From the NCBI GenBank assembly GCA_050012255.1, contig JBEKHN010000016.1, positions 1 through 54,053 on the forward strand: DNA of 54,053 bases, written 5' to 3'. The translations under genes and the position numbers were made by a program. The first letter of the stretch is position 1. Every line of letters begins with the position of its first letter. The stretch is from Candidatus Bathyarchaeia archaeon (GTDB lineage: Archaea > Thermoproteota > Bathyarchaeia > Bathyarchaeales > Bathycorpusculaceae). The notes beneath the pieces were generated by a model, which was not told where the DNA came from, did not search any database, and saw nothing but the letters and a program-made list of their open reading frames with translations. Of this stretch, positions 1 through 54,053 are shown piece by piece.

Positions 1-144
1 TTAATTCGCCTTTTGCGATTTAGAGGCATTTTTGGGCTTCGCGTCTGTTTTCGTGCTTCTTTCAGTGCCCACGCTTCTCGAACTGTGCCGGCGGCCCGAA
101 GGTGTTGGCCTGTGCGCTGTGAACAGCTTATCGTCAACTCCCAT
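1..144 (-). CDS. putative small basic protein (47 aa, MGVDDKLFTAHRP...)
   Basis: ATG at 144 preceded by GAGGAGGG; open to TAA at 1-3; below ORF-track cutoff; no recognisable family. Confidence 0.4.
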   Translation of the reverse strand: MGVDDKLFTAHRPTPSGRRHSSRSVGTERSTKTDAKPKNASKSQKAN

Positions 145-238
145 GATTTTCCCTCCTCACCACGGCTGAGACTGGCCTATCAGAGAAGCCCGAATCGGAC
201 GCAAAAAGGCAAAAGAAGAATAAACACCATTTTTGACC

Positions 239-262
239 AATTTAGGAACACGCATGCGCGCT
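239..262 (+). repeat. lone copy of the AATTTAGGAACACGCATGCGCGCT motif
   Basis: 23/24 match to reverse complement of 31657-31680; 21/23 match to 31829-31851. Confidence 0.7.
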
Positions 263-432
263 CCTTCGCGCGAAAATAGGTTCAAATGCAAAGACGAGAA
301 AAAAAGGATAGCGTCACTATCAAGTTAGGACAGGAAAAGTGAACAGTCAGCCACTTAAGCCGGACAACTGAGCCTAACAAACAAAGAAACCGCCCAGTTG
401 TGAGTTCTTAGATGATGATTTTCATGGAAAAG

Positions 433-1731
433 TCAGCAGTCATAGTGATGATTAAAGTTGTGCGATAATATTAACGCGTCATAAATGTCTATTACACCGT
501 CATAGTTCAGATCGGCACGTTGATCCCAATTGGAATCTCCATGCTTCGAGCCGAAGGCTGCTGAAAGGATGTTGGAGTCGTAGATATCCACAATGCCATC
601 TGCGTTACAGTCGCCGCGACCACGGTAATCTACGGTGTTTTGGAATATTGCCATCAGTGCTGGTTGTTTTGGATAGCCACTCGTGTTCCATGCTTGCCAG
701 AATTCTTGGAAGGTGTTGCACGGAGTTGTGTGCATTATGTTCCATATGTGTGTGAACCCGTCTGAGAATGTGTCGTAGCCATCATTGTGCGAGTCGTAGA
801 TGTCCAATAAGGCGCCTGCAACGCGACCCTCGACCTCATCACCGTTATCCCAGCCTGAAGTATACCAGGTTGGGGCTTCAAGATCAATTGATTTACCAGT
901 CGTGGCGTTTATTCCAAGCACTAGATTCCCCTTGTTAAATACTGCTAACGGGAAGAAGTTGGCCCAGCCTTCAGCCCAAGCCGTTGTCGAATTGCTACGC
1001 AGATTGATGTAGTGTTGCAGCATTGATGGAGGAATGAATCCATAAAGACTATTCATGACGTGATGACCATACTCATGAAGGATTGTGTCAGGCCACCAAC
1101 ACGCCCAGTCAGGCAGGTCTATTGTCCCATTTGTCCAGTACTGTGGCCAATTTCCGTAAGGCCAACGAGCTGTCACCATCGGCGTCTCATAGCCCGTTTG
1201 CGTTTTTACGTAGTTCCACCCAGCCACAATACCACAGTGATAGGAAAAGACGATCCAAGCTCCGATCTGATCCTGAGGCACACCACTTAGCGAAAAGTCC
1301 ACACGGGAACCATCTGTAACGTTGTACCATGTTCCCCAGCCAAAATCGTATATAGTGCCAGTACCGTCAGTTACTGCTACCGCCGAATTCCAAGTATAAA
1401 TAAGTACCACTATGTCTAATCCGCCTCCATCTGCTGGATCTGAATTCAATATTAGACCAGAAGTGAAGTTCCCATTTGCATCTGTAAAGTATTCGTTGTT
1501 CCCATTTACATCAGTGAGTCTTCGAAGCCCGGCAGGATCTGCATCGAATATTCGGACTCTCCCAAACACAGTTGGTCTCAATGCTCCATTGTTATCCCAA
1601 TATTCGTAATGACCATGGACAGTGATATATCCGGTTTGAATGTTCAAATTCGGCAATGTTCTTGGCCCAACGTTGAAAAATGTGGAACAAACAAATAGTA
1701 CGATAACCAGGGGAATTGATTTTTTCTTCAC
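433..1731 (-). CDS. secreted zincin-like metallopeptidase with C-terminal dockerin
   Basis: Likely GTG start at 1731 (KKK + hydrophobic signal); HEYGHH zinc motif followed by AWAEGWA; duplicated dockerin loops GDCNADGIVDIYD / ADLNYDGVIDIYD. Confidence 0.8.
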   Translation of the reverse strand: MKKKSIPLVIVLFVCSTFFNVGPRTLPNLNIQTGYITVHGHYEYWDNNGALRPTVFGRVRIFDADPAGLRRLTDVNGNNEYFTDANGNFTSGLILNSDPADGGGLDIVVLIYTWNSAVAVTDGTGTIYDFGWGTWYNVTDGSRVDFSLSGVPQDQIGAWIVFSYHCGIVAGWNYVKTQTGYETPMVTARWPYGNWPQYWTNGTIDLPDWACWWPDTILHEYGHHVMNSLYGFIPPSMLQHYINLRSNSTTAWAEGWANFFPLAVFNKGNLVLGINATTGKSIDLEAPTWYTSGWDNGDEVEGRVAGALLDIYDSHNDGYDTFSDGFTHIWNIMHTTPCNTFQEFWQAWNTSGYPKQPALMAIFQNTVDYRGRGDCNADGIVDIYDSNILSAAFGSKHGDSNWDQRADLNYDGVIDIYDALILSHNFNHHYDC

Positions 1732-1802
1732 TTTGTCCCCTTTTGCACTTTTTGTTCTTCTACGAATGTAAATTTTACTGTAATCGGGAAAAATGAGAAA
1801 AA

Positions 1803-2423
1803 TCAAAGTGAACCAGTTGTGACATTGATGGGCAGCCCCGGCAGAAATGGCATCTGACCTGAAGGAGCAATGGGATTATGTGATACTTGAACATCATTCT
1901 CAAGAACTGATATCCATATTCTATCTATTGTAATATAGGTGAAGCCTTGCAGTGCCGGTGTAGACCAGGATACAGTTGCTGCTATCCGAGCATAACCGAC
2001 TTCAACAGCCTTTATCCTTTGTGTGAAAATCATCGAGACATTGGCTTTTAAGTCACCATTCCACACGACCTTTGTGGTCGTTGTGTTTTCGCCAATAAAG
2101 TCAATTCCTGTTGGCCACTCGCTACTCACCTGCAACAAGTCAAATTCTACGACGACATTGGACGCGTCACATGTTGACGCAACAGCAACTGTTAAGTCAC
2201 CTTCACTACCCACTCCCAGAGGTACTGTGAGATTAGAGATAAACGCCTGCACGTCAAAAGAGCCAGACGGCCATCCAGGAGGCAGCAGAGGGGGAGAACC
2301 AGAGCTAGAAGGTGTTGTTGCTTTTCTTGGCAAGGGCGCTAACACAATAGATGTGATAACCAGGCTTGCAACTATGATACCAGCCAGTCCAGAAATTCCC
2401 AGCTTCTTGCTTTCGCAGGTCAC
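1803..2423 (-). CDS. membrane-anchored protein (N-terminal TM, Pro/Ser linker, beta-rich domain)
   Basis: 206 aa ORF; hydrophobic N-terminus then TTPSSSGSPPLLPPG linker. Confidence 0.7.
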   Translation of the reverse strand: MTCESKKLGISGLAGIIVASLVITSIVLAPLPRKATTPSSSGSPPLLPPGWPSGSFDVQAFISNLTVPLGVGSEGDLTVAVASTCDASNVVVEFDLLQVSSEWPTGIDFIGENTTTTKVVWNGDLKANVSMIFTQRIKAVEVGYARIAATVSWSTPALQGFTYITIDRIWISVLENDVQVSHNPIAPSGQMPFLPGLPINVTTGSL

Positions 2424-2494
2424 TCCTTATCACCGACCGTATAGTTTGCATTCGACTTATATAAAATAACGTTTTTATACATTTGTATAAAGAG

Positions 2495-2941
2495 TTATAC
2501 ACTATCTTTTTGACGCAACAAACGAAGTGTTTCATACCAGAAAATGGCCGAACCGATAACGGCCAGAACAAGCGCAAACACGCTGTAAAAGCTAACCTCT
2601 CCAAACCTCACAACGATGTAGAGCAGAAGGGTAGTAAACATCGTAGCGTAGAAGAGGTACCTTGGGAGCAGAAAAGGGCCGAACCTCATAAACTGCTTAA
2701 GAATACCCACCTTAACCTCTCTAACCAGGCAATATTCGCCATGTTCATTCTTGACCAACCCAAGTTCCTCCAACTTCTCAAGATGATAAGCCGCCAACCT
2801 CGGACTAGAAAAGTGTAAAGCCCTCTGCACTTCTCTAACACCCACAGTATTAGGTTCAGACTTCAACAAGTACCAATACACTTGAAGAGTCTTTCCTTTC
2901 AACTTCCCCTCAATCTCTTTCTCTTCCACCAACTGAACCAT
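2495..2941 (-). CDS. winged-HTH transcriptional regulator with two C-terminal TM helices
   Basis: VGVREVQRALHFSSPRLAAYHLEKLEELGLV wHTH followed by two hydrophobic segments. Confidence 0.8.
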   Translation of the reverse strand: MVQLVEEKEIEGKLKGKTLQVYWYLLKSEPNTVGVREVQRALHFSSPRLAAYHLEKLEELGLVKNEHGEYCLVREVKVGILKQFMRFGPFLLPRYLFYATMFTTLLLYIVVRFGEVSFYSVFALVLAVIGSAIFWYETLRLLRQKDSV

Positions 2942-3186
2942 CCAGAATCGCTAGCTCTCCTCTATTCTTTGGTGTCACTAACTACTGTCACAAAAGCAAA
3001 ATATATCAAACTTCCTCTAGTTTTGATCTGCCGCATAACAAAGCTTGAATACAGACGCTCTACTTGTGCGCATAGTTCGATTGTCTATGCGCGCGATTGT
3101 TTTCGATTGTTTCCGTCCGTTCTACCCTTCATAAACTGAAGTTCAAGCGCATTGGAGGTTTTGTATGCGGCCGTTGTACGTCGTGG

Positions 3187-3432
3187 TTCCCGCGCGTGAG
3201 CGGAGTCTGAGCAACAGACATCGTCGACTACTAGCTCCCGACCGACCCGCTGGACGACGTGAACTTGAAGAGGCTGTACGAACTGCAGAAGGATCCACGT
3301 TACAAAGACCCTTTGTGGTGCAGAGAGATCAAGACTTTTATGAAAATCAAACGGAAGGCGGAGCAAGAGGCGTTCAGCAGATACGGCCTACCATGCATCG
3401 TGGACGAGTACCTGCTGGACAACTCGAAGTGA
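3187..3432 (+). pseudogene. top6A: decayed 3' fragment of DNA topoisomerase VI subunit A
   Basis: Frame starting 3202 reads [69 protein letters not shown], resembling the Top6A C-terminus; in-frame stops at 3208 and 3232; no 5' part. Confidence 0.8.
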
Positions 3433-3592
3433 CAAAGTGAACCAGCGCCACTTGACACGCCCTTATCTTATACATTCAGGGAAAACGAAGGCCTTCTCGT
3501 CACGGCTTTCATGGCAGGGCACGCCTTTAGCGAAAGCATAAAATAACTGTGTATCTTTCTATCTGGGAGCATGTTGGAAGGAATGGACTGGA

Positions 3593-3793
3593 ATGAGTGA
3601 GGAAGGCGGCTTCGGGATAGGCTTGGCTGAAAAATTCTTCGGCCTGATAATCTTTGTTGTGGGTCTTCTTGTTTTGTACTACACCGTCACAAGCGCGTCG
3701 ACTTTGGGCGCGTTCACGGGTTTCTTCAGTTTTCTGTGCGTTGTCCTCGTGGTGGTAGGTCTAGTTTTGATGATAGCCAAGACGACTGAGTAG
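3593..3793 (+). CDS. small two-TM membrane protein
   Basis: 66 aa, two hydrophobic helices, ATG start. Confidence 0.7.
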   Translation: MSEEGGFGIGLAEKFFGLIIFVVGLLVLYYTVTSASTLGAFTGFFSFLCVVLVVVGLVLMIAKTTE

Positions 3794-3794
3794 G

Positions 3795-4121
3795 CTATTC
3801 TCTTCTTTCAACAACTATCTTGCAGTTCGTGGCTAGAGCAGCTATGACGCCTAAGGCTGCAAGCCAAGGAGCAATGACGGCGCCGATGACTCCGACAGTG
3901 GCAGGTATTTCGAGAAGAACTTTCCCGTTCACGTCCTTGACGATTATCCTGGTCACGTTTCCTTCGTGAAGCAGCTCCTTAACCCTTTGAATGAGGGTGT
4001 CAGAAGAAACCGTGAACTCTTCTCGCGCGACTTTGGTGACCTTCGCCCCGCAAACGGTGCAGAACTTATCCTCATCGGTCAACTTCGCTCCACACTTCGA
4101 GCAGTACGGCAAACTCTGCAC
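3795..4121 (-). CDS. zinc-ribbon + DUF4342-like protein
   Basis: CSKCG...CTVCG then VKELLHEGNVTRIIVK...LEIPATVG. Confidence 0.8.
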   Translation of the reverse strand: MQSLPYCSKCGAKLTDEDKFCTVCGAKVTKVAREEFTVSSDTLIQRVKELLHEGNVTRIIVKDVNGKVLLEIPATVGVIGAVIAPWLAALGVIAALATNCKIVVERRE

Positions 4122-4217
4122 TCCTCAGATGAGCATTTATTAGGGTAATGGTTTATTAATTTTCAGCGAACAGTCAGAAAGCGGCTTGTTCGGCGCTGGT
4201 GCAGGAAGAAGATTAAA

Positions 4218-5999
4218 ATGCCGATTCGTCAACCAATCGTGTGCGTTCTCGGACACGTTGACAGCGGCAAGACTTCTCTTCTGGATAAGATCCGTAAGAC
4301 AAGCGTTCAGGCCCGCGAAGTCGGCGGAATCACTCAGCACATCGGCGCCAGCTTCTTCCCAGCTGAGACTCTAGCTCAGCTGGTGGGTTCCCAGCTCTCC
4401 GTAGTCAGGGGCGAAATAGAAATCCCGGGCCTACTCATCGTGGACACACCGGGACACGAGGTTTTCACGAACCTTCGCAGAAGAGGCGGCAGCGTCGCAG
4501 ATATAGCCATTCTGGTAATCAACGTTCTCCGAGGCCTTGAAGCTCAAACCTACGAATGCATCGAGATTCTTAAGGCCCGGAAAACTCCGTTCATAGTCGC
4601 AGCGAATATGATTGACCGCATACCAGGCTGGAGGTCCCAGCCAGACACTCCCTTCTCTAAAACGTATCCGCTGCAAGACCCCTACGTCAGGGAGGACCTG
4701 GACAACAGAATATACGACATCATAGGCACATTTTCTCGGTTGGGGTTCAAAACAGACCGCTTCGACCACGTAAGAGAATTCACTACTACTGTAGCAGTAG
4801 TGCCGACTAGCGCCAAGACAGGCGAGGGCATAACCGAACTCATCATGGTGCTCATCGGACTTGCACAGCAGTACCTCAAGAAGCGTCTGCAGACCACTAA
4901 AGGCCCAGCAAAGGGCACGGTTCTAGAAGTGAAGGAGGAAACTGGACTCGGACTAACCCTCAACACCATAATCTACGACGGTGTGCTGCAGAAAGACGAC
5001 CTGATCGTCGTAGGCGGCAAAGAAAAACCAATAGTAACACGGACACGTGCGATTCTTGTCCCCAAACCGCTGGACGAGATCAGAGACCCCAGGGACAAGT
5101 TCTCCTCGGTCGACTCTGTTTCTGCCGCGGCTGGAGTCAAGATAGTCGCGCCTGACCTTGAAGGAGTCTTAGCAGGCGCAACTCTGTATGGTGTTCCTAA
5201 AGGTGCCGAACCAGAAAAGTATGCCAGATTGATCACTGAGGAAATTGGAAAAATCAGAATCTCAACGGACATCGACGGAGTTGTCGTGAAGGCAGACACG
5301 CTTGGCTCACTTGAGGCGATTGCAGATATACTCAAGCAGAACAAGGTGCCCATCCGACTGGCAGATGTTGGAGACATATCGAAACGAGACGTTGTCGAAG
5401 CAGCCGTCGTGAAGGAACACGAACCCCTGTACGGCGCAATCCTAGCCTTCAACGTCAGAACCTTGCCCGACGCGGAAGAAGAAGCCAAAAACAGAGGCAT
5501 AACGATCTTCGCAGACAGAATAATCTACCATGTGATAGAGAACTATCTTGCATGGTTCAAAGGAAAACGCGAAGCTGGACTCGAGGAAGACTTCGACGCC
5601 CTCGTCAAACCCGCCAAACTTAGAGTTATGGAAGGCTACGTGTTCCGAAGAGCCAAACCCGCCATATTCGGCGTCGAAATCCTCGCAGGAAACATCAAGT
5701 CCAAATACGGGCTCGTAAGAGCTGAAAACGGCGAAGAAATCGGCGAAATCCAGCAGATACAAGAAAAAGGAGAAGCCCTTTCAACCGCCGGACAAGGAAT
5801 GCAGGTAGCAGTCTCAGTCGACAAACCCATTTTTGGAAGACATATATTCGAAAAAGACGTGCTGTACGTCAAAGTCCCTGAAAAGCACGCCAAAGCGCTG
5901 CAGGCAAAGTTCACAGAAAAGCTGACTCCAGAAGAGCTTGAAGCACTTGGCGAGTACGTCAACCTCATGAGAAAGAAAGTGCCCTTCTGGGGAGCATGA
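4218..5999 (+). CDS. infB: translation initiation factor IF-2 (aIF5B)
   Basis: GHVDSGKT, GITQHIGA, DTPGHE motifs; 593 aa. Confidence 0.97.
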   Translation: MPIRQPIVCVLGHVDSGKTSLLDKIRKTSVQAREVGGITQHIGASFFPAETLAQLVGSQLSVVRGEIEIPGLLIVDTPGHEVFTNLRRRGGSVADIAILVINVLRGLEAQTYECIEILKARKTPFIVAANMIDRIPGWRSQPDTPFSKTYPLQDPYVREDLDNRIYDIIGTFSRLGFKTDRFDHVREFTTTVAVVPTSAKTGEGITELIMVLIGLAQQYLKKRLQTTKGPAKGTVLEVKEETGLGLTLNTIIYDGVLQKDDLIVVGGKEKPIVTRTRAILVPKPLDEIRDPRDKFSSVDSVSAAAGVKIVAPDLEGVLAGATLYGVPKGAEPEKYARLITEEIGKIRISTDIDGVVVKADTLGSLEAIADILKQNKVPIRLADVGDISKRDVVEAAVVKEHEPLYGAILAFNVRTLPDAEEEAKNRGITIFADRIIYHVIENYLAWFKGKREAGLEEDFDALVKPAKLRVMEGYVFRRAKPAIFGVEILAGNIKSKYGLVRAENGEEIGEIQQIQEKGEALSTAGQGMQVAVSVDKPIFGRHIFEKDVLYVKVPEKHAKALQAKFTEKLTPEELEALGEYVNLMRKKVPFWGA

Positions 6000-6083
6000 A
6001 GCACGTGTTCCTGACCCACAAAAACTAGTAAATGCACAGGATGCAAACCGTAGACTAACCGCAGACTAAACGTTGGACGAATG

Positions 6084-6377
6084 TTAGCCGCCGCTGACAG
6101 GTGGAACTATCGCAAGAATATCTCCGTCCGAAAGCTCAGTTTCCGTGCCTTTAGGGGAAGACACGCTTCTGCCGTTCACGAGAAACTGCAGGAAACCCTT
6201 AACCTCACGGGTCCTATGGTCACAAACGTACTCGTCAAAGGCTTTACCATACTTCTCACTCAACCGCTTGAGAACACGGTTCACTGTCACCTCTTCATCC
6301 TTTGGAAATTGTAAAGTTTCCTCTTTCTTGCCTGTGATCTCCCTGAGAATAGTGAAGAACCGCACTGAGACACGCAA
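6084..6377 (-). CDS. ubiquitin-like SAMP / MoaD-ThiS family protein
   Basis: C-terminal PPVSGG, beta-grasp size. Confidence 0.9.
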   Translation of the reverse strand: MRVSVRFFTILREITGKKEETLQFPKDEEVTVNRVLKRLSEKYGKAFDEYVCDHRTREVKGFLQFLVNGRSVSSPKGTETELSDGDILAIVPPVSGG

Positions 6378-6516
6378 GACTTGACCGCCTAGAAAAATGA
6401 AACAACAAGCCGAAATTTAAACCGTTGCACCGCAGAAAACACAAAACAACGTGTGCATGCACTGCGCAGTTTCGCCCGTGAACGGAGCAAATCTATTTAC
6501 AGACGCAAACATGCAG

Positions 6517-6533
6517 AGGGAAGATTTATATTA
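6517..6533 (+). promoter_or_regulatory. putative BRE/TATA upstream of thermosome gene
   Basis: purine run followed by TTTATATT ~60 bp before ATG. Confidence 0.45.
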
Positions 6534-6591
6534 TTGAGCATTTTTGGTTATTTCCGATTAGTAGAATTCTAACCTTGAACGGAGGGTATGA

Positions 6592-8247
6592 ATGGCATAC
6601 TTAACGACAACAGCGTCGGGACAACCAGTCCTGATCCTGAAGGAAGGAACGTCACGGAACAGAGGTAAGGAAGCTCAGAGAAACAATATAATGGCCGCAA
6701 GAATAATCGGTGAAGTCTTGAAGACGACCTTGGGACCACGCGGCATGGACAAGATGCTCGTCGACAGCCTTGGAGACATCACCATAACAAACGACGGAGC
6801 CACGATACTGAACGAGATAGAAGTTGAGCACCCAGCAGCGAAGATGATGGTGGAAATCGCGAAAACTCAAGACGATATGGTGGGCGACGGAACGACAACC
6901 GCCGTCGTGTTGGCAGGGGAACTCCTCAAAAAGGCCGAAGAGCTCTTAGACCAGAACATCCACCCCACGATAATTGTCAGCGGCTATCGCAAGGCAGCCG
7001 AAAAGGCGATTGAAACGATAAACAACACGGCAATACTAGTCGACATAGAAGACCGTGCGACACTCAAAAAAGTCGCCGTGACATCGATGGCAAGCAAGGC
7101 TGTAGGCGCGGCGAAAGACCACTTTGCAGACATGGCAATCGACGCGGTGCTGCAGATAGTTGAAAAACGCGGAGAGAGAAACGTCGCCGACACAGACAAT
7201 GTTCAAGTCACGAAGAAAACGGGAAAGAGCCTCTTCGAATCACAACTCGTCAAGGGCCTAGTGATAGACAAGGAAGTAGTCCACTCCGGCATGCCTAAAC
7301 AAGTTGAAAGAGCAAAGATAGCGCTGCTGGACGCTGCACTCGAAATTGAGAAAACAGAGATCAGCGCTGAAATACGGATACGCGACCCAAACCAGATGAA
7401 AGCCTTCCTAGACCAAGAAAACAAGATGCTGCAAGACATGGTTGAAAAGATCAAAGCCTCAGGCGCAAACGTGGTTTTCTGCCAGAAAGGCATCGACGAC
7501 ATGGCGCAACACTTCCTCTCAAAAGAAGGAATACTCGCAGCAAGAAGAGTGAAACAGTCAGACATGGAAAAGCTGGCAAGAGCCACTGGCGGAAGAATAA
7601 TCACAGACTTGACCGACTTGAAAGCCCACGATCTGGGGACAGCGGGCCTCGTGGAAGAACGCAAGCTCGGCGAAGACAAGATGATCTTCGTGGAGAAATG
7701 CAAAGACCCCCGCTCAGTCGCCATCATTATACGCGCTGGACTAGAAAGAATGGTCGACGAAGCCGAAAGAGCAATGACCGACGCGCTATCCGTGGTTTCA
7801 GACGTCATAGAAAACAACAAGATAGTCGCAGGCGGCGGCGCAGTGGAAGTCGAAATGGCCAAAGAACTCCGAAAGTACGCCACAAACGTGGGCGGAAGAG
7901 AACAGCTCGCCATAGAAGCCTTCGCTGACTCCATCGAAGTGATACCAAAGACCCTCGCTGAAAACGCGGGGCTCGAACCCATAGACGTAATCGTGGAACT
8001 TAGAGCAGCACACGAGAAAACAGACGGCCAACACAAAGGCGTAAACGTTTTCAATGGAAAAATCGAAAACATGCGCGACAAAGGCGTGGTCGAACCCCTA
8101 GTAGTGAAAGAGCAGGCAGTGAAGTCAGCCACAGAATCCGCTTCAATGATACTCCGCATAGACGACGTCATAGCGGCCACCAAGCCGAAGGAAGGACCAG
8201 GAGCAGGAAGACCACCCGGCGGCGAAATGCCCGAAGGCGAAGACTAA
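6592..8247 (+). CDS. thermosome subunit (group II chaperonin)
   Basis: [24 protein letters not shown] motifs. Confidence 0.97.
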
Positions 8248-8494
8248 AAACATCCCCTAGTTTTTCTATACGTTCCAACCATTTTTCTCAACCACATACT
8301 GACTTTACACTGTGAGCTTCTTCGCGCGGCAACGGCAAGCCAGAGTCTGTGCAGATCCTTCTTAGTTTCAACACCTTGTCAATCAAGAAATCCTTCGCCA
8401 CCTCCACAGGCAGAATAAACGTCACAGAACGATCAGCAACACTATAACCTAGAAGAACGAAAATATACTTCAAACGCAAGTAGTCTTGTCCAGT

Positions 8495-8607
8495 GCTCCG
8501 GTAGTATAGTCCGGTCAAACCTTGAAGGGATCATGTATAGCGGCCTCTCGACTCTGACAACTGGGAGAAAGCCGCGGACCCGGGTCCAAATCCCGGCCGG
8601 AGCACCA
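8495..8607 (+). tRNA. tRNA-Glu(CTC) with two introns (21/22: 8519-8534; 37/38: 8551-8569), CCA encoded
   Basis: Acceptor GCTCCGG/CCGGAGC, anticodon stem GCGGC/GCCGC, T stem CCGGG/CCCGG; both insertions form bulge-helix-bulge-like motifs (GGTC/GATC and CTCT/GGAG central helices). Confidence 0.92.
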
Positions 8608-8708
8608 CTCAAATCAGGCTTGCTTCTGGCTTATTTTTGCTAAGAAAGCTTGATCTGAGCACCTCTGAAAGCATGGTTAAGATTGGAGCGCGAGTTTACT
8701 GGTGAAAA
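8585..8708 (+). repeat. left copy of ~124-bp degenerate direct repeat (tRNA-Glu 3' end + downstream flank)
   Basis: Nearly gap-free colinear similarity to 14549-14671. Confidence 0.8.
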
Positions 8709-8885
8709 CATAACCCGCTTTTCTTGTTGACCGACGAGATCAATAAACTCAGAGAAGAAGGTGAGACGATAGATGGGACGTTCTGAGTTTAAGATGGAGA
8801 GCGCAAGCGCACTGGCGCTAAGTCAAGTGTCCTGATGCATATTAAAAGTGAATAAGAAAAAGGGGGAACGTGTTTGGAAATTGTT

Positions 8886-11276
8886 CTAGGTGTATTGGAG
8901 GTTTTGTATTCGGCTGTTGTAGGTGGTGGTTCCCCAGTAGAAGGTGGATGCTGTCCAGTTGTAGAGGCGGATGTAGGAGGCGAACGTGTAGTAGTACACC
9001 GTCCACGTTGCCGCTTGGAGGGTGGTGGCTTGAAGTTGTTCAGTTGTGAAGGTTGCGCACAGGTTCCAGCCTGACCCGCCGACTTGCACGTAGACGCGTA
9101 TGACCAAGGAGTCTGTCTGCTGCAGGGCTGTTTGGGCCACTGAGACCGTGTTGCTTTGTAGGCCCGAGCCACTGCTCCTCCCCACCAGGGCCTTCGGCGT
9201 TCCCGTTTGACCGTCAAGGCTTATCTCCTGTTCAACGCCGTTTGAGTGTCGGACCCAAGCTCTTATGCCCCAAGAGGCCCCGTGTCCGCTTCCGCCTTGC
9301 GTGACGTAGGCGCTGCTGGTTGACTCCGGAATGTTCAGGACGTAGGCGCCTAGGCCGTTGACGGTTTGGGTGTCGCTGCGCATGTACCGCCCGTAGTAGA
9401 CCGTTACGGAGCCGCTTGACACGCTACAGGCTATTGGCTCGGCCGTGCTGTTTCCCAGCTTGGCGTCTGTCAGTGTCAGAGAGGTGGTTCCCGGCTGCAA
9501 CGCTTGGAATGTCAGCGTTACTATTGTCATAGATCCGTTGAATGACGACGCCGGGTAAGTGGCGGTCTGACCTTGCCAGTAGCGAGAATATGTGGCGTTG
9601 TAGTTGGCTTCCAAGCCCGGACCAAAGGTCTGCGTATTGTTCTGCCACTCCGTCGGAGTTTGGACAACGACGTTCGTGCAGTTAAGCACATTACTGTTCC
9701 AGTAGAGCTTGAACTCCCATCCGAATAAGTCGGTAGCACTGGTGACTTCTACGTTCACCGAGAATACCTCGCCCTTGAACATGTTGATCTGGCTTGGGTC
9801 CACGAGGACAACAGAGGCTCCGGCGGTGGCGGCTAACATTCCGCCCTTAGACGACATACGGCCTGATAGTAGATCGTTTATGTTCCAATTGAAATGTGAC
9901 CCAAGTACGATTGCATCGTAGATATCGATTATCTGCAATCCCGTTACACTATCTGGACTGGTGATGAAATTGGCGTCGGGGTTGTATCCTGTCTGGTTTT
10001 CCAGTTTACCAAAAGAACCCGATAAGAGGCAAGCATCATATATGTCGACTATGCCGTCACCGTTAACGTCGCCTAACAGTACTTTGGCTTGAACCGTGTC
10101 GTTCGTGAGCTGGTTGTCCGAGGGGTTCATGTCGAAGACCGTGTCAATGAGCAGGTTTGCATAGCCGGTGATGCTGTAATTACCAGGGTTCAGGGTGTCC
10201 GTTTCGTTCCAAACAAAGGTGTGGTTATAACTCCCACCTAATCCTAGAATAGCGTCCGCCGTGCCTATGTTTCTGGTATCGCTTGCGTTGTTGACGTTTG
10301 TTCGGTTCAGGCCAACCTCAACGTTCAGCGCACCATCGTTATTGTCGGTTCGGCTTACTGTTACATTGTAGCTCATCGAAATGCTCTGACCGTCGTATCT
10401 CATCCCGTGATGATAGACTTGAAAAACAGAATAATGAGGCGGAACTGGATCGACACTGGTAACGCTTATACTGACTGGATATTGTGATGGGACGACGCCG
10501 GGATTCCATATGTATACAGAACCACCGTCTATTAAGACGTCTACTCCGATGGGCACGTATCCTGAGTCAAGTCTTTCCCACGTTGCAGCGTGGCTACTGC
10601 CGTCCAGACCCACCCAGTATTGCTCGTGGAAGTAGAAGTTGAAACTAGGCGTACCTCCAATCCCATCTGCATGGTTGACTTCCTCATAGTCTGTATAGTC
10701 AACATAAGCCGTATTGTTAATGAACCGAGTTAAGTTCAAGTAGTTTCCGCCAGTGGGCGCGTTTTGGGACCAGATCACTGTTCCGCCTTCGGAGAGAGTG
10801 AAAACTGCGGTGAGGTTTTGAACGGTGATGCTGACTGCATATGTAGACCCCATGGACAAGGTCATCTCGTTATGGTATAGTGTATCGTTCAGGGGATAAT
10901 ATGTAGCACCTCCCAAGGGACCGGTGGTCCACGAGTAAGTCAACCCCCATAGACCGTTGTAATAAGTATCAAATCCAATTTGATCGTAGCTACCGTTACT
11001 ATCATAAGCTGAAAGCAGTATACCGTAGTTTTCATCTGAATTTGGCGCGGAGCTGGGAATGGTAATGCTTGTGTTGATGCTCCTAGCTTGCTGGGTACCA
11101 AATGACGAAGGGCAATTGCTCCCGCATTCCCAATTGGTTGAAGTATCCCCTACTCTTGGTGGTGACCAATGTGAGAAACTCGGATCTGCACGAACATGAA
11201 CCATTAGTTGAGGCATAATAAGCGAGAATACAACGAGAAAGATAAAAACAACGATTTCTGGCCGCGTTTTCGTCAT
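8886..11276 (-). CDS. secreted multidomain protein: N-terminal beta domain, CARDB-like, dockerin, cohesin, C-terminal beta domain
   Basis: Signal peptide; GDVNGDGIVDIYD dockerin (~9890-10073); cohesin-like FSVNVEVTSATDLFGWEFKLYWNSNVL...NGSMTIVTLTFQA...GTTSLTL (~9395-9820). Confidence 0.85.
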   Translation of the reverse strand: MTKTRPEIVVFIFLVVFSLIMPQLMVHVRADPSFSHWSPPRVGDTSTNWECGSNCPSSFGTQQARSINTSITIPSSAPNSDENYGILLSAYDSNGSYDQIGFDTYYNGLWGLTYSWTTGPLGGATYYPLNDTLYHNEMTLSMGSTYAVSITVQNLTAVFTLSEGGTVIWSQNAPTGGNYLNLTRFINNTAYVDYTDYEEVNHADGIGGTPSFNFYFHEQYWVGLDGSSHAATWERLDSGYVPIGVDVLIDGGSVYIWNPGVVPSQYPVSISVTSVDPVPPHYSVFQVYHHGMRYDGQSISMSYNVTVSRTDNNDGALNVEVGLNRTNVNNASDTRNIGTADAILGLGGSYNHTFVWNETDTLNPGNYSITGYANLLIDTVFDMNPSDNQLTNDTVQAKVLLGDVNGDGIVDIYDACLLSGSFGKLENQTGYNPDANFITSPDSVTGLQIIDIYDAIVLGSHFNWNINDLLSGRMSSKGGMLAATAGASVVLVDPSQINMFKGEVFSVNVEVTSATDLFGWEFKLYWNSNVLNCTNVVVQTPTEWQNNTQTFGPGLEANYNATYSRYWQGQTATYPASSFNGSMTIVTLTFQALQPGTTSLTLTDAKLGNSTAEPIACSVSSGSVTVYYGRYMRSDTQTVNGLGAYVLNIPESTSSAYVTQGGSGHGASWGIRAWVRHSNGVEQEISLDGQTGTPKALVGRSSGSGLQSNTVSVAQTALQQTDSLVIRVYVQVGGSGWNLCATFTTEQLQATTLQAATWTVYYYTFASYIRLYNWTASTFYWGTTTYNSRIQNLQYT

Positions 11277-11597
11277 AATTTCATCCTCTTTTAACGGCCC
11301 ATCTTTTCTTGCTTTCTAATACGAAAGCAAGTCAAATATATTTCTTTCGACTCACGCAGGCGAGTGGAACCCAATCCATTGCGAGGCTCTTTGCTCTTTA
11401 GAAGCCGCTCTGAAAAGACCTATCTGAGACCTTTGGGCTAGACTAAGGTACCTATGCGCGAATCTTAGCGCTGTGAGTTCTCGTCGAAAGCTCTGAATTA
11501 GATGTTTCAGCACATCATTCTCTGGATCTTTGGGAAATGTGCCATCTCGGGATTGGATTTTCAAGAACCAAGAGTCAAGCTTCTCTTTTTCGCATAC

Positions 11598-12362
11598 TCA
11601 CCAAGCAGTCCCGTGGCCATTGAAAGCGAGAATTAGCTCTGCGAAGCCTCCGGCTACCACCTTAGCAGTTGCGTTCTGCAAGGGGGCAGAGCCGTACGCG
11701 CCAACGACAGAGTAGACTCCAGGCGTTACTGTGAAGACTGAGCGACCATTATCATTAGTGCGGGTTGTACCGTTAAGAGATTCTGGGCCTGTTATCGTTA
11801 CCGAAGCCCGTACAAAGCTTCCCCCGCTCTCACCCCAGTACCATGCAGAGAGGATTATGTGGCCCAGAGGTGGCGGTGAAGAAGAACCGAAGTTGAGGAT
11901 CACTTCACCGTAGGTACCCGAATATGTTGCGTTTATGATTGCGGTCCTTGGAGTAGAAGAGGCGTACGTGCCAACCACATGGTACACTCCTGGCCACAGT
12001 CGAAACGCTAAGGGATTCTGCAGGTCTGTGCTTGTAGTGCCGTTTAGTGTCGTAGCATTGATCGATATAACATCAGCAAATCGAGGATTGGGAGGATCTG
12101 GTCCGGTTATCGTTACCGAAGCCTGTACAAAGCCGTCATCTTGGTATGCGAAAACGTATATGTAGGCTGCAGCAGATATCTCAAGATGACCGAGCCCCGG
12201 AGGATTAGGAGATTGTATAACAGGAAACGTAGTTTCTATCTGTACGGAGTCCTTAGGTTTGAACTCGTTATCTAAAGCAAAAGCTAGGCTGACAACTAGT
12301 AGCACGGTGAGCGCTGCAATCAGCAGCAGCTTCCTAAATGTCAGGTTCAACCTGCTCACCAT
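11598..12362 (-). CDS. membrane-anchored/secreted protein with two internal beta-sandwich repeats
   Basis: N-terminal hydrophobic helix; repeat LGH..SA...V.ASVTITGP...LNGTT...PGVY.VVG.Y.S twice. Confidence 0.75.
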   Translation of the reverse strand: MVSRLNLTFRKLLLIAALTVLLVVSLAFALDNEFKPKDSVQIETTFPVIQSPNPPGLGHLEISAAAYIYVFAYQDDGFVQASVTITGPDPPNPRFADVISINATTLNGTTSTDLQNPLAFRLWPGVYHVVGTYASSTPRTAIINATYSGTYGEVILNFGSSSPPPLGHIILSAWYWGESGGSFVRASVTITGPESLNGTTRTNDNGRSVFTVTPGVYSVVGAYGSAPLQNATAKVVAGGFAELILAFNGHGTAW

Positions 12363-12419
12363 AGTGGTATGTATTAAAAGAAGTAATTAAGTCTGACTAT
12401 TGAACGGGTTTGTTCTAGT

Positions 12420-12861
12420 TCTTGAAGGCTAGCGCACAGCCTTGGAAAAAGAACAGTGCCAACCAGACTTGTTGTCGAGCCCATAGCAGACAACATTATG
12501 CCTACCTCCCGCTACCAGATGGAAGCAGAAAAGCTGAAGTAACGAGAACAGCTGCGTGCAGTACTACGTGAAAGAAGTTCGTTGGCAACAGCCACTTTCT
12601 GGTCTGTAGAAAGGGCCAAGAACCTCTAAACCTAAAGCAATAACGTGGTAAACGCCGTTCTCATCCTTCCTTGCAAGGCGCAAGCCCTCGAGTTTCCTTC
12701 AGGTGATGCAGGGCCAAGGAGGGACTGGACAGGCCGCAGCCGCGGTAGACATCTCTCACGGAGGCATCACCAGCCTTAAGCAGGAAAACGTAAACCCTCA
12801 GAGTGAGATACTCGCCACCAACACTCTCTTCTAAAGCCTCCTCAGGAGCTACGTCAACCAA
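12420..12861 (-). pseudogene. frameshifted paralog of the wHTH-TM regulator at 2495-2941
   Basis: LTLRVYVFLLK...SVRDVYRGCGLSSPSLALHHL | KLEGLRLARKDENGVYHV | RKWLLPTNFFHVVL read across successive frameshifts; 3' end approximate. Confidence 0.75.
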
Positions 12862-13004
12862 GACAGAACACGACCAACCACAATTTAGTACATGACATCT
12901 AAAAAGCCTTTCACATCCCCCAACTTCAGCATAGGTTTCTTCCATTCACATGTTTTTCAGACCAGCAAACGCGCGCGTTGAAGGTTGTCTAGACTGGGAT
13001 TTGA

Positions 13005-13027
13005 TTGTGGCCCGAGAGAGATTCGAA
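13005..13027 (-). other. tRNA 3'-end-like fragment
   Basis: Minus strand TTCGAAT-CTCTC-TCGGGCC-A-CAA has T-loop/T-stem/acceptor/discriminator spacing; no 5' half. Confidence 0.4.
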
Positions 13028-13227
13028 TTTGTCAAATAGCCTGCTAGGCAGATTTGCCGGTAAGATCGTGCTCCGATCTGAGCCTAAGCGCCACACTATA
13101 GGTCTAGGTTTCTAAATGACATATTCCTGATTTTCATGTTGCCAAGTTCAGTGTCCGCGTGAAGAGATCATCGGGCGCATCGGTTTTTAAGTCTGCTTTG
13201 CTTCTTAGTGGAGAATAAAAACTGTAC

Positions 13228-14487
13228 GTGCGTGAAGCCGCCGTGGAAAGGAAGGAAACCTCTGAGGAGAAGAAGGCCGAGTCGGACCTGAAGCCTCTGT
13301 ACGCAAGGTCGGTTGTTAATTCTGTAAGCGGCGGAATGGTGAACCCTTTTATGGGTGCTTACGCCGTGGACCTCGGCGCTTCGTCCTCGGACATGGGTTG
13401 GTTTCAATCCTCCACTAACATCTCGAACAATCTGATGCAGGTTTTCTGGGGAATAATGAGCGATAGAAGCAAACGCAGAGTGCCCTTTATCGTCTTCGGC
13501 GGACTGATCCTGTCATTCCTGTGGGTTCCCATGATATTCGTGACGAACGCAGGTCAACTCATCGTGCTTTTGGCAATCCAAGCGCTCTTAGGTTCGATGG
13601 CAACCCCAGCGTGGACGGCTCTGATAGGAGACCTGGTTCCGCATCTTAGACTGGGAAAGGAAAACGCGTCCATCAACTATTGGGCTTCAATAGGGGGGAC
13701 AGTTGCCACTCTGGCCTCAGGCATCTTCATGATATATCTCCACGGAACAATCCAACAAGTCCTTCTCGTTCCACTTGTTGTTGCCACAATCTTCGGAGTA
13801 GCATCATCATTAGTCATGCTGAAAATAAAGGAGAAAGGCAACGGTGCCAGATTGGACTTGAAACGAAACGTGACCACGGACGTGTTCGACGTTTTGAAGT
13901 CTGCCAGGAAGACACCCAGCTTCGTAAGGTACTGTTACGCAGAAGGAGTGTTCAACTTTTCCATGTCCATCGCTTGGCCACTCTTCTCGATTACTCAGAT
14001 CAGAATCTTGAACGCTTCCTGGCTTCAAATAGCCCTGCTGAGCGTGGTTCAAACAGTCATAACCATAATCTTCCAAGGCTGGGCTGGACGACTTGCAGAC
14101 ACTGTTGGAAGAAAGCCATTGATGGTGTTCTTCAGGTTCAGCCTCGTAACCGTGCCTCTAGCGTACGCACTGTTTCCAAGTGTCAACTCACTCATAATCG
14201 TAGGCGCCTTCTGGGGCTTCTCCCAAGCTCTGGGATCAGCATCGATAACAGCCTATCTGATTGATGTCTCCCCGCAAGAATCTCGCGGAAGCTTCACAGC
14301 AGTATTCAACCTCATCATGGGCATAGTGACTTTTTTCGGCTCGCTCATCGGGGGATACTTATCGGACTACATGACGGGCTTGTTCGGCTTGGTTGCAGGG
14401 CTGCAGATCGTTTATTTCATCTCAACTGTGGGCAGAGGGATAGGTGCCGCGCTATACTTCAAACTCGAAGAAACCTTGCGACGATGA
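13228..14487 (+). CDS. MFS transporter
   Basis: GIMSDRSKRR and GRLADTVGRKP motif A; ~12 TM. Confidence 0.92.
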   Translation: MREAAVERKETSEEKKAESDLKPLYARSVVNSVSGGMVNPFMGAYAVDLGASSSDMGWFQSSTNISNNLMQVFWGIMSDRSKRRVPFIVFGGLILSFLWVPMIFVTNAGQLIVLLAIQALLGSMATPAWTALIGDLVPHLRLGKENASINYWASIGGTVATLASGIFMIYLHGTIQQVLLVPLVVATIFGVASSLVMLKIKEKGNGARLDLKRNVTTDVFDVLKSARKTPSFVRYCYAEGVFNFSMSIAWPLFSITQIRILNASWLQIALLSVVQTVITIIFQGWAGRLADTVGRKPLMVFFRFSLVTVPLAYALFPSVNSLIIVGAFWGFSQALGSASITAYLIDVSPQESRGSFTAVFNLIMGIVTFFGSLIGGYLSDYMTGLFGLVAGLQIVYFISTVGRGIGAALYFKLEETLRR

Positions 14488-14548
14488 AAGCTATGCCTTG
14501 AAATGTTGGTACCCCATTGATTGAATGATGTGCGCGCGCCCACATGAT

Positions 14549-14671
14549 TCCAAGCCTGGCTGGAGCATCACTAAACGCAGGGATTCTGCAGACTTATTTC
14601 GGTCATGAAAGCATGGTTTGAGCCTTTACGAAAGCATGGCTAAAATTGGAGCGCGAATTTTCCGGCAAAAA
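14549..14671 (+). repeat. right copy of degenerate repeat (decayed tRNA-Glu 3' end + flank)
   Basis: TCCAAG-CCTGGCTGGAGCATCACT vs TCCAAATCCCGGCCGGAGCACCACT; shared GAAAGCATGG.TAA.ATTGGAGCGCGA. Confidence 0.8.
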
Positions 14672-14713
14672 GTGTGGACACGATGCTCCAATGATTTGAC
14701 TTGTGACGAACGA

Positions 14714-17458
14714 CTAGTCGATCTTGTAGTTTGCTTTCCCTTTTTCATTTATGGCAGGCATGGTTATGAGGAATCGGACTCCTTCGCCGGGTTGACCTGT
14801 TTCCTGTACTGCCCAGCCATAGACTTCCATCATTTTCCTGGTGAGATACAGGCCGTAACCGGTGCCTTTTCCGATTCCTTCCTTGAAAAGGTCGAGTTTC
14901 TCATCAAGAGTTATGCCCACGCCGTCATCTTCATAAACGAGTCTAAGTTGGTCTTCGCTTTTCTCGTAACAAATTCTGATTCGGGTAATCTTCTTCCCGT
15001 ACTTCAATGAATTATCGACAAGATTGTAGAAAAGCTCTCTTAAGAGAGAGTCAGCCAGAAGCTGTAAACCATGACACTCGTTCGTCACTTTTACGCCGTG
15101 CAGGTCGGAAAAGAGCGAAACAGCCTCGTTAATGGTTTTCTCTACACCTACGTACACTAACTCTTCAGCACCCAACATCTCGTAAGCTCTTGCAAAATCG
15201 AAAATCCTCACCGCTTGCTGAACAGCTGTTTCTATCCCCGCGAGATATTCCAGGACTTCACTGTTTGCAGGCAGCTTCTTCTTCGCCAAGTAGGCGTTCC
15301 CCACAACTGCGGAGAGCTTGTTTCGAACATCATGCCGACTCAACCTGCCGACAACGCGCAGTTTTTCGTTCATCGTTTCCAGCCTTTTCAGCGTCTCTCT
15401 CAACCCTTCCTCCGCCTTCTTCAGCTGAGAAATGTCCTTGTAAACCGCTGTGTGGCTTATGACTTGACCTTCAACGACTATGGGAGCCGTCGAAAAGGCA
15501 ACCGGAATCAGAGTCCCATCTTTCCTTTTTCTAACGGTGTCCTCATGATACGTCTCTCCCTTACTAGCCCTTTCGTCGAACATTCTGGCCTGTTCCATTC
15601 TGTCCATTGGCACTATCGTGTCGTTGACGTGTTTGCCCCTGACCTCGGCTAGAGAATACCCGAAGAGCTTGGTGAAACGCGGATTGATCTCTAAGATGTG
15701 AAAGCTTGAATCCATATAGACCATTGCCTCAGGATTGTCCATGAACAGTTTCTCAAACTTCTGTTGACTCTCCCGAATTTCCTGCGCGTAGGCTTCCAGA
15801 TTCTTAGAATATTCCAGTTTGATCATTGCAGTGGCAGCGTGCGACGCCAAGATTTCAAGGAGTTCCTGATCTTTTTCGTTGAAAGCATTCCATTCATTGC
15901 TTTCCACGTTTAGAACTCCAAGAACTTCGTTCCCAACCTTTATGGGCACGGCGAGTTCTGAGTGAATGTTTTCTCCGAATTTGACATAAGCCTCCTCTTC
16001 ACTGGTATCTCGAACGAGAATAGTCTCACCTGTCTTTGCCACTTTAACCGTCACACCTCTGTCCCCATCCATTGGCAGGGTGACTGTGAAGTCCTTGGAG
16101 CGTCCTCGATTTTCCACTAGGCGGAGATTTTTTCCTTCTATTACGAGAAAGTCGGCGAATTTGAATCCCAGAGTTTTCTGTGCAGCGTCTAGGGCCAGCT
16201 CGCAGATTTCTTGCACGCTGTTTGCCATGTTTAGACTCTGACTGTAGTTGTTCAAAGCTGAAAGGCTTCTTTCATAATGTTTCCTTTCTGTAATGTCCCT
16301 GTACAACCCCACAGTTCCGATTGTTTTGTCTTCAAACGTGATGGGAGCAACGGAAATCGACACCGGAACCAGGGATCCGTCTTTCCTCTTTCTAACGGTT
16401 TCGTGATAAAGACATCCTTCTAAGGACGCTCTGTCCAGCATTTCTGCCTCTTCAATCTTATCGTTCTGCACTACAACATCGTTAACGTTTTTTCCCTTAA
16501 CCTCATCTAATGAGTAACCAAAGAGATCCGTGAATCGCGGGTTGATGTCTGAAATGCAGGAATTTGGGTCTGTGTAAACAGCCGCTTCAGGACTATCCAT
16601 GAACAGTTGTTTGAACTTCTCCTGGTTCTCCCGCAACGCTCGTTCGACTTTTTTGCGTTCGGTGATGTCGACGAAGCTTTCCACCATATACTTGTGGCCT
16701 TTCCAGGTCATCGTCACAACAGTCTTAAGAATCGGAATTCTCCCGCCGTCAGCTCTTAACAACACGCGTTCTGACTTGTCTAACGCCTGACCCAAATCAG
16801 TAATTGGACATTCTCCCTTTTCAGCTGGACAGACAAAGTTGTGGCACACTCTTCCGATGACATCCTCCCTCGAAGCGCCTATCGCTTCCAGTGCATTGGA
16901 ATTCACGTCCATGATCTCATGCGTCTCTGCATCTATGACTAGAACCCCTGTGAAGATGGAAGACAGTATTGCTTTCAAATAGTCTTCACTCGCTCGCAGC
17001 GCCTCCTCTCTTTTTCTGCCCTGAACGACTTGGAATACGCTGTGCGCCAGTTCACCGTACACTGTTTCTGGATCGCCTACTTTGTCGAAATATCGGTCTG
17101 CGCCAAGGTTCAACGCCTTGATCGCAACTTCCTCTCTGCCTTGCCCAGTGAAAATGATGAATGGAATGTCGTTTCCAGCGTCCCGCAGGTCTTTCAGAAA
17201 CTCGAGACCGTCTTTCCTCGGCATCGCGTAGTCGCAAATGACCACGTCGTACCTCTCGTTCTTCATTTTTTCGACAGCTGCATCAACAGATAATGCAGTG
17301 TCCACCCGAAGTTTGCCCTGCAGCTCCAGACACTCCTTGGCGACCTTCAAACAGCAAGAATCATCGTCCACATGTAAAACATGCACGCGCTTCGCATCAG
17401 TCAGATTCAGGAGTACTCCAGTTGAATCAACTTTCTGTTGGATAGTTGGCTCCGTCAT
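14714..17458 (-). CDS. hybrid sensor histidine kinase (REC-PAS-PAS-GAF-PAS-HisKA-HATPase)
   Basis: VLHVDDD/CDYAMP receiver, PAS repeats, RHDVRNKL, NLVDNSLKYG, DDGVG, GTGYGL; start uncertain (17458 or 17482). Confidence 0.92.
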   Translation of the reverse strand: MTEPTIQQKVDSTGVLLNLTDAKRVHVLHVDDDSCCLKVAKECLELQGKLRVDTALSVDAAVEKMKNERYDVVICDYAMPRKDGLEFLKDLRDAGNDIPFIIFTGQGREEVAIKALNLGADRYFDKVGDPETVYGELAHSVFQVVQGRKREEALRASEDYLKAILSSIFTGVLVIDAETHEIMDVNSNALEAIGASREDVIGRVCHNFVCPAEKGECPITDLGQALDKSERVLLRADGGRIPILKTVVTMTWKGHKYMVESFVDITERKKVERALRENQEKFKQLFMDSPEAAVYTDPNSCISDINPRFTDLFGYSLDEVKGKNVNDVVVQNDKIEEAEMLDRASLEGCLYHETVRKRKDGSLVPVSISVAPITFEDKTIGTVGLYRDITERKHYERSLSALNNYSQSLNMANSVQEICELALDAAQKTLGFKFADFLVIEGKNLRLVENRGRSKDFTVTLPMDGDRGVTVKVAKTGETILVRDTSEEEAYVKFGENIHSELAVPIKVGNEVLGVLNVESNEWNAFNEKDQELLEILASHAATAMIKLEYSKNLEAYAQEIRESQQKFEKLFMDNPEAMVYMDSSFHILEINPRFTKLFGYSLAEVRGKHVNDTIVPMDRMEQARMFDERASKGETYHEDTVRKRKDGTLIPVAFSTAPIVVEGQVISHTAVYKDISQLKKAEEGLRETLKRLETMNEKLRVVGRLSRHDVRNKLSAVVGNAYLAKKKLPANSEVLEYLAGIETAVQQAVRIFDFARAYEMLGAEELVYVGVEKTINEAVSLFSDLHGVKVTNECHGLQLLADSLLRELFYNLVDNSLKYGKKITRIRICYEKSEDQLRLVYEDDGVGITLDEKLDLFKEGIGKGTGYGLYLTRKMMEVYGWAVQETGQPGEGVRFLITMPAINEKGKANYKID

Positions 17459-17747
17459 CAGCACCGATTTTCCTATTCGCATACATAAGGAATATCGAAC
17501 ACGTTTCTTAGGAAACACGTTGCATAAGACAGTTGTGAATACAGAATCAATAATTGAAAGAAAGACGATTGGCGACTCATCTGATACTTTGCTGCAACTC
17601 TTCTGAATGAAAAGCAAGCGATGAATCGAGAAGACTAGGCCGCGCTAGGTTGCGGATGAATCGTATGTCTTAATCTTCCCTTTCACACTCGTGAGAAAAC
17701 TTTAATTCTCTGACGGTTTTTTGTGATAAAGAAACAGAGGAAGAATA

Positions 17748-18809
17748 TTGGCCGGACTTGGTCAACTGAAGCTTGCAATGGGAACAAGCATATTTTTGGT
17801 GGCCTTCATTTTCGCCACGTTCCTAGCAGCAATAATGTTTATCGTCCAATTGTTCGTCGCGGACATAGGTCTATCCATTTGGCTAATCCTCATTTTGGCT
17901 CTTCCAATCGTTTTCATCCTGTTTCAGTACCTCATCGGACCAGCTCTTGTCAGAATGTCAACCCACCTGCAATACTTGAAGCCTGGTGAAAACCCTTGGC
18001 TTGAATCCACAGTAAAGGAACTGGCAGACAAGAGCAGAATACCGATGCCGAAACTCGCCGTAGTGCCCGACAAAACGCCCAACGCGTTTGTGTTCGGAAG
18101 AACATCGAGCAGCGCAACCCTCGCGGTCCACGAAGGACTACTTAAAGACCTGAACGAAAACGAGGTTAAAGGCGTAATCGGACACGAACTAGGACACTTG
18201 AAACACAAGGATTACATCGTCATGACGGTGCTTTCAGCACTGCCGCTAGTCGCCTATCTTATCGCAAGAGGAACAACAGAAGCAGCGTTGATATCAGGAA
18301 GGTCAAGACAAAAAAACGAAGGCGACGTAGGAGCAGCTTTGATCGTAGTCGGAATCCTTTCCTACGTAGTCTACATAGTCTCACTGCTCTGCGTAATGAG
18401 ACTTAGCAGACTGCGAGAACACTACGCAGACGCCTACTCAGCCTACGTGACAAAGGCACCTAGAAACCTTGAAAGCGCCCTGACGAAGATCACGTACGGA
18501 CTCTCACTTTCACCAAAAGCACCGTCCGGCGTAAGAGCCTTCTACATAAGTGACCCCTCGCTGGCCAAACAAGAGATGCAGGAGATAGCGGACAAGAAAG
18601 AAGAGTACGACCTGGACCATGACGGAGTCTTGGACGAAAAAGAATTGGAACTTGCAATGGAAAAAGAAGCGAAATCCACTTGGAGGACAATAAACAGCTG
18701 GTTCTCAACGCATCCGCCAACCTTCAGGCGGATAATGCTGCTACGCGAAATAGACGAAGAGATGCAAAGCGGAAAATACACAGCTGACCACATCTACATG
18801 CACGTCTAG
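17748..18809 (+). CDS. htpX: zinc metalloprotease HtpX (M48)
   Basis: PNAFVFG, HELGHL, SRLREHYAD, STHPP. Confidence 0.92.
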   Translation: MAGLGQLKLAMGTSIFLVAFIFATFLAAIMFIVQLFVADIGLSIWLILILALPIVFILFQYLIGPALVRMSTHLQYLKPGENPWLESTVKELADKSRIPMPKLAVVPDKTPNAFVFGRTSSSATLAVHEGLLKDLNENEVKGVIGHELGHLKHKDYIVMTVLSALPLVAYLIARGTTEAALISGRSRQKNEGDVGAALIVVGILSYVVYIVSLLCVMRLSRLREHYADAYSAYVTKAPRNLESALTKITYGLSLSPKAPSGVRAFYISDPSLAKQEMQEIADKKEEYDLDHDGVLDEKELELAMEKEAKSTWRTINSWFSTHPPTFRRIMLLREIDEEMQSGKYTADHIYMHV

Positions 18810-19012
18810 CAAGAGAAGAATCACTTAGCGCGGGCATCAGAAATCGAAAAGTTCATCTCTTTATCAGAAAGCCTTCAGAGTTCTTCGCTTCTTGCTCGCC
18901 CTGTGAAATCTCTGTTTCCCTCAACGCCCTTGCTCGTCCTCTGGTAGAGGATTTATACGGGTTTCCTCAATTATCTATCACTTCACATCAGACCTTGAAG
19001 GTGAGTTGAGAG

Positions 19013-19711
19013 TTGAAAGTCAAGCTCCTCCGTTGCACAGCAGATGCGGAGCTACTGTGCGGAACCGCAGCGCTAACGACGATAAAAAGTGAAAAACCCT
19101 CAGAGATTCTTGAAAAAATGGATTACGAAACGGCTAAACAAAAAATCAGGAAAGTAACAGGCTACGGACACGCCTCAGTCATCGAACACGCATCCTTCAC
19201 GTTCAGTGTCGAGGACGTTTCAAGAGGCATGACACATCAGCTGGTCAGACACCGCATAGCCTCGTACTCGCAGCAGAGCCAGCGCTACGTGACCTATGAC
19301 ACGTTGGAAAAGTATGTAACGCCTCCCAGCATCGCTTGCAGCCCGCAAGCAAAAAAGGCCTTCGTTGACGCGTTGGAGAACATTTCTGAAGCGTACCGCA
19401 AGCTCTTGAAGATGGGAATTCCGAAGGAAGACGCAAGGTTCATTCTCCCAAACGCTGCCAAAACCAACATAGTCGTGACGATGAACGCCAGAGAACTGCG
19501 TCACTTCTTCAACCTAAGATGCTGCGCTCGCGCACAGTGGGAGATCAGAGAAGTCGCCGTTGAAATGCTAAAACAAGCAAAGAAAGCTGCACCTGCATTG
19601 TTCGAAAACTGCGGACCGACCTGCGTTGAGCTGGGCTGCTGCACCGAAGGAAAGATGAAGCCGGCAGAGTGCAACGTTTCGGAAATAAGAGAGAAGTTCA
19701 AACGTTTGTAA
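19013..19711 (+). CDS. thyX: FAD-dependent thymidylate synthase
   Basis: GHASVIEH, HQLVRHRIASYSQQSQRY. Confidence 0.96.
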   Translation: MKVKLLRCTADAELLCGTAALTTIKSEKPSEILEKMDYETAKQKIRKVTGYGHASVIEHASFTFSVEDVSRGMTHQLVRHRIASYSQQSQRYVTYDTLEKYVTPPSIACSPQAKKAFVDALENISEAYRKLLKMGIPKEDARFILPNAAKTNIVVTMNARELRHFFNLRCCARAQWEIREVAVEMLKQAKKAAPALFENCGPTCVELGCCTEGKMKPAECNVSEIREKFKRL

Positions 19712-19749
19712 GCGGGCAAGTTCTGGTTCTGAACACAGACGCGATACGA

Positions 19750-20592
19750 ATGACCGGCTACAGGGTTCTACCAGTTGTCACAAAATATTGGAAACCGGGA
19801 CAAGACTACTTGGAAGAGATACTTAGATCTGTCAGAGGAAGGATAGCTGATGACGACTTCATCGTCGTCTCAGAGAAGGCAATCTCAACAGCTCGGAACA
19901 CCATAGTGGACGAAAACCAAGTGGAACCAAGCTTAAGTGCAAGGTTTATCGCCGCATTTTGGATGCGCATAGTCTGGGGCTACTTTCTAGGAGCGCTGTG
20001 TCATCTTGGAAGAGCCCTGCTTCAGCATATCCGAGAATATCCAGCGGAGATGGGCAGTCGTCACAAGCAGGTTGCGCTTCAACATGCAGGTTTGCTGCAG
20101 ACTCTCATGTTCGGGTCTGAAGGCGGTATCGATGGCAGTAACTTGCCGTACGCTTACGTCAGCCTGCCCTTAAACGATGCTAACACAATAGCTGAGACGA
20201 TACGCGAGCGAGTATGGCTCGGACTGCAGAAAAAAGTGGTCGTCATGATCGTTGACACTGACAAGACATATTCTCTGAAATGTTTCCATTTTACGCCACG
20301 TCCAAGACCGATTGAAGGCATACATTGTTTCGGAGGGTTCATAGTGTACGTTGCGGGGCGGTTCTTCAAGCTCAAGAAGAGAGCAACGCCTTTGGCCGTT
20401 TCTGGGCGAAAGCTCAGGGTTGAAGAAGCTTTGGAAATTGCCGAATTGGCAAATCGTTCCAGAGGCTTCGGCGCTGGACGAACCGTGTGGGACATGGCTA
20501 GAAACTTCAAAGTGGCTTTGACTGATGTGAGCTGGGAAATGCTTCAGACAGTAAGACATAAACCCATAGTTATTGTTAGAAGCAAGCGCTAG
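19750..20592 (+). CDS. F420-0:gamma-glutamyl ligase (CofE)-family protein
   Basis: IVVSEKAIS, GGIDGSNL, VMIVDTD; ATG at 19750 chosen. Confidence 0.8.
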   Translation: MTGYRVLPVVTKYWKPGQDYLEEILRSVRGRIADDDFIVVSEKAISTARNTIVDENQVEPSLSARFIAAFWMRIVWGYFLGALCHLGRALLQHIREYPAEMGSRHKQVALQHAGLLQTLMFGSEGGIDGSNLPYAYVSLPLNDANTIAETIRERVWLGLQKKVVVMIVDTDKTYSLKCFHFTPRPRPIEGIHCFGGFIVYVAGRFFKLKKRATPLAVSGRKLRVEEALEIAELANRSRGFGAGRTVWDMARNFKVALTDVSWEMLQTVRHKPIVIVRSKR

Positions 20593-22123
20593 GAAGCGGA
20601 GGGTGAAAACGTCGATGGAAGAGGAAACGAAAGCACTGAAAGCTTTTTTTAACCCCCGCTCCGTCGCAATCGTGGGAGCTACCAAGAAAGTAGAAAAAGC
20701 AGGACAGATCATATTCAAGAATTTTGTTGAGAACAAGACCAGACAGGTTTTCAAGGGCGAATTGTACGCGGTTAACCCAAACGAAAAATCGATACTAGGC
20801 ATCAAATGTTTCCCGAACTTGAGCAAGATCCCAGGAGACCTTGAGCTGGTTGTCATTGTTGTCCCAGCAAGCGCTGTGCCCCAGATCATGAAGGAAGCGG
20901 CTGACAAGAAGGTCAAAGCGGCCGTCATCATCAGCGCTGGTTTCGCCGAGGTGGGAAATCGTGAGCTCGAAAGTGAAGTTGCAGCCATAGCTAAGGAGGC
21001 TGGAATTCGGGTTCTCGGGCCCAACTGTCTCGGCGTGTACGATTCCAGAACAGGAGTCGACATGCTTTTCCTGCCAGAAACAAAGGTTCTTTCAACTGGA
21101 GACGAGGTTGTCGCGACACCGCGCCCCTTGCCTGGAAACATAGCGATCGTCAGTCAGAGCGGTGCTTTCGGCGCAGCGGCCCTTGACTATTTGGCAGGTT
21201 TACACACGGGAGCCAGCAAATTCGTGAGTTTCGGCAACAAGATCGACGTGGACGAGGCGGAGATGCTTCGCTATTTGTTTCACGACAAAGAAACAACCGT
21301 GGTGCTCCTCTACGTTGAGGACATAAAGCATGGCAGAAGGTTTCTTGAAGCAGCGGAAGAAATAACTAGGAAAAAACCTGTCGTTGCCATAAAATCTGGA
21401 AGAACAGAGGCTGGTGCACGAGCTGCAGCCTCGCACACAGGCGCCATAGCCGGGTCGGACAGAATCTATGATGCTGCATTCCAGCAGACGGGCATTCTCA
21501 GGGCAAGGGATATGGATGAGTTCTTCCACGCTGGAAAGGCGTTGTCGATGCAGATGCCTGCCAAAGGACAGAACGTTGCGGTAATCACGGATGCAGGAGG
21601 TCCGGGCATAATGGCGGTTGACGAATGCGGAGCAGTGGGGTTGAACGTCAAACGCTTCTCAGAAGGAACGGTTGCAAAGTTTGAGAAGTTGAAGATTGAA
21701 GGTAAGCTTCCGAAGTTTGCAACAAACCTCAACCCCGTGGACGTGACGGGTTCAGGCACGTCGGAGATGTTTGAACTTGCAACAGAAATCGTCTTCCAAG
21801 ACCCAGATATCCACGGCATAATAATGATGGGCCTGCACCAAACTCCCGCTCTGAGAGAAGACTACATCGACAGAGTCGCAAAAGTCGCAGGCAACTATGA
21901 AAAGCCGATGGTTGCGTGCGACATCGGCGAGACGGAAATGGCCCTGAGCATACGCCTAAGGTTTGACGGGTTAGGTGTTCCAGCTTATTCATCACCGGAA
22001 GACGCTGCAAGAGCGATGAACGCTCTTGTGAGGTACGGACTCTACCTGCAGAAGAAGGGCTATCTTGAAGAGTACATCAAGAACTTCTTGGAGAACAAAC
22101 GAAGGAAGCAGGTTAAAACGTGA
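20573..22123 (+). CDS. acdA: acetate/acyl-CoA ligase (ADP-forming) alpha subunit
   Basis: PRSVAIVGA, LGPNCLG, SQSGA, AASHTGA, NPVD; start uncertain. Confidence 0.9.
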   Translation: MLEASARKRRVKTSMEEETKALKAFFNPRSVAIVGATKKVEKAGQIIFKNFVENKTRQVFKGELYAVNPNEKSILGIKCFPNLSKIPGDLELVVIVVPASAVPQIMKEAADKKVKAAVIISAGFAEVGNRELESEVAAIAKEAGIRVLGPNCLGVYDSRTGVDMLFLPETKVLSTGDEVVATPRPLPGNIAIVSQSGAFGAAALDYLAGLHTGASKFVSFGNKIDVDEAEMLRYLFHDKETTVVLLYVEDIKHGRRFLEAAEEITRKKPVVAIKSGRTEAGARAAASHTGAIAGSDRIYDAAFQQTGILRARDMDEFFHAGKALSMQMPAKGQNVAVITDAGGPGIMAVDECGAVGLNVKRFSEGTVAKFEKLKIEGKLPKFATNLNPVDVTGSGTSEMFELATEIVFQDPDIHGIIMMGLHQTPALREDYIDRVAKVAGNYEKPMVACDIGETEMALSIRLRFDGLGVPAYSSPEDAARAMNALVRYGLYLQKKGYLEEYIKNFLENKRRKQVKT

Positions 22124-22499
22124 CCTTAACCTCAACCGAGCTGCCATCGACGAGATGAAGCCTTTCTCTCAGGTTTGTTGATGAAATCACTTCAACGACA
22201 TCCTCTGGGTAACCGGGAACTTCCGGGATGACAACTGCACACTTCACTTTCATTATGCTTGCCTCGAAGATTCTTCCACGGCAATAGCCAGGAGCAGGCA
22301 AGATTTCCGCCCCTCTCGCTTTCATCAAGGCTTTCTTCATTTTGGTGCTCTTCCCATCAAGCCTTATGTTCAACGTTCCGGAATAGAGCGTGAAACCCAA
22401 CTTTTCTTCTATCTGTTCTCTAGCCCACGAAAGGTTCACGAATTCTGCTCCCTCACCCTTCCCCGAGAAAACTCTTCCCTTCAGACATAGCGTCTTCAA
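22113..22499 (-). CDS. ribK: CTP-dependent riboflavin kinase
   Basis: GRVFSGKGEG, GTLNI, EVIS...LRE motifs. Confidence 0.88.
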   Translation of the reverse strand: MKTLCLKGRVFSGKGEGAEFVNLSWAREQIEEKLGFTLYSGTLNIRLDGKSTKMKKALMKARGAEILPAPGYCRGRIFEASIMKVKCAVVIPEVPGYPEDVVEVISSTNLRERLHLVDGSSVEVKVTF

Positions 22500-22560
22500 G
22501 CAATCAAGACTCCTGCCTCACGTTTAGATGTTGAAAGAAAAACCGGGGGCAAAAAAGGGT

Positions 22561-22974
22561 CTATTTTTGCTCTTTCAGCCAAACCGCAACTTTCTTGATC
22601 AACGCGTTAGATGTCATGTCGACAACGGGCACGATCATTTTTTCTCGCGTCTCGATCACCGACTGATACTTAGGCATAAAGGAATAGCCGAGGAAAGTCC
22701 AGTAGACGCGTCCCCTTTCAACCAGCATTTTCGCGGTGACCTCTGTTGATGCTGGCAGGGGAAAGTAGAGAAAAATCACGCCTTCAGCCCAGTACAGGCC
22801 CGCAGCTTTGCCGCCGGCGATTATAGACGCAAACCTCGCTATCTCATCAGCGCTCGCGAAGTAATCCTTCTCCATGATCACGATTTCCTTGAAAGGCTCG
22901 TATTTCACTGCCACTTCGTCTTCACTCATAACGTTCACCGTTCTCTTGTGTTGTCTAACTGGTTTAAGTTCCAT
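22561..22974 (-). CDS. hypothetical protein
   Basis: 137 aa ORF with normal composition; start may be the internal Met. Confidence 0.7.
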   Translation of the reverse strand: MELKPVRQHKRTVNVMSEDEVAVKYEPFKEIVIMEKDYFASADEIARFASIIAGGKAAGLYWAEGVIFLYFPLPASTEVTAKMLVERGRVYWTFLGYSFMPKYQSVIETREKMIVPVVDMTSNALIKKVAVWLKEQK

Positions 22975-23061
22975 TTTAATCTTGTCTTTCCAGAAAAAGT
23001 TATACAGCAGACGTCTGTTAAAGCCTTAAACCAAACAGAGTGTTGAAGGAGAAATTGTAGC

Positions 23062-24138
23062 TTGCCAGAAGTTCGTGTCGCGCTGGTGGGTGTGGGCAAT
23101 TCTGCGTCGGCTCTCATTCAAGGAGTCCAGTATTACAAGAACGCAGAGGAAAATACGAACGTGCCAGGCTTGATGCACGTTAATTTTGGCCCGTACCACA
23201 TAAGGGACGTGAAGTTCGTCGCGGCGTTTGAAGTGAACAAGGACAAGATCGGAAAAGACTTGTCTGAAGCCATTTTTACCGCGCCGAACTGCTGCGAGAA
23301 ATTTGCAGACGTGCCCACCTTGGACGTCAAAGTTACGGGAGGCCCAGTTCTCGACGGGGCGGCTGAACACATGAAGAAGGTGTTCAACGTCTACAAGAAC
23401 GAAGTTGGCCCCGAGCACGTCGTCGACGTTTTGAAGGAGTCCAAGGCGCAGATACTCGTGAACTATCTGCCCGTGGGAAGCCGGAAGGCCGCTCGATTTT
23501 ACGCTCAATCAGCCCTGGACGCTGGCTGCGCCTTCATCAACTGCATGCCCGAGTTCATCGCTTCGGACGGTTCATGGAGCAAAAAGTTTGAGGAAAGAGA
23601 ACTCCCGATCGCCGGGGACGACATCAAGAGCCAGTTAGGAGCCACCATCCTGCACCGAAGCATCGCCAAACTGTGCGTGGACAGAGGCGTGATCATCGAT
23701 GAGACCTATCAGCTGAACCTCGGAGGAGACACGGACTTCCTGAACATGACCGTCGAGGAACGTTTGAAGACTAAAAGAATCAGCAAGACCGAAGCCGTCA
23801 CGAGCATGGTCCCGTACGACCTGCCCACCCGTATAGGACCCTCAGATTACGTGCCGTTCCTGCGAAACAAGAAGATCTGCTACTTGTGGCTGAAGGGAAG
23901 AAAATTCGGCGACAGACCCTTGACCGTGTCTGTTAAGCTTGAGGTTGAAGACTCACCGAACAGTGCGGGAGTCGTGATCGACATAATACGAGCGGTCAAA
24001 ATAGCGCTGGACCGCAAGATCGGCGGAGCATTGTTGAGCATATCCTCGTACGCCTTCAAACACCCTCCGATCCAGGTTCCAGACGCGATGGCTAAGCAGG
24101 CTGTTGAAGAATTCATTCAAGGGAAGAGAGTACGCTAA
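23062..24138 (+). CDS. ino1: myo-inositol-1-phosphate synthase
   Basis: GVGNSAS, NYLPVGS, GDDIKSQLGAT, DSPNSAG. Confidence 0.95.
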   Translation: MPEVRVALVGVGNSASALIQGVQYYKNAEENTNVPGLMHVNFGPYHIRDVKFVAAFEVNKDKIGKDLSEAIFTAPNCCEKFADVPTLDVKVTGGPVLDGAAEHMKKVFNVYKNEVGPEHVVDVLKESKAQILVNYLPVGSRKAARFYAQSALDAGCAFINCMPEFIASDGSWSKKFEERELPIAGDDIKSQLGATILHRSIAKLCVDRGVIIDETYQLNLGGDTDFLNMTVEERLKTKRISKTEAVTSMVPYDLPTRIGPSDYVPFLRNKKICYLWLKGRKFGDRPLTVSVKLEVEDSPNSAGVVIDIIRAVKIALDRKIGGALLSISSYAFKHPPIQVPDAMAKQAVEEFIQGKRVR

Positions 24139-24368
24139 GAGCCTTCAAGAATACGTAACACCACGGTTCTTGAAAAAAAAGTCAACATGGCAATGGACAG
24201 ATGACTTCGTTCAATACGATAAGAAATCCCGCCTGAGAACGCGTCGGCAGCCTTTAATGCAGAAAAAACCTGGAGAGGCGGGGGGTAAGCGTGTTAGACG
24301 AGTAAAAACACGAAACAGGGCATGTTAAGGCCTCTTTCAAAACGCTTTTTAGGCATGGCCTGCCAGTC

Positions 24369-25331
24369 TTGCGCATGGCAGCTAAAGCGATCAGTTCTTT
24401 CAACGCGTTCCTGATGCTGTGCTTGATCACCTTCTGGGGAAGCTCCTTCGTCGTCGTAAAGATAACACTTCTTGAAGGGTTCACACCGATTTCAATCGCA
24501 ACCTTCAGGTTTCTCCTCGCGAGCGCCATGTTTCTAGCAGCGCTTCTGCTCAACAAACGCGTTAACCGCAACTACGCGCTGCGCGTTGAAATCAAAGACT
24601 TGCCAAAGCTGCTTCTCCTCGGGCTCACAGGCGTCACCTTCTTCTTCACGATACAGTACACGGGCATACAGATGGCAAGCGCCTCGATGGCCGCAATCTT
24701 AGTCTGTCTTCTCTCGCCGATCCTGATCACCATCTTCTCCGCACGAATGCTCGAAGAACATCTGGCACGAAGACAAGTTCTCGGAATCGGAATAGCCGCA
24801 GCTGGAACGCTCACCGTCATCGCGGGAAGCTCCCTTAGCCTCGAGAGCAACTCGAGCTTCTTCGCTGGAACCCTGATCCTGCTCTCTACACCTCTGCTCT
24901 GGGCAACGTACACCGTAATCGGAAAAAAGATGATGGAGAAATATAGCCCCTTTCTCGTCTCAGCCTACGTGAACATACTCGGCGGCGTGTGTCTAATCCC
25001 CTTTGCCACAGCTGAAAACTCCATAAGTAGAATAACGACAATGAGCCTTCAAGTCTGGTCAGCAATCCTTTATCTGGCCTTCACCTGTTCGCTGTTTGGA
25101 TATTCCATCTGGCTTCACGTAGCCAACCAAGTCAAGGCGGCAGTGGTCAGCTCATTCATGTTCGCAGAACCGTTGATAACGGTCATGTTCGCAACCAGGT
25201 TTGCAGGAGAAACGGTGACGCTGTTCACGGCGGCAGGCGGCTTCCTGATTTTCATCGGTGTCTACTTGGTCTCTAGGAAGCAAACAGTGCTGAATCGTAG
25301 CCGAGCACTGCAAGGATCTTCCTCGGGTTAA
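24369..25331 (+). CDS. DMT/EamA family transporter
   Basis: FWGSSFVVVK, two EamA halves, ~10 TM. Confidence 0.92.
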   Translation: MRMAAKAISSFNAFLMLCLITFWGSSFVVVKITLLEGFTPISIATFRFLLASAMFLAALLLNKRVNRNYALRVEIKDLPKLLLLGLTGVTFFFTIQYTGIQMASASMAAILVCLLSPILITIFSARMLEEHLARRQVLGIGIAAAGTLTVIAGSSLSLESNSSFFAGTLILLSTPLLWATYTVIGKKMMEKYSPFLVSAYVNILGGVCLIPFATAENSISRITTMSLQVWSAILYLAFTCSLFGYSIWLHVANQVKAAVVSSFMFAEPLITVMFATRFAGETVTLFTAAGGFLIFIGVYLVSRKQTVLNRSRALQGSSSG

Positions 25332-26103
25332 AAACGCTGAACGCTGCCCTCCTCAGATTCTTCCCCATCCTTGGAATCAAACCGGCAGCATCCGTGCCCA
25401 CCTTGCACAAGACCGCATGTTCAAACATCCCTAAGGACTCGACTTTGACGATGTCACGGTTGAACTCTGCTCTTCTTATGGCCGAATCGACTTCACCGTA
25501 GGAAGCTCCGAGAATCAGCAGCCTGTCGAGCAGGGAACGCGTCCAACCTGCGTACTGTTCCTGCTGCTTCTCTGAGAGCTCAGCTTCAATGTACCTTGCC
25601 TCGAAGTCAGCATTTGTAACTCTGATGTGCAACGGTAGGTTTTCACAGAAACCAAAAAGCTCAACCATCTTACCGAGTGCAATCTTCCGTCCATCACCCA
25701 GCTGGGCCTGCAGTTGATGTAACGGAACGGCAGCGTCAACGCGGCTTGGCGAAGAAACTCCTACGTCAACCCAGAGCTCGTTATTGCTTTTCGATGGGCT
25801 TGTAACATATCCTTTGAGCGTTGAATATTTCCTGATGTTTTCTAAGTCTGCTGGGCGAAGCCCGATGTTGTTAGCCAGATAGCGGACGGCCACGTTCTCG
25901 TCTTCGCCGGAAATCGACACGTGAACCCACCCGAGTGAATCGGTTCCGACCATGCTGGTCTCAACCTTCAACCCCCTCAACAAAGACCTCAAGTTTCCGT
26001 CAACTTGGTCTAACTGAGATTTGTTGTAGATTCTGGTAAGAAGGGTTACGGAAGGCAATCGCAGTCGCCGACTAGAGCCAACATTTCCTCGTGCAGTTTC
26101 CAT
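25273..26103 (-). CDS. DUF2110-like protein
   Basis: GEDENVA, LGMFEH...GTDAAGLI; lies in tfe-HD cluster; true start probably later. Confidence 0.75.
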   Translation of the reverse strand: METARGNVGSSRRLRLPSVTLLTRIYNKSQLDQVDGNLRSLLRGLKVETSMVGTDSLGWVHVSISGEDENVAVRYLANNIGLRPADLENIRKYSTLKGYVTSPSKSNNELWVDVGVSSPSRVDAAVPLHQLQAQLGDGRKIALGKMVELFGFCENLPLHIRVTNADFEARYIEAELSEKQQEQYAGWTRSLLDRLLILGASYGEVDSAIRRAEFNRDIVKVESLGMFEHAVLCKVGTDAAGLIPRMGKNLRRAAFSVFNPRKILAVLGYDSALFAS

Positions 26104-26588
26104 ATTCTCTCAATGGCGGCCGGCGGCAACTCCTGTGAAAGCTGGTCAATCGTTTTCTCTATCGGAACGCGACGTGAACCTTCAATGAGTTTGTCTGAGT
26201 AGCAGACGATTTTTTCTTCAAGCGTCTGAGCAACGTACACGTCCTTGGGCCACCCGAGTTTCTTTGCCTCTCTGGCCGTTATCCCGCCGCCCACGTGCTT
26301 CTTGATAATTGATACAACCTGCTCCGGAAGGCCCAAGGACCTTGCGACTTCTGCCCCGATTACTGCGTGATGGACACTGTGCGTCTTGCCTCGTCCAATG
26401 TCATGCAAGAGTCCTCCGACCTCGACGAGTTCCAGATCAACATGAGAACCGTTTTTCTGGCATGCTTCAGCGATCTCGCAGGCAAGCTCAGAGACTTTTT
26501 CAGCGTGTCTTATAACGTTCCCGTGGCATCCGTTCTGCCTGAGTAACTGCAGTGCTTCTTCTCTCGTAGGGAGCTTTTCACTCACCAA
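26046..26588 (-). CDS. HDIG/HD-domain protein (TIGR00295-like)
   Basis: LLHDIGR, HVGGGI, EEKIVCYSD. Confidence 0.88.
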   Translation of the reverse strand: MVSEKLPTREEALQLLRQNGCHGNVIRHAEKVSELACEIAEACQKNGSHVDLELVEVGGLLHDIGRGKTHSVHHAVIGAEVARSLGLPEQVVSIIKKHVGGGITAREAKKLGWPKDVYVAQTLEEKIVCYSDKLIEGSRRVPIEKTIDQLSQELPPAAIERIWKLHEEMLALVGDCDCLP

Positions 26589-27117
26589 GCTCCTTCCTTA
26601 GTGTTTCGACCCTCTTTCCAAGCGCTTCAAGGATCTTGTCGTTGTCGTAGTGCATCAACGGTTTTCCGCATGTTGGGCACTTGAAAACAAGTTCCACAGC
26701 CTCTTCAAACGGGATCCGCTTACATCCAGGCGTGTAGCAATAGTAGAAATCATGGTTTTTCTCAAACTCCAGTCGCACGTTGAGTTTTTCAAGAACCCGA
26801 CGTTTTTGGCTCTGTATGAAACCTTCTAGCTGGTCTGACTGTAGTCTCCAATGAAAAATGAACCAGCCAGTCTTCGGGTCGCGTGTTCGTCTCAAGCTCA
26901 CGAGAGAATGGTCATAAAGCTTGTAGAGGATCTTGCGCACCGAGTTCAGTCTTATGCCCGTCTTGCTTGCTATCTCATCGTCTGTTGTTTCCCCTGCGTT
27001 TTTGAGGATTTCAATGAGCTTGATGGCGTCCTCCTCGCCTAGGGCTTGTGCAACTCTCGTCAGTGTTGCGTCGTTTATGTTGGACAATATAGTGCTCCTT
27101 TTGTTTCCCCTCTTCAA
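26578..27117 (-). CDS. tfe: transcription factor E alpha
   Basis: TDDEIA...VRKILYKLY wHTH, FKCPTCG zinc ribbon. Confidence 0.93.
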   Translation of the reverse strand: MKRGNKRSTILSNINDATLTRVAQALGEEDAIKLIEILKNAGETTDDEIASKTGIRLNSVRKILYKLYDHSLVSLRRTRDPKTGWFIFHWRLQSDQLEGFIQSQKRRVLEKLNVRLEFEKNHDFYYCYTPGCKRIPFEEAVELVFKCPTCGKPLMHYDNDKILEALGKRVETLRKELGE

Positions 27118-27182
27118 CGCTGGTTTCTACATTGTATATTGTGCATGGTTCGACCTTAAATCTCTTTAGAAAAAGGGCAGAA

Positions 27183-27734
27183 TCACACCATCTGTTCATT
27201 CACGATCTTCTTTCCCCTTGCTTGAGGAATGATCTTGAAGTGCGCGTTCTCGAACCTTCTCGTCAGTTCCTTTCCGTCGAAGAAACGATCAAGGAAAACC
27301 GCCAAACTTGCACATTCCGAATGCGGCTGGTTTCCGACTGCCACGTTGAAGTCTGCCACAGCTTCGCAGAAGAATTCACCAGGCACTTTCTGGCTTCCAA
27401 CGATGACCAAAACGTCCTTTCCTGATGTCTTGATCTTCTCTATCGCATCGCTAGTTTCAACGTTTTCTCCATAAGCCGTCAGATGGACAACCAGACCGCC
27501 TTTGACTCTCCAACCGTGAACAGCTCTCTTCCAAGGAGTTCCCATCTCGAAAAAGAAGGGGCCTCCCCATTCTCGAGTGACTTTTTCAATCGAGTCCTTG
27601 ATCTTGGGGTCGTTTGTGTCTGAAAGTATTAGGCCAGCAGCTCCGAAAGCCCTGGCTGCCAGCGCAACGTGCGATGTTAGCCTTGCGTCTCTCTGCGGTC
27701 TGTGACCCCATCTCAGAACAACTACTTGAGGCAT
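27183..27734 (-). CDS. trm56: tRNA (cytidine56-2'-O)-methyltransferase
   Basis: GHRPQRDARLTSH, VHLTAYG, VGNQPHSE. Confidence 0.93.
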   Translation of the reverse strand: MPQVVVLRWGHRPQRDARLTSHVALAARAFGAAGLILSDTNDPKIKDSIEKVTREWGGPFFFEMGTPWKRAVHGWRVKGGLVVHLTAYGENVETSDAIEKIKTSGKDVLVIVGSQKVPGEFFCEAVADFNVAVGNQPHSECASLAVFLDRFFDGKELTRRFENAHFKIIPQARGKKIVNEQMV

Positions 27735-27747
27735 GTTCTCCCCTTTT

Positions 27748-28968
27748 TCAGATTTTCTCCATTTTCCCGCTGAATTCTTTCGCTACGCGATTCCTCACCT
27801 TTTCAGCGAAGGATGGGCTTGCTTCAAAAACCACGTGCACCGAGTTTGCCGTGTAATCTGCCGCTTGCACGTCAGCGTTTTTGAAGAGCCAGGCCATGAA
27901 GGACATCGTTTCCTTCGTTACCGGTATCGTGAATGAGGCTCTCACATAGTCCATAAATCTGTTCAGTATTTCTTGTTCCAAGTGCTCGATGTTTGTTCCG
28001 TACAACGCTGATAGGGGCACCAGCGTTTTGGCTCTATCCCTGAGGTTTTCGATCTTCTGCTGGATGTCCGCGTTCGAGACCAAGTCGACCTTGTTCAGCA
28101 CGACTATCGTTGGTATGCCTCCTGCTCCGATGCGCTCTATCGTCTCCATACATGTTGAAAGTTTCTTTTCCATAGTGCTCATCGCTTCGCTTGCGTCTAC
28201 CACCAGAAGTATGAGGTCAGAGTAGATTGTTTCTTCAAGAGTTGAACGGAAAGCCTCTATGAGTGTTAACGGCAACCGGTCTATAAAGCCCACAGTGTCT
28301 GTCAACAGGAACTTCTTCTTGGAGAAAGTGACAAGCCTCGTCGTTGTTGAGAGCGTCGTAAACAGCGCTGTGTCAACTGGGACTGTTTCTTTTGCAAGAA
28401 CGTTGAACAGGCAGCTTTTTCCTGCTTTTGTGTATCCACTCAGAGAGATTGATGCGAAGCCCAATTCGGCCCTCCTTTCGCGGTGTAGCAGGCGCTTTCC
28501 TCTGATCTTCTTCAGTCTTCTCCGTGTAGCATGCACTTCTCTCTTGACGCTTTCATAGTAAACGTCAACTTCATAAGCTCCCAGCCCCATGAACCCAGGC
28601 TGCTCTGCCTTCTTTGCCAACCTTACCCTCTCTTTTGCCTGTGTAAGGTCGTACTGTAGCTTTGCAAGGTGTATCTGCATCTGTGCCTCAGCCGTTGTAG
28701 CTCTTCTTGTGAAGATCTCCAGTATGAGTTGGAAGCGGTCGATGGCCTCGACGTTGGTCGCCTTTGCCAAGTTATAGGATTGCAAGGGTCTCAGAAGGTT
28801 GTCGAATATGATTTTTTCAGCGCCATTTTTCTTTACAAGTTCGGCGAGTTCTTCAACCTTTCCAGCGCCTATCTGGTAACGTGCGTCAGGTTCTCTCACC
28901 TGCTCCATCCTGCCGACAACCGTGTAGCCTGCTGTTTGTGCCAAGCTGTCAAGCTCATCAAGTGTCAA
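27748..28968 (-). CDS. hflX: GTPase HflX
   Basis: IGAGKVEE, LILEIF, GYTKAGKS, LFTTL, DTVGFI, NKVD. Confidence 0.94.
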   Translation of the reverse strand: MTLDELDSLAQTAGYTVVGRMEQVREPDARYQIGAGKVEELAELVKKNGAEKIIFDNLLRPLQSYNLAKATNVEAIDRFQLILEIFTRRATTAEAQMQIHLAKLQYDLTQAKERVRLAKKAEQPGFMGLGAYEVDVYYESVKREVHATRRRLKKIRGKRLLHRERRAELGFASISLSGYTKAGKSCLFNVLAKETVPVDTALFTTLSTTTRLVTFSKKKFLLTDTVGFIDRLPLTLIEAFRSTLEETIYSDLILLVVDASEAMSTMEKKLSTCMETIERIGAGGIPTIVVLNKVDLVSNADIQQKIENLRDRAKTLVPLSALYGTNIEHLEQEILNRFMDYVRASFTIPVTKETMSFMAWLFKNADVQAADYTANSVHVVFEASPSFAEKVRNRVAKEFSGKMEKI

Positions 28969-28994
28969 TGGTTCTGACCGCTGCCGACGTTGAA

Positions 28995-29546
28995 CTATGA
29001 CTGCTCTCGTCCTGCAGCTTCCTCCCTATCGCTGCCTCCCTTCTTAAGTTGAATGAGGTCTCCGAGCGTCAGCTCACGGCTTAGCGCCCTGGGAATCTTC
29101 GCCTGTGGAACTTTTTCCTCCTTCCTAGGCACTATCAATTTGACCTTAAGAATGTGCTCCAACGCTGTTGCAAGCTTATCGCTGGGCGTCATCTTGCCCG
29201 TCTCAATCTTCTTGAGGAGCGATACCTTTTCGTTCAATCTCTTCCCCAGTTCTTCATGCGAAAGTCCCAGCTTCTCCCTTGCTTTTCTTATCCTCGTGCC
29301 GTAATCTTCCGTCAGTTCCACGCTGGTGTCGACTGGCGGCGCCGACTGTTTAGTTTGGACTCTAAACGTGACAGGTCCCGCTCTGGGCCTCGGAAACACT
29401 TGTTTCGGTCTAGGCTCCGTGTAGCAGATCTTGCCATGCTTTGCACATTCGCCACACACCGTGAGTCTTGCCCCTTCGATCATGACGTTGAATGATTTGC
29501 CACGGATCTTGCATCCGCAGACTTCGCATCGCAACTGGCTCCACAC
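28995..29546 (-). CDS. mbf1: multiprotein bridging factor aMBF1
   Basis: CEVCG...CGEC zinc ribbon, Cro-like HTH, LTLGD. Confidence 0.9.
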   Translation of the reverse strand: MWSQLRCEVCGCKIRGKSFNVMIEGARLTVCGECAKHGKICYTEPRPKQVFPRPRAGPVTFRVQTKQSAPPVDTSVELTEDYGTRIRKAREKLGLSHEELGKRLNEKVSLLKKIETGKMTPSDKLATALEHILKVKLIVPRKEEKVPQAKIPRALSRELTLGDLIQLKKGGSDREEAAGREQS

Positions 29547-29617
29547 CTAGACTGCTTTTATTATAAAGGGTCGTGTTTATAGTTGTCGAACGCGCTAGCA
29601 CGAGCTGTCGGTGAGTA

Positions 29618-30091
29618 ATGTTGGAGGATGCTCTGAGGCGAGTGAGGGCTGTTGCAGACTATCAGTTTGGCAGAGGCGTAGGCGCAGAGCTTTTTCCCAA
29701 AGGGGCGAATATTGTATTTTCCAGAAGAACTAGAAGAATCCGCTACATCTATCTGGACGGGAAACGGCTTGCCACTATGCGACCGACGGATGGTATGCTT
29801 TCCCTGAGCATCAGAGGTGCAAGACGGATCGTTGAAGGCGTGGCTTCTGCAACGTGTTTTGTTAGAGTTCAAGATGATGTCTCAAAGTTTATTGCCGAAG
29901 GCGGCGACGTGTTTGCAGCGCACGTCGTGAAGGCTGATGAGGAGATCCGCGCGAAAGACGAGGCAGTCGTCCTCGACGGTAACAAAAAGGTCTTAGCGGT
30001 TGGTCGGGCCATGCTGTCTGGTGAAGAGATGAAGGCTTTCAAGCGCGGCGTCGCCGTCAAGGTTCGACGTGGCTGCACCGATGAAGGTTAA
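29618..30091 (+). CDS. PUA-domain protein (archaeosine TGT C-terminal-like)
   Basis: ADYQFG, GGDVFAAHV, GVAVKVR. Confidence 0.85.
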   Translation: MLEDALRRVRAVADYQFGRGVGAELFPKGANIVFSRRTRRIRYIYLDGKRLATMRPTDGMLSLSIRGARRIVEGVASATCFVRVQDDVSKFIAEGGDVFAAHVVKADEEIRAKDEAVVLDGNKKVLAVGRAMLSGEEMKAFKRGVAVKVRRGCTDEG

Positions 30092-30137
30092 GTTTATGAG
30101 TTCTGACTGGTAGAGGTTAGATGGCAAGGGTGATCAT

Positions 30138-30491
30138 GTGCATAGACGTGTCAATCCGCGTGAAGCAAGACGCATGATGCAACGCATGGGCATGAACATG
30201 GACGCGGTTGCGGATGTTGAACAGGTTGTCATAAAAACAAGCGTTAAAGAGATCACTATCGAAGAGCCTGAAGTTGCGGTGCTTGAGGTGCAGGGCCAGA
30301 AAATCTTTCAGGTGACAGGCGGCAAGATCACTGAGAAAGCCACAGAGCGTAAGCCCTCGGGAATAGCCGAGGAAGACGTAAGACTCGTGGCCGACCAGAC
30401 CGGCAAAAACCCAGATGAAGCCAGAAGAGCCTTAGAAGAAAGCGGCGGAGACCTGGCCAAAGCAATTCTTCTATTACAGTCAAAATTCTAG
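30138..30491 (+). CDS. nac: nascent polypeptide-associated complex protein
   Basis: RRMMQRMGM, UBA-like EDVRLVADQT...GDLAKAI. Confidence 0.92.
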   Translation: MHRRVNPREARRMMQRMGMNMDAVADVEQVVIKTSVKEITIEEPEVAVLEVQGQKIFQVTGGKITEKATERKPSGIAEEDVRLVADQTGKNPDEARRALEESGGDLAKAILLLQSKF

Positions 30492-30717
30492 CCTTCGATC
30501 TTTTTACGCAGAAGTCAAACTCGCGAGCTTCTCACAAACTGCGGCGCCTCTAGCCGATGGATTCAAAAACAGTTGTTGCAGAGAAGAAAGTTGAAGAAAC
30601 CATAAAGAACATACTTGCAGACTCATTTACCGTCCGCGCGCGGAATGAAAGGTAGTGAGGTTCCGTTTAGTTTAAGTTTACTTGAGCTCAATATGCTAGG
30701 CGAGGTCAGATGCGCGC

Positions 30718-31632
30718 GTGTTCGACATTGTTTCAGCAGGCCACTTTGCTGTAGACTCGATTTTCCTGCCTGATCGAAAGACTCCGTTCGTCGTTTTAGG
30801 CGGCTCCGTGACTTATGTTTCCCTTGCTGCGAGGCGCCTGGACGCCAGAGTTTCAGTTATTTCTAAGGTTGGCAGTGACTTTCCAGAGGCTTACAAGTGG
30901 TGGCTTGGACAAGAGGGTGTTGACTTATCGAATGTGCTGAGGGCTGAGGACACGCGGACTACACGTTTTGAACTGAAATACAACAGCGATCTTTCAGACC
31001 GTGACTTGCGGTCAGAGTGCAGAATGTCCCCAATCACTGTTGAAGATATATCGAATTCTCCGAGGGCCAAAGCTGTTCATATCGGACCCATAGCTGGCGA
31101 GGTTGCATACGATGTTGCCGAGAAGCTCAGAAACTGTGGTGAAGTCACCTCTCTTGACCCACAGGGGTTTGTGCGCCGGTTTGACGAGAACGGGAACGTT
31201 ACGCTTGGGCCGCTTGTGGACGAGCGTGTGTTGGGGCTCATCGACATTTTCAAGTCTTCACTCAGTGAACTCTGGGCTGTGACAGGTCTTTCAGAGCTTG
31301 AACCTGCCGTGAAGGCAATACATGATCATGGAGTCAAGATTGTCATAACCACTTTGGGTGCGAAAGGAGCGGCGGTTTCGGTTGAGGGCACGATCCATAA
31401 TGTTCCAGCCTACAAACCTGAGAAGCTTGTTGACCCAACCGGAGCTGGAGACGCCTTCATGGGAGGCTTCTTGGCCGAGTATGTTCGTGGCGAGGATTGT
31501 TCTTGGTGTTCATGCGTCGGGACGGCGGTCGCTTCGCTTGTTGTTGAAGGCGTCGGTCCGACATTCTTCGGTGAAAAAGAAGAAATCATCCGAAGAGCCC
31601 GCATCCTCTATGAAAAAGAAATTAAGGAATGA
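30718..31632 (+). CDS. PfkB family carbohydrate kinase
   Basis: LGGSVTY, DPTGAGDAFMGGF. Confidence 0.92.
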   Translation: MFDIVSAGHFAVDSIFLPDRKTPFVVLGGSVTYVSLAARRLDARVSVISKVGSDFPEAYKWWLGQEGVDLSNVLRAEDTRTTRFELKYNSDLSDRDLRSECRMSPITVEDISNSPRAKAVHIGPIAGEVAYDVAEKLRNCGEVTSLDPQGFVRRFDENGNVTLGPLVDERVLGLIDIFKSSLSELWAVTGLSELEPAVKAIHDHGVKIVITTLGAKGAAVSVEGTIHNVPAYKPEKLVDPTGAGDAFMGGFLAEYVRGEDCSWCSCVGTAVASLVVEGVGPTFFGEKEEIIRRARILYEKEIKE

Positions 31633-31657
31633 TGGGTACTGTAATTCATCAAAACCA
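31612..31657 (+). repeat. 46-bp direct repeat, left copy (pfkB 3' end and stop)
   Basis: 44/46 identical to 41608-41653. Confidence 0.92.
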
Positions 31658-31851
31658 GCGCGCATGCTTGTTCCTAAATTCTGTTCAAGAGGGAGGCATG
31701 ACGTTCTCCGATGGTTACTGTCACGGTTCGAGGGCGTGCTTGCGTGCTCACACCCTCCCCCCGGGGATGCTATATGAGCCAAATATGGTTGAAGAGCAAA
31801 ATGAGTAAAGCAAGCTACTTCCCGAAAGAATTTAGGAACACGCTAGCGCGC
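31658..31851. mobile_element. MITE-like element, 194 bp, 25-bp terminal inverted repeats
   Basis: GCGCGCATGCTTGTTCCTAAATTCT ... AGAATTTAGGAACACGCTAGCGCGC (22/25); no convincing TSD. Confidence 0.55.
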
Positions 31852-32173
31852 CAAGCGAGAGGGTTGTAGTTACCCGCTAGGTTTTTTTGCAGAAAGATCA
31901 CAGACCTAGTAGGTAGTGACATTGACTTCCCTACGTGCAAGGCGCCCGGTTGCGGGGAACCCGCGGGCAAGGAACCGTTGCTTTTTGCAGGTTCGCAATA
32001 GCCAACGACCGTAATATGGCACTTTTGAAGTTTTCCTGCACTTGTGCGCCATTTTCTGTTTGTAAGTGATTGCGAGCAGTCAGCGCTGAACAAATGAATT
32101 GCACACGCGGCAAGCCAAGACGTGCTGTCGACGTTTTCCTTGAGAATGGACCTGAACTGAGAAAAAGGGCGCG

Positions 32174-35100
32174 CTATGGAATGTGTTGGTTGAAGTGGCC
32201 TGCGAGTATTATGGCGTCGTAGATGTCAACAGTGCCGTCGCCGTTTATGTCCGCGTTGGGGTTCCACTTTGTACTGCCAGGGCTGGAGTTGAAGGCGCTA
32301 GATAGTTTGATGGCGTCGTAGATGTCAACTGTGCCGTCGCCGTTGATGTCGCCTGGGATCGTCACGACGACCCTGAGGGAGCGGTTGTTGTCAGAAGTGT
32401 CCGCCTCGCTTGCAACGGGGCCTGCTGTGGCTGATACGGTGTAGTTACCCTTGGCACAGTCCGCAGCGTTCCAAGTTATCGTCAGCGTCGTGTAGTCTCC
32501 TTTTGACAGGCTAACGGTCTGCTGGGTTATGAGCGTTGAGTTGACGACCACGGTCAGGGTGAACGGTTCGTCGTAGGTGCCGAGGTTCAGGATTGTCAGG
32601 CTTATCTGTAGCACGCTCATCTGCGGCGCGTAGGACTGTCCGATAACGGTCTTTGACACGACAAAGCTTGCTATTCCGATGTTGTGCAGGCTGAAAGGCT
32701 TCACAAGAGGATAGTAGTCCGTGTTGTTCGTAGCGACGACGTAGGGCGTGTTCCAGATGCCTGAACTATCATTTTCAGTGGCGTTCGGATACTTTGTTAG
32801 GTAATCGCTCCAGTAGTTGCCGCCACTCGGGTAGCCGTCGTCCCAGACGTTTCCTGTTGAGTTTGACATGTTCAGTGTGAAGTTGCTGTTGATGAAGTCG
32901 TTGTGGAAGAACCTGTTGTTGTTTGAGTTGGTTATGTTTATCGCGACAACGTTGTAGGTCATTATGTTCGCGTAAACGATGTTGCCGCTGGACTGTAGGT
33001 TGAGGCCGATGCTGCTCAGGCTGATCATGTTGCCGGTGATTGTGTTGTTGGATGTTGAAGAGGTCAAGCTGACGGCGATGTTGTCGTTTTCGAATATGTT
33101 ATTGTAAACAAGGTTGTTGGAGGCGTTGGAGCCTTGGAGGGCAACTCCATTTTGATTTATGAGAGACATTATGTTGTCGTAGATCTTGCAGCCGCTGGCT
33201 CCGTTGACGAGGATGCCTTGAGCCCAGCTGGTTATCGTTATTCCAGCAATAGTCGACCCAGATCCACTGGGAACTATCGTTATGGCGATTCCGCTTCCGC
33301 CGCCGTTGAAGGTTGGTTCACTGCCTAGTCTGCCAAGAATGGTTAACGTCTTATTGATTACCAAAGACTCATTGTAGATGCCCGGTGCGACTAGAACGAT
33401 GGCTCCTAGGGGAGCAGCGTTGATAGCCGCCTGCACCGTCGCATAGTTCTCCGTCCTGACGATTTCTCCAAATGCGTAAAGAGTATGGTCTGCTGAACCT
33501 ACGAAGACCATGCCGTCGGCGATCGCAGGGGAAGAATAAACATAGCTGCCTGTGGTGTAGCTCCAAACCAGAGCCCCAGTGACAGCATCCAAACAGTAAA
33601 CCATACCATCGTATGATCCCACGTAAACCCTACCACCAGAAACAGCAGGAGAAGAGTCCACCCAGTTTCCTGTGGTGTAGTTCCAAACCAGAGCTCCACT
33701 GACAGCATCCAAACAGTAAACATTATGATCACTTGATCCAACGTAGACCTTGCCACCAGCAACAGCAGGAGAAGAAATAACAAAGCTGCCTGTGGTGTAG
33801 TTCCAAACTAGGACCCCAGTAACAGCATTTAAACAGCAAATTCTGCCATCGTATGATCCCACGTAAACCCTACCACCAGCAACAGCAGGAGAAGACCAAA
33901 CATAGCTGCCTGTGGTGTAGTTCCAAACTAGGGCTCCAGTGGCAGCATCCAAACAGTAAACATTATGATCATACGATCCCACGTAAACCCTACCACCAGC
34001 AACAGCAGGAGAAGAAATAACAAAGCTGCCTGTGGTGTAGTTCCAAACTATAGCCCCCGTAGAAGCATCCAAACAGTAAACATTATGATCCTCTGCTCCC
34101 ACGTAAACCCTACCATAATCGACAGCAGGAGAAGACCAAACATAGCTGCCTGTGGTGCGGCTCCAAACCAGAGCCCCAGTGACAGCATCCAAACAGTAAA
34201 CCGTGCCATCATCTGATCCCACGTAAACCCTACCACCAGAAACAGCAGGAGAAGAGTCCACATAGTTGCCTGTGGTGTAGTTCCAAACCTCAGTCCCAGT
34301 AGAAGCGTTCAAAGCGTAAACATTTTTGTCGAACGACCCGATGAAAACTATGCCGTCAGCAACGGCAGGCGAAGAACTCGTTATGTTACCTGTCGTGTAG
34401 TTCCACATTGTGTGGTTTGTTTGGGGTGCTGAGCTCTCCGTGTAGCCTGTGTGCGTGAGTTCGCGGTGGAACATGGGCCACGGATATCTTGTTTGTGGAC
34501 CGGACGGCGAGAAGGCGTAGACTCTCCCGTCGTATGAAGCCACGTAAACAAAACCGCCACTGACAGCAGGAGAAGAATATACGTAGTCTCCTGTCGTGTA
34601 GCTCCATAAGCATGCTCCTGTGTAGGCATCCAGAGCGTAGACGTTATGATCGTCTGAGCCCACGTACACGACACTGCCGCTAACAGCGGGAGAGGAATGG
34701 GCGTTGCTGCCATGTGTAGTGTAGCTCCAATTTGGGGCTCCTGTAGAAGAATTCAAAGCGTAGATGTTCGCTGAGCCAACGTAAACAAGGCCGCCACTGA
34801 CAGCAGGAGAAGAATAGACAGCAAAGTCGCCCGTTAAGTGACTCCACTTTAGGGCTCCGGTGGTTGCGTCCAAGGCATAGATGTTATCGTCTGCTGAACC
34901 CACGTAGACGACGCCGCCACTGACTGCAGGTGAGGAATAGACGAGGCCGCCAGTCGTGTAGTTCCATTTCAGGGCTCCGGTAGTCGCGTCGAAGGCGTAC
35001 ACCTTCCCGTCCTCAGAGCCCACGTACACGACACCACAACTGACAACAGGGGAAGACTCGATGTAGCCGCCAGTCGTGTAATTCCATTTCAGGACTCCCG

Positions 35101-35584
35101 TGGCCGCGTTCAAAGCGTAGAGGTTCCGATCGTCTGAGCCAACGTACACGACGCCACCACTGACGGCAGGAGAAGAGTCCACATAGCCGCCCGTCGTGTA
35201 GTTCCATTTCAGCGTTCCAGTAACAGCGTTCAAAGCGTAGAGGTTCCTATCTTCTGAGCCAACGTACACGACGCCACTACTAACGGCAGGAGAAGAGAGG
35301 GCCCAATCGCTTGTTGCGTATTTCCATCTCAGCGTTCCATTAGCGGCATCCAAGGCATAGATGTTCCCATCGCGTGAGCCAACGTACACGAAATCGCCAC
35401 TCACGGCAGGAGAAGAATAGACCAAGTCGCCTGTCGTGAAGTTCCAGGTGAGTTCAAGTGGCGGTGTTACGTTCTGCGTTGTCCCCGTGTGCTCCGGGTT
35501 GAAGCGGAACATCGGCCAGTCCGTTGAGGGTTGAGCGGAGGCTGGATGAATGAGCATCGCTTCGGCCAGACTCGCAGCGATCAA
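32174..35584 (-). CDS. surface protein: two PQQ-like beta-propellers, parallel beta-helix, CARDB-like, C-terminal dockerin
   Basis: Two WPMF-led arrays of 40-aa SSPAV.GG.VYVGS.D repeats; GGNYWSDY; GDINGDGTVDIYD / ADINGDGTVDIYD. Confidence 0.9.
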   Translation of the reverse strand: MIAASLAEAMLIHPASAQPSTDWPMFRFNPEHTGTTQNVTPPLELTWNFTTGDLVYSSPAVSGDFVYVGSRDGNIYALDAANGTLRWKYATSDWALSSPAVSSGVVYVGSEDRNLYALNAVTGTLKWNYTTGGYVDSSPAVSGGVVYVGSDDRNLYALNAATGVLKWNYTTGGYIESSPVVSCGVVYVGSEDGKVYAFDATTGALKWNYTTGGLVYSSPAVSGGVVYVGSADDNIYALDATTGALKWSHLTGDFAVYSSPAVSGGLVYVGSANIYALNSSTGAPNWSYTTHGSNAHSSPAVSGSVVYVGSDDHNVYALDAYTGACLWSYTTGDYVYSSPAVSGGFVYVASYDGRVYAFSPSGPQTRYPWPMFHRELTHTGYTESSAPQTNHTMWNYTTGNITSSSPAVADGIVFIGSFDKNVYALNASTGTEVWNYTTGNYVDSSPAVSGGRVYVGSDDGTVYCLDAVTGALVWSRTTGSYVWSSPAVDYGRVYVGAEDHNVYCLDASTGAIVWNYTTGSFVISSPAVAGGRVYVGSYDHNVYCLDAATGALVWNYTTGSYVWSSPAVAGGRVYVGSYDGRICCLNAVTGVLVWNYTTGSFVISSPAVAGGKVYVGSSDHNVYCLDAVSGALVWNYTTGNWVDSSPAVSGGRVYVGSYDGMVYCLDAVTGALVWSYTTGSYVYSSPAIADGMVFVGSADHTLYAFGEIVRTENYATVQAAINAAPLGAIVLVAPGIYNESLVINKTLTILGRLGSEPTFNGGGSGIAITIVPSGSGSTIAGITITSWAQGILVNGASGCKIYDNIMSLINQNGVALQGSNASNNLVYNNIFENDNIAVSLTSSTSNNTITGNMISLSSIGLNLQSSGNIVYANIMTYNVVAINITNSNNNRFFHNDFINSNFTLNMSNSTGNVWDDGYPSGGNYWSDYLTKYPNATENDSSGIWNTPYVVATNNTDYYPLVKPFSLHNIGIASFVVSKTVIGQSYAPQMSVLQISLTILNLGTYDEPFTLTVVVNSTLITQQTVSLSKGDYTTLTITWNAADCAKGNYTVSATAGPVASEADTSDNNRSLRVVVTIPGDINGDGTVDIYDAIKLSSAFNSSPGSTKWNPNADINGDGTVDIYDAIILAGHFNQHIP
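33490..34330. repeat. intragenic 120-bp tandem repeats (~7 units)
   Basis: TGTGGTGTAGTTCCAAAC and AAACAGTAAA recur with exact 120-bp period. Confidence 0.9.
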
Positions 35585-35750
35585 TAAGACGACGATCGCC
35601 GCAGCTTTAGACGTTGTCCATCCTCCCCGGGACCTGGTCTGATCATGTTAAACTCTCTCTGACATTTTAAGCTTTATGGAAAATTGTTTCAGCCACCGCA
35701 ACCCCTTCGGGTTGAACCTAGAGACCGAAGCCGACCCTAAAGCGCGCGCG

Positions 35751-38700
35751 CTAATCATCGCCTCGTTTGGCAGGTGCCTTACGTTTACGTCGCAGTGCCT
35801 CTGAAAGCTCCGCCACGTATTTGTCTATCCTTTTATCGATAATCTCGTAGTTTTCCTGAGTTATCTTGCCGTCGGTTAACCCTTCCAGAACCGTGTTTCT
35901 TAGCGAATAAAGCTCGTCCTCACAGTTTTTTGGATATGTCTTCAACCTGGAATAAACGTCATCGGCCTCAGCCAAGAAAGCTTTAACGATGTTTCTTCTT
36001 TTCCTAGACCTGAACCAGGTGCCTCCAACTAGACCAAGAGTGAGCGTTGTTCCGAGCACTGCAAGCATAGTTTGCATCACATCTGGACGAACCAAAAGTT
36101 CCCACCAAGCTTGCGCGCGAACGTAGTGAGCTGTGATGCCGTACGGTCCGTCCATTGTGATGTTTATGAAGTTGACTCCGTTTGGGTATTCATAGCCTGC
36201 GCCCCCAGTCCATTGTTGAAAAGCGTACCCATTTACTTGCTGTGCTGTGCAGACCACTTCGGCGTTGCTGTCATACCATGTTCCTGCAGGATAGACGCTT
36301 GGCTGTGGGTTCAGCCCTGTTGGATCTGTGCGCACCGTCAGGAGATACTGGGTTTTCCAATTCCACTGTATGCTTGATGGCTGGTCCAATGTGAAATTGG
36401 TTGTCAACGAGGCTCCTGAAGAGGGAACGTTCCTCGTTCCTGTCCAGCCAGTGCACACGTATTGAGTACCTGTTGATCCTGAGAGAGGCGAAGTGATTGA
36501 TCCGTTGAAGGGTGTCCCAGCTTCAAACCACCCAGTGGTCGGTGTGGGGGTGCTGTACTGGGAAGTTACGGTTAGGAGGTATTCGTGTCTCCATACAGCA
36601 GTCGCGTTTGTCGGCCCATTCATCGCTATAAAGATTGGATTGTCGGTGCTGCTCGAGTTTCTGGCACCTTTCTGAATCCAAACAAGTCCAGTGTAATTTT
36701 CCCCTGCGACGGCGCTTGGAGCTATGGCAAGAACGGGTACGATTGAACTTGCATTGCACCAGTATTTGCCTGCTGACGGCTCCGTTTGATTTTGACCTCC
36801 GAAGTTTGTCTCTATGACTAGGGGATATTGAAGCTCATATACAGCTTCAGCCGTTACATTGCTGTCTACTATGTTGAACGTTCTTGTGCTTGAAGTGTTG
36901 CCGTCTGTCCAGTTGACAAACACTAGTTGGGAATCAGGTTCAGGTGAAAAGACGCTTGTGACGTTTACTTTGTAAGCGCCTGGTTGGAGAAACACGCTAA
37001 TTTCCTCTTCAGCCGTAGTGTTATACACGTCCTCGTCAACTTTGACCGGCATGTCTGAATGCATTGTCTTTATGGTCAAGACGAACCCTGACAGGTGGTA
37101 TTTGACAAGCTCATCCCAAGGCGTATTAATTGCAAATGCTGTATCCTCATAAATAGTTGCAAACGTGTCATACTTTCCTTTTTCATCAGGGAAAAACACT
37201 GCCAAACCATTAGTTCCTGGCTCGTTTATGTCGAGCTTCATGATTACCGCGTTTTCTATCGAAGTCATGACTTGGCTAGAATCGTTTCTTAGCTCCTCGT
37301 CCGGCACGGTCGCATTTACGAGGGAAGCGAAATCGTAAAGATCAACATAATATCCAGTTTGGTAGGTCCCGTTTGGGTTTTGATAGGGTCCCGGATATCC
37401 TTTAGTCATGCTTCTTGCCAAGCTTATCTGTTCGTGGTAGAGTGTTTCTTTTTCCTTCAATGTTGTAGCGAAATCGTCGATTGCTGCCGCGAGACTGGTC
37501 ATCTTGGTCAAGTCTGTCGCTGTCATTGTTGCACTTTGGATCCAAGGAGCGTTAGCGTAAGCCCAGCGTATATAGTCTTTAACTATTTCTTTGGCAAATG
37601 CGTTGGGTGAAATTGATGAGTTGTTTGACAGGTTATTCAGATAAGCATCATAAGGCGGCATATCTGAGCCGTAGCCGAGGCCTTCGGGACCAACTAGGAT
37701 ATTCGCAGAATCTTTGATCTGGTAAGCCACCTCTAGCATGCTCGTGCCGCAAGCGTCCATGAGCACACCGTCTATGATCGCCGGGATTCCGCTCAAAGCT
37801 TGGGTGATTTTTGGAAGCGACAAAGAGTCATTCCCACTCGCAACGTCGTAACAAATACCCATGCAGCCACTTCCATGATCCCAAAGAACCAAGAAAAGGA
37901 AGTTCGCTGGGTAGTTGTTAATGGTCCAGTTGACGAAATCTTTCAGCGTGTTTGGGTTTCCCATGTCGATGTCCCCCAAGTCTTGGCCCGGGACCGCGTT
38001 TTCAGCGGTTGGCGTCATGCCTTGCTTGACGTTGAAGCGTTTTCCCCCTGTCCAATTGCCGTATCTTTCATCTTGGCTGGGCGCTCTGTCCATCTGTACG
38101 ACTATGTTGAAGTCAGGTGACGATGTTACGTTCGCCAATCTTAAGAAGACGTCAATACCGAGATCGTGAATTTGTCCACTTATGTTGAGGCCATTTGCCA
38201 GGCTGTTGTCTGAGTCAAGGTAGACCATGAAAGTCCAATTTGCGACAGATTCGTTTCCAACGATGAAAGGCGTGGTTGCGATGGGTCCGTACGGTGTCCA
38301 CGCATCATTTGAGTAGAAGCTGTCCACGTAGACTTCGACTTTCCAGTTTCCAACAGGAGTGGTCGAGTCGATAGAGATAGAATCGTTGGGAATTAACCCA
38401 GACTTCCAATAGTTCAGAGTCACATCGTTGTCTTTGTAGTCACTGAAGACGGACGAGTGAGTCTTGTAGATTGTTCCGTTTGGTTGAACCCACACGGTTG
38501 TAAAGTTGTGAGAGTTCCCTGTCTCTTCGTCGAAGTATGCCATATTGTCGAACCTTAAGTAATAAGAAACTTGGTTGTCAACGCCCACGGTGAACCGTGA
38601 TTTCAAGTTCGCAGGCTGGCCGTTTGCATCAACATTTTCGCACGTACGTGGGCTGTTTAAGCCGTCGTTGGTGACCTCAAAGAATTCGGAAAATGAGAGA

Positions 38701-39284
38701 AGACCATCTAGGTATACGTCGACCTTGTATGCTCTGGGGAAGTATACCCCTGGCCAGTATCCAGCAATGGACAGATAGCCTCCATAGCGATAGGGGGGAG
38801 TGGGATATCCATCTATATTTTTCGCATTCTCAGTCCAGTTATAGCATGAAATCCAAGCCTTTGATGAATTGTCCCTGTGATACCATCTGAATTCGATTGT
38901 GTTGCTAGTACTGAAGGTTGTCACACAAACTGCCTGCTTGTCGCTCGGGCTGAACGTTGTTGTCGGTTCAATGGGATCGTAGAACGTTGTGCAGTCCTTG
39001 CACATCAGATGCTGACTAAACGAAGCGGAACTGGAAGTGGAGGAAAGACCCAATTGCAGACCCCCTCCATGGAAGATTCCGGTCAGACTATCCTGAAGGG
39101 GCATATCGGTTGATTGCTCAGCTTTTGTGGACGTTTGATTTGCATTGTTGGAAGTTCCGGTGGTCGATGGATAGTTCTGTTCGGCATTGCTGGGTCGGCA
39201 ACTCTGAACGTATAGATTGAAAACAGATGTCAGCAAGCACAGAGACAATGTGAATGAAAAAAAGACTTTCCTTGTAGTTTTCAA
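35751..39284 (-). CDS. clostripain-family (C11) cysteine peptidase, C-terminal membrane anchor
   Basis: WTFMVYLDSDN, WDHGSG (His), MDACGT (Cys), YVDLYDFA; signal peptide; repeated beta domains; TM + basic stop-transfer + cytoplasmic tail. Confidence 0.88.
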   Translation of the reverse strand: MKTTRKVFFSFTLSLCLLTSVFNLYVQSCRPSNAEQNYPSTTGTSNNANQTSTKAEQSTDMPLQDSLTGIFHGGGLQLGLSSTSSSASFSQHLMCKDCTTFYDPIEPTTTFSPSDKQAVCVTTFSTSNTIEFRWYHRDNSSKAWISCYNWTENAKNIDGYPTPPYRYGGYLSIAGYWPGVYFPRAYKVDVYLDGLLSFSEFFEVTNDGLNSPRTCENVDANGQPANLKSRFTVGVDNQVSYYLRFDNMAYFDEETGNSHNFTTVWVQPNGTIYKTHSSVFSDYKDNDVTLNYWKSGLIPNDSISIDSTTPVGNWKVEVYVDSFYSNDAWTPYGPIATTPFIVGNESVANWTFMVYLDSDNSLANGLNISGQIHDLGIDVFLRLANVTSSPDFNIVVQMDRAPSQDERYGNWTGGKRFNVKQGMTPTAENAVPGQDLGDIDMGNPNTLKDFVNWTINNYPANFLFLVLWDHGSGCMGICYDVASGNDSLSLPKITQALSGIPAIIDGVLMDACGTSMLEVAYQIKDSANILVGPEGLGYGSDMPPYDAYLNNLSNNSSISPNAFAKEIVKDYIRWAYANAPWIQSATMTATDLTKMTSLAAAIDDFATTLKEKETLYHEQISLARSMTKGYPGPYQNPNGTYQTGYYVDLYDFASLVNATVPDEELRNDSSQVMTSIENAVIMKLDINEPGTNGLAVFFPDEKGKYDTFATIYEDTAFAINTPWDELVKYHLSGFVLTIKTMHSDMPVKVDEDVYNTTAEEEISVFLQPGAYKVNVTSVFSPEPDSQLVFVNWTDGNTSSTRTFNIVDSNVTAEAVYELQYPLVIETNFGGQNQTEPSAGKYWCNASSIVPVLAIAPSAVAGENYTGLVWIQKGARNSSSTDNPIFIAMNGPTNATAVWRHEYLLTVTSQYSTPTPTTGWFEAGTPFNGSITSPLSGSTGTQYVCTGWTGTRNVPSSGASLTTNFTLDQPSSIQWNWKTQYLLTVRTDPTGLNPQPSVYPAGTWYDSNAEVVCTAQQVNGYAFQQWTGGAGYEYPNGVNFINITMDGPYGITAHYVRAQAWWELLVRPDVMQTMLAVLGTTLTLGLVGGTWFRSRKRRNIVKAFLAEADDVYSRLKTYPKNCEDELYSLRNTVLEGLTDGKITQENYEIIDKRIDKYVAELSEALRRKRKAPAKRGDD

Positions 39285-39433
39285 CCGAATCGCCGCGCTC
39301 CGCTATATAATATTCCCTTGGCATGTCTGAAATATAAGAATTCGCAACCCAACAACGAGGGACTGAGTTTTGAGGTAAACCTCAAATGATTAGGGAAATA
39401 AACGCAAAAGATACGCTCCGCACGCGCATCTGC

Positions 39434-40075
39434 TTACACTGGTCTTGTGGACACTATTGCCCATCGTTCGGCGATCCAGCTGAAACCATCACCCCTTCGC
39501 TCGACTTTGAATCCTTCAAGTATTCTCTCCCACTCTGCTTTGTTCATGTAGCTGTAGAAGCCTCTGGCCGCGCTAATGTATGCCAGTCCTTTTGGCTTGA
39601 GGATACGCTTGATTTCGTTAACGGCTGGCTCGTGGTATTGTGGCGCCATCGAACACAGTAGTCCATTGGCAAGAACGAAGTCGACTGACCCGTCTCGTAT
39701 GAAGCTCAAGTCAGAGGCAGATGAAACACGTGCTTCGATGTTGTGGTAGCCACGTTTATCCGTTTTCCTTTCTAGCGTTCTGATAGCCTTTTCGTCTGAG
39801 TCAACTGCGTAGACTCTTCCTTCAGGACCAACGCATTCGGCTAAACCAAGTGAATAGAAACCGGGTCCACAGCCAAGGTCAGCAACCGCTTGACCTTCTA
39901 CGACATAGGAACAGAAACTGTGTGGGTTATCAAACAGCCTTCTGAATACGTTATCATGCATAAAGAGCGGAAAATGCTTGTCTCGCTTCTCTTCTTTCGC
40001 AGCCACTATCTGAACCCACCTTAGATCCTGAGCTTTACGTGCTCTGTTGAATACGTCAATCCTGTTTATCCTCAT
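39434..40075 (-). CDS. class I SAM-dependent methyltransferase
   Basis: VADLGCGPG, YAVD, RILKPKG; start uncertain. Confidence 0.88.
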   Translation of the reverse strand: MRINRIDVFNRARKAQDLRWVQIVAAKEEKRDKHFPLFMHDNVFRRLFDNPHSFCSYVVEGQAVADLGCGPGFYSLGLAECVGPEGRVYAVDSDEKAIRTLERKTDKRGYHNIEARVSSASDLSFIRDGSVDFVLANGLLCSMAPQYHEPAVNEIKRILKPKGLAYISAARGFYSYMNKAEWERILEGFKVERRGDGFSWIAERWAIVSTRPV

Positions 40076-40132
40076 TCGGCATTTAATAGTTGTCTAGCAG
40101 TGACCTTTCTGCAGAAATAAAAGTGATTGGTT

Positions 40133-40153
40133 GGGGTAAAGTTTTATCCCAAA
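40133..40153. repeat. palindromic 21-bp motif GGGGTAAAGTTTTATCCCAAA, copy 1
   Basis: Exact match to 41234-41254. Confidence 0.85.
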
Positions 40154-40216
40154 ACCCAAAACCCAAAACAACAACTAATGCGCCCTAGACCCCGCACGGT
40201 CTAAGCGCAGCCCGCC

Positions 40217-41176
40217 CTACTGCGAGTCTACCACGCCGTTTTTATTAGTTTCGGATTCTGCAGTATTCTCGTTCTTTTTTCGCAACAGAGCATATCCTTC
40301 GGAAATCAAAGCGATGCCGATAATACCTATTCCAGCATAAGCAAAGTGAAAATCAATCAGAGGATGGTAGTTGACGGTCTCCGTCTGTTCAGTTGCCTTG
40401 TAGAAGACGTCGGTTTGCATCTGCACTTGCGCTTGAGAGTTGCTTGGATTGTGAAATGTTACAGCGATGTCAAGTGCATACGATGCACTGCTATCTTGAT
40501 TACCATAACCATATTCAACGGTAGGGCCTGAAGGAGTCCAGAAGTATGAACGCCAGACAAACCCGTATTCGTCAGCGATGCCGTGGTACGTGAAGTTTAG
40601 AACAGGATCCCAATGATCATAACCGGTCAGTGTGCGCTCAAGATCATCGTAGCTCCCTTGTTGGGCAGACATGTTAACATCAAGTGATTCTGAGGTTGAT
40701 GATATTCTGATCTGAACCAAGCTTTGATTAGCATATATTGCAAAGAAGCTTCCAGTTGGCGCTTCGAAGGTGCGAGTTTCATTTGGTCCGATCGAGAAAG
40801 TTACGTTGAAGGTGTTATTTGTAAGTTCTACAGGAAAAGTTCGGACTGTTGAATACGGCACCGCGACGACCGTGGATGATGTTAGGAGAACAACGCCTAT
40901 TATTGTGAAGCTGACAGTGAATATGATCCAGTTTCTTTTCAGGAATCCAGCGTAGAGAGAATATGCGGCAAACGCAGAGAGGACGGCCAATGCTACTAAT
41001 GCATACGCAAAGGATCCAAACGAGTTCATCAAACTAAACCATACAAAAATCAATAAGAAAGAACCTACAACACCTATCAAAATGACAAGAGCCGTCAAAA
41101 TCAGCAAACGATAACTAATGCCTTCAACCAACAATCTTTCCCCCAGAGGTACCAATGAAACATTATGGAATTTCAC
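40217..41176 (-). CDS. membrane protein (3 N-terminal TM, extracellular domain, C-terminal TM)
   Basis: 319 aa hydropathy pattern; no recognised family. Confidence 0.75.
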   Translation of the reverse strand: MKFHNVSLVPLGERLLVEGISYRLLILTALVILIGVVGSFLLIFVWFSLMNSFGSFAYALVALAVLSAFAAYSLYAGFLKRNWIIFTVSFTIIGVVLLTSSTVVAVPYSTVRTFPVELTNNTFNVTFSIGPNETRTFEAPTGSFFAIYANQSLVQIRISSTSESLDVNMSAQQGSYDDLERTLTGYDHWDPVLNFTYHGIADEYGFVWRSYFWTPSGPTVEYGYGNQDSSASYALDIAVTFHNPSNSQAQVQMQTDVFYKATEQTETVNYHPLIDFHFAYAGIGIIGIALISEGYALLRKKNENTAESETNKNGVVDSQ

Positions 41177-41200
41177 AGTTAAATGTTGCGTTTTTCAAGG

Positions 41201-41273
41201 GTGCGCGCGCTACCCTAAAATGTTTGGGTTTTGGGGGTAAAGTTTTATCCCAAACCCAACCCAGCGCGCGCAC
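41201..41273. repeat. 73-bp imperfect palindrome containing motif copy 2
   Basis: GTGCGCGCGCT/AGCGCGCGCAC outer arms, TTGGGTTTTGGG/CCCAAACCCAA inner arms. Confidence 0.8.
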
Positions 41274-41607
41274 TATCTTACTCTCTTCCTGTTTCTCCGA
41301 AGCAAGCGTTTGTTTGGGAGTTTTGGTTTCTTCACACGTTTTGCATCCGTCGCAGCCAAGACTAGACCCTCAAAATGGTTTTGACTCTCGTTTCTCTTAA
41401 AGTTAGTGTACAGCGCGCGCGGAAGGCTTAGACTCCTCTCTTTTTTGCGCTAAAAGTCTTAAAGTATTGCTTTCACGCGCAGAGAAGACATAAATGCTTC
41501 CTTGCCACTTTCTCTTAAAGTGCATCTAAGGAACGCGCGGAGGGAAGATGTTTCACACTATTCATCTTTTCTCGAAAATATTTCTTAAACACTAAGATTT
41601 TTTCTCG

Positions 41608-41653
41608 GAAAAAGAAATTAAGGAATGAGGTGTACTGTAATTCATCAAAACCA
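41608..41653 (+). repeat. 46-bp direct repeat, right copy
   Basis: 44/46 identical to 31612-31657; ends 15 bp before the ATG at 41669. Confidence 0.92.
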
Positions 41654-41668
41654 TGTACATGAGAGGCA

Positions 41669-41881
41669 ATGTCTTTGGGACGTGTCGCTAAGGGAGTGAA
41701 ATGCAGCGTGTCGGGTTGTGGTCAAGATGCCGTACGTTCGCTTTCAGCTGAAAAGGTCAGGGCCGCAGGCCTGAGGGTTGGTAGCGAAAGGCGCGCTTAC
41801 CTGTGCAAGGAGCACTACAAAGAGTATAAGAAGAAGACGAAGAAAGACAAGCAGCTTGAGCAGTGGCGGTACAAACCATAG
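41669..41881 (+). CDS. small basic Cys/His putative zinc-binding protein
   Basis: CSVSGC...LCKEH, Lys-rich tail. Confidence 0.8.
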   Translation: MSLGRVAKGVKCSVSGCGQDAVRSLSAEKVRAAGLRVGSERRAYLCKEHYKEYKKKTKKDKQLEQWRYKP

Positions 41882-41902
41882 ACTTTGGAGGACAGACATT
41901 CA

Positions 41903-43771
41903 ATGCGAATATTGCAGCTGCATGCGAACTTTATCGCTTACAAGCCTGTTCAGAAAGAGATTGCCATGGCTGAGGAAGCTGAGAAGAAAGAGGTCCGATT
42001 AGAAGAACTGATCGTTCTGTTCACCGCAGTTGAAGACGGTGACGATGCGAGAGTCGCTCAGAAAGCTATTGACGAAGTTCAGGCCTTTCTCGAAAAACTG
42101 GGCGCGAACCGCATTCTCATCTACCCGTACGCCCACTTGAGCAGCAGGCTTGCCAAGCCGTCAGAAGCGTTGAAAACGGTTCAGGCCATGGAAGCTTATG
42201 CGAAGAAGAAGGGCATAGAGACATTTCGTGCACCGTTCGGCTGGAACAAGCAGTTCACGGTCTCAGTCAAAGGTCACCCTCTCGCAGAGCAGTCTCGAGT
42301 TATACTACCCGCAGAAGGCAAGGAAAAAGAAGAAGAGAAGGTCTCTGAGGCGGTGAAGGCCGAGGAAAAACTCAGGTCATCCTGGTACATCCTTCGGCCT
42401 GACGGAAAAATGGTGCCGGTCGAAGAGTTCGATTTCAAGGGGCACGTGGACCTTGAAAAATTCGCAAGGTACGAGATATCAAAGGTGAGAGCCAGCCAGC
42501 AGATGCCGCCTCACGTGACGTTGATGAAAAGGCTGGAAATCGCTGATTATGAGCTTGGAAGCGACCCTGGAAACATCCGTTGGTACCCGAAGGGCCGGCT
42601 GATCAAGTCTCTACTTGAGGAGTTTGTAGGCGTCAAGATGAACGAGTATGGCGCGATGGAAGTGGAGACTCCTGTAATGTACGACTTTCATCATCCTAGC
42701 CTGGCGGATTACGTGAATCGTTTTCCCGCGAGGCAATACTTACTGAAGTCAGAGGACAAGGAGCTGTTCCTGCGTTTTGCTGCGTGTTTCGGGCAGTTCT
42801 TGATGGTTCATGACGCTCAGTTCTCTCACAAACACATGCCAATGAAAGTTTACGAGTTAACCCGTTACAGCTTCAGGAGAGAAAAAAGCGGAGAGGTCGT
42901 TGGTCTCAGACGACTCAGGGCTTTCACCATGCCCGACTGTCACGCCTTCTGCACAGACCTGAAGCAAGCCCGAAAAGAATTCGTGACGCGTTTCAAGATG
43001 TGCATGCAAATTCTAGACGAGATAGGCTTAGGCAAGGATGACTACGAAGTGGGGATACGGTTCACCAAAAACTTCTATGAAGAAAACAAGCAGTTCATCG
43101 CATCCCTGGCGAAGACTCTTGGCAAACCCGTGTTAGCTGAGATGTGGAGTGAGCGCTTCTTCTACTTCGTGCTGAAATGGGACTTTAACTACGTGGACAA
43201 TCAGGACAAGGCCGCTGCTCTCTCAACGGACCAGATCGACGTTGAGAACGCCAAACGATACGAGATAAAGTTCGTCGATGAAAAGGGTGAGAAGCAATAT
43301 CCGTTGATTCTGCACTGTTCTCCAAGTGGGGCGATTGAGAGAGACGTGTATGCACTTTTGGAGAAGGCTTACAAAGAACAAAAGAGAGGCAGGCCGCCAA
43401 TGCTTCCTGTCTGGCTTTCTCCGACACAGGTTCGGCTGATCCCTATATCCGACAACTTCCTCAAGGATGTGGAGAAAATGGCTGAAGAGATGGAAGCTCA
43501 CCGTATGCGGGTGGACATTGATGATCGTGCGCTGACGCTGCAGAAAAGAGTGCGTGAAGCTGAGATGGAGTGGGTTCCTTACATAATTGTTGTAGGCCAG
43601 AAAGAACTCGAGTCCGATGTGCTTCCAGTTAGGGACCGGTCAAGTGGGAAGATGCGCAAGTTGAAACTGAAAGAGTTCATGGCGGAGACTGAAAAGATAA
43701 TCAGCGACAAACCCTTCAAACCGTTGCCTTTGCCGAAATATCTTTCCAAGAGGCCACAGTTCTACGGCTAG
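41903..43771 (+). CDS. thrS: threonine--tRNA ligase (archaeal type)
   Basis: MRILQLH, YPYAHLS, APFGW, LRFAACFG, HCSPSGAIER. Confidence 0.97.
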   Translation: MRILQLHANFIAYKPVQKEIAMAEEAEKKEVRLEELIVLFTAVEDGDDARVAQKAIDEVQAFLEKLGANRILIYPYAHLSSRLAKPSEALKTVQAMEAYAKKKGIETFRAPFGWNKQFTVSVKGHPLAEQSRVILPAEGKEKEEEKVSEAVKAEEKLRSSWYILRPDGKMVPVEEFDFKGHVDLEKFARYEISKVRASQQMPPHVTLMKRLEIADYELGSDPGNIRWYPKGRLIKSLLEEFVGVKMNEYGAMEVETPVMYDFHHPSLADYVNRFPARQYLLKSEDKELFLRFAACFGQFLMVHDAQFSHKHMPMKVYELTRYSFRREKSGEVVGLRRLRAFTMPDCHAFCTDLKQARKEFVTRFKMCMQILDEIGLGKDDYEVGIRFTKNFYEENKQFIASLAKTLGKPVLAEMWSERFFYFVLKWDFNYVDNQDKAAALSTDQIDVENAKRYEIKFVDEKGEKQYPLILHCSPSGAIERDVYALLEKAYKEQKRGRPPMLPVWLSPTQVRLIPISDNFLKDVEKMAEEMEAHRMRVDIDDRALTLQKRVREAEMEWVPYIIVVGQKELESDVLPVRDRSSGKMRKLKLKEFMAETEKIISDKPFKPLPLPKYLSKRPQFYG

Positions 43772-43856
43772 CGATGGCAGAGATCAGCCAGTTCTGTCCA
43801 AAAGATATATGAAACCTTGATTTGATAGACTAACTTCTCGTTTCGGGGGTAGACCA

Positions 43857-44741
43857 TTGGAGAAGGAGTTGCAGGTTTACATAGACGGGAAATATTATCC
43901 GAAGTCGGATGCGAAGGTTTCGGTTTTTGACCACGGCCTGCTGTACGGTGATGGCGTTTTCGAGGGTATCCGCGCCTACGACGGCGTAGTGTTCAAGCTG
44001 AAGGAGCACATCAACAGGCTTTACAGTTCAGCTCACATGATAATGTTGTCGATTCCGATGACCAGAGAAGAGCTGATCCAGAAAACGTTGGAAACGTTGC
44101 GGAAGAACAAGCTGAGAGACGGGTACGTACGTCTAGTGGTTACAAGGGGGGCAGGCGACCTCGGGTTGAATCCGAAGAAATGCCCAAAACCAACAGTAAT
44201 CATAATCACAGACTCGATCTCCATGCACAAGGACGACGCAAAAGAGAACGGCGTCACTGCAATGATTTCATGGGTCAAAAGAGACCCTGTGGACGCAACG
44301 TCACATGAGATAAAGTCGCTCAACTACCTCAACAGCATCTTGGCAAAGATCGAGGCAAACAATGCCGGTGTTGATGAGGCAATATGTCTTGACAGGAACG
44401 GGTTTGTCTGTGAAGGTGTAGCGGAAAACGTGTTCACAGTGAAGAACGGCAAGATACACACGCCGCCTAGTTGCACGGGCGCCTTACCCGGAATAACAGC
44501 GGGTTCGGCCAAGAACCTTGCCAGACAGCTGGGGTATGAGGTATCGGAAAAGAACGTGACACCTTATGAGCTGTTTAACGCTGACGAGGTTTTCTTCACG
44601 GGAACAGCCGCGGAAATCGTGCCTGTGAGAGAAATAAACAAAAGGTCTATAGGCGACGGCAGGCCAGGTCCGATTACGAGAAGACTGATGGCAGAGTTCT
44701 CAAGAATCGTTCGCGATCCGAAGGAAGGAATAACCATCTAA
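43857..44741 (+). CDS. ilvE: branched-chain amino acid aminotransferase
   Basis: YGDGVFEGIRAY, KSLNYL, LPGIT, GTAAE. Confidence 0.96.
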   Translation: MEKELQVYIDGKYYPKSDAKVSVFDHGLLYGDGVFEGIRAYDGVVFKLKEHINRLYSSAHMIMLSIPMTREELIQKTLETLRKNKLRDGYVRLVVTRGAGDLGLNPKKCPKPTVIIITDSISMHKDDAKENGVTAMISWVKRDPVDATSHEIKSLNYLNSILAKIEANNAGVDEAICLDRNGFVCEGVAENVFTVKNGKIHTPPSCTGALPGITAGSAKNLARQLGYEVSEKNVTPYELFNADEVFFTGTAAEIVPVREINKRSIGDGRPGPITRRLMAEFSRIVRDPKEGITI

Positions 44742-44778
44742 TAATAGCGCGCGCTTTGTGGGCGCTGGCCCATGCTTT

Positions 44779-45993
44779 TTACATGTGTTTCTTCATGAAG
44801 CCTTCAATTTCATCAAACGCTTTTTCAAGAATCTCGATCGGCGGAAGGACAACTCCTCTAACGTGTCCAGCTCCGTACACTGGGTCGAATCCAGATCCGT
44901 GAACGAAAAGCACTCCGGTTTCCCTTAGAAGGTCCAAAACGAACTCCATATCTGTCTTCCATTTTCTCCCTACTTCATGGATTTTGGGGAATACGTAGAA
45001 CGCGGCTTCAGGTTTTGCGCAACTAATCCCTTCAATTCCGTTCAGCCTCTTCCAAGCGAAGTGGCTTCTTTGCCGAAGTTTTTCAACTGTGGTTTTTATG
45101 TGTTCTTGCGGACCGTTTAAGGCTGCCACTCCGGCTTTCTGGACAGGCGTGTTCGCGCAGAGTCTTATCCTAGCTTCTTTCTCGATGCAGTCTCTCATTT
45201 CTTGCAGTTCGCCTTTTCGGCTGTGGAAGTACACGTACCCGAGTCTCCAACCTGTCATCAGGTAAGCTTTTGAAAAGCCGTTCAAACCTATGACCGGAAC
45301 GTCCCCGGCCAGCTGAGCTGTGCTGACAAACCTTTTCTGAAACACTAGCTGGTCGTAGATTTCGTCTGACAAGACTGGGACGTCGTTTTCGCCCGCCAGG
45401 TCCACTATTTCTTTTATCATTTTGCCTTCGTACAGGGCACCGCAAGGGTTGTTTGGGTTGATGATCACTATTGCACGAGTCTTAAGTGAGATCTTTTTTC
45501 TAAGGTCATCGATGTTTGGCTGCCAGCCTTCTTCCTCGACTGTTTCGTATGTTATCGGCTTTCCACCGAAGAACCTGGCATATGAGATGTAAGGCGGATA
45601 AGTTGGTCCTGGGAGAAGAATTTCGTCTCCAGACTCGATGAGCGCGGCCATCACCATCATGATGCCTTCAGAAATTCCTGATGTGACAATCACGTCTTCG
45701 GCCGAGACTTCAACGCCGTTGACTCTTTTCTCTTTCTGGCTGATTGCCTCTCTGAGCTCTGGCAACCCTTCTGAGGCTGAGTAGAGATTCGCTCCTTCTT
45801 CAACCGCCCTGATCAGGGCTTGTTTGATGTGCGGCGGCGTGTCAAAATCGAACGCGTTCGGGTCTCCTATGTTCAAGTAGTAGATCTTCTTGCCTGTTTT
45901 CGCAACTTGTTTTGCGTAGGGGATGACGTCGCGAATCGCGTACTCGATCGTCTGCACTCTTTCAGTCGGCTTCGCTTTGGTCAAGTCTATCAC
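44779..45993 (-). CDS. class I/II PLP-dependent aminotransferase (alanine aminotransferase-like)
   Basis: YAIRD, LNIGDP, NPNNPCG, SDEIYD, SKAYLMTGWRLG. Confidence 0.92.
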   Translation of the reverse strand: MIDLTKAKPTERVQTIEYAIRDVIPYAKQVAKTGKKIYYLNIGDPNAFDFDTPPHIKQALIRAVEEGANLYSASEGLPELREAISQKEKRVNGVEVSAEDVIVTSGISEGIMMVMAALIESGDEILLPGPTYPPYISYARFFGGKPITYETVEEEGWQPNIDDLRKKISLKTRAIVIINPNNPCGALYEGKMIKEIVDLAGENDVPVLSDEIYDQLVFQKRFVSTAQLAGDVPVIGLNGFSKAYLMTGWRLGYVYFHSRKGELQEMRDCIEKEARIRLCANTPVQKAGVAALNGPQEHIKTTVEKLRQRSHFAWKRLNGIEGISCAKPEAAFYVFPKIHEVGRKWKTDMEFVLDLLRETGVLFVHGSGFDPVYGAGHVRGVVLPPIEILEKAFDEIEGFMKKHM

Positions 45994-46041
45994 GTTTTAG
46001 AGCTGAGTCTGTTCAGAAATGAGATAAAGATTGTGGATTGG

Positions 46042-47664
46042 CTACTCTACTCTGAACGTTGCAGACGCTTGGGTTCCGTCCGCAGTCTGTATGGTAATCG
46101 TCACATCTTGTCCAGCGTACGGTTCCCATTTCCACGGACAGAGCATTATGGCATCAGTTCCCACAGGCACGTCCTGTCCCGCAGCGCCGGCGATCGGCAC
46201 TGTCTCATTGGCAGTCTTGACATACACTTGCATTATTGTCACGTTGATTTTTGAAAACTCGCTATTGTGAACTGTGACGTTCATGTAAGGGCTTCCGGGT
46301 GAGAGATAGAAGAAAGACGCGTTGCTTATCTCGAGGTATGGGAGTGTCAGGTTGTAACTGAGCAGCAATTCGTTTGAGTCATACATAACGTGAGCTGTCA
46401 CCGTGACGTTTTGTCCGACGAAGCTTGACCAGTTGAAAACGCAGGTAAGAGTAGATGGTGCGCCCGCAGCTATCAGTGTTGCACTGGTAGAGGTTTGGTT
46501 TTGGTTGAGGTCGACTCGTGTCACGTTGATGATGTGAAGCGAATAAGGCATGTTGGTCATGTTTATGAGGAAAAGGCCGGTGTCGTTCAAGTCAAAAAGT
46601 ACGTTGTTTATCTTTACTGCGACCCCCAGAGGTGTTGCGACAGTCTGGGTCTGAGACACGAACCCTTCCTTGGTGTAGGCGGTCACTGTAACGACCATGT
46701 CACGGTAGCTGATGTCTTTCCAGTTCCAGGCACACGCAAAAACGACGGTTTGATTCTGGTCGATAGCCTTAGGGAGAGATGGGTTTGAGAGGTATCCGCT
46801 TATGACGTCTACTGTGCTGCCATGCGCCAAGGTGATGTTTGTGACGATTACAGAAGTGGCAGAGTCCGGGGAGTTGAATAGTGTTATGTCGGCCTCATGC
46901 GTGTTCGTTTCGCTAAAGGTGACCTGTGTCACTTGCAAGCTGACTGAGGGAACGTCTTTTCTTGTTTCAGCCGTGTAGCCTTCCATCGTTTGAACTGTGA
47001 CTACCGGTTTCACGAGGCTCCCCCAGTTTACGAAGCAAGTAAACGTTACGGTCTGGTTCGCGGGGATTACCGCTGGAAGTGTTATGCTCAGGTTTTCGTC
47101 AACAGGGTTGTAGTTAAGGAGAACGTGGGACAGAGTCAAGTTGATCGCTGAAGGCTGATTCGTGACGGTCACGTTGAAGTATTGGGCACTCTGGGAAGCG
47201 TTAAAACTTGTGTCAACTCCAAGGCTTACTCGTTGTGTTTGAACAGAAAATCCAGCCTCTGTGTTATTCGCGGTTAACACGTGCACTTCGATAATGCTTC
47301 CAGCCAACGTGCCCCATTGTAATGAGCAGGTGATGGTTTGGGAGGTTCCTTTGTCAAGAAAAACTGGAAGTGCTGGCTGAGAGTCCGTAATGAAGGATCC
47401 GTTGAACCCCTGTGCTGTTGCGTAGATGCCCGTTATGTTTGTCCCCGCGATTGAATGCGATGGGTTCAGTACTGTCACGTTGAAATGATTTGCGTCGTCA
47501 ACTGGGAAATTAACGCCTGTTACCTGCAGGTCTATGGTCTTGTCGGACTCTAGATAGAACGGTGCGATCGCCCACATATACGCTATGAGGGCTCCGATTA
47601 TCGCTGAGAGCAAGATGAGTAAGATTGCAAAGAGCGTGGAGATCGCCTTCACCCCTTTTCTCAT
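46042..47664 (-). CDS. large pilin-like surface protein with class III signal peptide and ~5 beta repeats
   Basis: MRKGVKA|ISTLFAILLILL; repeated F...FNVTV.N units. Confidence 0.7.
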   Translation of the reverse strand: MRKGVKAISTLFAILLILLSAIIGALIAYMWAIAPFYLESDKTIDLQVTGVNFPVDDANHFNVTVLNPSHSIAGTNITGIYATAQGFNGSFITDSQPALPVFLDKGTSQTITCSLQWGTLAGSIIEVHVLTANNTEAGFSVQTQRVSLGVDTSFNASQSAQYFNVTVTNQPSAINLTLSHVLLNYNPVDENLSITLPAVIPANQTVTFTCFVNWGSLVKPVVTVQTMEGYTAETRKDVPSVSLQVTQVTFSETNTHEADITLFNSPDSATSVIVTNITLAHGSTVDVISGYLSNPSLPKAIDQNQTVVFACAWNWKDISYRDMVVTVTAYTKEGFVSQTQTVATPLGVAVKINNVLFDLNDTGLFLINMTNMPYSLHIINVTRVDLNQNQTSTSATLIAAGAPSTLTCVFNWSSFVGQNVTVTAHVMYDSNELLLSYNLTLPYLEISNASFFYLSPGSPYMNVTVHNSEFSKINVTIMQVYVKTANETVPIAGAAGQDVPVGTDAIMLCPWKWEPYAGQDVTITIQTADGTQASATFRVE

Positions 47665-48025
47665 GTGCAAGTTTTTCCCTCGATTCTTAAACGATTGTTG
47701 TAAATCATATTTCTCAGTAGTAAATAAGCATTCTCTGTTTCGCTTTCGTCATCCACTCAACAGCTTGACCCCGTCTCTTGCGTTTTCAAAGCTTGTGCAG
47801 GCAACAGGGCTGTTGTTCAAAACACAGTTTCACAGTGTTTCTTTGGAGCAGATGTGCAATTCGCGCGAAAGAATTGACAAAGTAATGTATGGGTCCGATG
47901 AGTCCACGGAACAAAAAGGCTCTCTCTCGGAGCGAGCGTCAGAATCTTTCCTGCCTCTAGTCTTAGAGCTAAGTTTAAATCTTGTTCACTTTAGATAGTT
48001 GAGTTCGCGATCCGAGGGCTTAGGC

Positions 48026-49312
48026 ATGGCAGAACACGATGCAGTGATTGTGGGTGCGGGGATCGTGGGGTTAGCAACTGGGTATCACCTTAAAAGGATG
48101 AATCCTAAGCTTGACGTTTTGATCGTTGACAGGCTTGGCGCAGCGGGCCAAGGAAGCACGGCGAAGAGCGCGGCTGCTTTTCGTTGTCTTTTTGCTTCTC
48201 GCACAAATTTTGCTCTGGCGGATTCTTCTGCAGAGTTCTACAGGTATGTGCAAGACGATTTGCGCGTTGATCTTAAACTGCGGTGGGCTGGTTACCTGTG
48301 GTTTTTTGACGAGGAAGGCTACGGCAGGATGCTCCCAGTGTTGAAGGATCTGGCTGGCAAGGGTTTTCAGTATATGGAGTACGATGAAGGAGAGTTGGCT
48401 GAGAAACTTGAGATGCGGACTAGCTTTGATGATGATGAAGAAGCCAAAATGATGGGGTTGGGCAACGTTCACAAGGGGGTTTTGATCCCGAAGGCAGGCT
48501 TGATCGATGTGGACTCTCTGGTGAAGTTTTATGAGTCCGAGTTTCTCAGGCTCGGAGGGAAGATTCAGTATCACACTGACGTGAAGGAACTCGTCGTAGA
48601 GCCTCGTAGGCCTCTGGAGATGCCTGGTGAGCCATACTTCTGGCAGGATGCTTCGATCACAGGGGTGAAGACGACGAAGGGGCTGATAAAGGCAAAGAAA
48701 ACGATAGTTGCGGCGGGCGCATGGATTTCTCAGCTCCTTGACCCTGTTGGGATTGAATGCTTTGTCAAGGCTAAGAAGCGGCAAGTTTTCTCGATCAAAG
48801 CGAAGACGGAGGGGCTGAAGAAACTATTAACATGCAAGGAATTCACGAAAGCAGGGTGTCTCCCGTTCACGATTCTTCCTAAACCGTCTGCCTACATTCG
48901 GCCTGCACCTGAAGAAGACGCTCTTTGGCTGGCTTACGCTGACGAGTTTCCGAGAGCCTTCAAGGTTGAGGATGAACCTGAGCCTGAAGAAAACTACTAC
49001 ACATACGGGTTGTACCAGGTTGTAGTTAAGTACTTCCCGCAGTTTACAGACTGCCAGCCATTCTCAGCTTTCGCCGGGCTTTACGAGGTGAACAGCATCG
49101 ACGGTCAGCCCGTGATTTTTGAGGAAAACGACCTAATGGTCGTTGGCGGCGCAAGTGGAAGCGGCATATTAAAAGCTGACGCAATAGGAAGGATAGCTGG
49201 AGCACTCTATAATGGTGAAGAGTACGCCAGCCTGTACGGTGACAGAAAGTTCAGGGTCAGCGACCTTGGCCTGAAACACAGAAGCGTCGAACCAGAAAAG
49301 CTCGTGATCTAA
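48026..49312 (+). CDS. FAD-dependent oxidoreductase (DAO/sarcosine oxidase beta-like)
   Basis: IVGAGIVG, AAGAW, SGSGI. Confidence 0.88.
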   Translation: MAEHDAVIVGAGIVGLATGYHLKRMNPKLDVLIVDRLGAAGQGSTAKSAAAFRCLFASRTNFALADSSAEFYRYVQDDLRVDLKLRWAGYLWFFDEEGYGRMLPVLKDLAGKGFQYMEYDEGELAEKLEMRTSFDDDEEAKMMGLGNVHKGVLIPKAGLIDVDSLVKFYESEFLRLGGKIQYHTDVKELVVEPRRPLEMPGEPYFWQDASITGVKTTKGLIKAKKTIVAAGAWISQLLDPVGIECFVKAKKRQVFSIKAKTEGLKKLLTCKEFTKAGCLPFTILPKPSAYIRPAPEEDALWLAYADEFPRAFKVEDEPEPEENYYTYGLYQVVVKYFPQFTDCQPFSAFAGLYEVNSIDGQPVIFEENDLMVVGGASGSGILKADAIGRIAGALYNGEEYASLYGDRKFRVSDLGLKHRSVEPEKLVI

Positions 49313-49385
49313 CCTCCGTAAAGGATTATGCTTATTTACTTACGGGCACTTATTTTCGTATACTCATTTTCGGGAAGTCAGCGTT

Positions 49386-51221
49386 ATGTTCGGTTGGAAC
49401 GGCAAGCTCTTGCACGTAAACCTGAACAAGGGTAAAGGCGTTGCGGACAAGTATGAAGCGGGAATGGCCAAGAATTTTCTAGGAGGCAGGGGCTTTGCAG
49501 CCAAAATTCTCTGGGATGAGCTTAAACCTGGGATCGACCCGTTGTCGCCAGAAAACAAACTTGTCTTTGCCGCTGGTCCTCTGACGGGCTTCACACTGCC
49601 GAGCAGTGGCAAGCTGGTTGTGGCCGCGAAAAGTCCGCTAACGTGGGGCTACGGAGACGGAAATGTGGGAACCTTTGCCGCTGTTCACATGCGCAAAGCA
49701 GGTTTTGACGCTGTCATAGTGGAGGGCAAGGCTCGTGACCCTGTTGTGTTGGTTGTTCGAGACGAGTCAGCTGCGTTTCTTGACGCCAAAGACCTATGGG
49801 GTCTGAATTCTTTTGAAACGGAGAGGAAATTGGCAGAAGTCTACGGGCGCACAGTCGGCATCCTCTGCATAGGCCAAGGTGGAGAGAACCTGGTGAAGTA
49901 TGCGAACATAGTTTCTCAGGAGGGGCGGGCAGGCGGCAGACCTGGTATGGGGGCTGTTATGGGGGCTAAGAACCTTAAGGCAGTCGTGTTCATCGGCTCT
50001 AACGAGGTGCCCGCTGCCTATCCGAATGAGGTGAAGGAGTTGGGGGCGGAAGCCATGCGAGAGGTTTTAACCAAGCCTAACTATGCCTTCTGGAAACGTC
50101 AAGGCACCATGAGCACGATTGAATGGAGCCAAGAGAACAGTGTGCTGCCGACTTACAATTACAGTGAAGCCGTTTTTCAAGAGGCAGACGCCATAGGCGG
50201 GTTTGCTATGGAGAAGATAAAAGTTTCTAATCGTGGGTGCCCGCAGTGTAACATGACGTGCGGCAACGTCGTGAAGGATTCTGACAGGAAAGAGTCGGAG
50301 CTTGACTACGAGAATGTTGCGATGTTGGGTTCAAACATCGGACTTGGCAACTTGAAACGGGTTGCAGCGCTAAACAGAGTTGCGGATGAGTATGGTTTGG
50401 ACACGATTTCTTTGGGCAACGTCCTTGGGTTTGCGATGGAAGCCTCAGAAAGAGGACTGATCGCGGAGAAGGTTCCGTGGGGCATGTTCAAAGCGGCTAA
50501 AGCCTTGATCAAGGACATTGCTTACAGACGAGGCTACTTGGGCAACCTCTTGGCAGACGGCGTCTATTCCGCTTCTCAGGAGATAGGTCACGATTCAAGC
50601 CGTTGGGCTATGCACGTGAAAGGCTTGGAGGTTTCAGGTTATGATTGCCACACCACACCTGCAATGGCGTTGTCGTACGGAACCTGTTCCATCGGTGCTC
50701 ATCACAAGGATGCATGGGTTATTTCTTGGGAAGTGAAGGTTGGCCGCAGGGGCTACACCGCGGAAAAGGTTGACAAAGTGATTGAGCTTCAGCGCGTCCG
50801 CGGCGGAGTGTTTGAGTGTTTAACCGTTTGCAGGCTTCCATGGGTAGAATTGGGCTTTGAGCTTGAATGGTACCCGAAACTGTTGCATGCGGCAACGGGC
50901 ATCGAGATGCCGTGGGACGCCTTGAACTTGATCGGCGACAGGGTTCTCAACTTGATCCGCGCCTTTTGGATCCGCGAGTTCGGCAAGAAGTGGAATTCCG
51001 AAATGGATGCTCCCCCGCCCAGGTGGTTCGAGGAGCCGTTGACAGAAGGTCCCATGAAGGGAACGAAACTCGACAGGGCCAAGTACGAGTCCATGCTGCA
51101 GGTGTATTATCGGAAAAGAGGCTGGGACGAGCATGGAATACCGCGGAAGTCAACTCTGAACAGACTTGGGCTGAAGGACGTCGCACATGATCTGCGCAGC
51201 CACGTAAAATTGTTGGATTAG
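49386..51221 (+). CDS. tungsten aldehyde:ferredoxin oxidoreductase family protein
   Basis: GGRG, KSPLT, GAVMGAKNLKA, CPQCNMTC, DEYGLDTIS. Confidence 0.94.
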   Translation: MFGWNGKLLHVNLNKGKGVADKYEAGMAKNFLGGRGFAAKILWDELKPGIDPLSPENKLVFAAGPLTGFTLPSSGKLVVAAKSPLTWGYGDGNVGTFAAVHMRKAGFDAVIVEGKARDPVVLVVRDESAAFLDAKDLWGLNSFETERKLAEVYGRTVGILCIGQGGENLVKYANIVSQEGRAGGRPGMGAVMGAKNLKAVVFIGSNEVPAAYPNEVKELGAEAMREVLTKPNYAFWKRQGTMSTIEWSQENSVLPTYNYSEAVFQEADAIGGFAMEKIKVSNRGCPQCNMTCGNVVKDSDRKESELDYENVAMLGSNIGLGNLKRVAALNRVADEYGLDTISLGNVLGFAMEASERGLIAEKVPWGMFKAAKALIKDIAYRRGYLGNLLADGVYSASQEIGHDSSRWAMHVKGLEVSGYDCHTTPAMALSYGTCSIGAHHKDAWVISWEVKVGRRGYTAEKVDKVIELQRVRGGVFECLTVCRLPWVELGFELEWYPKLLHAATGIEMPWDALNLIGDRVLNLIRAFWIREFGKKWNSEMDAPPPRWFEEPLTEGPMKGTKLDRAKYESMLQVYYRKRGWDEHGIPRKSTLNRLGLKDVAHDLRSHVKLLD

Positions 51222-51235
51222 AAGAGAAGCTTATC

Positions 51236-52699
51236 TTAGTATGCTATTGCCGTCCTGACGATTGAATCCGCCTTCTCACCGCAGACCACGCATTTTCCCA
51301 TGGTACTTTCTTTCACATCCTCTGGAACACCCAGAACTCGAGCGCCGGTGACCTCTTCAAGTTTGTGTCCGCACTCCGTTTTTCCGCACCATGGAACCTC
51401 AACGATTCCGGCACGTTTGTCCAAGAGCTTCTTTGCCTCTTCCAGTTTTTCAGTGTGGTAAACCCGTTGCTTTGTGTATTGCCAAGCTTTCCGTGTCATG
51501 TCAGCGGTCATTTTCTCTTCAGTCTTACTGAGGAGTTCTGCGAGCTCATTTCGTTTACACGTCTGCTTTTCCAAAGTGTCGCGTCTGACAACGGTGGCTT
51601 CGCCTTTTTCAATGTCCCTTGGACCAATTTCAACCCGCATTGGAACGCCTCTGAGTTCCCAGTCGAAGTATTTTGACCCAGGTGTGATGTCCTCTCTCAG
51701 GTCAGCGTCAACTCTGAACCCTCCCTCTTTCAGTTCTCTTACAACGCTCAGACATTCCTTGTTTACCTGCTCTGCCTTGCCCTTGTACGGGATCGGGATG
51801 ACTATTACCTGTGTTGGCGCGACTTTGGGCGGCAGGATTGTTCCATGGTCGTCACCGTGCATGATTAGGACTGATGCTATTCCCCTGCCTGAGATTCCAG
51901 CGCACGTTTGCCAGACGTGTTCTCTGTCGCCGTCCCTTGTTTCGTATGAAACGTCGAAAGCCTTGGAGAAGTGTTGGCCAAGGTTGTGAACCGTTCCGAT
52001 CTGCAGCGTTCTGCCGTCGGGGCATATCATGTCAAACGCGGTTGAGTACTTCGCGCCTGCAAACTTGTCCCATTCTGGCCTCCTTGAGATGCAGTAGGCT
52101 ACGCACAGTTCGTCGAAGATTTTCTTGTAGTTGTCTATCTCTTCTTGCACTTCAGCTTCTGCCTCTTCGGCCGTGGCATGCGCCGTGTGTGCTTCTTTGA
52201 AGTCGAATTCACGCATCCTCAGGATGGGTCTTGTGGCTTTGGTTTCAAACCTGAAAACAGTAACGATTTGGTAGAGTTTCAACGGCAAGTCTGTGTAGGA
52301 GCGTATCCACAGGCGTTCCATAGGACCGATGATCGTTTCGCTCGTGGGCCTCAGGGCCAGCCGCTGTTTCAGTTGCCTCTGTCCTCCGTGGGTGACCCAG
52401 AAAACCTGTGCTTCAAACCCTTCAACGTGTTCAGCCTCCTTCTGCAGCGAAGACTCAGGAATCAGAAGCGGAAAAAGTGCTTCATGATGCCCCGTCGAGT
52501 CCAGCTGGTTTCGAATCACTCGAAACACGTTTTCACGTATCTTGAACCCATAGGGAAGCCACACTGCCAATCCTTTGATCGGATACCTGTAATCGAAGAT
52601 TTTTCCTTCAATCAAAACGTTTCTAAACCATCTACCGAAATGCTTACCCCACTTTTCCCTTGAGACAGCCTTTTCACTAGTCTTTGCCATTTTTGACAT
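51236..52699 (-). CDS. proS: proline--tRNA ligase (archaeal/eukaryal type)
   Basis: [24 protein letters not shown]-terminal ...AY. Confidence 0.96.
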
Positions 52700-52953
52700 T
52701 TAGGTCTCTCCCTTGTCTTCTACTGCTAGAATATAATTCTACCGTGAAACCTTTCCTGAAATGAGCTGAGTCTCTCAAGAATTTAGCAACGTGGAACGCA
52801 ATCGCCCATTTCAACCACTCGCCACAACATTGCAAGAAGAAGCTATTAAACATTTTCTCGTCGGGGTACTGTTAAGTTAAGTTACCCGCCCAGAGGATGG
52901 AGAAAACTTGATTAGGTTCCTTCTCCAATGTGTCTATGGAGCAGTGTTAGCAG

Positions 52954-53520
52954 ATGGGTATAGCCCGATGGTTTTCCACTGTTTTAGTATTTTTGATGGT
53001 TTGTGTAATACTCTGCCCACTGGTCGCAAAAGGAGACGATACTTTCACTCCTACTATGCCGACCCGTCCACTCCCACAAGATGTGAACAATAACGGCATA
53101 GCAGACACTCTTGACCAAGAAATTGCTGAAAAAATAGCGAGTGGTGAAGGCGATGAGTACGTAAACGTCGTGGTCATGCTGGAACACGAACCATCAAGCC
53201 TAGACTTAGGGGCGTTTGTCTCAGCAGGGGGAAAAGTGACTGCGGGACCATGGAAATACGCCATCTACGGATTCGGCGGGTCAATACAATATGACAAGAT
53301 CGACAGCTTCGCCCAGAATTGCTCCGACTTGATTTTCATAGAGAAGGATGCGGTGTTTGGCATAGGACCACCCCCATATCAAACCATTCCTGAGTATTCA
53401 GCTCAGACACTGCTCTTTGCTATGATAGGTATTGTCTTCTTAATCTTCTCTGCAAAGAAAATCGCTCAGAACAAGAAAAGGAGTTATCTCCCTAGAGTTC
53501 CTGAAAGCCCCCACAACTGA
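52954..53520 (+). CDS. secreted subtilase-prodomain-like protein with PEF-CTERM-like anchor
   Basis: Signal peptide, DVNNNGIAD, VNVVVML...YGFGG...FIEKD, then IPEY + TM + basic residues; no catalytic domain. Confidence 0.65.
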   Translation: MGIARWFSTVLVFLMVCVILCPLVAKGDDTFTPTMPTRPLPQDVNNNGIADTLDQEIAEKIASGEGDEYVNVVVMLEHEPSSLDLGAFVSAGGKVTAGPWKYAIYGFGGSIQYDKIDSFAQNCSDLIFIEKDAVFGIGPPPYQTIPEYSAQTLLFAMIGIVFLIFSAKKIAQNKKRSYLPRVPESPHN

Positions 53521-53552
53521 GAGACTTCATTTACTCCCAAGAACTGCTATGC

Positions 53553-53678
53553 CTATTTGATTTTCACTTTTTCCATGACCCGCTTTTCATATTCCTCTCG
53601 CGTCAAGATTCCTTTTTCCTCTAATAATTCAACGAGACTATCGAGCATGGTTTCTAAGAGGTCTATTTCCTCTGACAT
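53553..53678 (-). CDS. 41-aa helical protein, SHOCT-like
   Basis: MSEEIDLLETMLDSLVELLEEKGILTREEYEKRVMEKVKIK*; not in ORF track. Confidence 0.7.
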   Translation of the reverse strand: MSEEIDLLETMLDSLVELLEEKGILTREEYEKRVMEKVKIK

Positions 53679-54053
53679 TTTTCGGCCATCCTTAGGAATA
53701 GCGATTTGGTCAGAACTAGAATAAGAACATTGAGCGTTTGTTAACTTCCTAGAGAAGCAAATGACAGAACCTTTAGGCCATGTCCTTTAACTTAACAGTG
53801 TCTCTCGTCGGGTTCTGGTAACTTCATAGGCGATAAAGTTTCCTGTTAAGAATCGGGCGATAAAAGAACTGTTCTGCTTCTCCATGTTAGCTGTCGGGTG
53901 ATGAACTGAATAGACAGAAAAAAGATGGGAATTTTAGTTACTTCGCGTTTTCCGCGTGATATTGCAATTCATTTCATTTTTTCTCTCTCGTTCTTGCATT
54001 TCTTTCTTGTTTCGCATATATCGCATGTTTTTCACTTCCTTACTGTTTAAGCT

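Follow-up and report, generated by a model that had tools for sequence, protein, structure and literature searches.

A genome-wide set of cohesin and dockerin proteins in a Candidatus Bathyarchaeia archaeon points to a non-cellulosomal surface network with a species-specific docking pair

Three proteins encoded in a 54,053-nucleotide stretch of DNA from a Candidatus Bathyarchaeia archaeon (GCA_050012255.1, JBEKHN010000016.1:1-54053; 'the window' in the following) are likely to be members of a genome-wide, non-cellulosomal cohesin-dockerin network at the cell surface, whose docking interface is built on an Ile-Tyr (I-Y) pair of the species' own. Bathyarchaeia abound in sediments, soils and peat and have remained uncultured. 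The source genome (G000) comprises 2.35 Mb in 38 contigs, with an estimated contamination of 5%, and is archaeal, as had been supposed from the DNA. Half or more of the sampled sequence words were found in two DNA sequencing runs (X1, which may be the source, and X2), and in none of the RNA runs listed.

The original prediction described three unlinked dockerin proteins with Ile-Tyr at loop positions 10 and 11 of every repeat, one of them also bearing a cohesin at about 9395-9820. On these points our analysis agrees: the three ORFs are present, all on the minus strand and separated by housekeeping genes, DIYD is read in 6/6 dockerin repeats, and the second protein carries a cohesin at practically the proposed place (Table 1). 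Apart from one altered loop described below, their dockerins consist of two tandem 12-residue calcium loops, in which positions 1, 3, 5, 9 and 12 hold an acidic or amide residue, each loop being followed by a helix. The promoter box TAGAA-N5-TTCCA occurs in the genome, with no convincing copy at the three window genes. Three Pfam accessions precomputed on homologues (PF26607, PF27334 and PF27283) are absent from the Pfam release used here.

Table 1. Features of the three window genes (positions counted from the first letter of the window)
Feature	Position	Strand	Basis
Gene, secreted zinc-metallopeptidase-like protein with C-terminal dockerin	433..1731	minus	432 aa from GTG 1731
Dockerin of this protein, two repeats, both DIYD	436..627	minus	PF00404, 31.0 bits
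Thermolysin-fold catalytic domain	622..1284	minus	conserved zinc motif and Foldseek
HEYGH zinc motif (H244, E245, H248; 457-aa ORF numbering)	1063-1077	minus	
Gene, secreted 796-aa dockerin and cohesin protein	8886..11276	minus	ORF, homologue and AlphaFold evidence
C-terminal beta-sandwich domain	8889..9329	minus	88-90% identity to the C-termini of C2:37194-40487 and C1:26580-29927
Cohesin module (aa 486-629)	9390..9821	minus	PF00963, 26.9 bits; Z 16.4-15.6
Lys606 codon, cohesin strand 8, candidate contact for dockerin position 11	9459..9461	minus	orthologue covariation
Dockerin of this protein, both repeats DIYD	9882..10085	minus	PF00404, 19.3 bits (below cut-off), and alignments
N-terminal domain (aa 45-260), eqolisin/neprosin-type glutamic peptidase fold	10497..11144	minus	VIA-align and ESM Atlas
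Gene, 1136-aa propeller/beta-helix/dockerin protein	32174..35584	minus	ORF and Pfam
Dockerin of this protein	32177..32365	minus	PF00404, 39.3 bits
Right-handed beta-helix, NosD-like	32795..33433	minus	PF05048, 66.2 bits; PF13229, 31.2 bits
Two PQQ/BamB-like beta-propellers	33485..35506	minus	PF13570, 481.9 bits; PF13360, 408.2 bits

The first of these genes encodes a metallopeptidase-like protein. Its frame is open up to a TTG at 1806 (433-1806, a 457-aa ORF), GTG 1731 being the probable start, and its full-length homologues, 400-470 aa long, number about 60. Among 50 aligned homologues, H248 of the zinc motif is invariant, and H244, E245 and E279 are kept in at least 90%; E279, a glutamate downstream of the HExxH in 'AEGWA', is the candidate third zinc ligand. 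The AlphaFold model (mean pLDDT 88.7) has the two-lobed thermolysin fold, with 5fxn as its best Foldseek match (E 2.6e-7, TM 0.54 by target) and M4 peptidases in all of the top 12 rows. Apart from the dockerin, the protein matches no Pfam or NCBIfam family, peptidase or other, and we file it as a putative, unclassified zincin with a thermolysin-like fold (clan MA, with M4 as the closest fold) rather than as an M4 member. Motif and fold together uphold the earlier suggestion of a zincin among the cargo. A search of genome contigs for loci related to that of this protein, from which its own or a near-identical genome was possibly omitted, returned 14 pattern matches, none of them confirmed.

The second protein combines, in this order, a signal peptide, a glutamic-peptidase-like domain, an Ig-like domain, a dockerin, a cohesin and a C-terminal beta-sandwich. 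Its N-terminal domain shows the beta-sandwich of G1 peptidases, aligning over 182-189 residues with 8xai_B (Z 15.6), 2ifr_A (Z 15.3) and the neprosin 7zvc (Z 14.9) in VIA-align; for 2ifr_A, the scytalidoglutamic peptidase, 183 residues align at an rmsd of 3.5. In the ESM Atlas, a structure row of aspergillopepsin-2 (PF01828) compares with this domain at TM 0.66. At the sequence level, neither PF01828 nor any other Pfam family matches the domain even at E up to 10, the family profile of the protein finds solely dockerins and cohesins in the PDB and no glutamic peptidase, and in hhalign that profile reaches a probability of 0.3 with the true G1 protein that the genome encodes (PF01828, 112.8 bits). 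Q98 (in 'SYDQIGF') and E198/E199 (in 'YTDYEEV') are conserved in those homologues that possess the domain, and by eye their order matches that of 'LIQAE' and 'AEWIVE' in the true G1 protein, which makes them candidates for a catalytic Gln/Glu dyad.

Scanned as a whole with Pfam at E 0.01, this protein matches neither dockerin nor cohesin; both modules emerge only when its domains are scanned one by one. PF00404 stays below its gathering cut-off (19.3 against 22.9 bits) and covers only the first, canonical repeat, while the second has a 7-residue insertion in its calcium loop that abolishes the canonical ligand spacing and leaves D-I-Y-D and the helix in place. This inserted loop is common to five relatives of the protein (P0126, P0127, P0132, P0135 and P0136). 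By family profile, the closest solved dockerin is 2y3n_B from Bacteroides cellulosolvens (E 8e-14). In sequence, the cohesin match is marginal: residues 476-640, scanned alone, reach 26.9 bits with PF00963 (cut-off 24.1; E 6e-6), and identity to solved cohesins is 9-16%. The AlphaFold model of residues 486-629 (pLDDT mostly 85-94) has the nine-stranded beta-sandwich of solved cohesins, aligning with 6kgf_A at Z 16.4 (135 residues, rmsd 2.2) and reaching Z 15.6 with both 1ohz_A and 2xdh, the cohesin of Archaeoglobus fulgidus. A complex prediction of this cohesin (478-640) with two calcium ions and the dockerin at 32177-32365, made from separate alignments and without controls, gave a score of 0.12 (mark 0.32), which speaks neither for nor against binding.

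Dockerin, cohesin and C-terminal domain of the second protein form a cassette that occurs three times in the genome, each time behind a different N-terminal cargo. The C-terminal domain belongs to no named family, its comparisons in the Atlas reaching a TM of 0.42 or less with CBM6/CsxB-like models. This arrangement raises the question of whether the cassette proteins bind themselves or each other, as an intramolecular latch or in head-to-tail chains or a surface lattice, rather than third-party cargo. Such self-binding would fit the placement of dockerin and cohesin on a single chain with some 20 residues between them, the recurrence of the cassette behind differing cargo with C-terminal domains that are 88-90% identical, and the high conservation of the cohesin among orthologues. 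We nonetheless consider it quite unlikely, as the genome also encodes a paralogue of this cohesin that has a predicted membrane anchor but no dockerin (C1:234042-235334, 49% identity), which fits the anchoring of other proteins. In the network that we favor, the second protein would instead be one member of a family with the order cargo, dockerin, cohesin and C-terminal domain.

The third window protein joins two propellers and a beta-helix to a dockerin of the genome's core class, with 83-90% DNA identity to the dockerins of five unrelated cargo proteins. A gene for a membrane-anchored clostripain-like peptidase adjoins it.

Beyond the window, the genome holds a total of 34 dockerin and 16 cohesin ORFs. 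The former comprise 30 ORFs with 31 Dockerin_1 matches (PF00404; 28 above the cut-off) and four recognized by their loop pattern, the latter 13 ORFs with 16 matches to PF00963, the window cohesin and two found by BLAST. A whole-genome scan of this kind had been proposed along with the trio, and it did uncover many such genes; yet it also showed the window genes to be 3/34 dockerin ORFs and no special group. Nearly all cohesin and dockerin ORFs have a hydrophobic N-terminus, and some are clustered, at 87.8-94.2 kb of contig C8 and 88-93 kb of C6. Among the cohesin proteins is an adaptor with three cohesins, a CARDB domain and a dockerin (C8:88911-90797), and another with two cohesins and a dockerin-like tail (C23:1705-2886). 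Four further ones (C6:91738-92439, C8:90915-92129, C8:92283-93344 and C1:234042-235334) have a signal peptide and end in a hydrophobic helix and a basic tail, for which C-terminal membrane anchors are predicted from hydrophobicity alone; a PEF-CTERM model reached 16.2 bits, below its cut-off of 23. A scaffoldin with several cohesins and proteins with predicted anchors are thus found elsewhere in the genome than in the window. Together, the anchored cohesins, the three-cohesin adaptor and the 34 dockerin proteins support the view that the parts needed for a surface complex are encoded.

The dockerin expansion is a genus-wide trait. Dockerins were found in 10/10 genomes of the same genus, with 16-47 matches where completeness is at least 93%, and 15-28 cohesin matches accompany them in four of the five same-genus genomes examined. 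Outside the genus, a class-wide sample yielded dockerins in 18/100 genomes, with at most eight matches each.

The I-Y pair is just as widespread in the genome. It occupies positions 10 and 11 in 45/62 aligned repeats, and I-F a further nine, so that 54/62 carry one or the other. In six-frame ORFs of at least 100 aa (855,630 residues), DIYD occurs 53 times, against 2.9 expected from composition, and 50/53 occurrences fall inside the cohesin and dockerin ORF set. With I-Y on nearly every dockerin, the pair cannot single out the three window proteins, and for the same reason most dockerins can probably use the same cohesins. In related species the pair is often another. Among the best-scoring matches of each genome, I-Y is found in 23/24 repeats of G103 (best 13 of 35 matches) and 28/39 of G109 (best 20 of 47), whereas the sister species G107 has I-L in 37/40 repeats (best 20 of 28), G104 has M-R in 10 and M-K in five of 28 (best 15 of 35), and G101 has I-Y in 0/11 (best 6 of 16); counts for G102 were drawn from the best 5 of 10 matches. 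In Bathyarchaeia outside the genus, I-Y occurs in 0/52 loop-like matches (28 loci, 18 genomes). Likewise, the metallopeptidase and the cohesin protein have orthologues in which the pair is another one (IK/IK, IL/IL, YL/YL, GR/GR, MT/MV and others), often equal in both repeats. Since sister species and cargo orthologues use other pairs, I-Y appears to be the species' own docking code and no general trait of the family. The earlier proposal of a shared recognition code is supported insofar as positions 10 and 11 behave like specificity residues, homogeneous in each genome and varying from species to species, but the code does not set the three proteins apart.

Part of this homogeneity is due to module copying or gene conversion, since the core dockerins are 83-92% identical in DNA across unrelated cargo. 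The dockerin at 436-627, by contrast, shares only 51-63% DNA identity with the other dockerins compared, and keeps both DIYD motifs with synonymously differing codons. Such divergence around an unchanged motif argues that DIYD is kept by selection, beyond recent copying.

A cohesin residue varies along with the dockerin pair. Position 606, in strand 8, is K or N in 12/12 orthologues with Y or F at position 11 of their own dockerin, and I, L or V in 4/4 with L there; in paralogues it is K in 4/4 within G000, and K in three and N in one within G103. Columns that separate the orthologue groups in this way number 2/144 in the cohesin, as against 2/507 in the non-dockerin domains outside it. On these 16 sequences, with about two independent changes, Lys606 may contact position 11 of the dockerin. 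Close copies of the P0002-type cohesin occur among the sister genomes in G103 only, itself an I-Y genome, and in none of the I-L or M-K genomes. The family of the three-cohesin adaptor was uninformative for covariation: it offers just two K-type sequences, which are close kin and differ from the rest in 65 separating columns, so that phylogeny and function are inseparable.

These patterns also bear on the idea that the dockerin-like repeats are calcium-binding modules for stabilization or adhesion, which do not pair with cohesins and have merely inherited D-I-Y-D. Dockerin ORFs far exceed cohesin ORFs (34 to 16), in one genome of the genus 16 dockerin matches face only two cohesin matches, and the high DNA identity of the core dockerins bespeaks recent copying, all of which such an explanation would accommodate. 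A purely structural motif is nevertheless highly improbable, because positions 10 and 11 switch as a set between species and orthologues, often alike in both repeats, while the calcium ligands stay fixed; moreover, the cohesin repertoire grows along with that of the dockerins in four of the five same-genus genomes examined, and many proteins contain both modules.

The docking network that we favor may be pictured as follows. Secreted cargo, mostly propellers and beta-helices, joined by some peptidases and by two solute-binding proteins of the peptide type, would end in a dockerin with two calcium-loop repeats, and these dockerins would plug, presumably in a calcium-dependent manner, into three kinds of cohesin proteins: membrane-anchored ones, multi-cohesin adaptors with a dockerin of their own, and the three-member cassette family. 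The I-Y interface would be held by selection on nearly all dockerins and exchanged throughout the repertoire in sister species. Most dockerins would probably use the same cohesins, and both repeats would probably bind (dual binding mode).

The cargo bears on what this network would serve. As had been predicted, it consists of something other than glycoside hydrolases, no Pfam family of which is found in any of the 34 dockerin ORFs. Propellers and/or beta-helices account for 14/34, nine have no informative domain, and two are oligopeptide-type binding proteins (SBP_bac_5). Polysaccharides are hinted at by one CBM_4_9 and two weak pectinesterase-like matches. Peptidase-like cargo amounts to 5/34: the thermolysin-fold protein, the glutamic-peptidase-like cohesin protein, two S8 subtilases (C9:56132-59902, 29.7 bits; C4:87723-92855, 17.9 bits and both loop motifs) and a weak, tandem C39-like protein (22.9 bits, cut-off 24). 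In two of these five, the assignment comes from fold or sub-threshold matches, with the catalytic site unconfirmed. One further S8 subtilase carries a cohesin.

It had been proposed that this is a cellulosome-like assembly for protein degradation. Such a dedicated extracellular machine would combine surface peptidases and peptide binders with propellers and beta-helices as substrate binders, and much of the above would suit it: the peptidases of several folds, including the S8 subtilase with a cohesin, the two dockerin-tagged SBP_bac_5 proteins, a dockerin or cohesin on 3/6 S8 ORFs of the genome and the clostripain-like neighbor of the third window gene. According to one account, Bathyarchaeota appear able to metabolize detrital organic matter, and protein degradation seems important to some subsurface archaea (PMC6752024), which would also agree with it. 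Nevertheless, peptidases are present but not enriched, contrary to what was expected genome-wide: they are few, two of them have no confirmed catalytic site, propellers and beta-helices dominate, 9/34 proteins are uninformative, and some cargo points to polysaccharides. Nor are peptidases preferred among the large secreted proteins, the tag being found on a similar share of propeller (7/11) and NosD ORFs (9/18) as of S8 ORFs. A machine dedicated to proteolysis is thus rather unlikely, and as propellers and beta-helices are tagged alike, protein degradation would at best be one function among several of the docking network.

A bolder version of the docking network, which we put forward as a tentative possibility, is that each species of this Bathyarchaeia genus writes a private docking alphabet. 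The 10/11 pair would be rewritten across 20-47 dockerins along with matching cohesin residues (such as Lys606 for Tyr), so that secreted enzymes and binding proteins would be captured only by the surface of their producer and extracellular digestion privatized in crowded peat or sediment communities. Here, peptidases of four catalytic classes would stand beside peptide-type binders, coupling proteolysis to uptake. The species-to-species swap of a contact pair yields a directly testable hypothesis of specificity, and the system provides a collection of natural docking pairs that may be orthogonal. In addition, the models suggest a function at the fold level for two families of 'hypothetical proteins', the thermolysin-fold zincin and the glutamic-peptidase-like domain. 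With its 34 dockerin and 16 cohesin ORFs, the repertoire is among the larger archaeal ones countable here, compared to the eight or fewer dockerin matches in each of 100 other genomes of the class.

The parallels to clostridial cellulosomes are manifold. The cohesin fold resembles that of type I cohesins (1ohz, 2vn6 and 6kgf; Z 15.3-16.4), the dockerins likewise have two repeats with canonical calcium loops, and adaptor and anchoring scaffoldins as well as gene clusters are found in the genome. The 10/11 pair is uniform per species and different between species, and the repeats are near-symmetric; in Clostridium thermocellum and C. cellulolyticum, such a pattern lies behind the dual binding mode and species-specific recognition. 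Unlike in cellulosomes, there is no glycoside hydrolase and only one CBM in the 34 cargo proteins, and anchoring is predicted through transmembrane or PEF-CTERM-like tails at the C-terminus rather than through SLH domains or sortase signals. The system appears to work like a cellulosome, but it is no cellulosome.

Counterparts are also found among archaea. The model of the window cohesin aligns with the non-cellulosomal one of Archaeoglobus fulgidus (2xdh) over 133 residues (Z 15.6, rmsd 3.2), and both are archaeal and have no glycoside hydrolase cargo. Titles and abstract openings of the literature on Bathyarchaeota with dockerins, cohesins or cellulosomes mention no such system, which is a weak negative. 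Earlier surveyed archaea were without multi-cohesin scaffoldins, as cited in PMC9012536, whereas the present genome has multi-cohesin adaptors among its 16 cohesin ORFs, next to 34 dockerin ORFs. According to the same source, binding between archaeal cohesins and dockerins is specific, and in ANME archaea a single dockerin and up to five cohesins are combined in scaffoldin-like proteins, which occur together with dockerin-tagged binding proteins of the OppA/NikA type (Chadwick et al., 2022; PMC9012536). The present system differs from that of ANME in belonging to another phylum, in its cargo, which consists mainly of PQQ-like propellers, NosD beta-helices and peptidases with no S-layer-domain dockerin proteins seen, and in the species-specific residue code and the dockerin-cohesin-C-terminal-domain cassette, neither of which features in the passages of the ANME account considered here (PMC9012536). 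The two are alike in being archaeal and without a link to cellulose, in their multi-cohesin scaffoldins with one dockerin (up to five cohesins there, three here), in their dockerin-tagged solute-binding proteins (OppA/NikA-type there, two SBP_bac_5 here) and in the proposed attachment of functional proteins to the cell exterior (PMC9012536). The system described here is a further case of the known non-cellulosomal cohesin-dockerin systems of archaea.

The window is the complete 54,053-bp contig C16 of a 2.35-Mb genome (G000), which is assembled in 38 contigs with an estimated contamination of 5%. Archaeal housekeeping genes adjoin the three dockerin genes on this contig itself, whose further products include aIF5B, a thermosome, TFE-alpha, aTrm56, ThrRS with an archaeal editing domain, NAC and AFOR. 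Two assemblies, one titled Candidatus Bathyarchaeia and the other bacterial, have a thermosome with 95-96% identity to the window's; in dozens of assemblies, titled Bathyarchaeia or Bathyarchaeota almost without exception, the identity is 74-88%. Judged by this gene set and these identities, the host is an uncultured Bathyarchaeia archaeon.

All six repeats of the three dockerins carry the D-I-Y-D motif that the original prediction had read in them, with Ile-Tyr at positions 10/11 of the calcium loop. Among all ORFs of at least 100 aa, DIYD occurs 53 times against 2.9 expected from composition, and 50 of the 53 occurrences lie in cohesin/dockerin ORFs. The dockerins of the first and third proteins score above the cut-off for Dockerin_1 in Pfam (31.0 and 39.3 bits), while that of the middle protein reaches 19.3 bits (cut-off 22.9), on its first repeat only. 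The second repeat retains D-I-Y-D and the helix, and its calcium loop is lengthened by a 7-residue insertion, a variant also present in five relatives from this protein's family while others have the canonical form. The cohesin predicted in the same protein is real, though marginal by sequence: a Pfam scan of the whole protein gives no cohesin match, and residues 476-640 scanned alone give 26.9 bits (cut-off 24.1). In an AlphaFold model computed from 30 homologues (pLDDT about 85-94 over the cohesin), residues 486-629 align with the solved cohesin 6kgf_A at Z 16.4, and at Z 15.6 alike with the non-cellulosomal cohesin of Archaeoglobus fulgidus (2xdh) and a cohesin of Clostridium thermocellum (1ohz_A).

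The first gene most likely starts at the predicted GTG 1731, which is preceded by AAAGGGG and yields an N-terminus that is a classic signal peptide. The TTG start of the third gene leaves merely half a signal peptide; the 21 in-frame codons upstream (35584-35647, minus strand) encode '...TSKAAAIVVLL' and would complete it, contain no ATG, GTG or TTG, and are accompanied by an out-of-frame ATG at 35646, which points to an indel in the assembly or to an unusual start. Directly upstream of this gene lies a clostripain-family protein (Peptidase_C11, 119.8 bits) that combines an InlB B-repeat-like domain with a transmembrane helix and a charged tail at its C-terminus; having no dockerin, it would use this predicted membrane anchor of its own. 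In the stretch from the second to the third dockerin gene, a Peptidase_M48 gene neighbours a hybrid sensor with a receiver, three PAS domains, a GAF and a histidine-kinase ATPase domain; no evident tie of this pair to the docking network was seen.

Coordinates of the genes discussed (window positions, or G000 contig where a C-number is given)
Feature	Location	Strand	Remark
ORF 1, metallopeptidase-like	433-1806	minus	ORF call
ORF 2, middle, cohesin protein	8886-11276	minus	ORF call
ORF 3, propeller/beta-helix	32174-35584	minus	ORF call
Dockerin of ORF 1	436-627	minus	
Dockerin of ORF 2	9882-10085	minus	
Cohesin of ORF 2	9390-9821	minus	
Dockerin of ORF 3	32177-32365	minus	
Hybrid sensor	14714-17617	minus	967 aa
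Peptidase_M48 gene	17748-18809	plus	
Clostripain-family protein	35751-39284	minus	1177 aa
Single-cohesin, tail-anchored (predicted)	C6:91738-92439		
Single-cohesin, tail-anchored (predicted)	C8:90915-92129		
Single-cohesin, tail-anchored (predicted)	C8:92283-93344		
Single-cohesin, tail-anchored (predicted)	C1:234042-235334		
Three cohesins, CARDB spacer, dockerin	C8:88911-90797		
Two cohesins, dockerin-like tail	C23:1705-2886		
Cassette paralogue	C1:26580-29927		locus L048
Cassette paralogue	C2:37194-40487		locus L056
Dockerin-PKD protein	C1:373365-376175		terminal PEFP hydrophobic-basic tail
Exosortase/archaeosortase-family gene	C1:377995-378807		PF09721, 140 bits
Dockerin protein with tandem C39-like domain	C19:4319-6781		locus L079
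True glutamic peptidase G1 gene	C5:109915-110535	minus	locus L322:1555-2370; PF01828, 112.8 bits

These three genes belong to a system that spans the whole genome. A genome-wide HMM scan, proposed as a check in the original prediction, returned in six frames 31 Dockerin_1 matches in 30 ORFs (28 matches over the cut-off) and 16 cohesin matches in 13 ORFs; loop-pattern and BLAST searches added four dockerin-like and three cohesin ORFs, one of the latter being the window's own, for totals of 34 dockerin and 16 cohesin ORFs. Cohesins and dockerins cluster on C8 (87.8-94.2 kb) and C6 (88-93 kb), and two proteins combine three or two cohesins with a dockerin or dockerin-like tail. In four single-cohesin proteins, a signal peptide is combined with a predicted C-terminal anchor, made up of a hydrophobic helix and then a basic tail; one of these tails opens with PEFP, where the PEF-CTERM model gives 16.2 bits against a cut-off of 23. 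The exosortase/archaeosortase-family gene lies 1.8 kb from the dockerin-PKD protein, and the two may constitute a PEF-CTERM sorting pair for part of the network. The middle window protein and its two paralogues form a family with a common cassette, in which a dockerin is followed by a cohesin and a C-terminal beta-sandwich (cohesins 77-82% identical, C-terminal domains 88-90%), behind differing N-terminal parts. In both paralogues, an N-terminal region of about 700 aa, for which no family match was found, leads into a PPC-like pre-peptidase domain; the HMM scan did not pick up the cohesin of L056.

Searching from 250 nt upstream to 90 nt inside each ORF, we also observed a promoter box, TAGAA-N5-TTCCA (at most one mismatch), at 11 of 41 cohesin/dockerin ORFs compared with 18 of 812 other ORFs of at least 300 aa, usually with 'GAA' and a TATA-like run after it. 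Among the window genes, only the third dockerin gene has a copy, a weak one with two mismatches at about 35691 (minus strand), followed by TTAAAAT.

What the network carries bears on the narrower reading of the original prediction, namely that it forms a cellulosome analogue for protein degradation. This is possible and consistent with passages of PMC6752024 that deal with detrital protein and Bathyarchaeota, and part of it stands, in that no glycoside hydrolase was found among the cargo of the 34 dockerin ORFs and some cargo is peptidase-like. However, the census does not favour peptidases: peptidase-like cargo makes up 5/34. PQQ/BamB-like propellers occur in seven dockerin ORFs (two with an additional NosD beta-helix), NosD beta-helices without a propeller in another seven (two of these also with Peptidase_S8), SBP_bac_5 binding proteins in two and a tandem C39-like domain, just below the cut-off, in one; several carry cohesins, one contains CBM_4_9, and nine have no informative domain. 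In the genome as a whole, a dockerin or cohesin is found on 3/6 S8, 7/11 PQQ-propeller and 9/18 NosD ORFs, and since these shares are similar, the tag is not peptidase-directed: it marks large secreted proteins generally, not peptidases specifically.

Within the window, the predicted zincin cargo is borne out by motif and fold. About 60 metagenomic 'hypothetical proteins' make up the family of the first protein, which shows a conserved HExxH (H244, E245, H248) and a conserved Glu279 in 'AEGWA' and has no match among curated peptidase families. Its model (pLDDT 88.7), in which a transthyretin-like sandwich precedes a thermolysin-like domain, best matches thermolysin and other M4 peptidases (5fxn, E 2.6e-7, TM 0.54). 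Residues 45-260 of the cohesin protein adopt a glutamic-peptidase fold (Z 15.6 to 8xai_B, 15.3 to scytalidoglutamic peptidase 2ifr_A and 14.9 to neprosin), in agreement with the Atlas structure row for aspergillopepsin-2; sequence methods did not link them to PF01828. Conserved Q98 and E198/E199, which by eye follow the right order of motifs, are the candidate catalytic dyad. G000 also encodes a true G1 peptidase with a signal-anchor and canonical 'LIQAE' and 'AEWIVE' motifs, whose HMM match runs across one in-frame TAA beyond the ORF. The L079 protein contains two tandem domain copies of about 300 aa with 'YTWCGPVA' and 'GHFVTCAG' (Peptidase_C39_2, 22.9 bits; cut-off 24) and is possibly a double papain-like cysteine peptidase.

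The expansion is, to go by the sampled genomes, a trait of the genus. Dockerin_1 was found in 18/100 other genomes from a class-wide sample, never with more than eight matches, and in 10/10 same-genus genomes, with 16 to 47 matches where these are at least 93% complete; among five same-genus genomes, four have 15-28 cohesin matches and the fifth has two. Unlike its relatives, the near-complete G101 combines 16 dockerin matches, heterogeneous in their 10/11 pairs, with only two cohesin matches.

The I-Y pair is not a general dockerin trait in the sequences compared. In an alignment of 31 of the G000 dockerins, 45/62 repeats have I-Y and 9/62 I-F, whereas I-Y is absent from 52 loop-like matches outside the genus (28 loci, 18 other Bathyarchaeia genomes). 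Same-genus genomes each have their own dominant pair, as counted in their best-scoring matches: I-Y in G103 (23/24 repeats; best 13 of 35 matches), G109 (28/39, plus four I-F; best 20 of 47) and G102 (6/10, with I-F 3/10; best 5 of 10), I-L with Asn at position 9 in G107 (37/40; best 20 of 28), and M-R (10/28) and M-K (5/28) in G104 (best 15 of 35); G101 has I-Y in 0/11 (best 6 of 16). The shared pair behind the recognition code originally proposed is present in the window dockerins, but it is nearly genome-wide and is replaced by others in some relatives. Among orthologues of the metallopeptidase (45-65% identity) and among those of the cohesin protein, the pairs vary (e.g. IK/IK, IL/IL, YL/YL, GR/GR, MT/MV, AG/AK), and the two repeats often agree, so that the pair changes on orthologous cargo, and symmetrically. 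Uniformity within the genome stems partly from copying, given that six core dockerins on unrelated cargo share 83-92% DNA identity. The divergent metallopeptidase dockerin (51-63% DNA identity to the others compared) keeps both DIYD motifs with synonymously differing codons, which indicates selection on the residues of this motif. The pattern in G000 and its relatives is also that of clostridial type I dockerins; in the clostridial proteins, positions 10/11 contact the cohesin and differ between species, and two symmetric repeats permit a dual binding mode.

On the cohesin side, strand-8 residue 606 ('DAKLGNST') of the window cohesin and its orthologues is K/N in 12/12 proteins with Y/F at position 11 of their own dockerin, and I, L or V in 4/4 proteins with L there. 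One of these last four, P0138, has the C-terminal architecture of K-type proteins, which suggests that changes arose independently at least twice. The residue is K in 4/4 G000 copies; among the G103 copies, it is K in three and N in one. Columns separating the two groups number 2/144 in the cohesin compared with 2/507 in non-dockerin domains outside it; residue 606 is a candidate partner of position 11, a lead rather than proof.

Given the modules and folds observed, their counts, the signal peptides and anchors predicted and interface residues that are specific to the species, we infer that dockerin-tagged secreted proteins would dock with calcium onto anchored cohesins, directly or via adaptors. 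Since nearly all dockerins have a common interface, cargo probably competes for the same cohesins, and cassette proteins would both dock and receive dockers, thereby extending the network.

Non-cellulosomal cohesins and dockerins are established in archaea (Bayer 1999, Haimovitz 2008 and Peer 2009, as cited in PMC9012536), and ANME archaea have scaffoldin-like proteins and dockerin-tagged OppA-like binding proteins (in the relevant passages of PMC9012536). Compared with a cellulosome, the G000 architecture would work alike, as far as the genes tell, whereas the cargo differs, with glycoside hydrolases absent; by its encoded cargo, the system is not a cellulosome. To the known archaeal systems, it adds an expansion at genus level, a 10/11 pair specific to the species and two peptidase-like families with newly assigned folds.

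Follow-up and report, generated by a model that had tools for sequence, protein, structure and literature searches.

The window, a 54,053-nucleotide stretch of DNA from an uncultured peat archaeon, carries two neighbouring sets of three genes on the minus strand, one running from 2941 to 433 (trio 1) and one from 12861 to 8886 (trio 2). Both had been claimed in the earlier note and both are present by ORF scan and by conservation. As trio 2 recurs gene for gene and intact in a congeneric genome (L093), and the trio 1 gene set is found again in metagenome contigs, a chance origin is excluded and the paired observation is confirmed. The features are as follows.

2495 to 2941, minus strand: regulator 1 (REG1), ORF of 148 aa with a winged helix and a transmembrane (TM) hairpin
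2475 to 2501, unstranded: predicted operator, a conserved palindrome in the spacer between REG1 and mid206
2457 to 2474, minus strand: putative BRE/TATA of mid206 (AAACGTTA TTTTATATAA), a conserved block directly downstream of the operator
1803 to 2423, minus strand: middle gene of trio 1 (mid206), ORF of 206 aa with one N-terminal TM helix
433 to 1731, minus strand: third gene of trio 1 (dock457), a dockerin protein (Pfam dockerin, alignment A4, AF2, Foldseek)
12394 to 12861, minus strand: regulator 2 pseudogene (tblastn, alignment A2, independent contig X2)
11598 to 12362, minus strand: middle gene of trio 2 (mid254), ORF of 254 aa, N-anchored, with two internal repeats
8886 to 11276, minus strand: third gene of trio 2 (dock796), ORF of 796 aa with a signal peptide, a dockerin and a cohesin-like domain

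REG1 is, as had been proposed, a membrane-tethered winged-helix protein, with sub-threshold Pfam winged-helix matches (TrmB at 21.0 bits against a cut-off of 25.6, LexA_DNA_bind at 20.5 against 23.7) and two hydrophobic helices at its C-terminus in a hydropathy scan that calls TM segments as hydrophobic 19-residue windows with a Kyte-Doolittle mean of at least 1.6. In an alignment of five intact paralogues (A1), the cytoplasmic wHTH extends to about residue 75 and TM1 begins near residue 95, leaving a linker of only ~20 residues to the membrane; the juxtamembrane PRY motif is conserved, the two hairpin helices are joined outside by a loop of ~7 residues, and TM2 is followed by a short basic C-terminal tail of 9 residues. 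By sequence and A1 there is no extracytoplasmic domain, and a Pfam scan found no HAMP. The predicted recognition helix spans ~S45-L57 and includes R48, L49, A51 and Y52. Across regulators more generally (alignment A5), P93 and Y98 are invariant and R94, Y95, A99, T103, T104, S120, W135, Y136 and E137 nearly so, and the TM hairpin with the juxtamembrane segment is among the best-conserved parts. REG1 has 1167 relatives at E <= 0.001, among which the precomputed Pfam DNA-binding families PF01726, PF01978 and PF12840 are represented, while a profile search for solved relatives gave ArsR as its best match at E 0.14. Most family members have two C-terminal hydrophobic windows and thus at least one TM region, which together with a DNA-binding domain is what defines a transmembrane transcription regulator (TTR; Demey et al. 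2023, PMC10269533); REG1 would fit this definition with its putative DNA-binding domain, which scores sub-threshold. That census counts ~4 TTRs per archaeal genome and gives 17% of TTRs as having two TM regions; Bathyarchaeota appears 0 times in its main text, and it is not known to describe the REG1 family, its partners or its operator.

A half-site, TGTATAA (2495-2501), overlaps the REG1 stop codon, and the inverted repeat TTATACA-AA-TGTATAA comes after it at 2475-2490, so that the full trio 1 site reads TGTATAA-N4-TTATACA-N2-TGTATAA over 2475-2501. The palindrome TTATACA-N2/3-TGTATAA adjoins the TATA box of the partner gene: the block AAACyGTTATyTTATATA is conserved across the loci of the window's subclade, and from knowledge of archaeal promoters we take 2457-2474 to be the putative BRE/TATA of mid206. 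The longer spacer block yGTATAA-N4-TTATACA-N2/3-TGTATAA-AAACyGTTATyTTATATA is kept at loci of the subclade where the regulator has 50-79% identity to REG1. Exact matches to TTRTACANNTGTAYAA number only 3 in the 2.35-Mb genome, where 30 Markov-1 simulations gave 0, and when TTGTACN4GTACAA is counted with it there are 4 places in the 2.35 Mb, again with 0 in thirty such simulations. Three of these four places adjoin regulator paralogues (on C16, C5 and C27); the fourth, C4:111618, precedes a gene for a 108-aa soluble wHTH protein that is followed by one for a vWA surface protein, and since this is a different wHTH gene another factor could be the binder. The palindrome recurs next to orthologues at seven further loci (L086, L098, L102, L104, L105, L110 and L118).

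Moreover, the half-site changes together with the recognition helix of the adjoining regulator. Helices of the form R48-L49-x-Y52 pair with TTATACA (10/19) and those with T48-L49-x-Y52 pair with TTGTACA (11/25), in neither case with any other half-site type, and S48..H52 goes with xxGAACA in 16 matches, plus 1 TTGTACA and 1 other. At most beta-propeller-type loci a strict palindrome rule found no site; GAACA-N3-TGTTC is present in 30/60 of their spacers, which stay close to 74 bp in length. The co-variation of half-site and helix is indirect support for the predicted DNA binding by the regulators. One could suppose instead that the winged helix mediates contacts between proteins and that regulator and partner form a structural membrane complex, as the Pfam scores under cut-off and the failure to find a solved close relative would allow, but a rare conserved palindrome beside the genes, half-sites that follow residues 48 and 52, and relatives assigned to known DNA-binding families make this very improbable. 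We saw no operator before the dockerin genes and no clear one before REG1; the site is confined to the spacer between regulator and partner, and so it is gene order alone that argues for control of the dockerin gene.

The partner encoded next to this site, mid206, begins with the anchor KKLxISGxAG...A (TM helix 10-27), continues through a Pro/Ser-rich linker (28-53) and forms at residues 58-181 one Ig/macroglobulin-like beta-sandwich in its AF2 model (pLDDT 74.7 overall and above 90 within the sandwich), which Foldseek matches to TRAP-beta and complement MG domains. Its homologues number 12, with G12, G15 and A19 invariant (alignment A3). A role as a cohesin, i.e. an anchoring scaffoldin, was considered and rejected, given the MG/Ig-like fold, no Pfam cohesin match and no cohesin within the Foldseek top 50.

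For dock457 the longest ORF (433-1806, TTG start) has 457 aa, and the start is more likely the GTG at 1731, where the alignment of homologues begins. The protein consists of a signal peptide, a beta-sandwich, a thermolysin-fold zinc-protease-like domain and a C-terminal dockerin encoded at 451-615 (Dockerin_1, PF00404, 31 bits against a cut-off of 22.9). The sequence HEYGH is encoded at 1063-1077 and a candidate third ligand, E, at 970-972; correspondingly all 22 sequences aligned in A4 keep H218, E219, H222 and E253, and a search found 1155 representatives at E <= 0.001. In its AF2 model (pLDDT 81, pTM 0.83) Foldseek recognises thermolysin, aureolysin and vibriolysin, with E-values between 4e-7 and 1e-5. 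The predicted fold thus resembles the thermolysin-type M4 gluzincins (PDB 5fxn, 1bqb and 3nqx among others; E 4e-7, TM 0.45-0.60) and shares their HExxH and downstream Glu, whereas it differs from them in its N-terminal beta-sandwich and C-terminal dockerin, in having no detected FTP/PepSY-type propeptide, and in the absence of a Peptidase_M4 Pfam match from dock457 and 20 relatives. On the model, dock457 is a secreted thermolysin-fold zinc-protease-like protein, its likeness to these enzymes being one of fold only and its catalysis predicted.

In trio 2 the regulator is a remnant, paralogous to REG1 as the earlier note had stated (31% identity over 119 columns, E 3e-7, tblastn in the window), and its reading frame is broken by a stop. 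Aligned to the intact congeneric orthologue L093:5807-6277 (A2) it has four indels, namely one 1-base insertion near 12697 and three 1-base deletions near 12606/12605, 12513/12512 and 12437/12436; the wHTH part is still readable and the C-terminal (TM) part is far more diverged than the flanks. Because a contig from an independent run in another study (X2) spans 12239-12709 and is identical there (0 differences, 0 gaps), an error in the source assembly can be dismissed as the cause of the lesions, and the decay that had been claimed is that of a true pseudogene. Downstream, mid254 has no Pfam or NCBIfam match, its anchor is without the partner-type anchor motif described below, and its orthologue L093:6302-7117 is 48% identical. 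The third protein, dock796, runs from a signal peptide through an N-terminal region of ~370 aa to a dockerin (~9890-10076), a cohesin-like stretch (~9357-9809) and a C-terminal region. Its Pfam dockerin match falls short of the cut-off (15.9 bits, E 0.016), and it is matched by a dockerin HMM derived from the genome and by our own cohesin HMM. Its orthologue L093:7414-9725 (60% identity) has weak matches to Dockerin_1 (E 0.0011) and Cohesin (E 0.003), and a close paralogue of the cohesin-like stretch, C1:27090-27467, matches PF00963 at E 1.4e-8. As noted earlier from the sequence, neither the two middle genes nor the two third genes have detectable sequence in common, the dockerin excepted.

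A survey across the phylum reveals that the regulator family is present in 118/201 sampled genomes. Where it occurs there is usually a single copy, next to a small membrane protein or a beta-propeller; within the taxonomic order of the window's archaeon a genome has 1-9 copies. An N-anchored single-TM protein is encoded at +1 in 74/118 regulator loci, at -1 in 13/118 and at +2 in 15/111, compared with 4% of 1301 ORFs at least four genes away, counts that come from our own crude gene caller and a hydropathy rule and that overstate independence since the loci are phylogenetically related. The enrichment of secreted or anchored neighbours on which the earlier note had staked its reading is thus observed, the commonest partner being the PF09826 beta-propeller. 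On the regulator tree the beta-propeller clade (115 rows) has support 97, the C5-type and C27-type groups each fall on one branch, and partner labels across all 9 groups are explained by 32 changes, where shuffled labels need 89.5 on average; each regulator clade retains its own partner type. On contig L135 the trio is present twice in tandem.

The more specific proposal, that the family exists to control cellulosome-like dockerin cargo as RsgI/SigI does in clostridia, fares differently at the two scales. Both window trios end with a dockerin gene, trio 2 is kept in L093, and in the subclade to which the window belongs a gene of the dock457 family lies at +2 or +3 in 12/16 distinct loci with two visible downstream genes, being missing from 4/16, with L222 as a fifth case; furthermore, some longer middle-like proteins of related loci carry an additional Pfam cohesin (L137:458-1498, E 7.9e-8; L149:533-2356, E 9.4e-7). 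Within the subclade, then, the association with a dockerin-bearing third gene stands. Family-wide it does not, as among the first 120 loci dockerin genes occur at 0/118 of +1 and 2/111 of +2 positions against a background of 8/1301, 15/38 regulator-bearing relatives have no PF00404 match at E <= 0.001, and the window genome itself has ~30 dockerin ORFs and only six regulator loci, with no operator seen before the dockerin genes. With most family-bearing genomes of the phylum sample holding a single copy beside other kinds of partner, a dockerin-dedicated reading is already refuted for the family as a whole, and dockerin cargo as the reason for the family's existence is distinctly unlikely. RsgI/SigI is the clostridial anti-sigma control of cellulosome genes, and the trios resemble it in a membrane protein that would link the outside to expression of a dockerin-bearing secreted enzyme. 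They differ in that the regulator has no carbohydrate-sensing ectodomain and the trio 1 cargo is protease-like, not a glycoside hydrolase. Archaea use TBP/TFB promoters and are not known to have sigma factors, and Pfam and NCBIfam scans of the trio proteins found neither an anti-sigma domain nor a sigma factor; the RsgI parallel drawn in the earlier note is therefore an analogy of purpose alone.

These observations place the trios in a large, undescribed archaeal family of regulator-partner cassettes with its own predicted DNA control site, and we put at roughly 0.6 the probability that the window holds two cassettes of this family, of which the first is live and the second has a defunct regulator, that act as local circuits bound at the palindrome. 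A dimer of the REG1 type would most likely bind the palindrome abutting the BRE/TATA of the partner gene and set transcription of the partner, probably also of the following gene, which in the window's subclade would be the secreted thermolysin-fold zinc protease with a dockerin and in trio 2 the dockerin-plus-cohesin protein. Since the site lies upstream of the BRE, activation is favoured as the sign of regulation. Because the regulator itself lacks a sensing domain, the signal is most likely relayed within the membrane through the conserved anchor at the partner's N-terminus, and the partner could be a ToxS/TcpH-like co-sensor or give feedback on its own insertion.

ToxR and TcpP are bacterial OmpR-type proteins that have a single TM helix and carry a periplasmic domain. 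As described for Vibrio cholerae, ToxR/ToxS and TcpP/TcpH each combine a DNA-binding membrane protein with a co-encoded single-pass modulator (PMC7496328, PMC11323476), similar to the regulator gene and single-pass partner gene that stand side by side at the 74/118 loci above. In REG1, however, the membrane part is a hairpin and an outside domain is absent, the ectodomains of the partners are large and diverse, and contact between anchor and hairpin would be the equivalent of the ToxR-type interaction. An archaeal counterpart is the pair ArnR/ArnR1 of Sulfolobus acidocaldarius, described as membrane-bound one-component activators of the archaellum with an HTH and two C-terminal TM helices, which bind two inverted repeats upstream of the BRE/TATA and activate a surface-structure gene (PMC6396743). 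The likeness extends to the archaeal host, the N-terminal HTH, the two C-terminal TM helices, the surface-gene target and the existence of paralogues. As presented in that account, ArnR differs in having HAMP-like and sensor domains between HTH and TM, of which REG1 has neither, in its boxes (TCGAC-N5-GTCGA versus TTATACA-N2/3-TGTATAA here), and in that no adjacent anchored partner of the kind found for the REG1 family is described for it (PMC6396743). We infer that the trios are local circuits that resemble ArnR or ToxR/ToxS and serve surface-protein genes.

It might also be that the regulator is a local repressor or activator parked in the membrane without sensing anything, perhaps coupling transcription to insertion, and that the partner is its target only. 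The operator evidence requires no contact with the partner, and the divergent arrangement of regulator and partner in the C5 and C27 types is typical of regulator-target pairs. We nevertheless consider this unlikely, since a hairpin and juxtamembrane segment as well conserved as these, and a single anchor motif common to unrelated partners, are not expected for a passive tether. Additional, indirect support for a palindrome-bound circuit that includes the partner comes from the anchors themselves: by sequence comparison, partners with unrelated ectodomains have one N-terminal anchor motif in common. The N-termini of the mid206 family and the beta-propeller family align at an hhalign probability of 81.5% (E 1.1e-5), against 0.4-2.8% for three controls. 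The motif, which was defined from two of the families later counted, occurs in 66/216 distinct N-TM proteins at +1/+2 and in 2/382 further away, and it is found as well in 6/19 DUF4382-type partners, none of which was used to define it.

The two trios in the window are members of a cassette family in which a small membrane-tethered winged-helix (wHTH) regulator is neighboured by an N-anchored partner; the family has a long history in the phylum and has expanded in the window's lineage, and every regulator paralogue comes with a partner of its own and a particular version of a palindromic site. As the earlier note had described, both trios are present on the minus strand, where we found the ORFs, the dockerin matches and, by tblastn, the remnant of the second regulator. 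The window is one of 38 contigs of a 2.35 Mb genome, and its region additionally encodes aIF5B-like and thermosome-like ORFs. Gene calls, TM calls and dockerin/cohesin HMMs throughout come from our own simple tools.

Genes of the two trios in the window
2495-2941, minus strand: REG1, regulator of trio 1, 148 aa; TrmB (21 bits) and LexA_DNA_bind (20.5 bits), both sub-threshold Pfam winged-helix matches
1803-2423, minus strand: mid206, middle gene of trio 1, 206 aa; no family match
433-1806, minus strand: dock457, third gene of trio 1, 457 aa; Dockerin_1 at 31 bits, above cut-off
12547-12861, minus strand: remnant of regulator 2; tblastn with REG1 at 31% identity, stop inside, E 3e-7 in the window
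11598-12362, minus strand: mid254, middle gene of trio 2, 254 aa
8886-11276, minus strand: dock796, third gene of trio 2, 796 aa; weak Pfam dockerin match (E 0.016) and a cohesin-like stretch

The true start of dock457 is probably the GTG at 1731, because its homologues align from residue 33-35 onward only. The cohesin-like stretch of dock796 has a close paralogue on another contig of the genome (C1), in an ORF that matches PF00963. A motif likeness between the N-terminus of dock796 and the G1/A4 glutamic peptidases found no support: BLASTP with the Peptidase_A4-type protein beside the C5 regulator gave E 0.05, and the first 400 residues had no Pfam match and Atlas scores of at most 0.80. Just past trio 2 lies a 967-aa ORF (14714-17617, minus strand) whose translation, by eye, has response-regulator-like, PAS/GAF-like and histidine-kinase-like features.

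The decay of the second regulator, also claimed by the earlier note, was borne out. A congeneric genome keeps the trio 2 order with an intact regulator of 156 aa (locus L093; middle gene 48% and third gene 60% identical to those in the window), and aligned to this copy the window's regulator 2 shows four single-base indels, of which one is an insertion and three are deletions. A contig from an independent sequencing run of another study (X2) matches window 12239-12709 with zero differences and zero gaps, so the lesions cannot be blamed on the source assembly, and regulator 2 is a genuine pseudogene. The runs matched to the window were all DNA contigs, and a look for RNA runs over 433-9500 returned none. 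The part coding for its membrane hairpin is far more diverged than either the winged-helix part or the stretch preceding mid254. That this last stretch remains conserved despite the decay of the regulator suggests, from the alignment, that both downstream genes of trio 2 are still in use, and we speculate that they are perhaps controlled by another paralogue.

Four more intact paralogues of the regulator are found in the genome (on contigs C2, C5, C27 and C14), and the intact copies align over their full length with S45, S46, P47, A50, H53 and P93 invariant. Among 1229 candidates from a large protein collection 1167 were relatives at E <= 0.001, and relatives from the protein search carry labels of Bathyarchaeota or Bathyarchaeia MAGs; the family is present in 38 of 41 related genomes, with 1-9 matches each, and in 118 of 201 genomes sampled evenly across the phylum (E <= 1e-10), mostly as a single copy outside the window's order. 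The protein is laid out as a wHTH followed by a PRY motif, conserved at the juxtamembrane position, and then by two hydrophobic helices at the C-terminus with a joint of about 7 residues, leaving an outward-facing part of almost nil. When the family profile was searched against PDB sequences the best match was ArsR, at E 0.14.

The earlier note had proposed that the regulator controls dockerin cargo, with the middle gene as a possible co-sensor, and had asked whether dockerin or secreted-protein neighbours are enriched around its homologues. Genes were called crudely, as the longest non-overlapping ORFs, in 80 loci from species-representative genomes, in 40 loci around every paralogue of close relatives and in the loci of the genome itself, and neighbours were scored over 120 regulator genes. 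The anchored neighbour held up and the dockerin did not: an N-terminal single-TM protein occupies the +1 position in 74/118 cases (13/118 at -1 and 15/111 at +2) against a background of 4% of 1301 ORFs at least 4 genes off, whereas dockerin genes, detected by an HMM made from the genome's 27 Pfam-positive dockerins, were seen in 0/118 at +1 and 2/111 at +2 against 8/1301 in the background, all of these being counts over loci related by descent and so not independent events. A PF00404 match (E <= 0.001) is missing altogether in 15 of the 38 regulator-bearing relatives. The largest cluster of partners is a PF09826 beta-propeller (72 ORFs, median 657 aa; the genome's own copy matches at E 8.8e-148), and further partners include the MG2/Big_1 and Peptidase_A4 proteins of the C5 type, DUF4382 proteins and several without a family name. 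At 20 loci of other families in the phylum a two-TM protein of about 83-118 aa mostly comes next after the regulator, with a beta-propeller sometimes near.

This small two-TM protein (L185:6891-7169 and L206-L221) is the commonest next gene in those other families; it has no Pfam match, lies between regulator and beta-propeller in some Bathyarchaeia, and may be the ancestral partner. In the C5-type cassette (C5:109969-110784; L118:7064-7891) the regulator is flanked by an N-anchored Peptidase_A4 protein (E 1.3e-28) and, on the opposite side, by an MG2/Big_1 protein, a second case of a regulator paired with a secreted peptidase.

Closer to the window the dockerin does belong to the cassette. 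A scan of metagenome contigs with REG1 added its closest relatives, at 50-79% identity, and the order of regulator, mid206 homologue and dock457 homologue with dockerin recurs in many of them, at L126, L132, L133, L134, L135, L137-139, L141, L155/157, L161 and L167/169. In a FastTree of 199 regulators, which has several long branches, the window-subclade regulators cluster together in a single group of some 25 rows and the regulator of trio 2 is a separate long branch. With identical regulators collapsed, the third gene is present in 12/16 of the subclade loci where two genes downstream can be seen; it is absent in L127, L129, L136 and L090, and L222, a locus from a genome, is one extra miss. 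The dockerin link is therefore real but limited to subclades rather than family-wide, and a dockerin-bearing secreted protein joined the cassette in two of them. One metagenome contig (L135, 7001-12416) carries the complete trio twice in tandem with a spacer palindrome in each, the second spacer having a diverged variant, TTGAACA..TGTCAAA.

For the third protein of trio 1 a search with its dockerin removed gave 1155 representatives at E <= 0.001, many of the relatives being domains of large secreted proteins with PKD, CBM, fn3 or T9SS-tail domains. There is no Pfam model for its main domain, and H218, E219, H222 and E253 are invariant in the family alignment. In the AF2 model (pLDDT 81, pTM 0.83) an N-terminal beta-sandwich precedes a protease-like domain, and the model matches thermolysin-family structures (E 4e-7 to 1e-5, TM 0.45-0.60); we read dock457 as a predicted secreted gluzincin-type protease with a dockerin.

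The middle protein mid206 was modelled with AF2 from a 17-row alignment (mean pLDDT 74.7) as a TM helix at residues 10-27, then a Pro/Ser linker without order, then a single beta-sandwich (pLDDT >90), for which TRAP-beta and complement MG domains were the top Foldseek matches (E from 7e-5). The idea that mid206 is a cohesin holding the dockerin cargo at the membrane was rejected, there being no Pfam cohesin and no cohesin in the top 50 of Foldseek. Two relatives of the middle protein (L137:458-1498 and L149:533-2356) do have an extra Pfam cohesin (E 7.9e-8 and 9.4e-7), and docking of the dockerin protein may be a further task of the anchored partner in some lineages.

The anchor of mid206 is unusually conserved (G12, G15 and A19 invariant). 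Comparison by hhalign of the N-termini of the mid206 and beta-propeller families gave a probability of 81.5% (E 1.1e-5, 22 columns), against 0.4-2.8% for three controls with other anchors or signal peptides. The anchor motif occurs in 66/216 distinct N-TM proteins at +1/+2 and in 2/382 farther off, a comparison that is partly circular in that the motif was derived from the mid206 and beta-propeller families and both are included in the counts. By ectodomain it is present in 46/72 beta-propellers, 10/18 mid206-like proteins and 4/108 others, and also in 6/19 proteins of DUF4382, a family unused in defining it. One anchor kept across unrelated ectodomains is what would be expected if the anchor, and not the ectodomain, contacts the regulator. 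Co-folding the regulator with the middle protein from their family alignments gave a score of 0.00 and a mark of 0.32.

The candidate operator lies in the 71-base spacer between REG1 and mid206, which on the minus strand reads TGTATAA (overlapping the stop codon), CTCT, TTATACA, AA, TGTATAA, AAACGTTA and TTTTATATAA. The operator block is conserved in the spacers of subclade loci, with an inverted-repeat gap of 2 or 3 bases, and the C5 and C27 paralogues have divergent spacers with TTGTACA-N2-TGTACAA and TTGTAC-N4-GTACAA. These two patterns match four sites in the genome, three of them adjoining regulator paralogues, and neither had a match in 30 first-order Markov simulations of the genome; the palindrome is kept at orthologous loci in other genomes, with varying central bases. 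The fourth site (TTGTACA-N2-TGTACAA, C4:111618-113792) stands about 65 bases ahead of a soluble 108-aa winged-helix ORF (111697-112023), which is followed by a 539-aa N-anchored vWA-like surface protein, and could be acted on either by the regulator family, as one more of its targets, or by some different factor. At beta-propeller-type loci the spacer is fixed near 74 bases, and 30/60 have a different palindrome, GAACA-N3-TGTTC, with a TATA-like block downstream of it.

The half-site co-varies with the predicted recognition helix, which is our chief ground for thinking that the predicted site is bound by the regulator itself. R48-L49-x-Y52 pairs with TTATACA (10/19) and T48-L49-x-Y52 with TTGTACA (11/25), each with no other type, and S48..H52 pairs with xxGAACA (16 matches, plus two stray types). 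The predicted site is directly upstream of the BRE/TATA block, the usual place of archaeal activators; the two inverted repeats of ArnR lie at -43 to -84 (PMC6396743). We found no convincing operator ahead of the dockerin genes or ahead of REG1.

The closest working models are ArnR and ToxR/ToxS. The likeness to ArnR lies in architecture, inverted repeats and surface-gene targets, but the HAMP and sensor domains of ArnR are absent here; likewise the regulator with a single-pass partner recalls ToxR/ToxS, although the outside domain of ToxR is absent. As far as tested the family belongs to neither. With its predicted DNA-binding domain it would fit the definition of transmembrane transcription regulators (TTRs), reported as common in archaea (PMC10269533). 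The open-access literature searched contained no description of the family, its PF09826 pairing or the motif; the supplements of PMC10269533 might list members.

We tentatively propose, at a probability of roughly 0.3, a modular form of outside-in signalling, in which a membrane transcription factor with no sensor of its own would read an ectodomain through an exchangeable N-terminal coupling anchor, and private palindromes would make insulated channels. The anchor would be a dedicated KK-x-G-x-x-G/A-x-x-x-A element fused to varied ectodomains (so far beta-propeller, MG-like sandwich and DUF4382), each duplicated regulator would re-tune one or two recognition-helix residues to its private palindrome, and the design would be old and widespread in Thermoproteota. 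The work suggests a general mechanism that couples regulator and partner. Among the uncultured archaea of sediments and peat, Bathyarchaeia rank with the most abundant, and they are thought to feed partly on detrital protein; the literature on them discusses extracellular peptidases. If the proposal is true, the added paralogues of Bathyarchaeia from peat and sediment would represent channels insulated from one another, through which surface proteins and dockerin-tagged proteases are switched on when needed. As predicted DNA binders these regulators add to ArnR and the few other membrane-bound transcription factors of archaea, and the family offers predictions, namely the operator, a specificity code (residue 48 versus half-site base 3) and target genes including a dockerin-tagged protease, which are testable with synthetic DNA and heterologous expression even though the organism is uncultured.

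A separate observation concerns a tRNA-like gene at 8496-8606 (plus strand), recognized by eye from its acceptor and T-arm and CCA end and interrupted at an uncommon position by an insert of about 51 bases. Over window 1-14000 ARAGORN and Rfam returned nothing, this gene included. In contigs from two runs (X1 and X2) the 51 bases (8519-8569) are replaced by 16 different letters, and the summed depth across runs is very high at 8496-8606, as expected for a conserved RNA gene.
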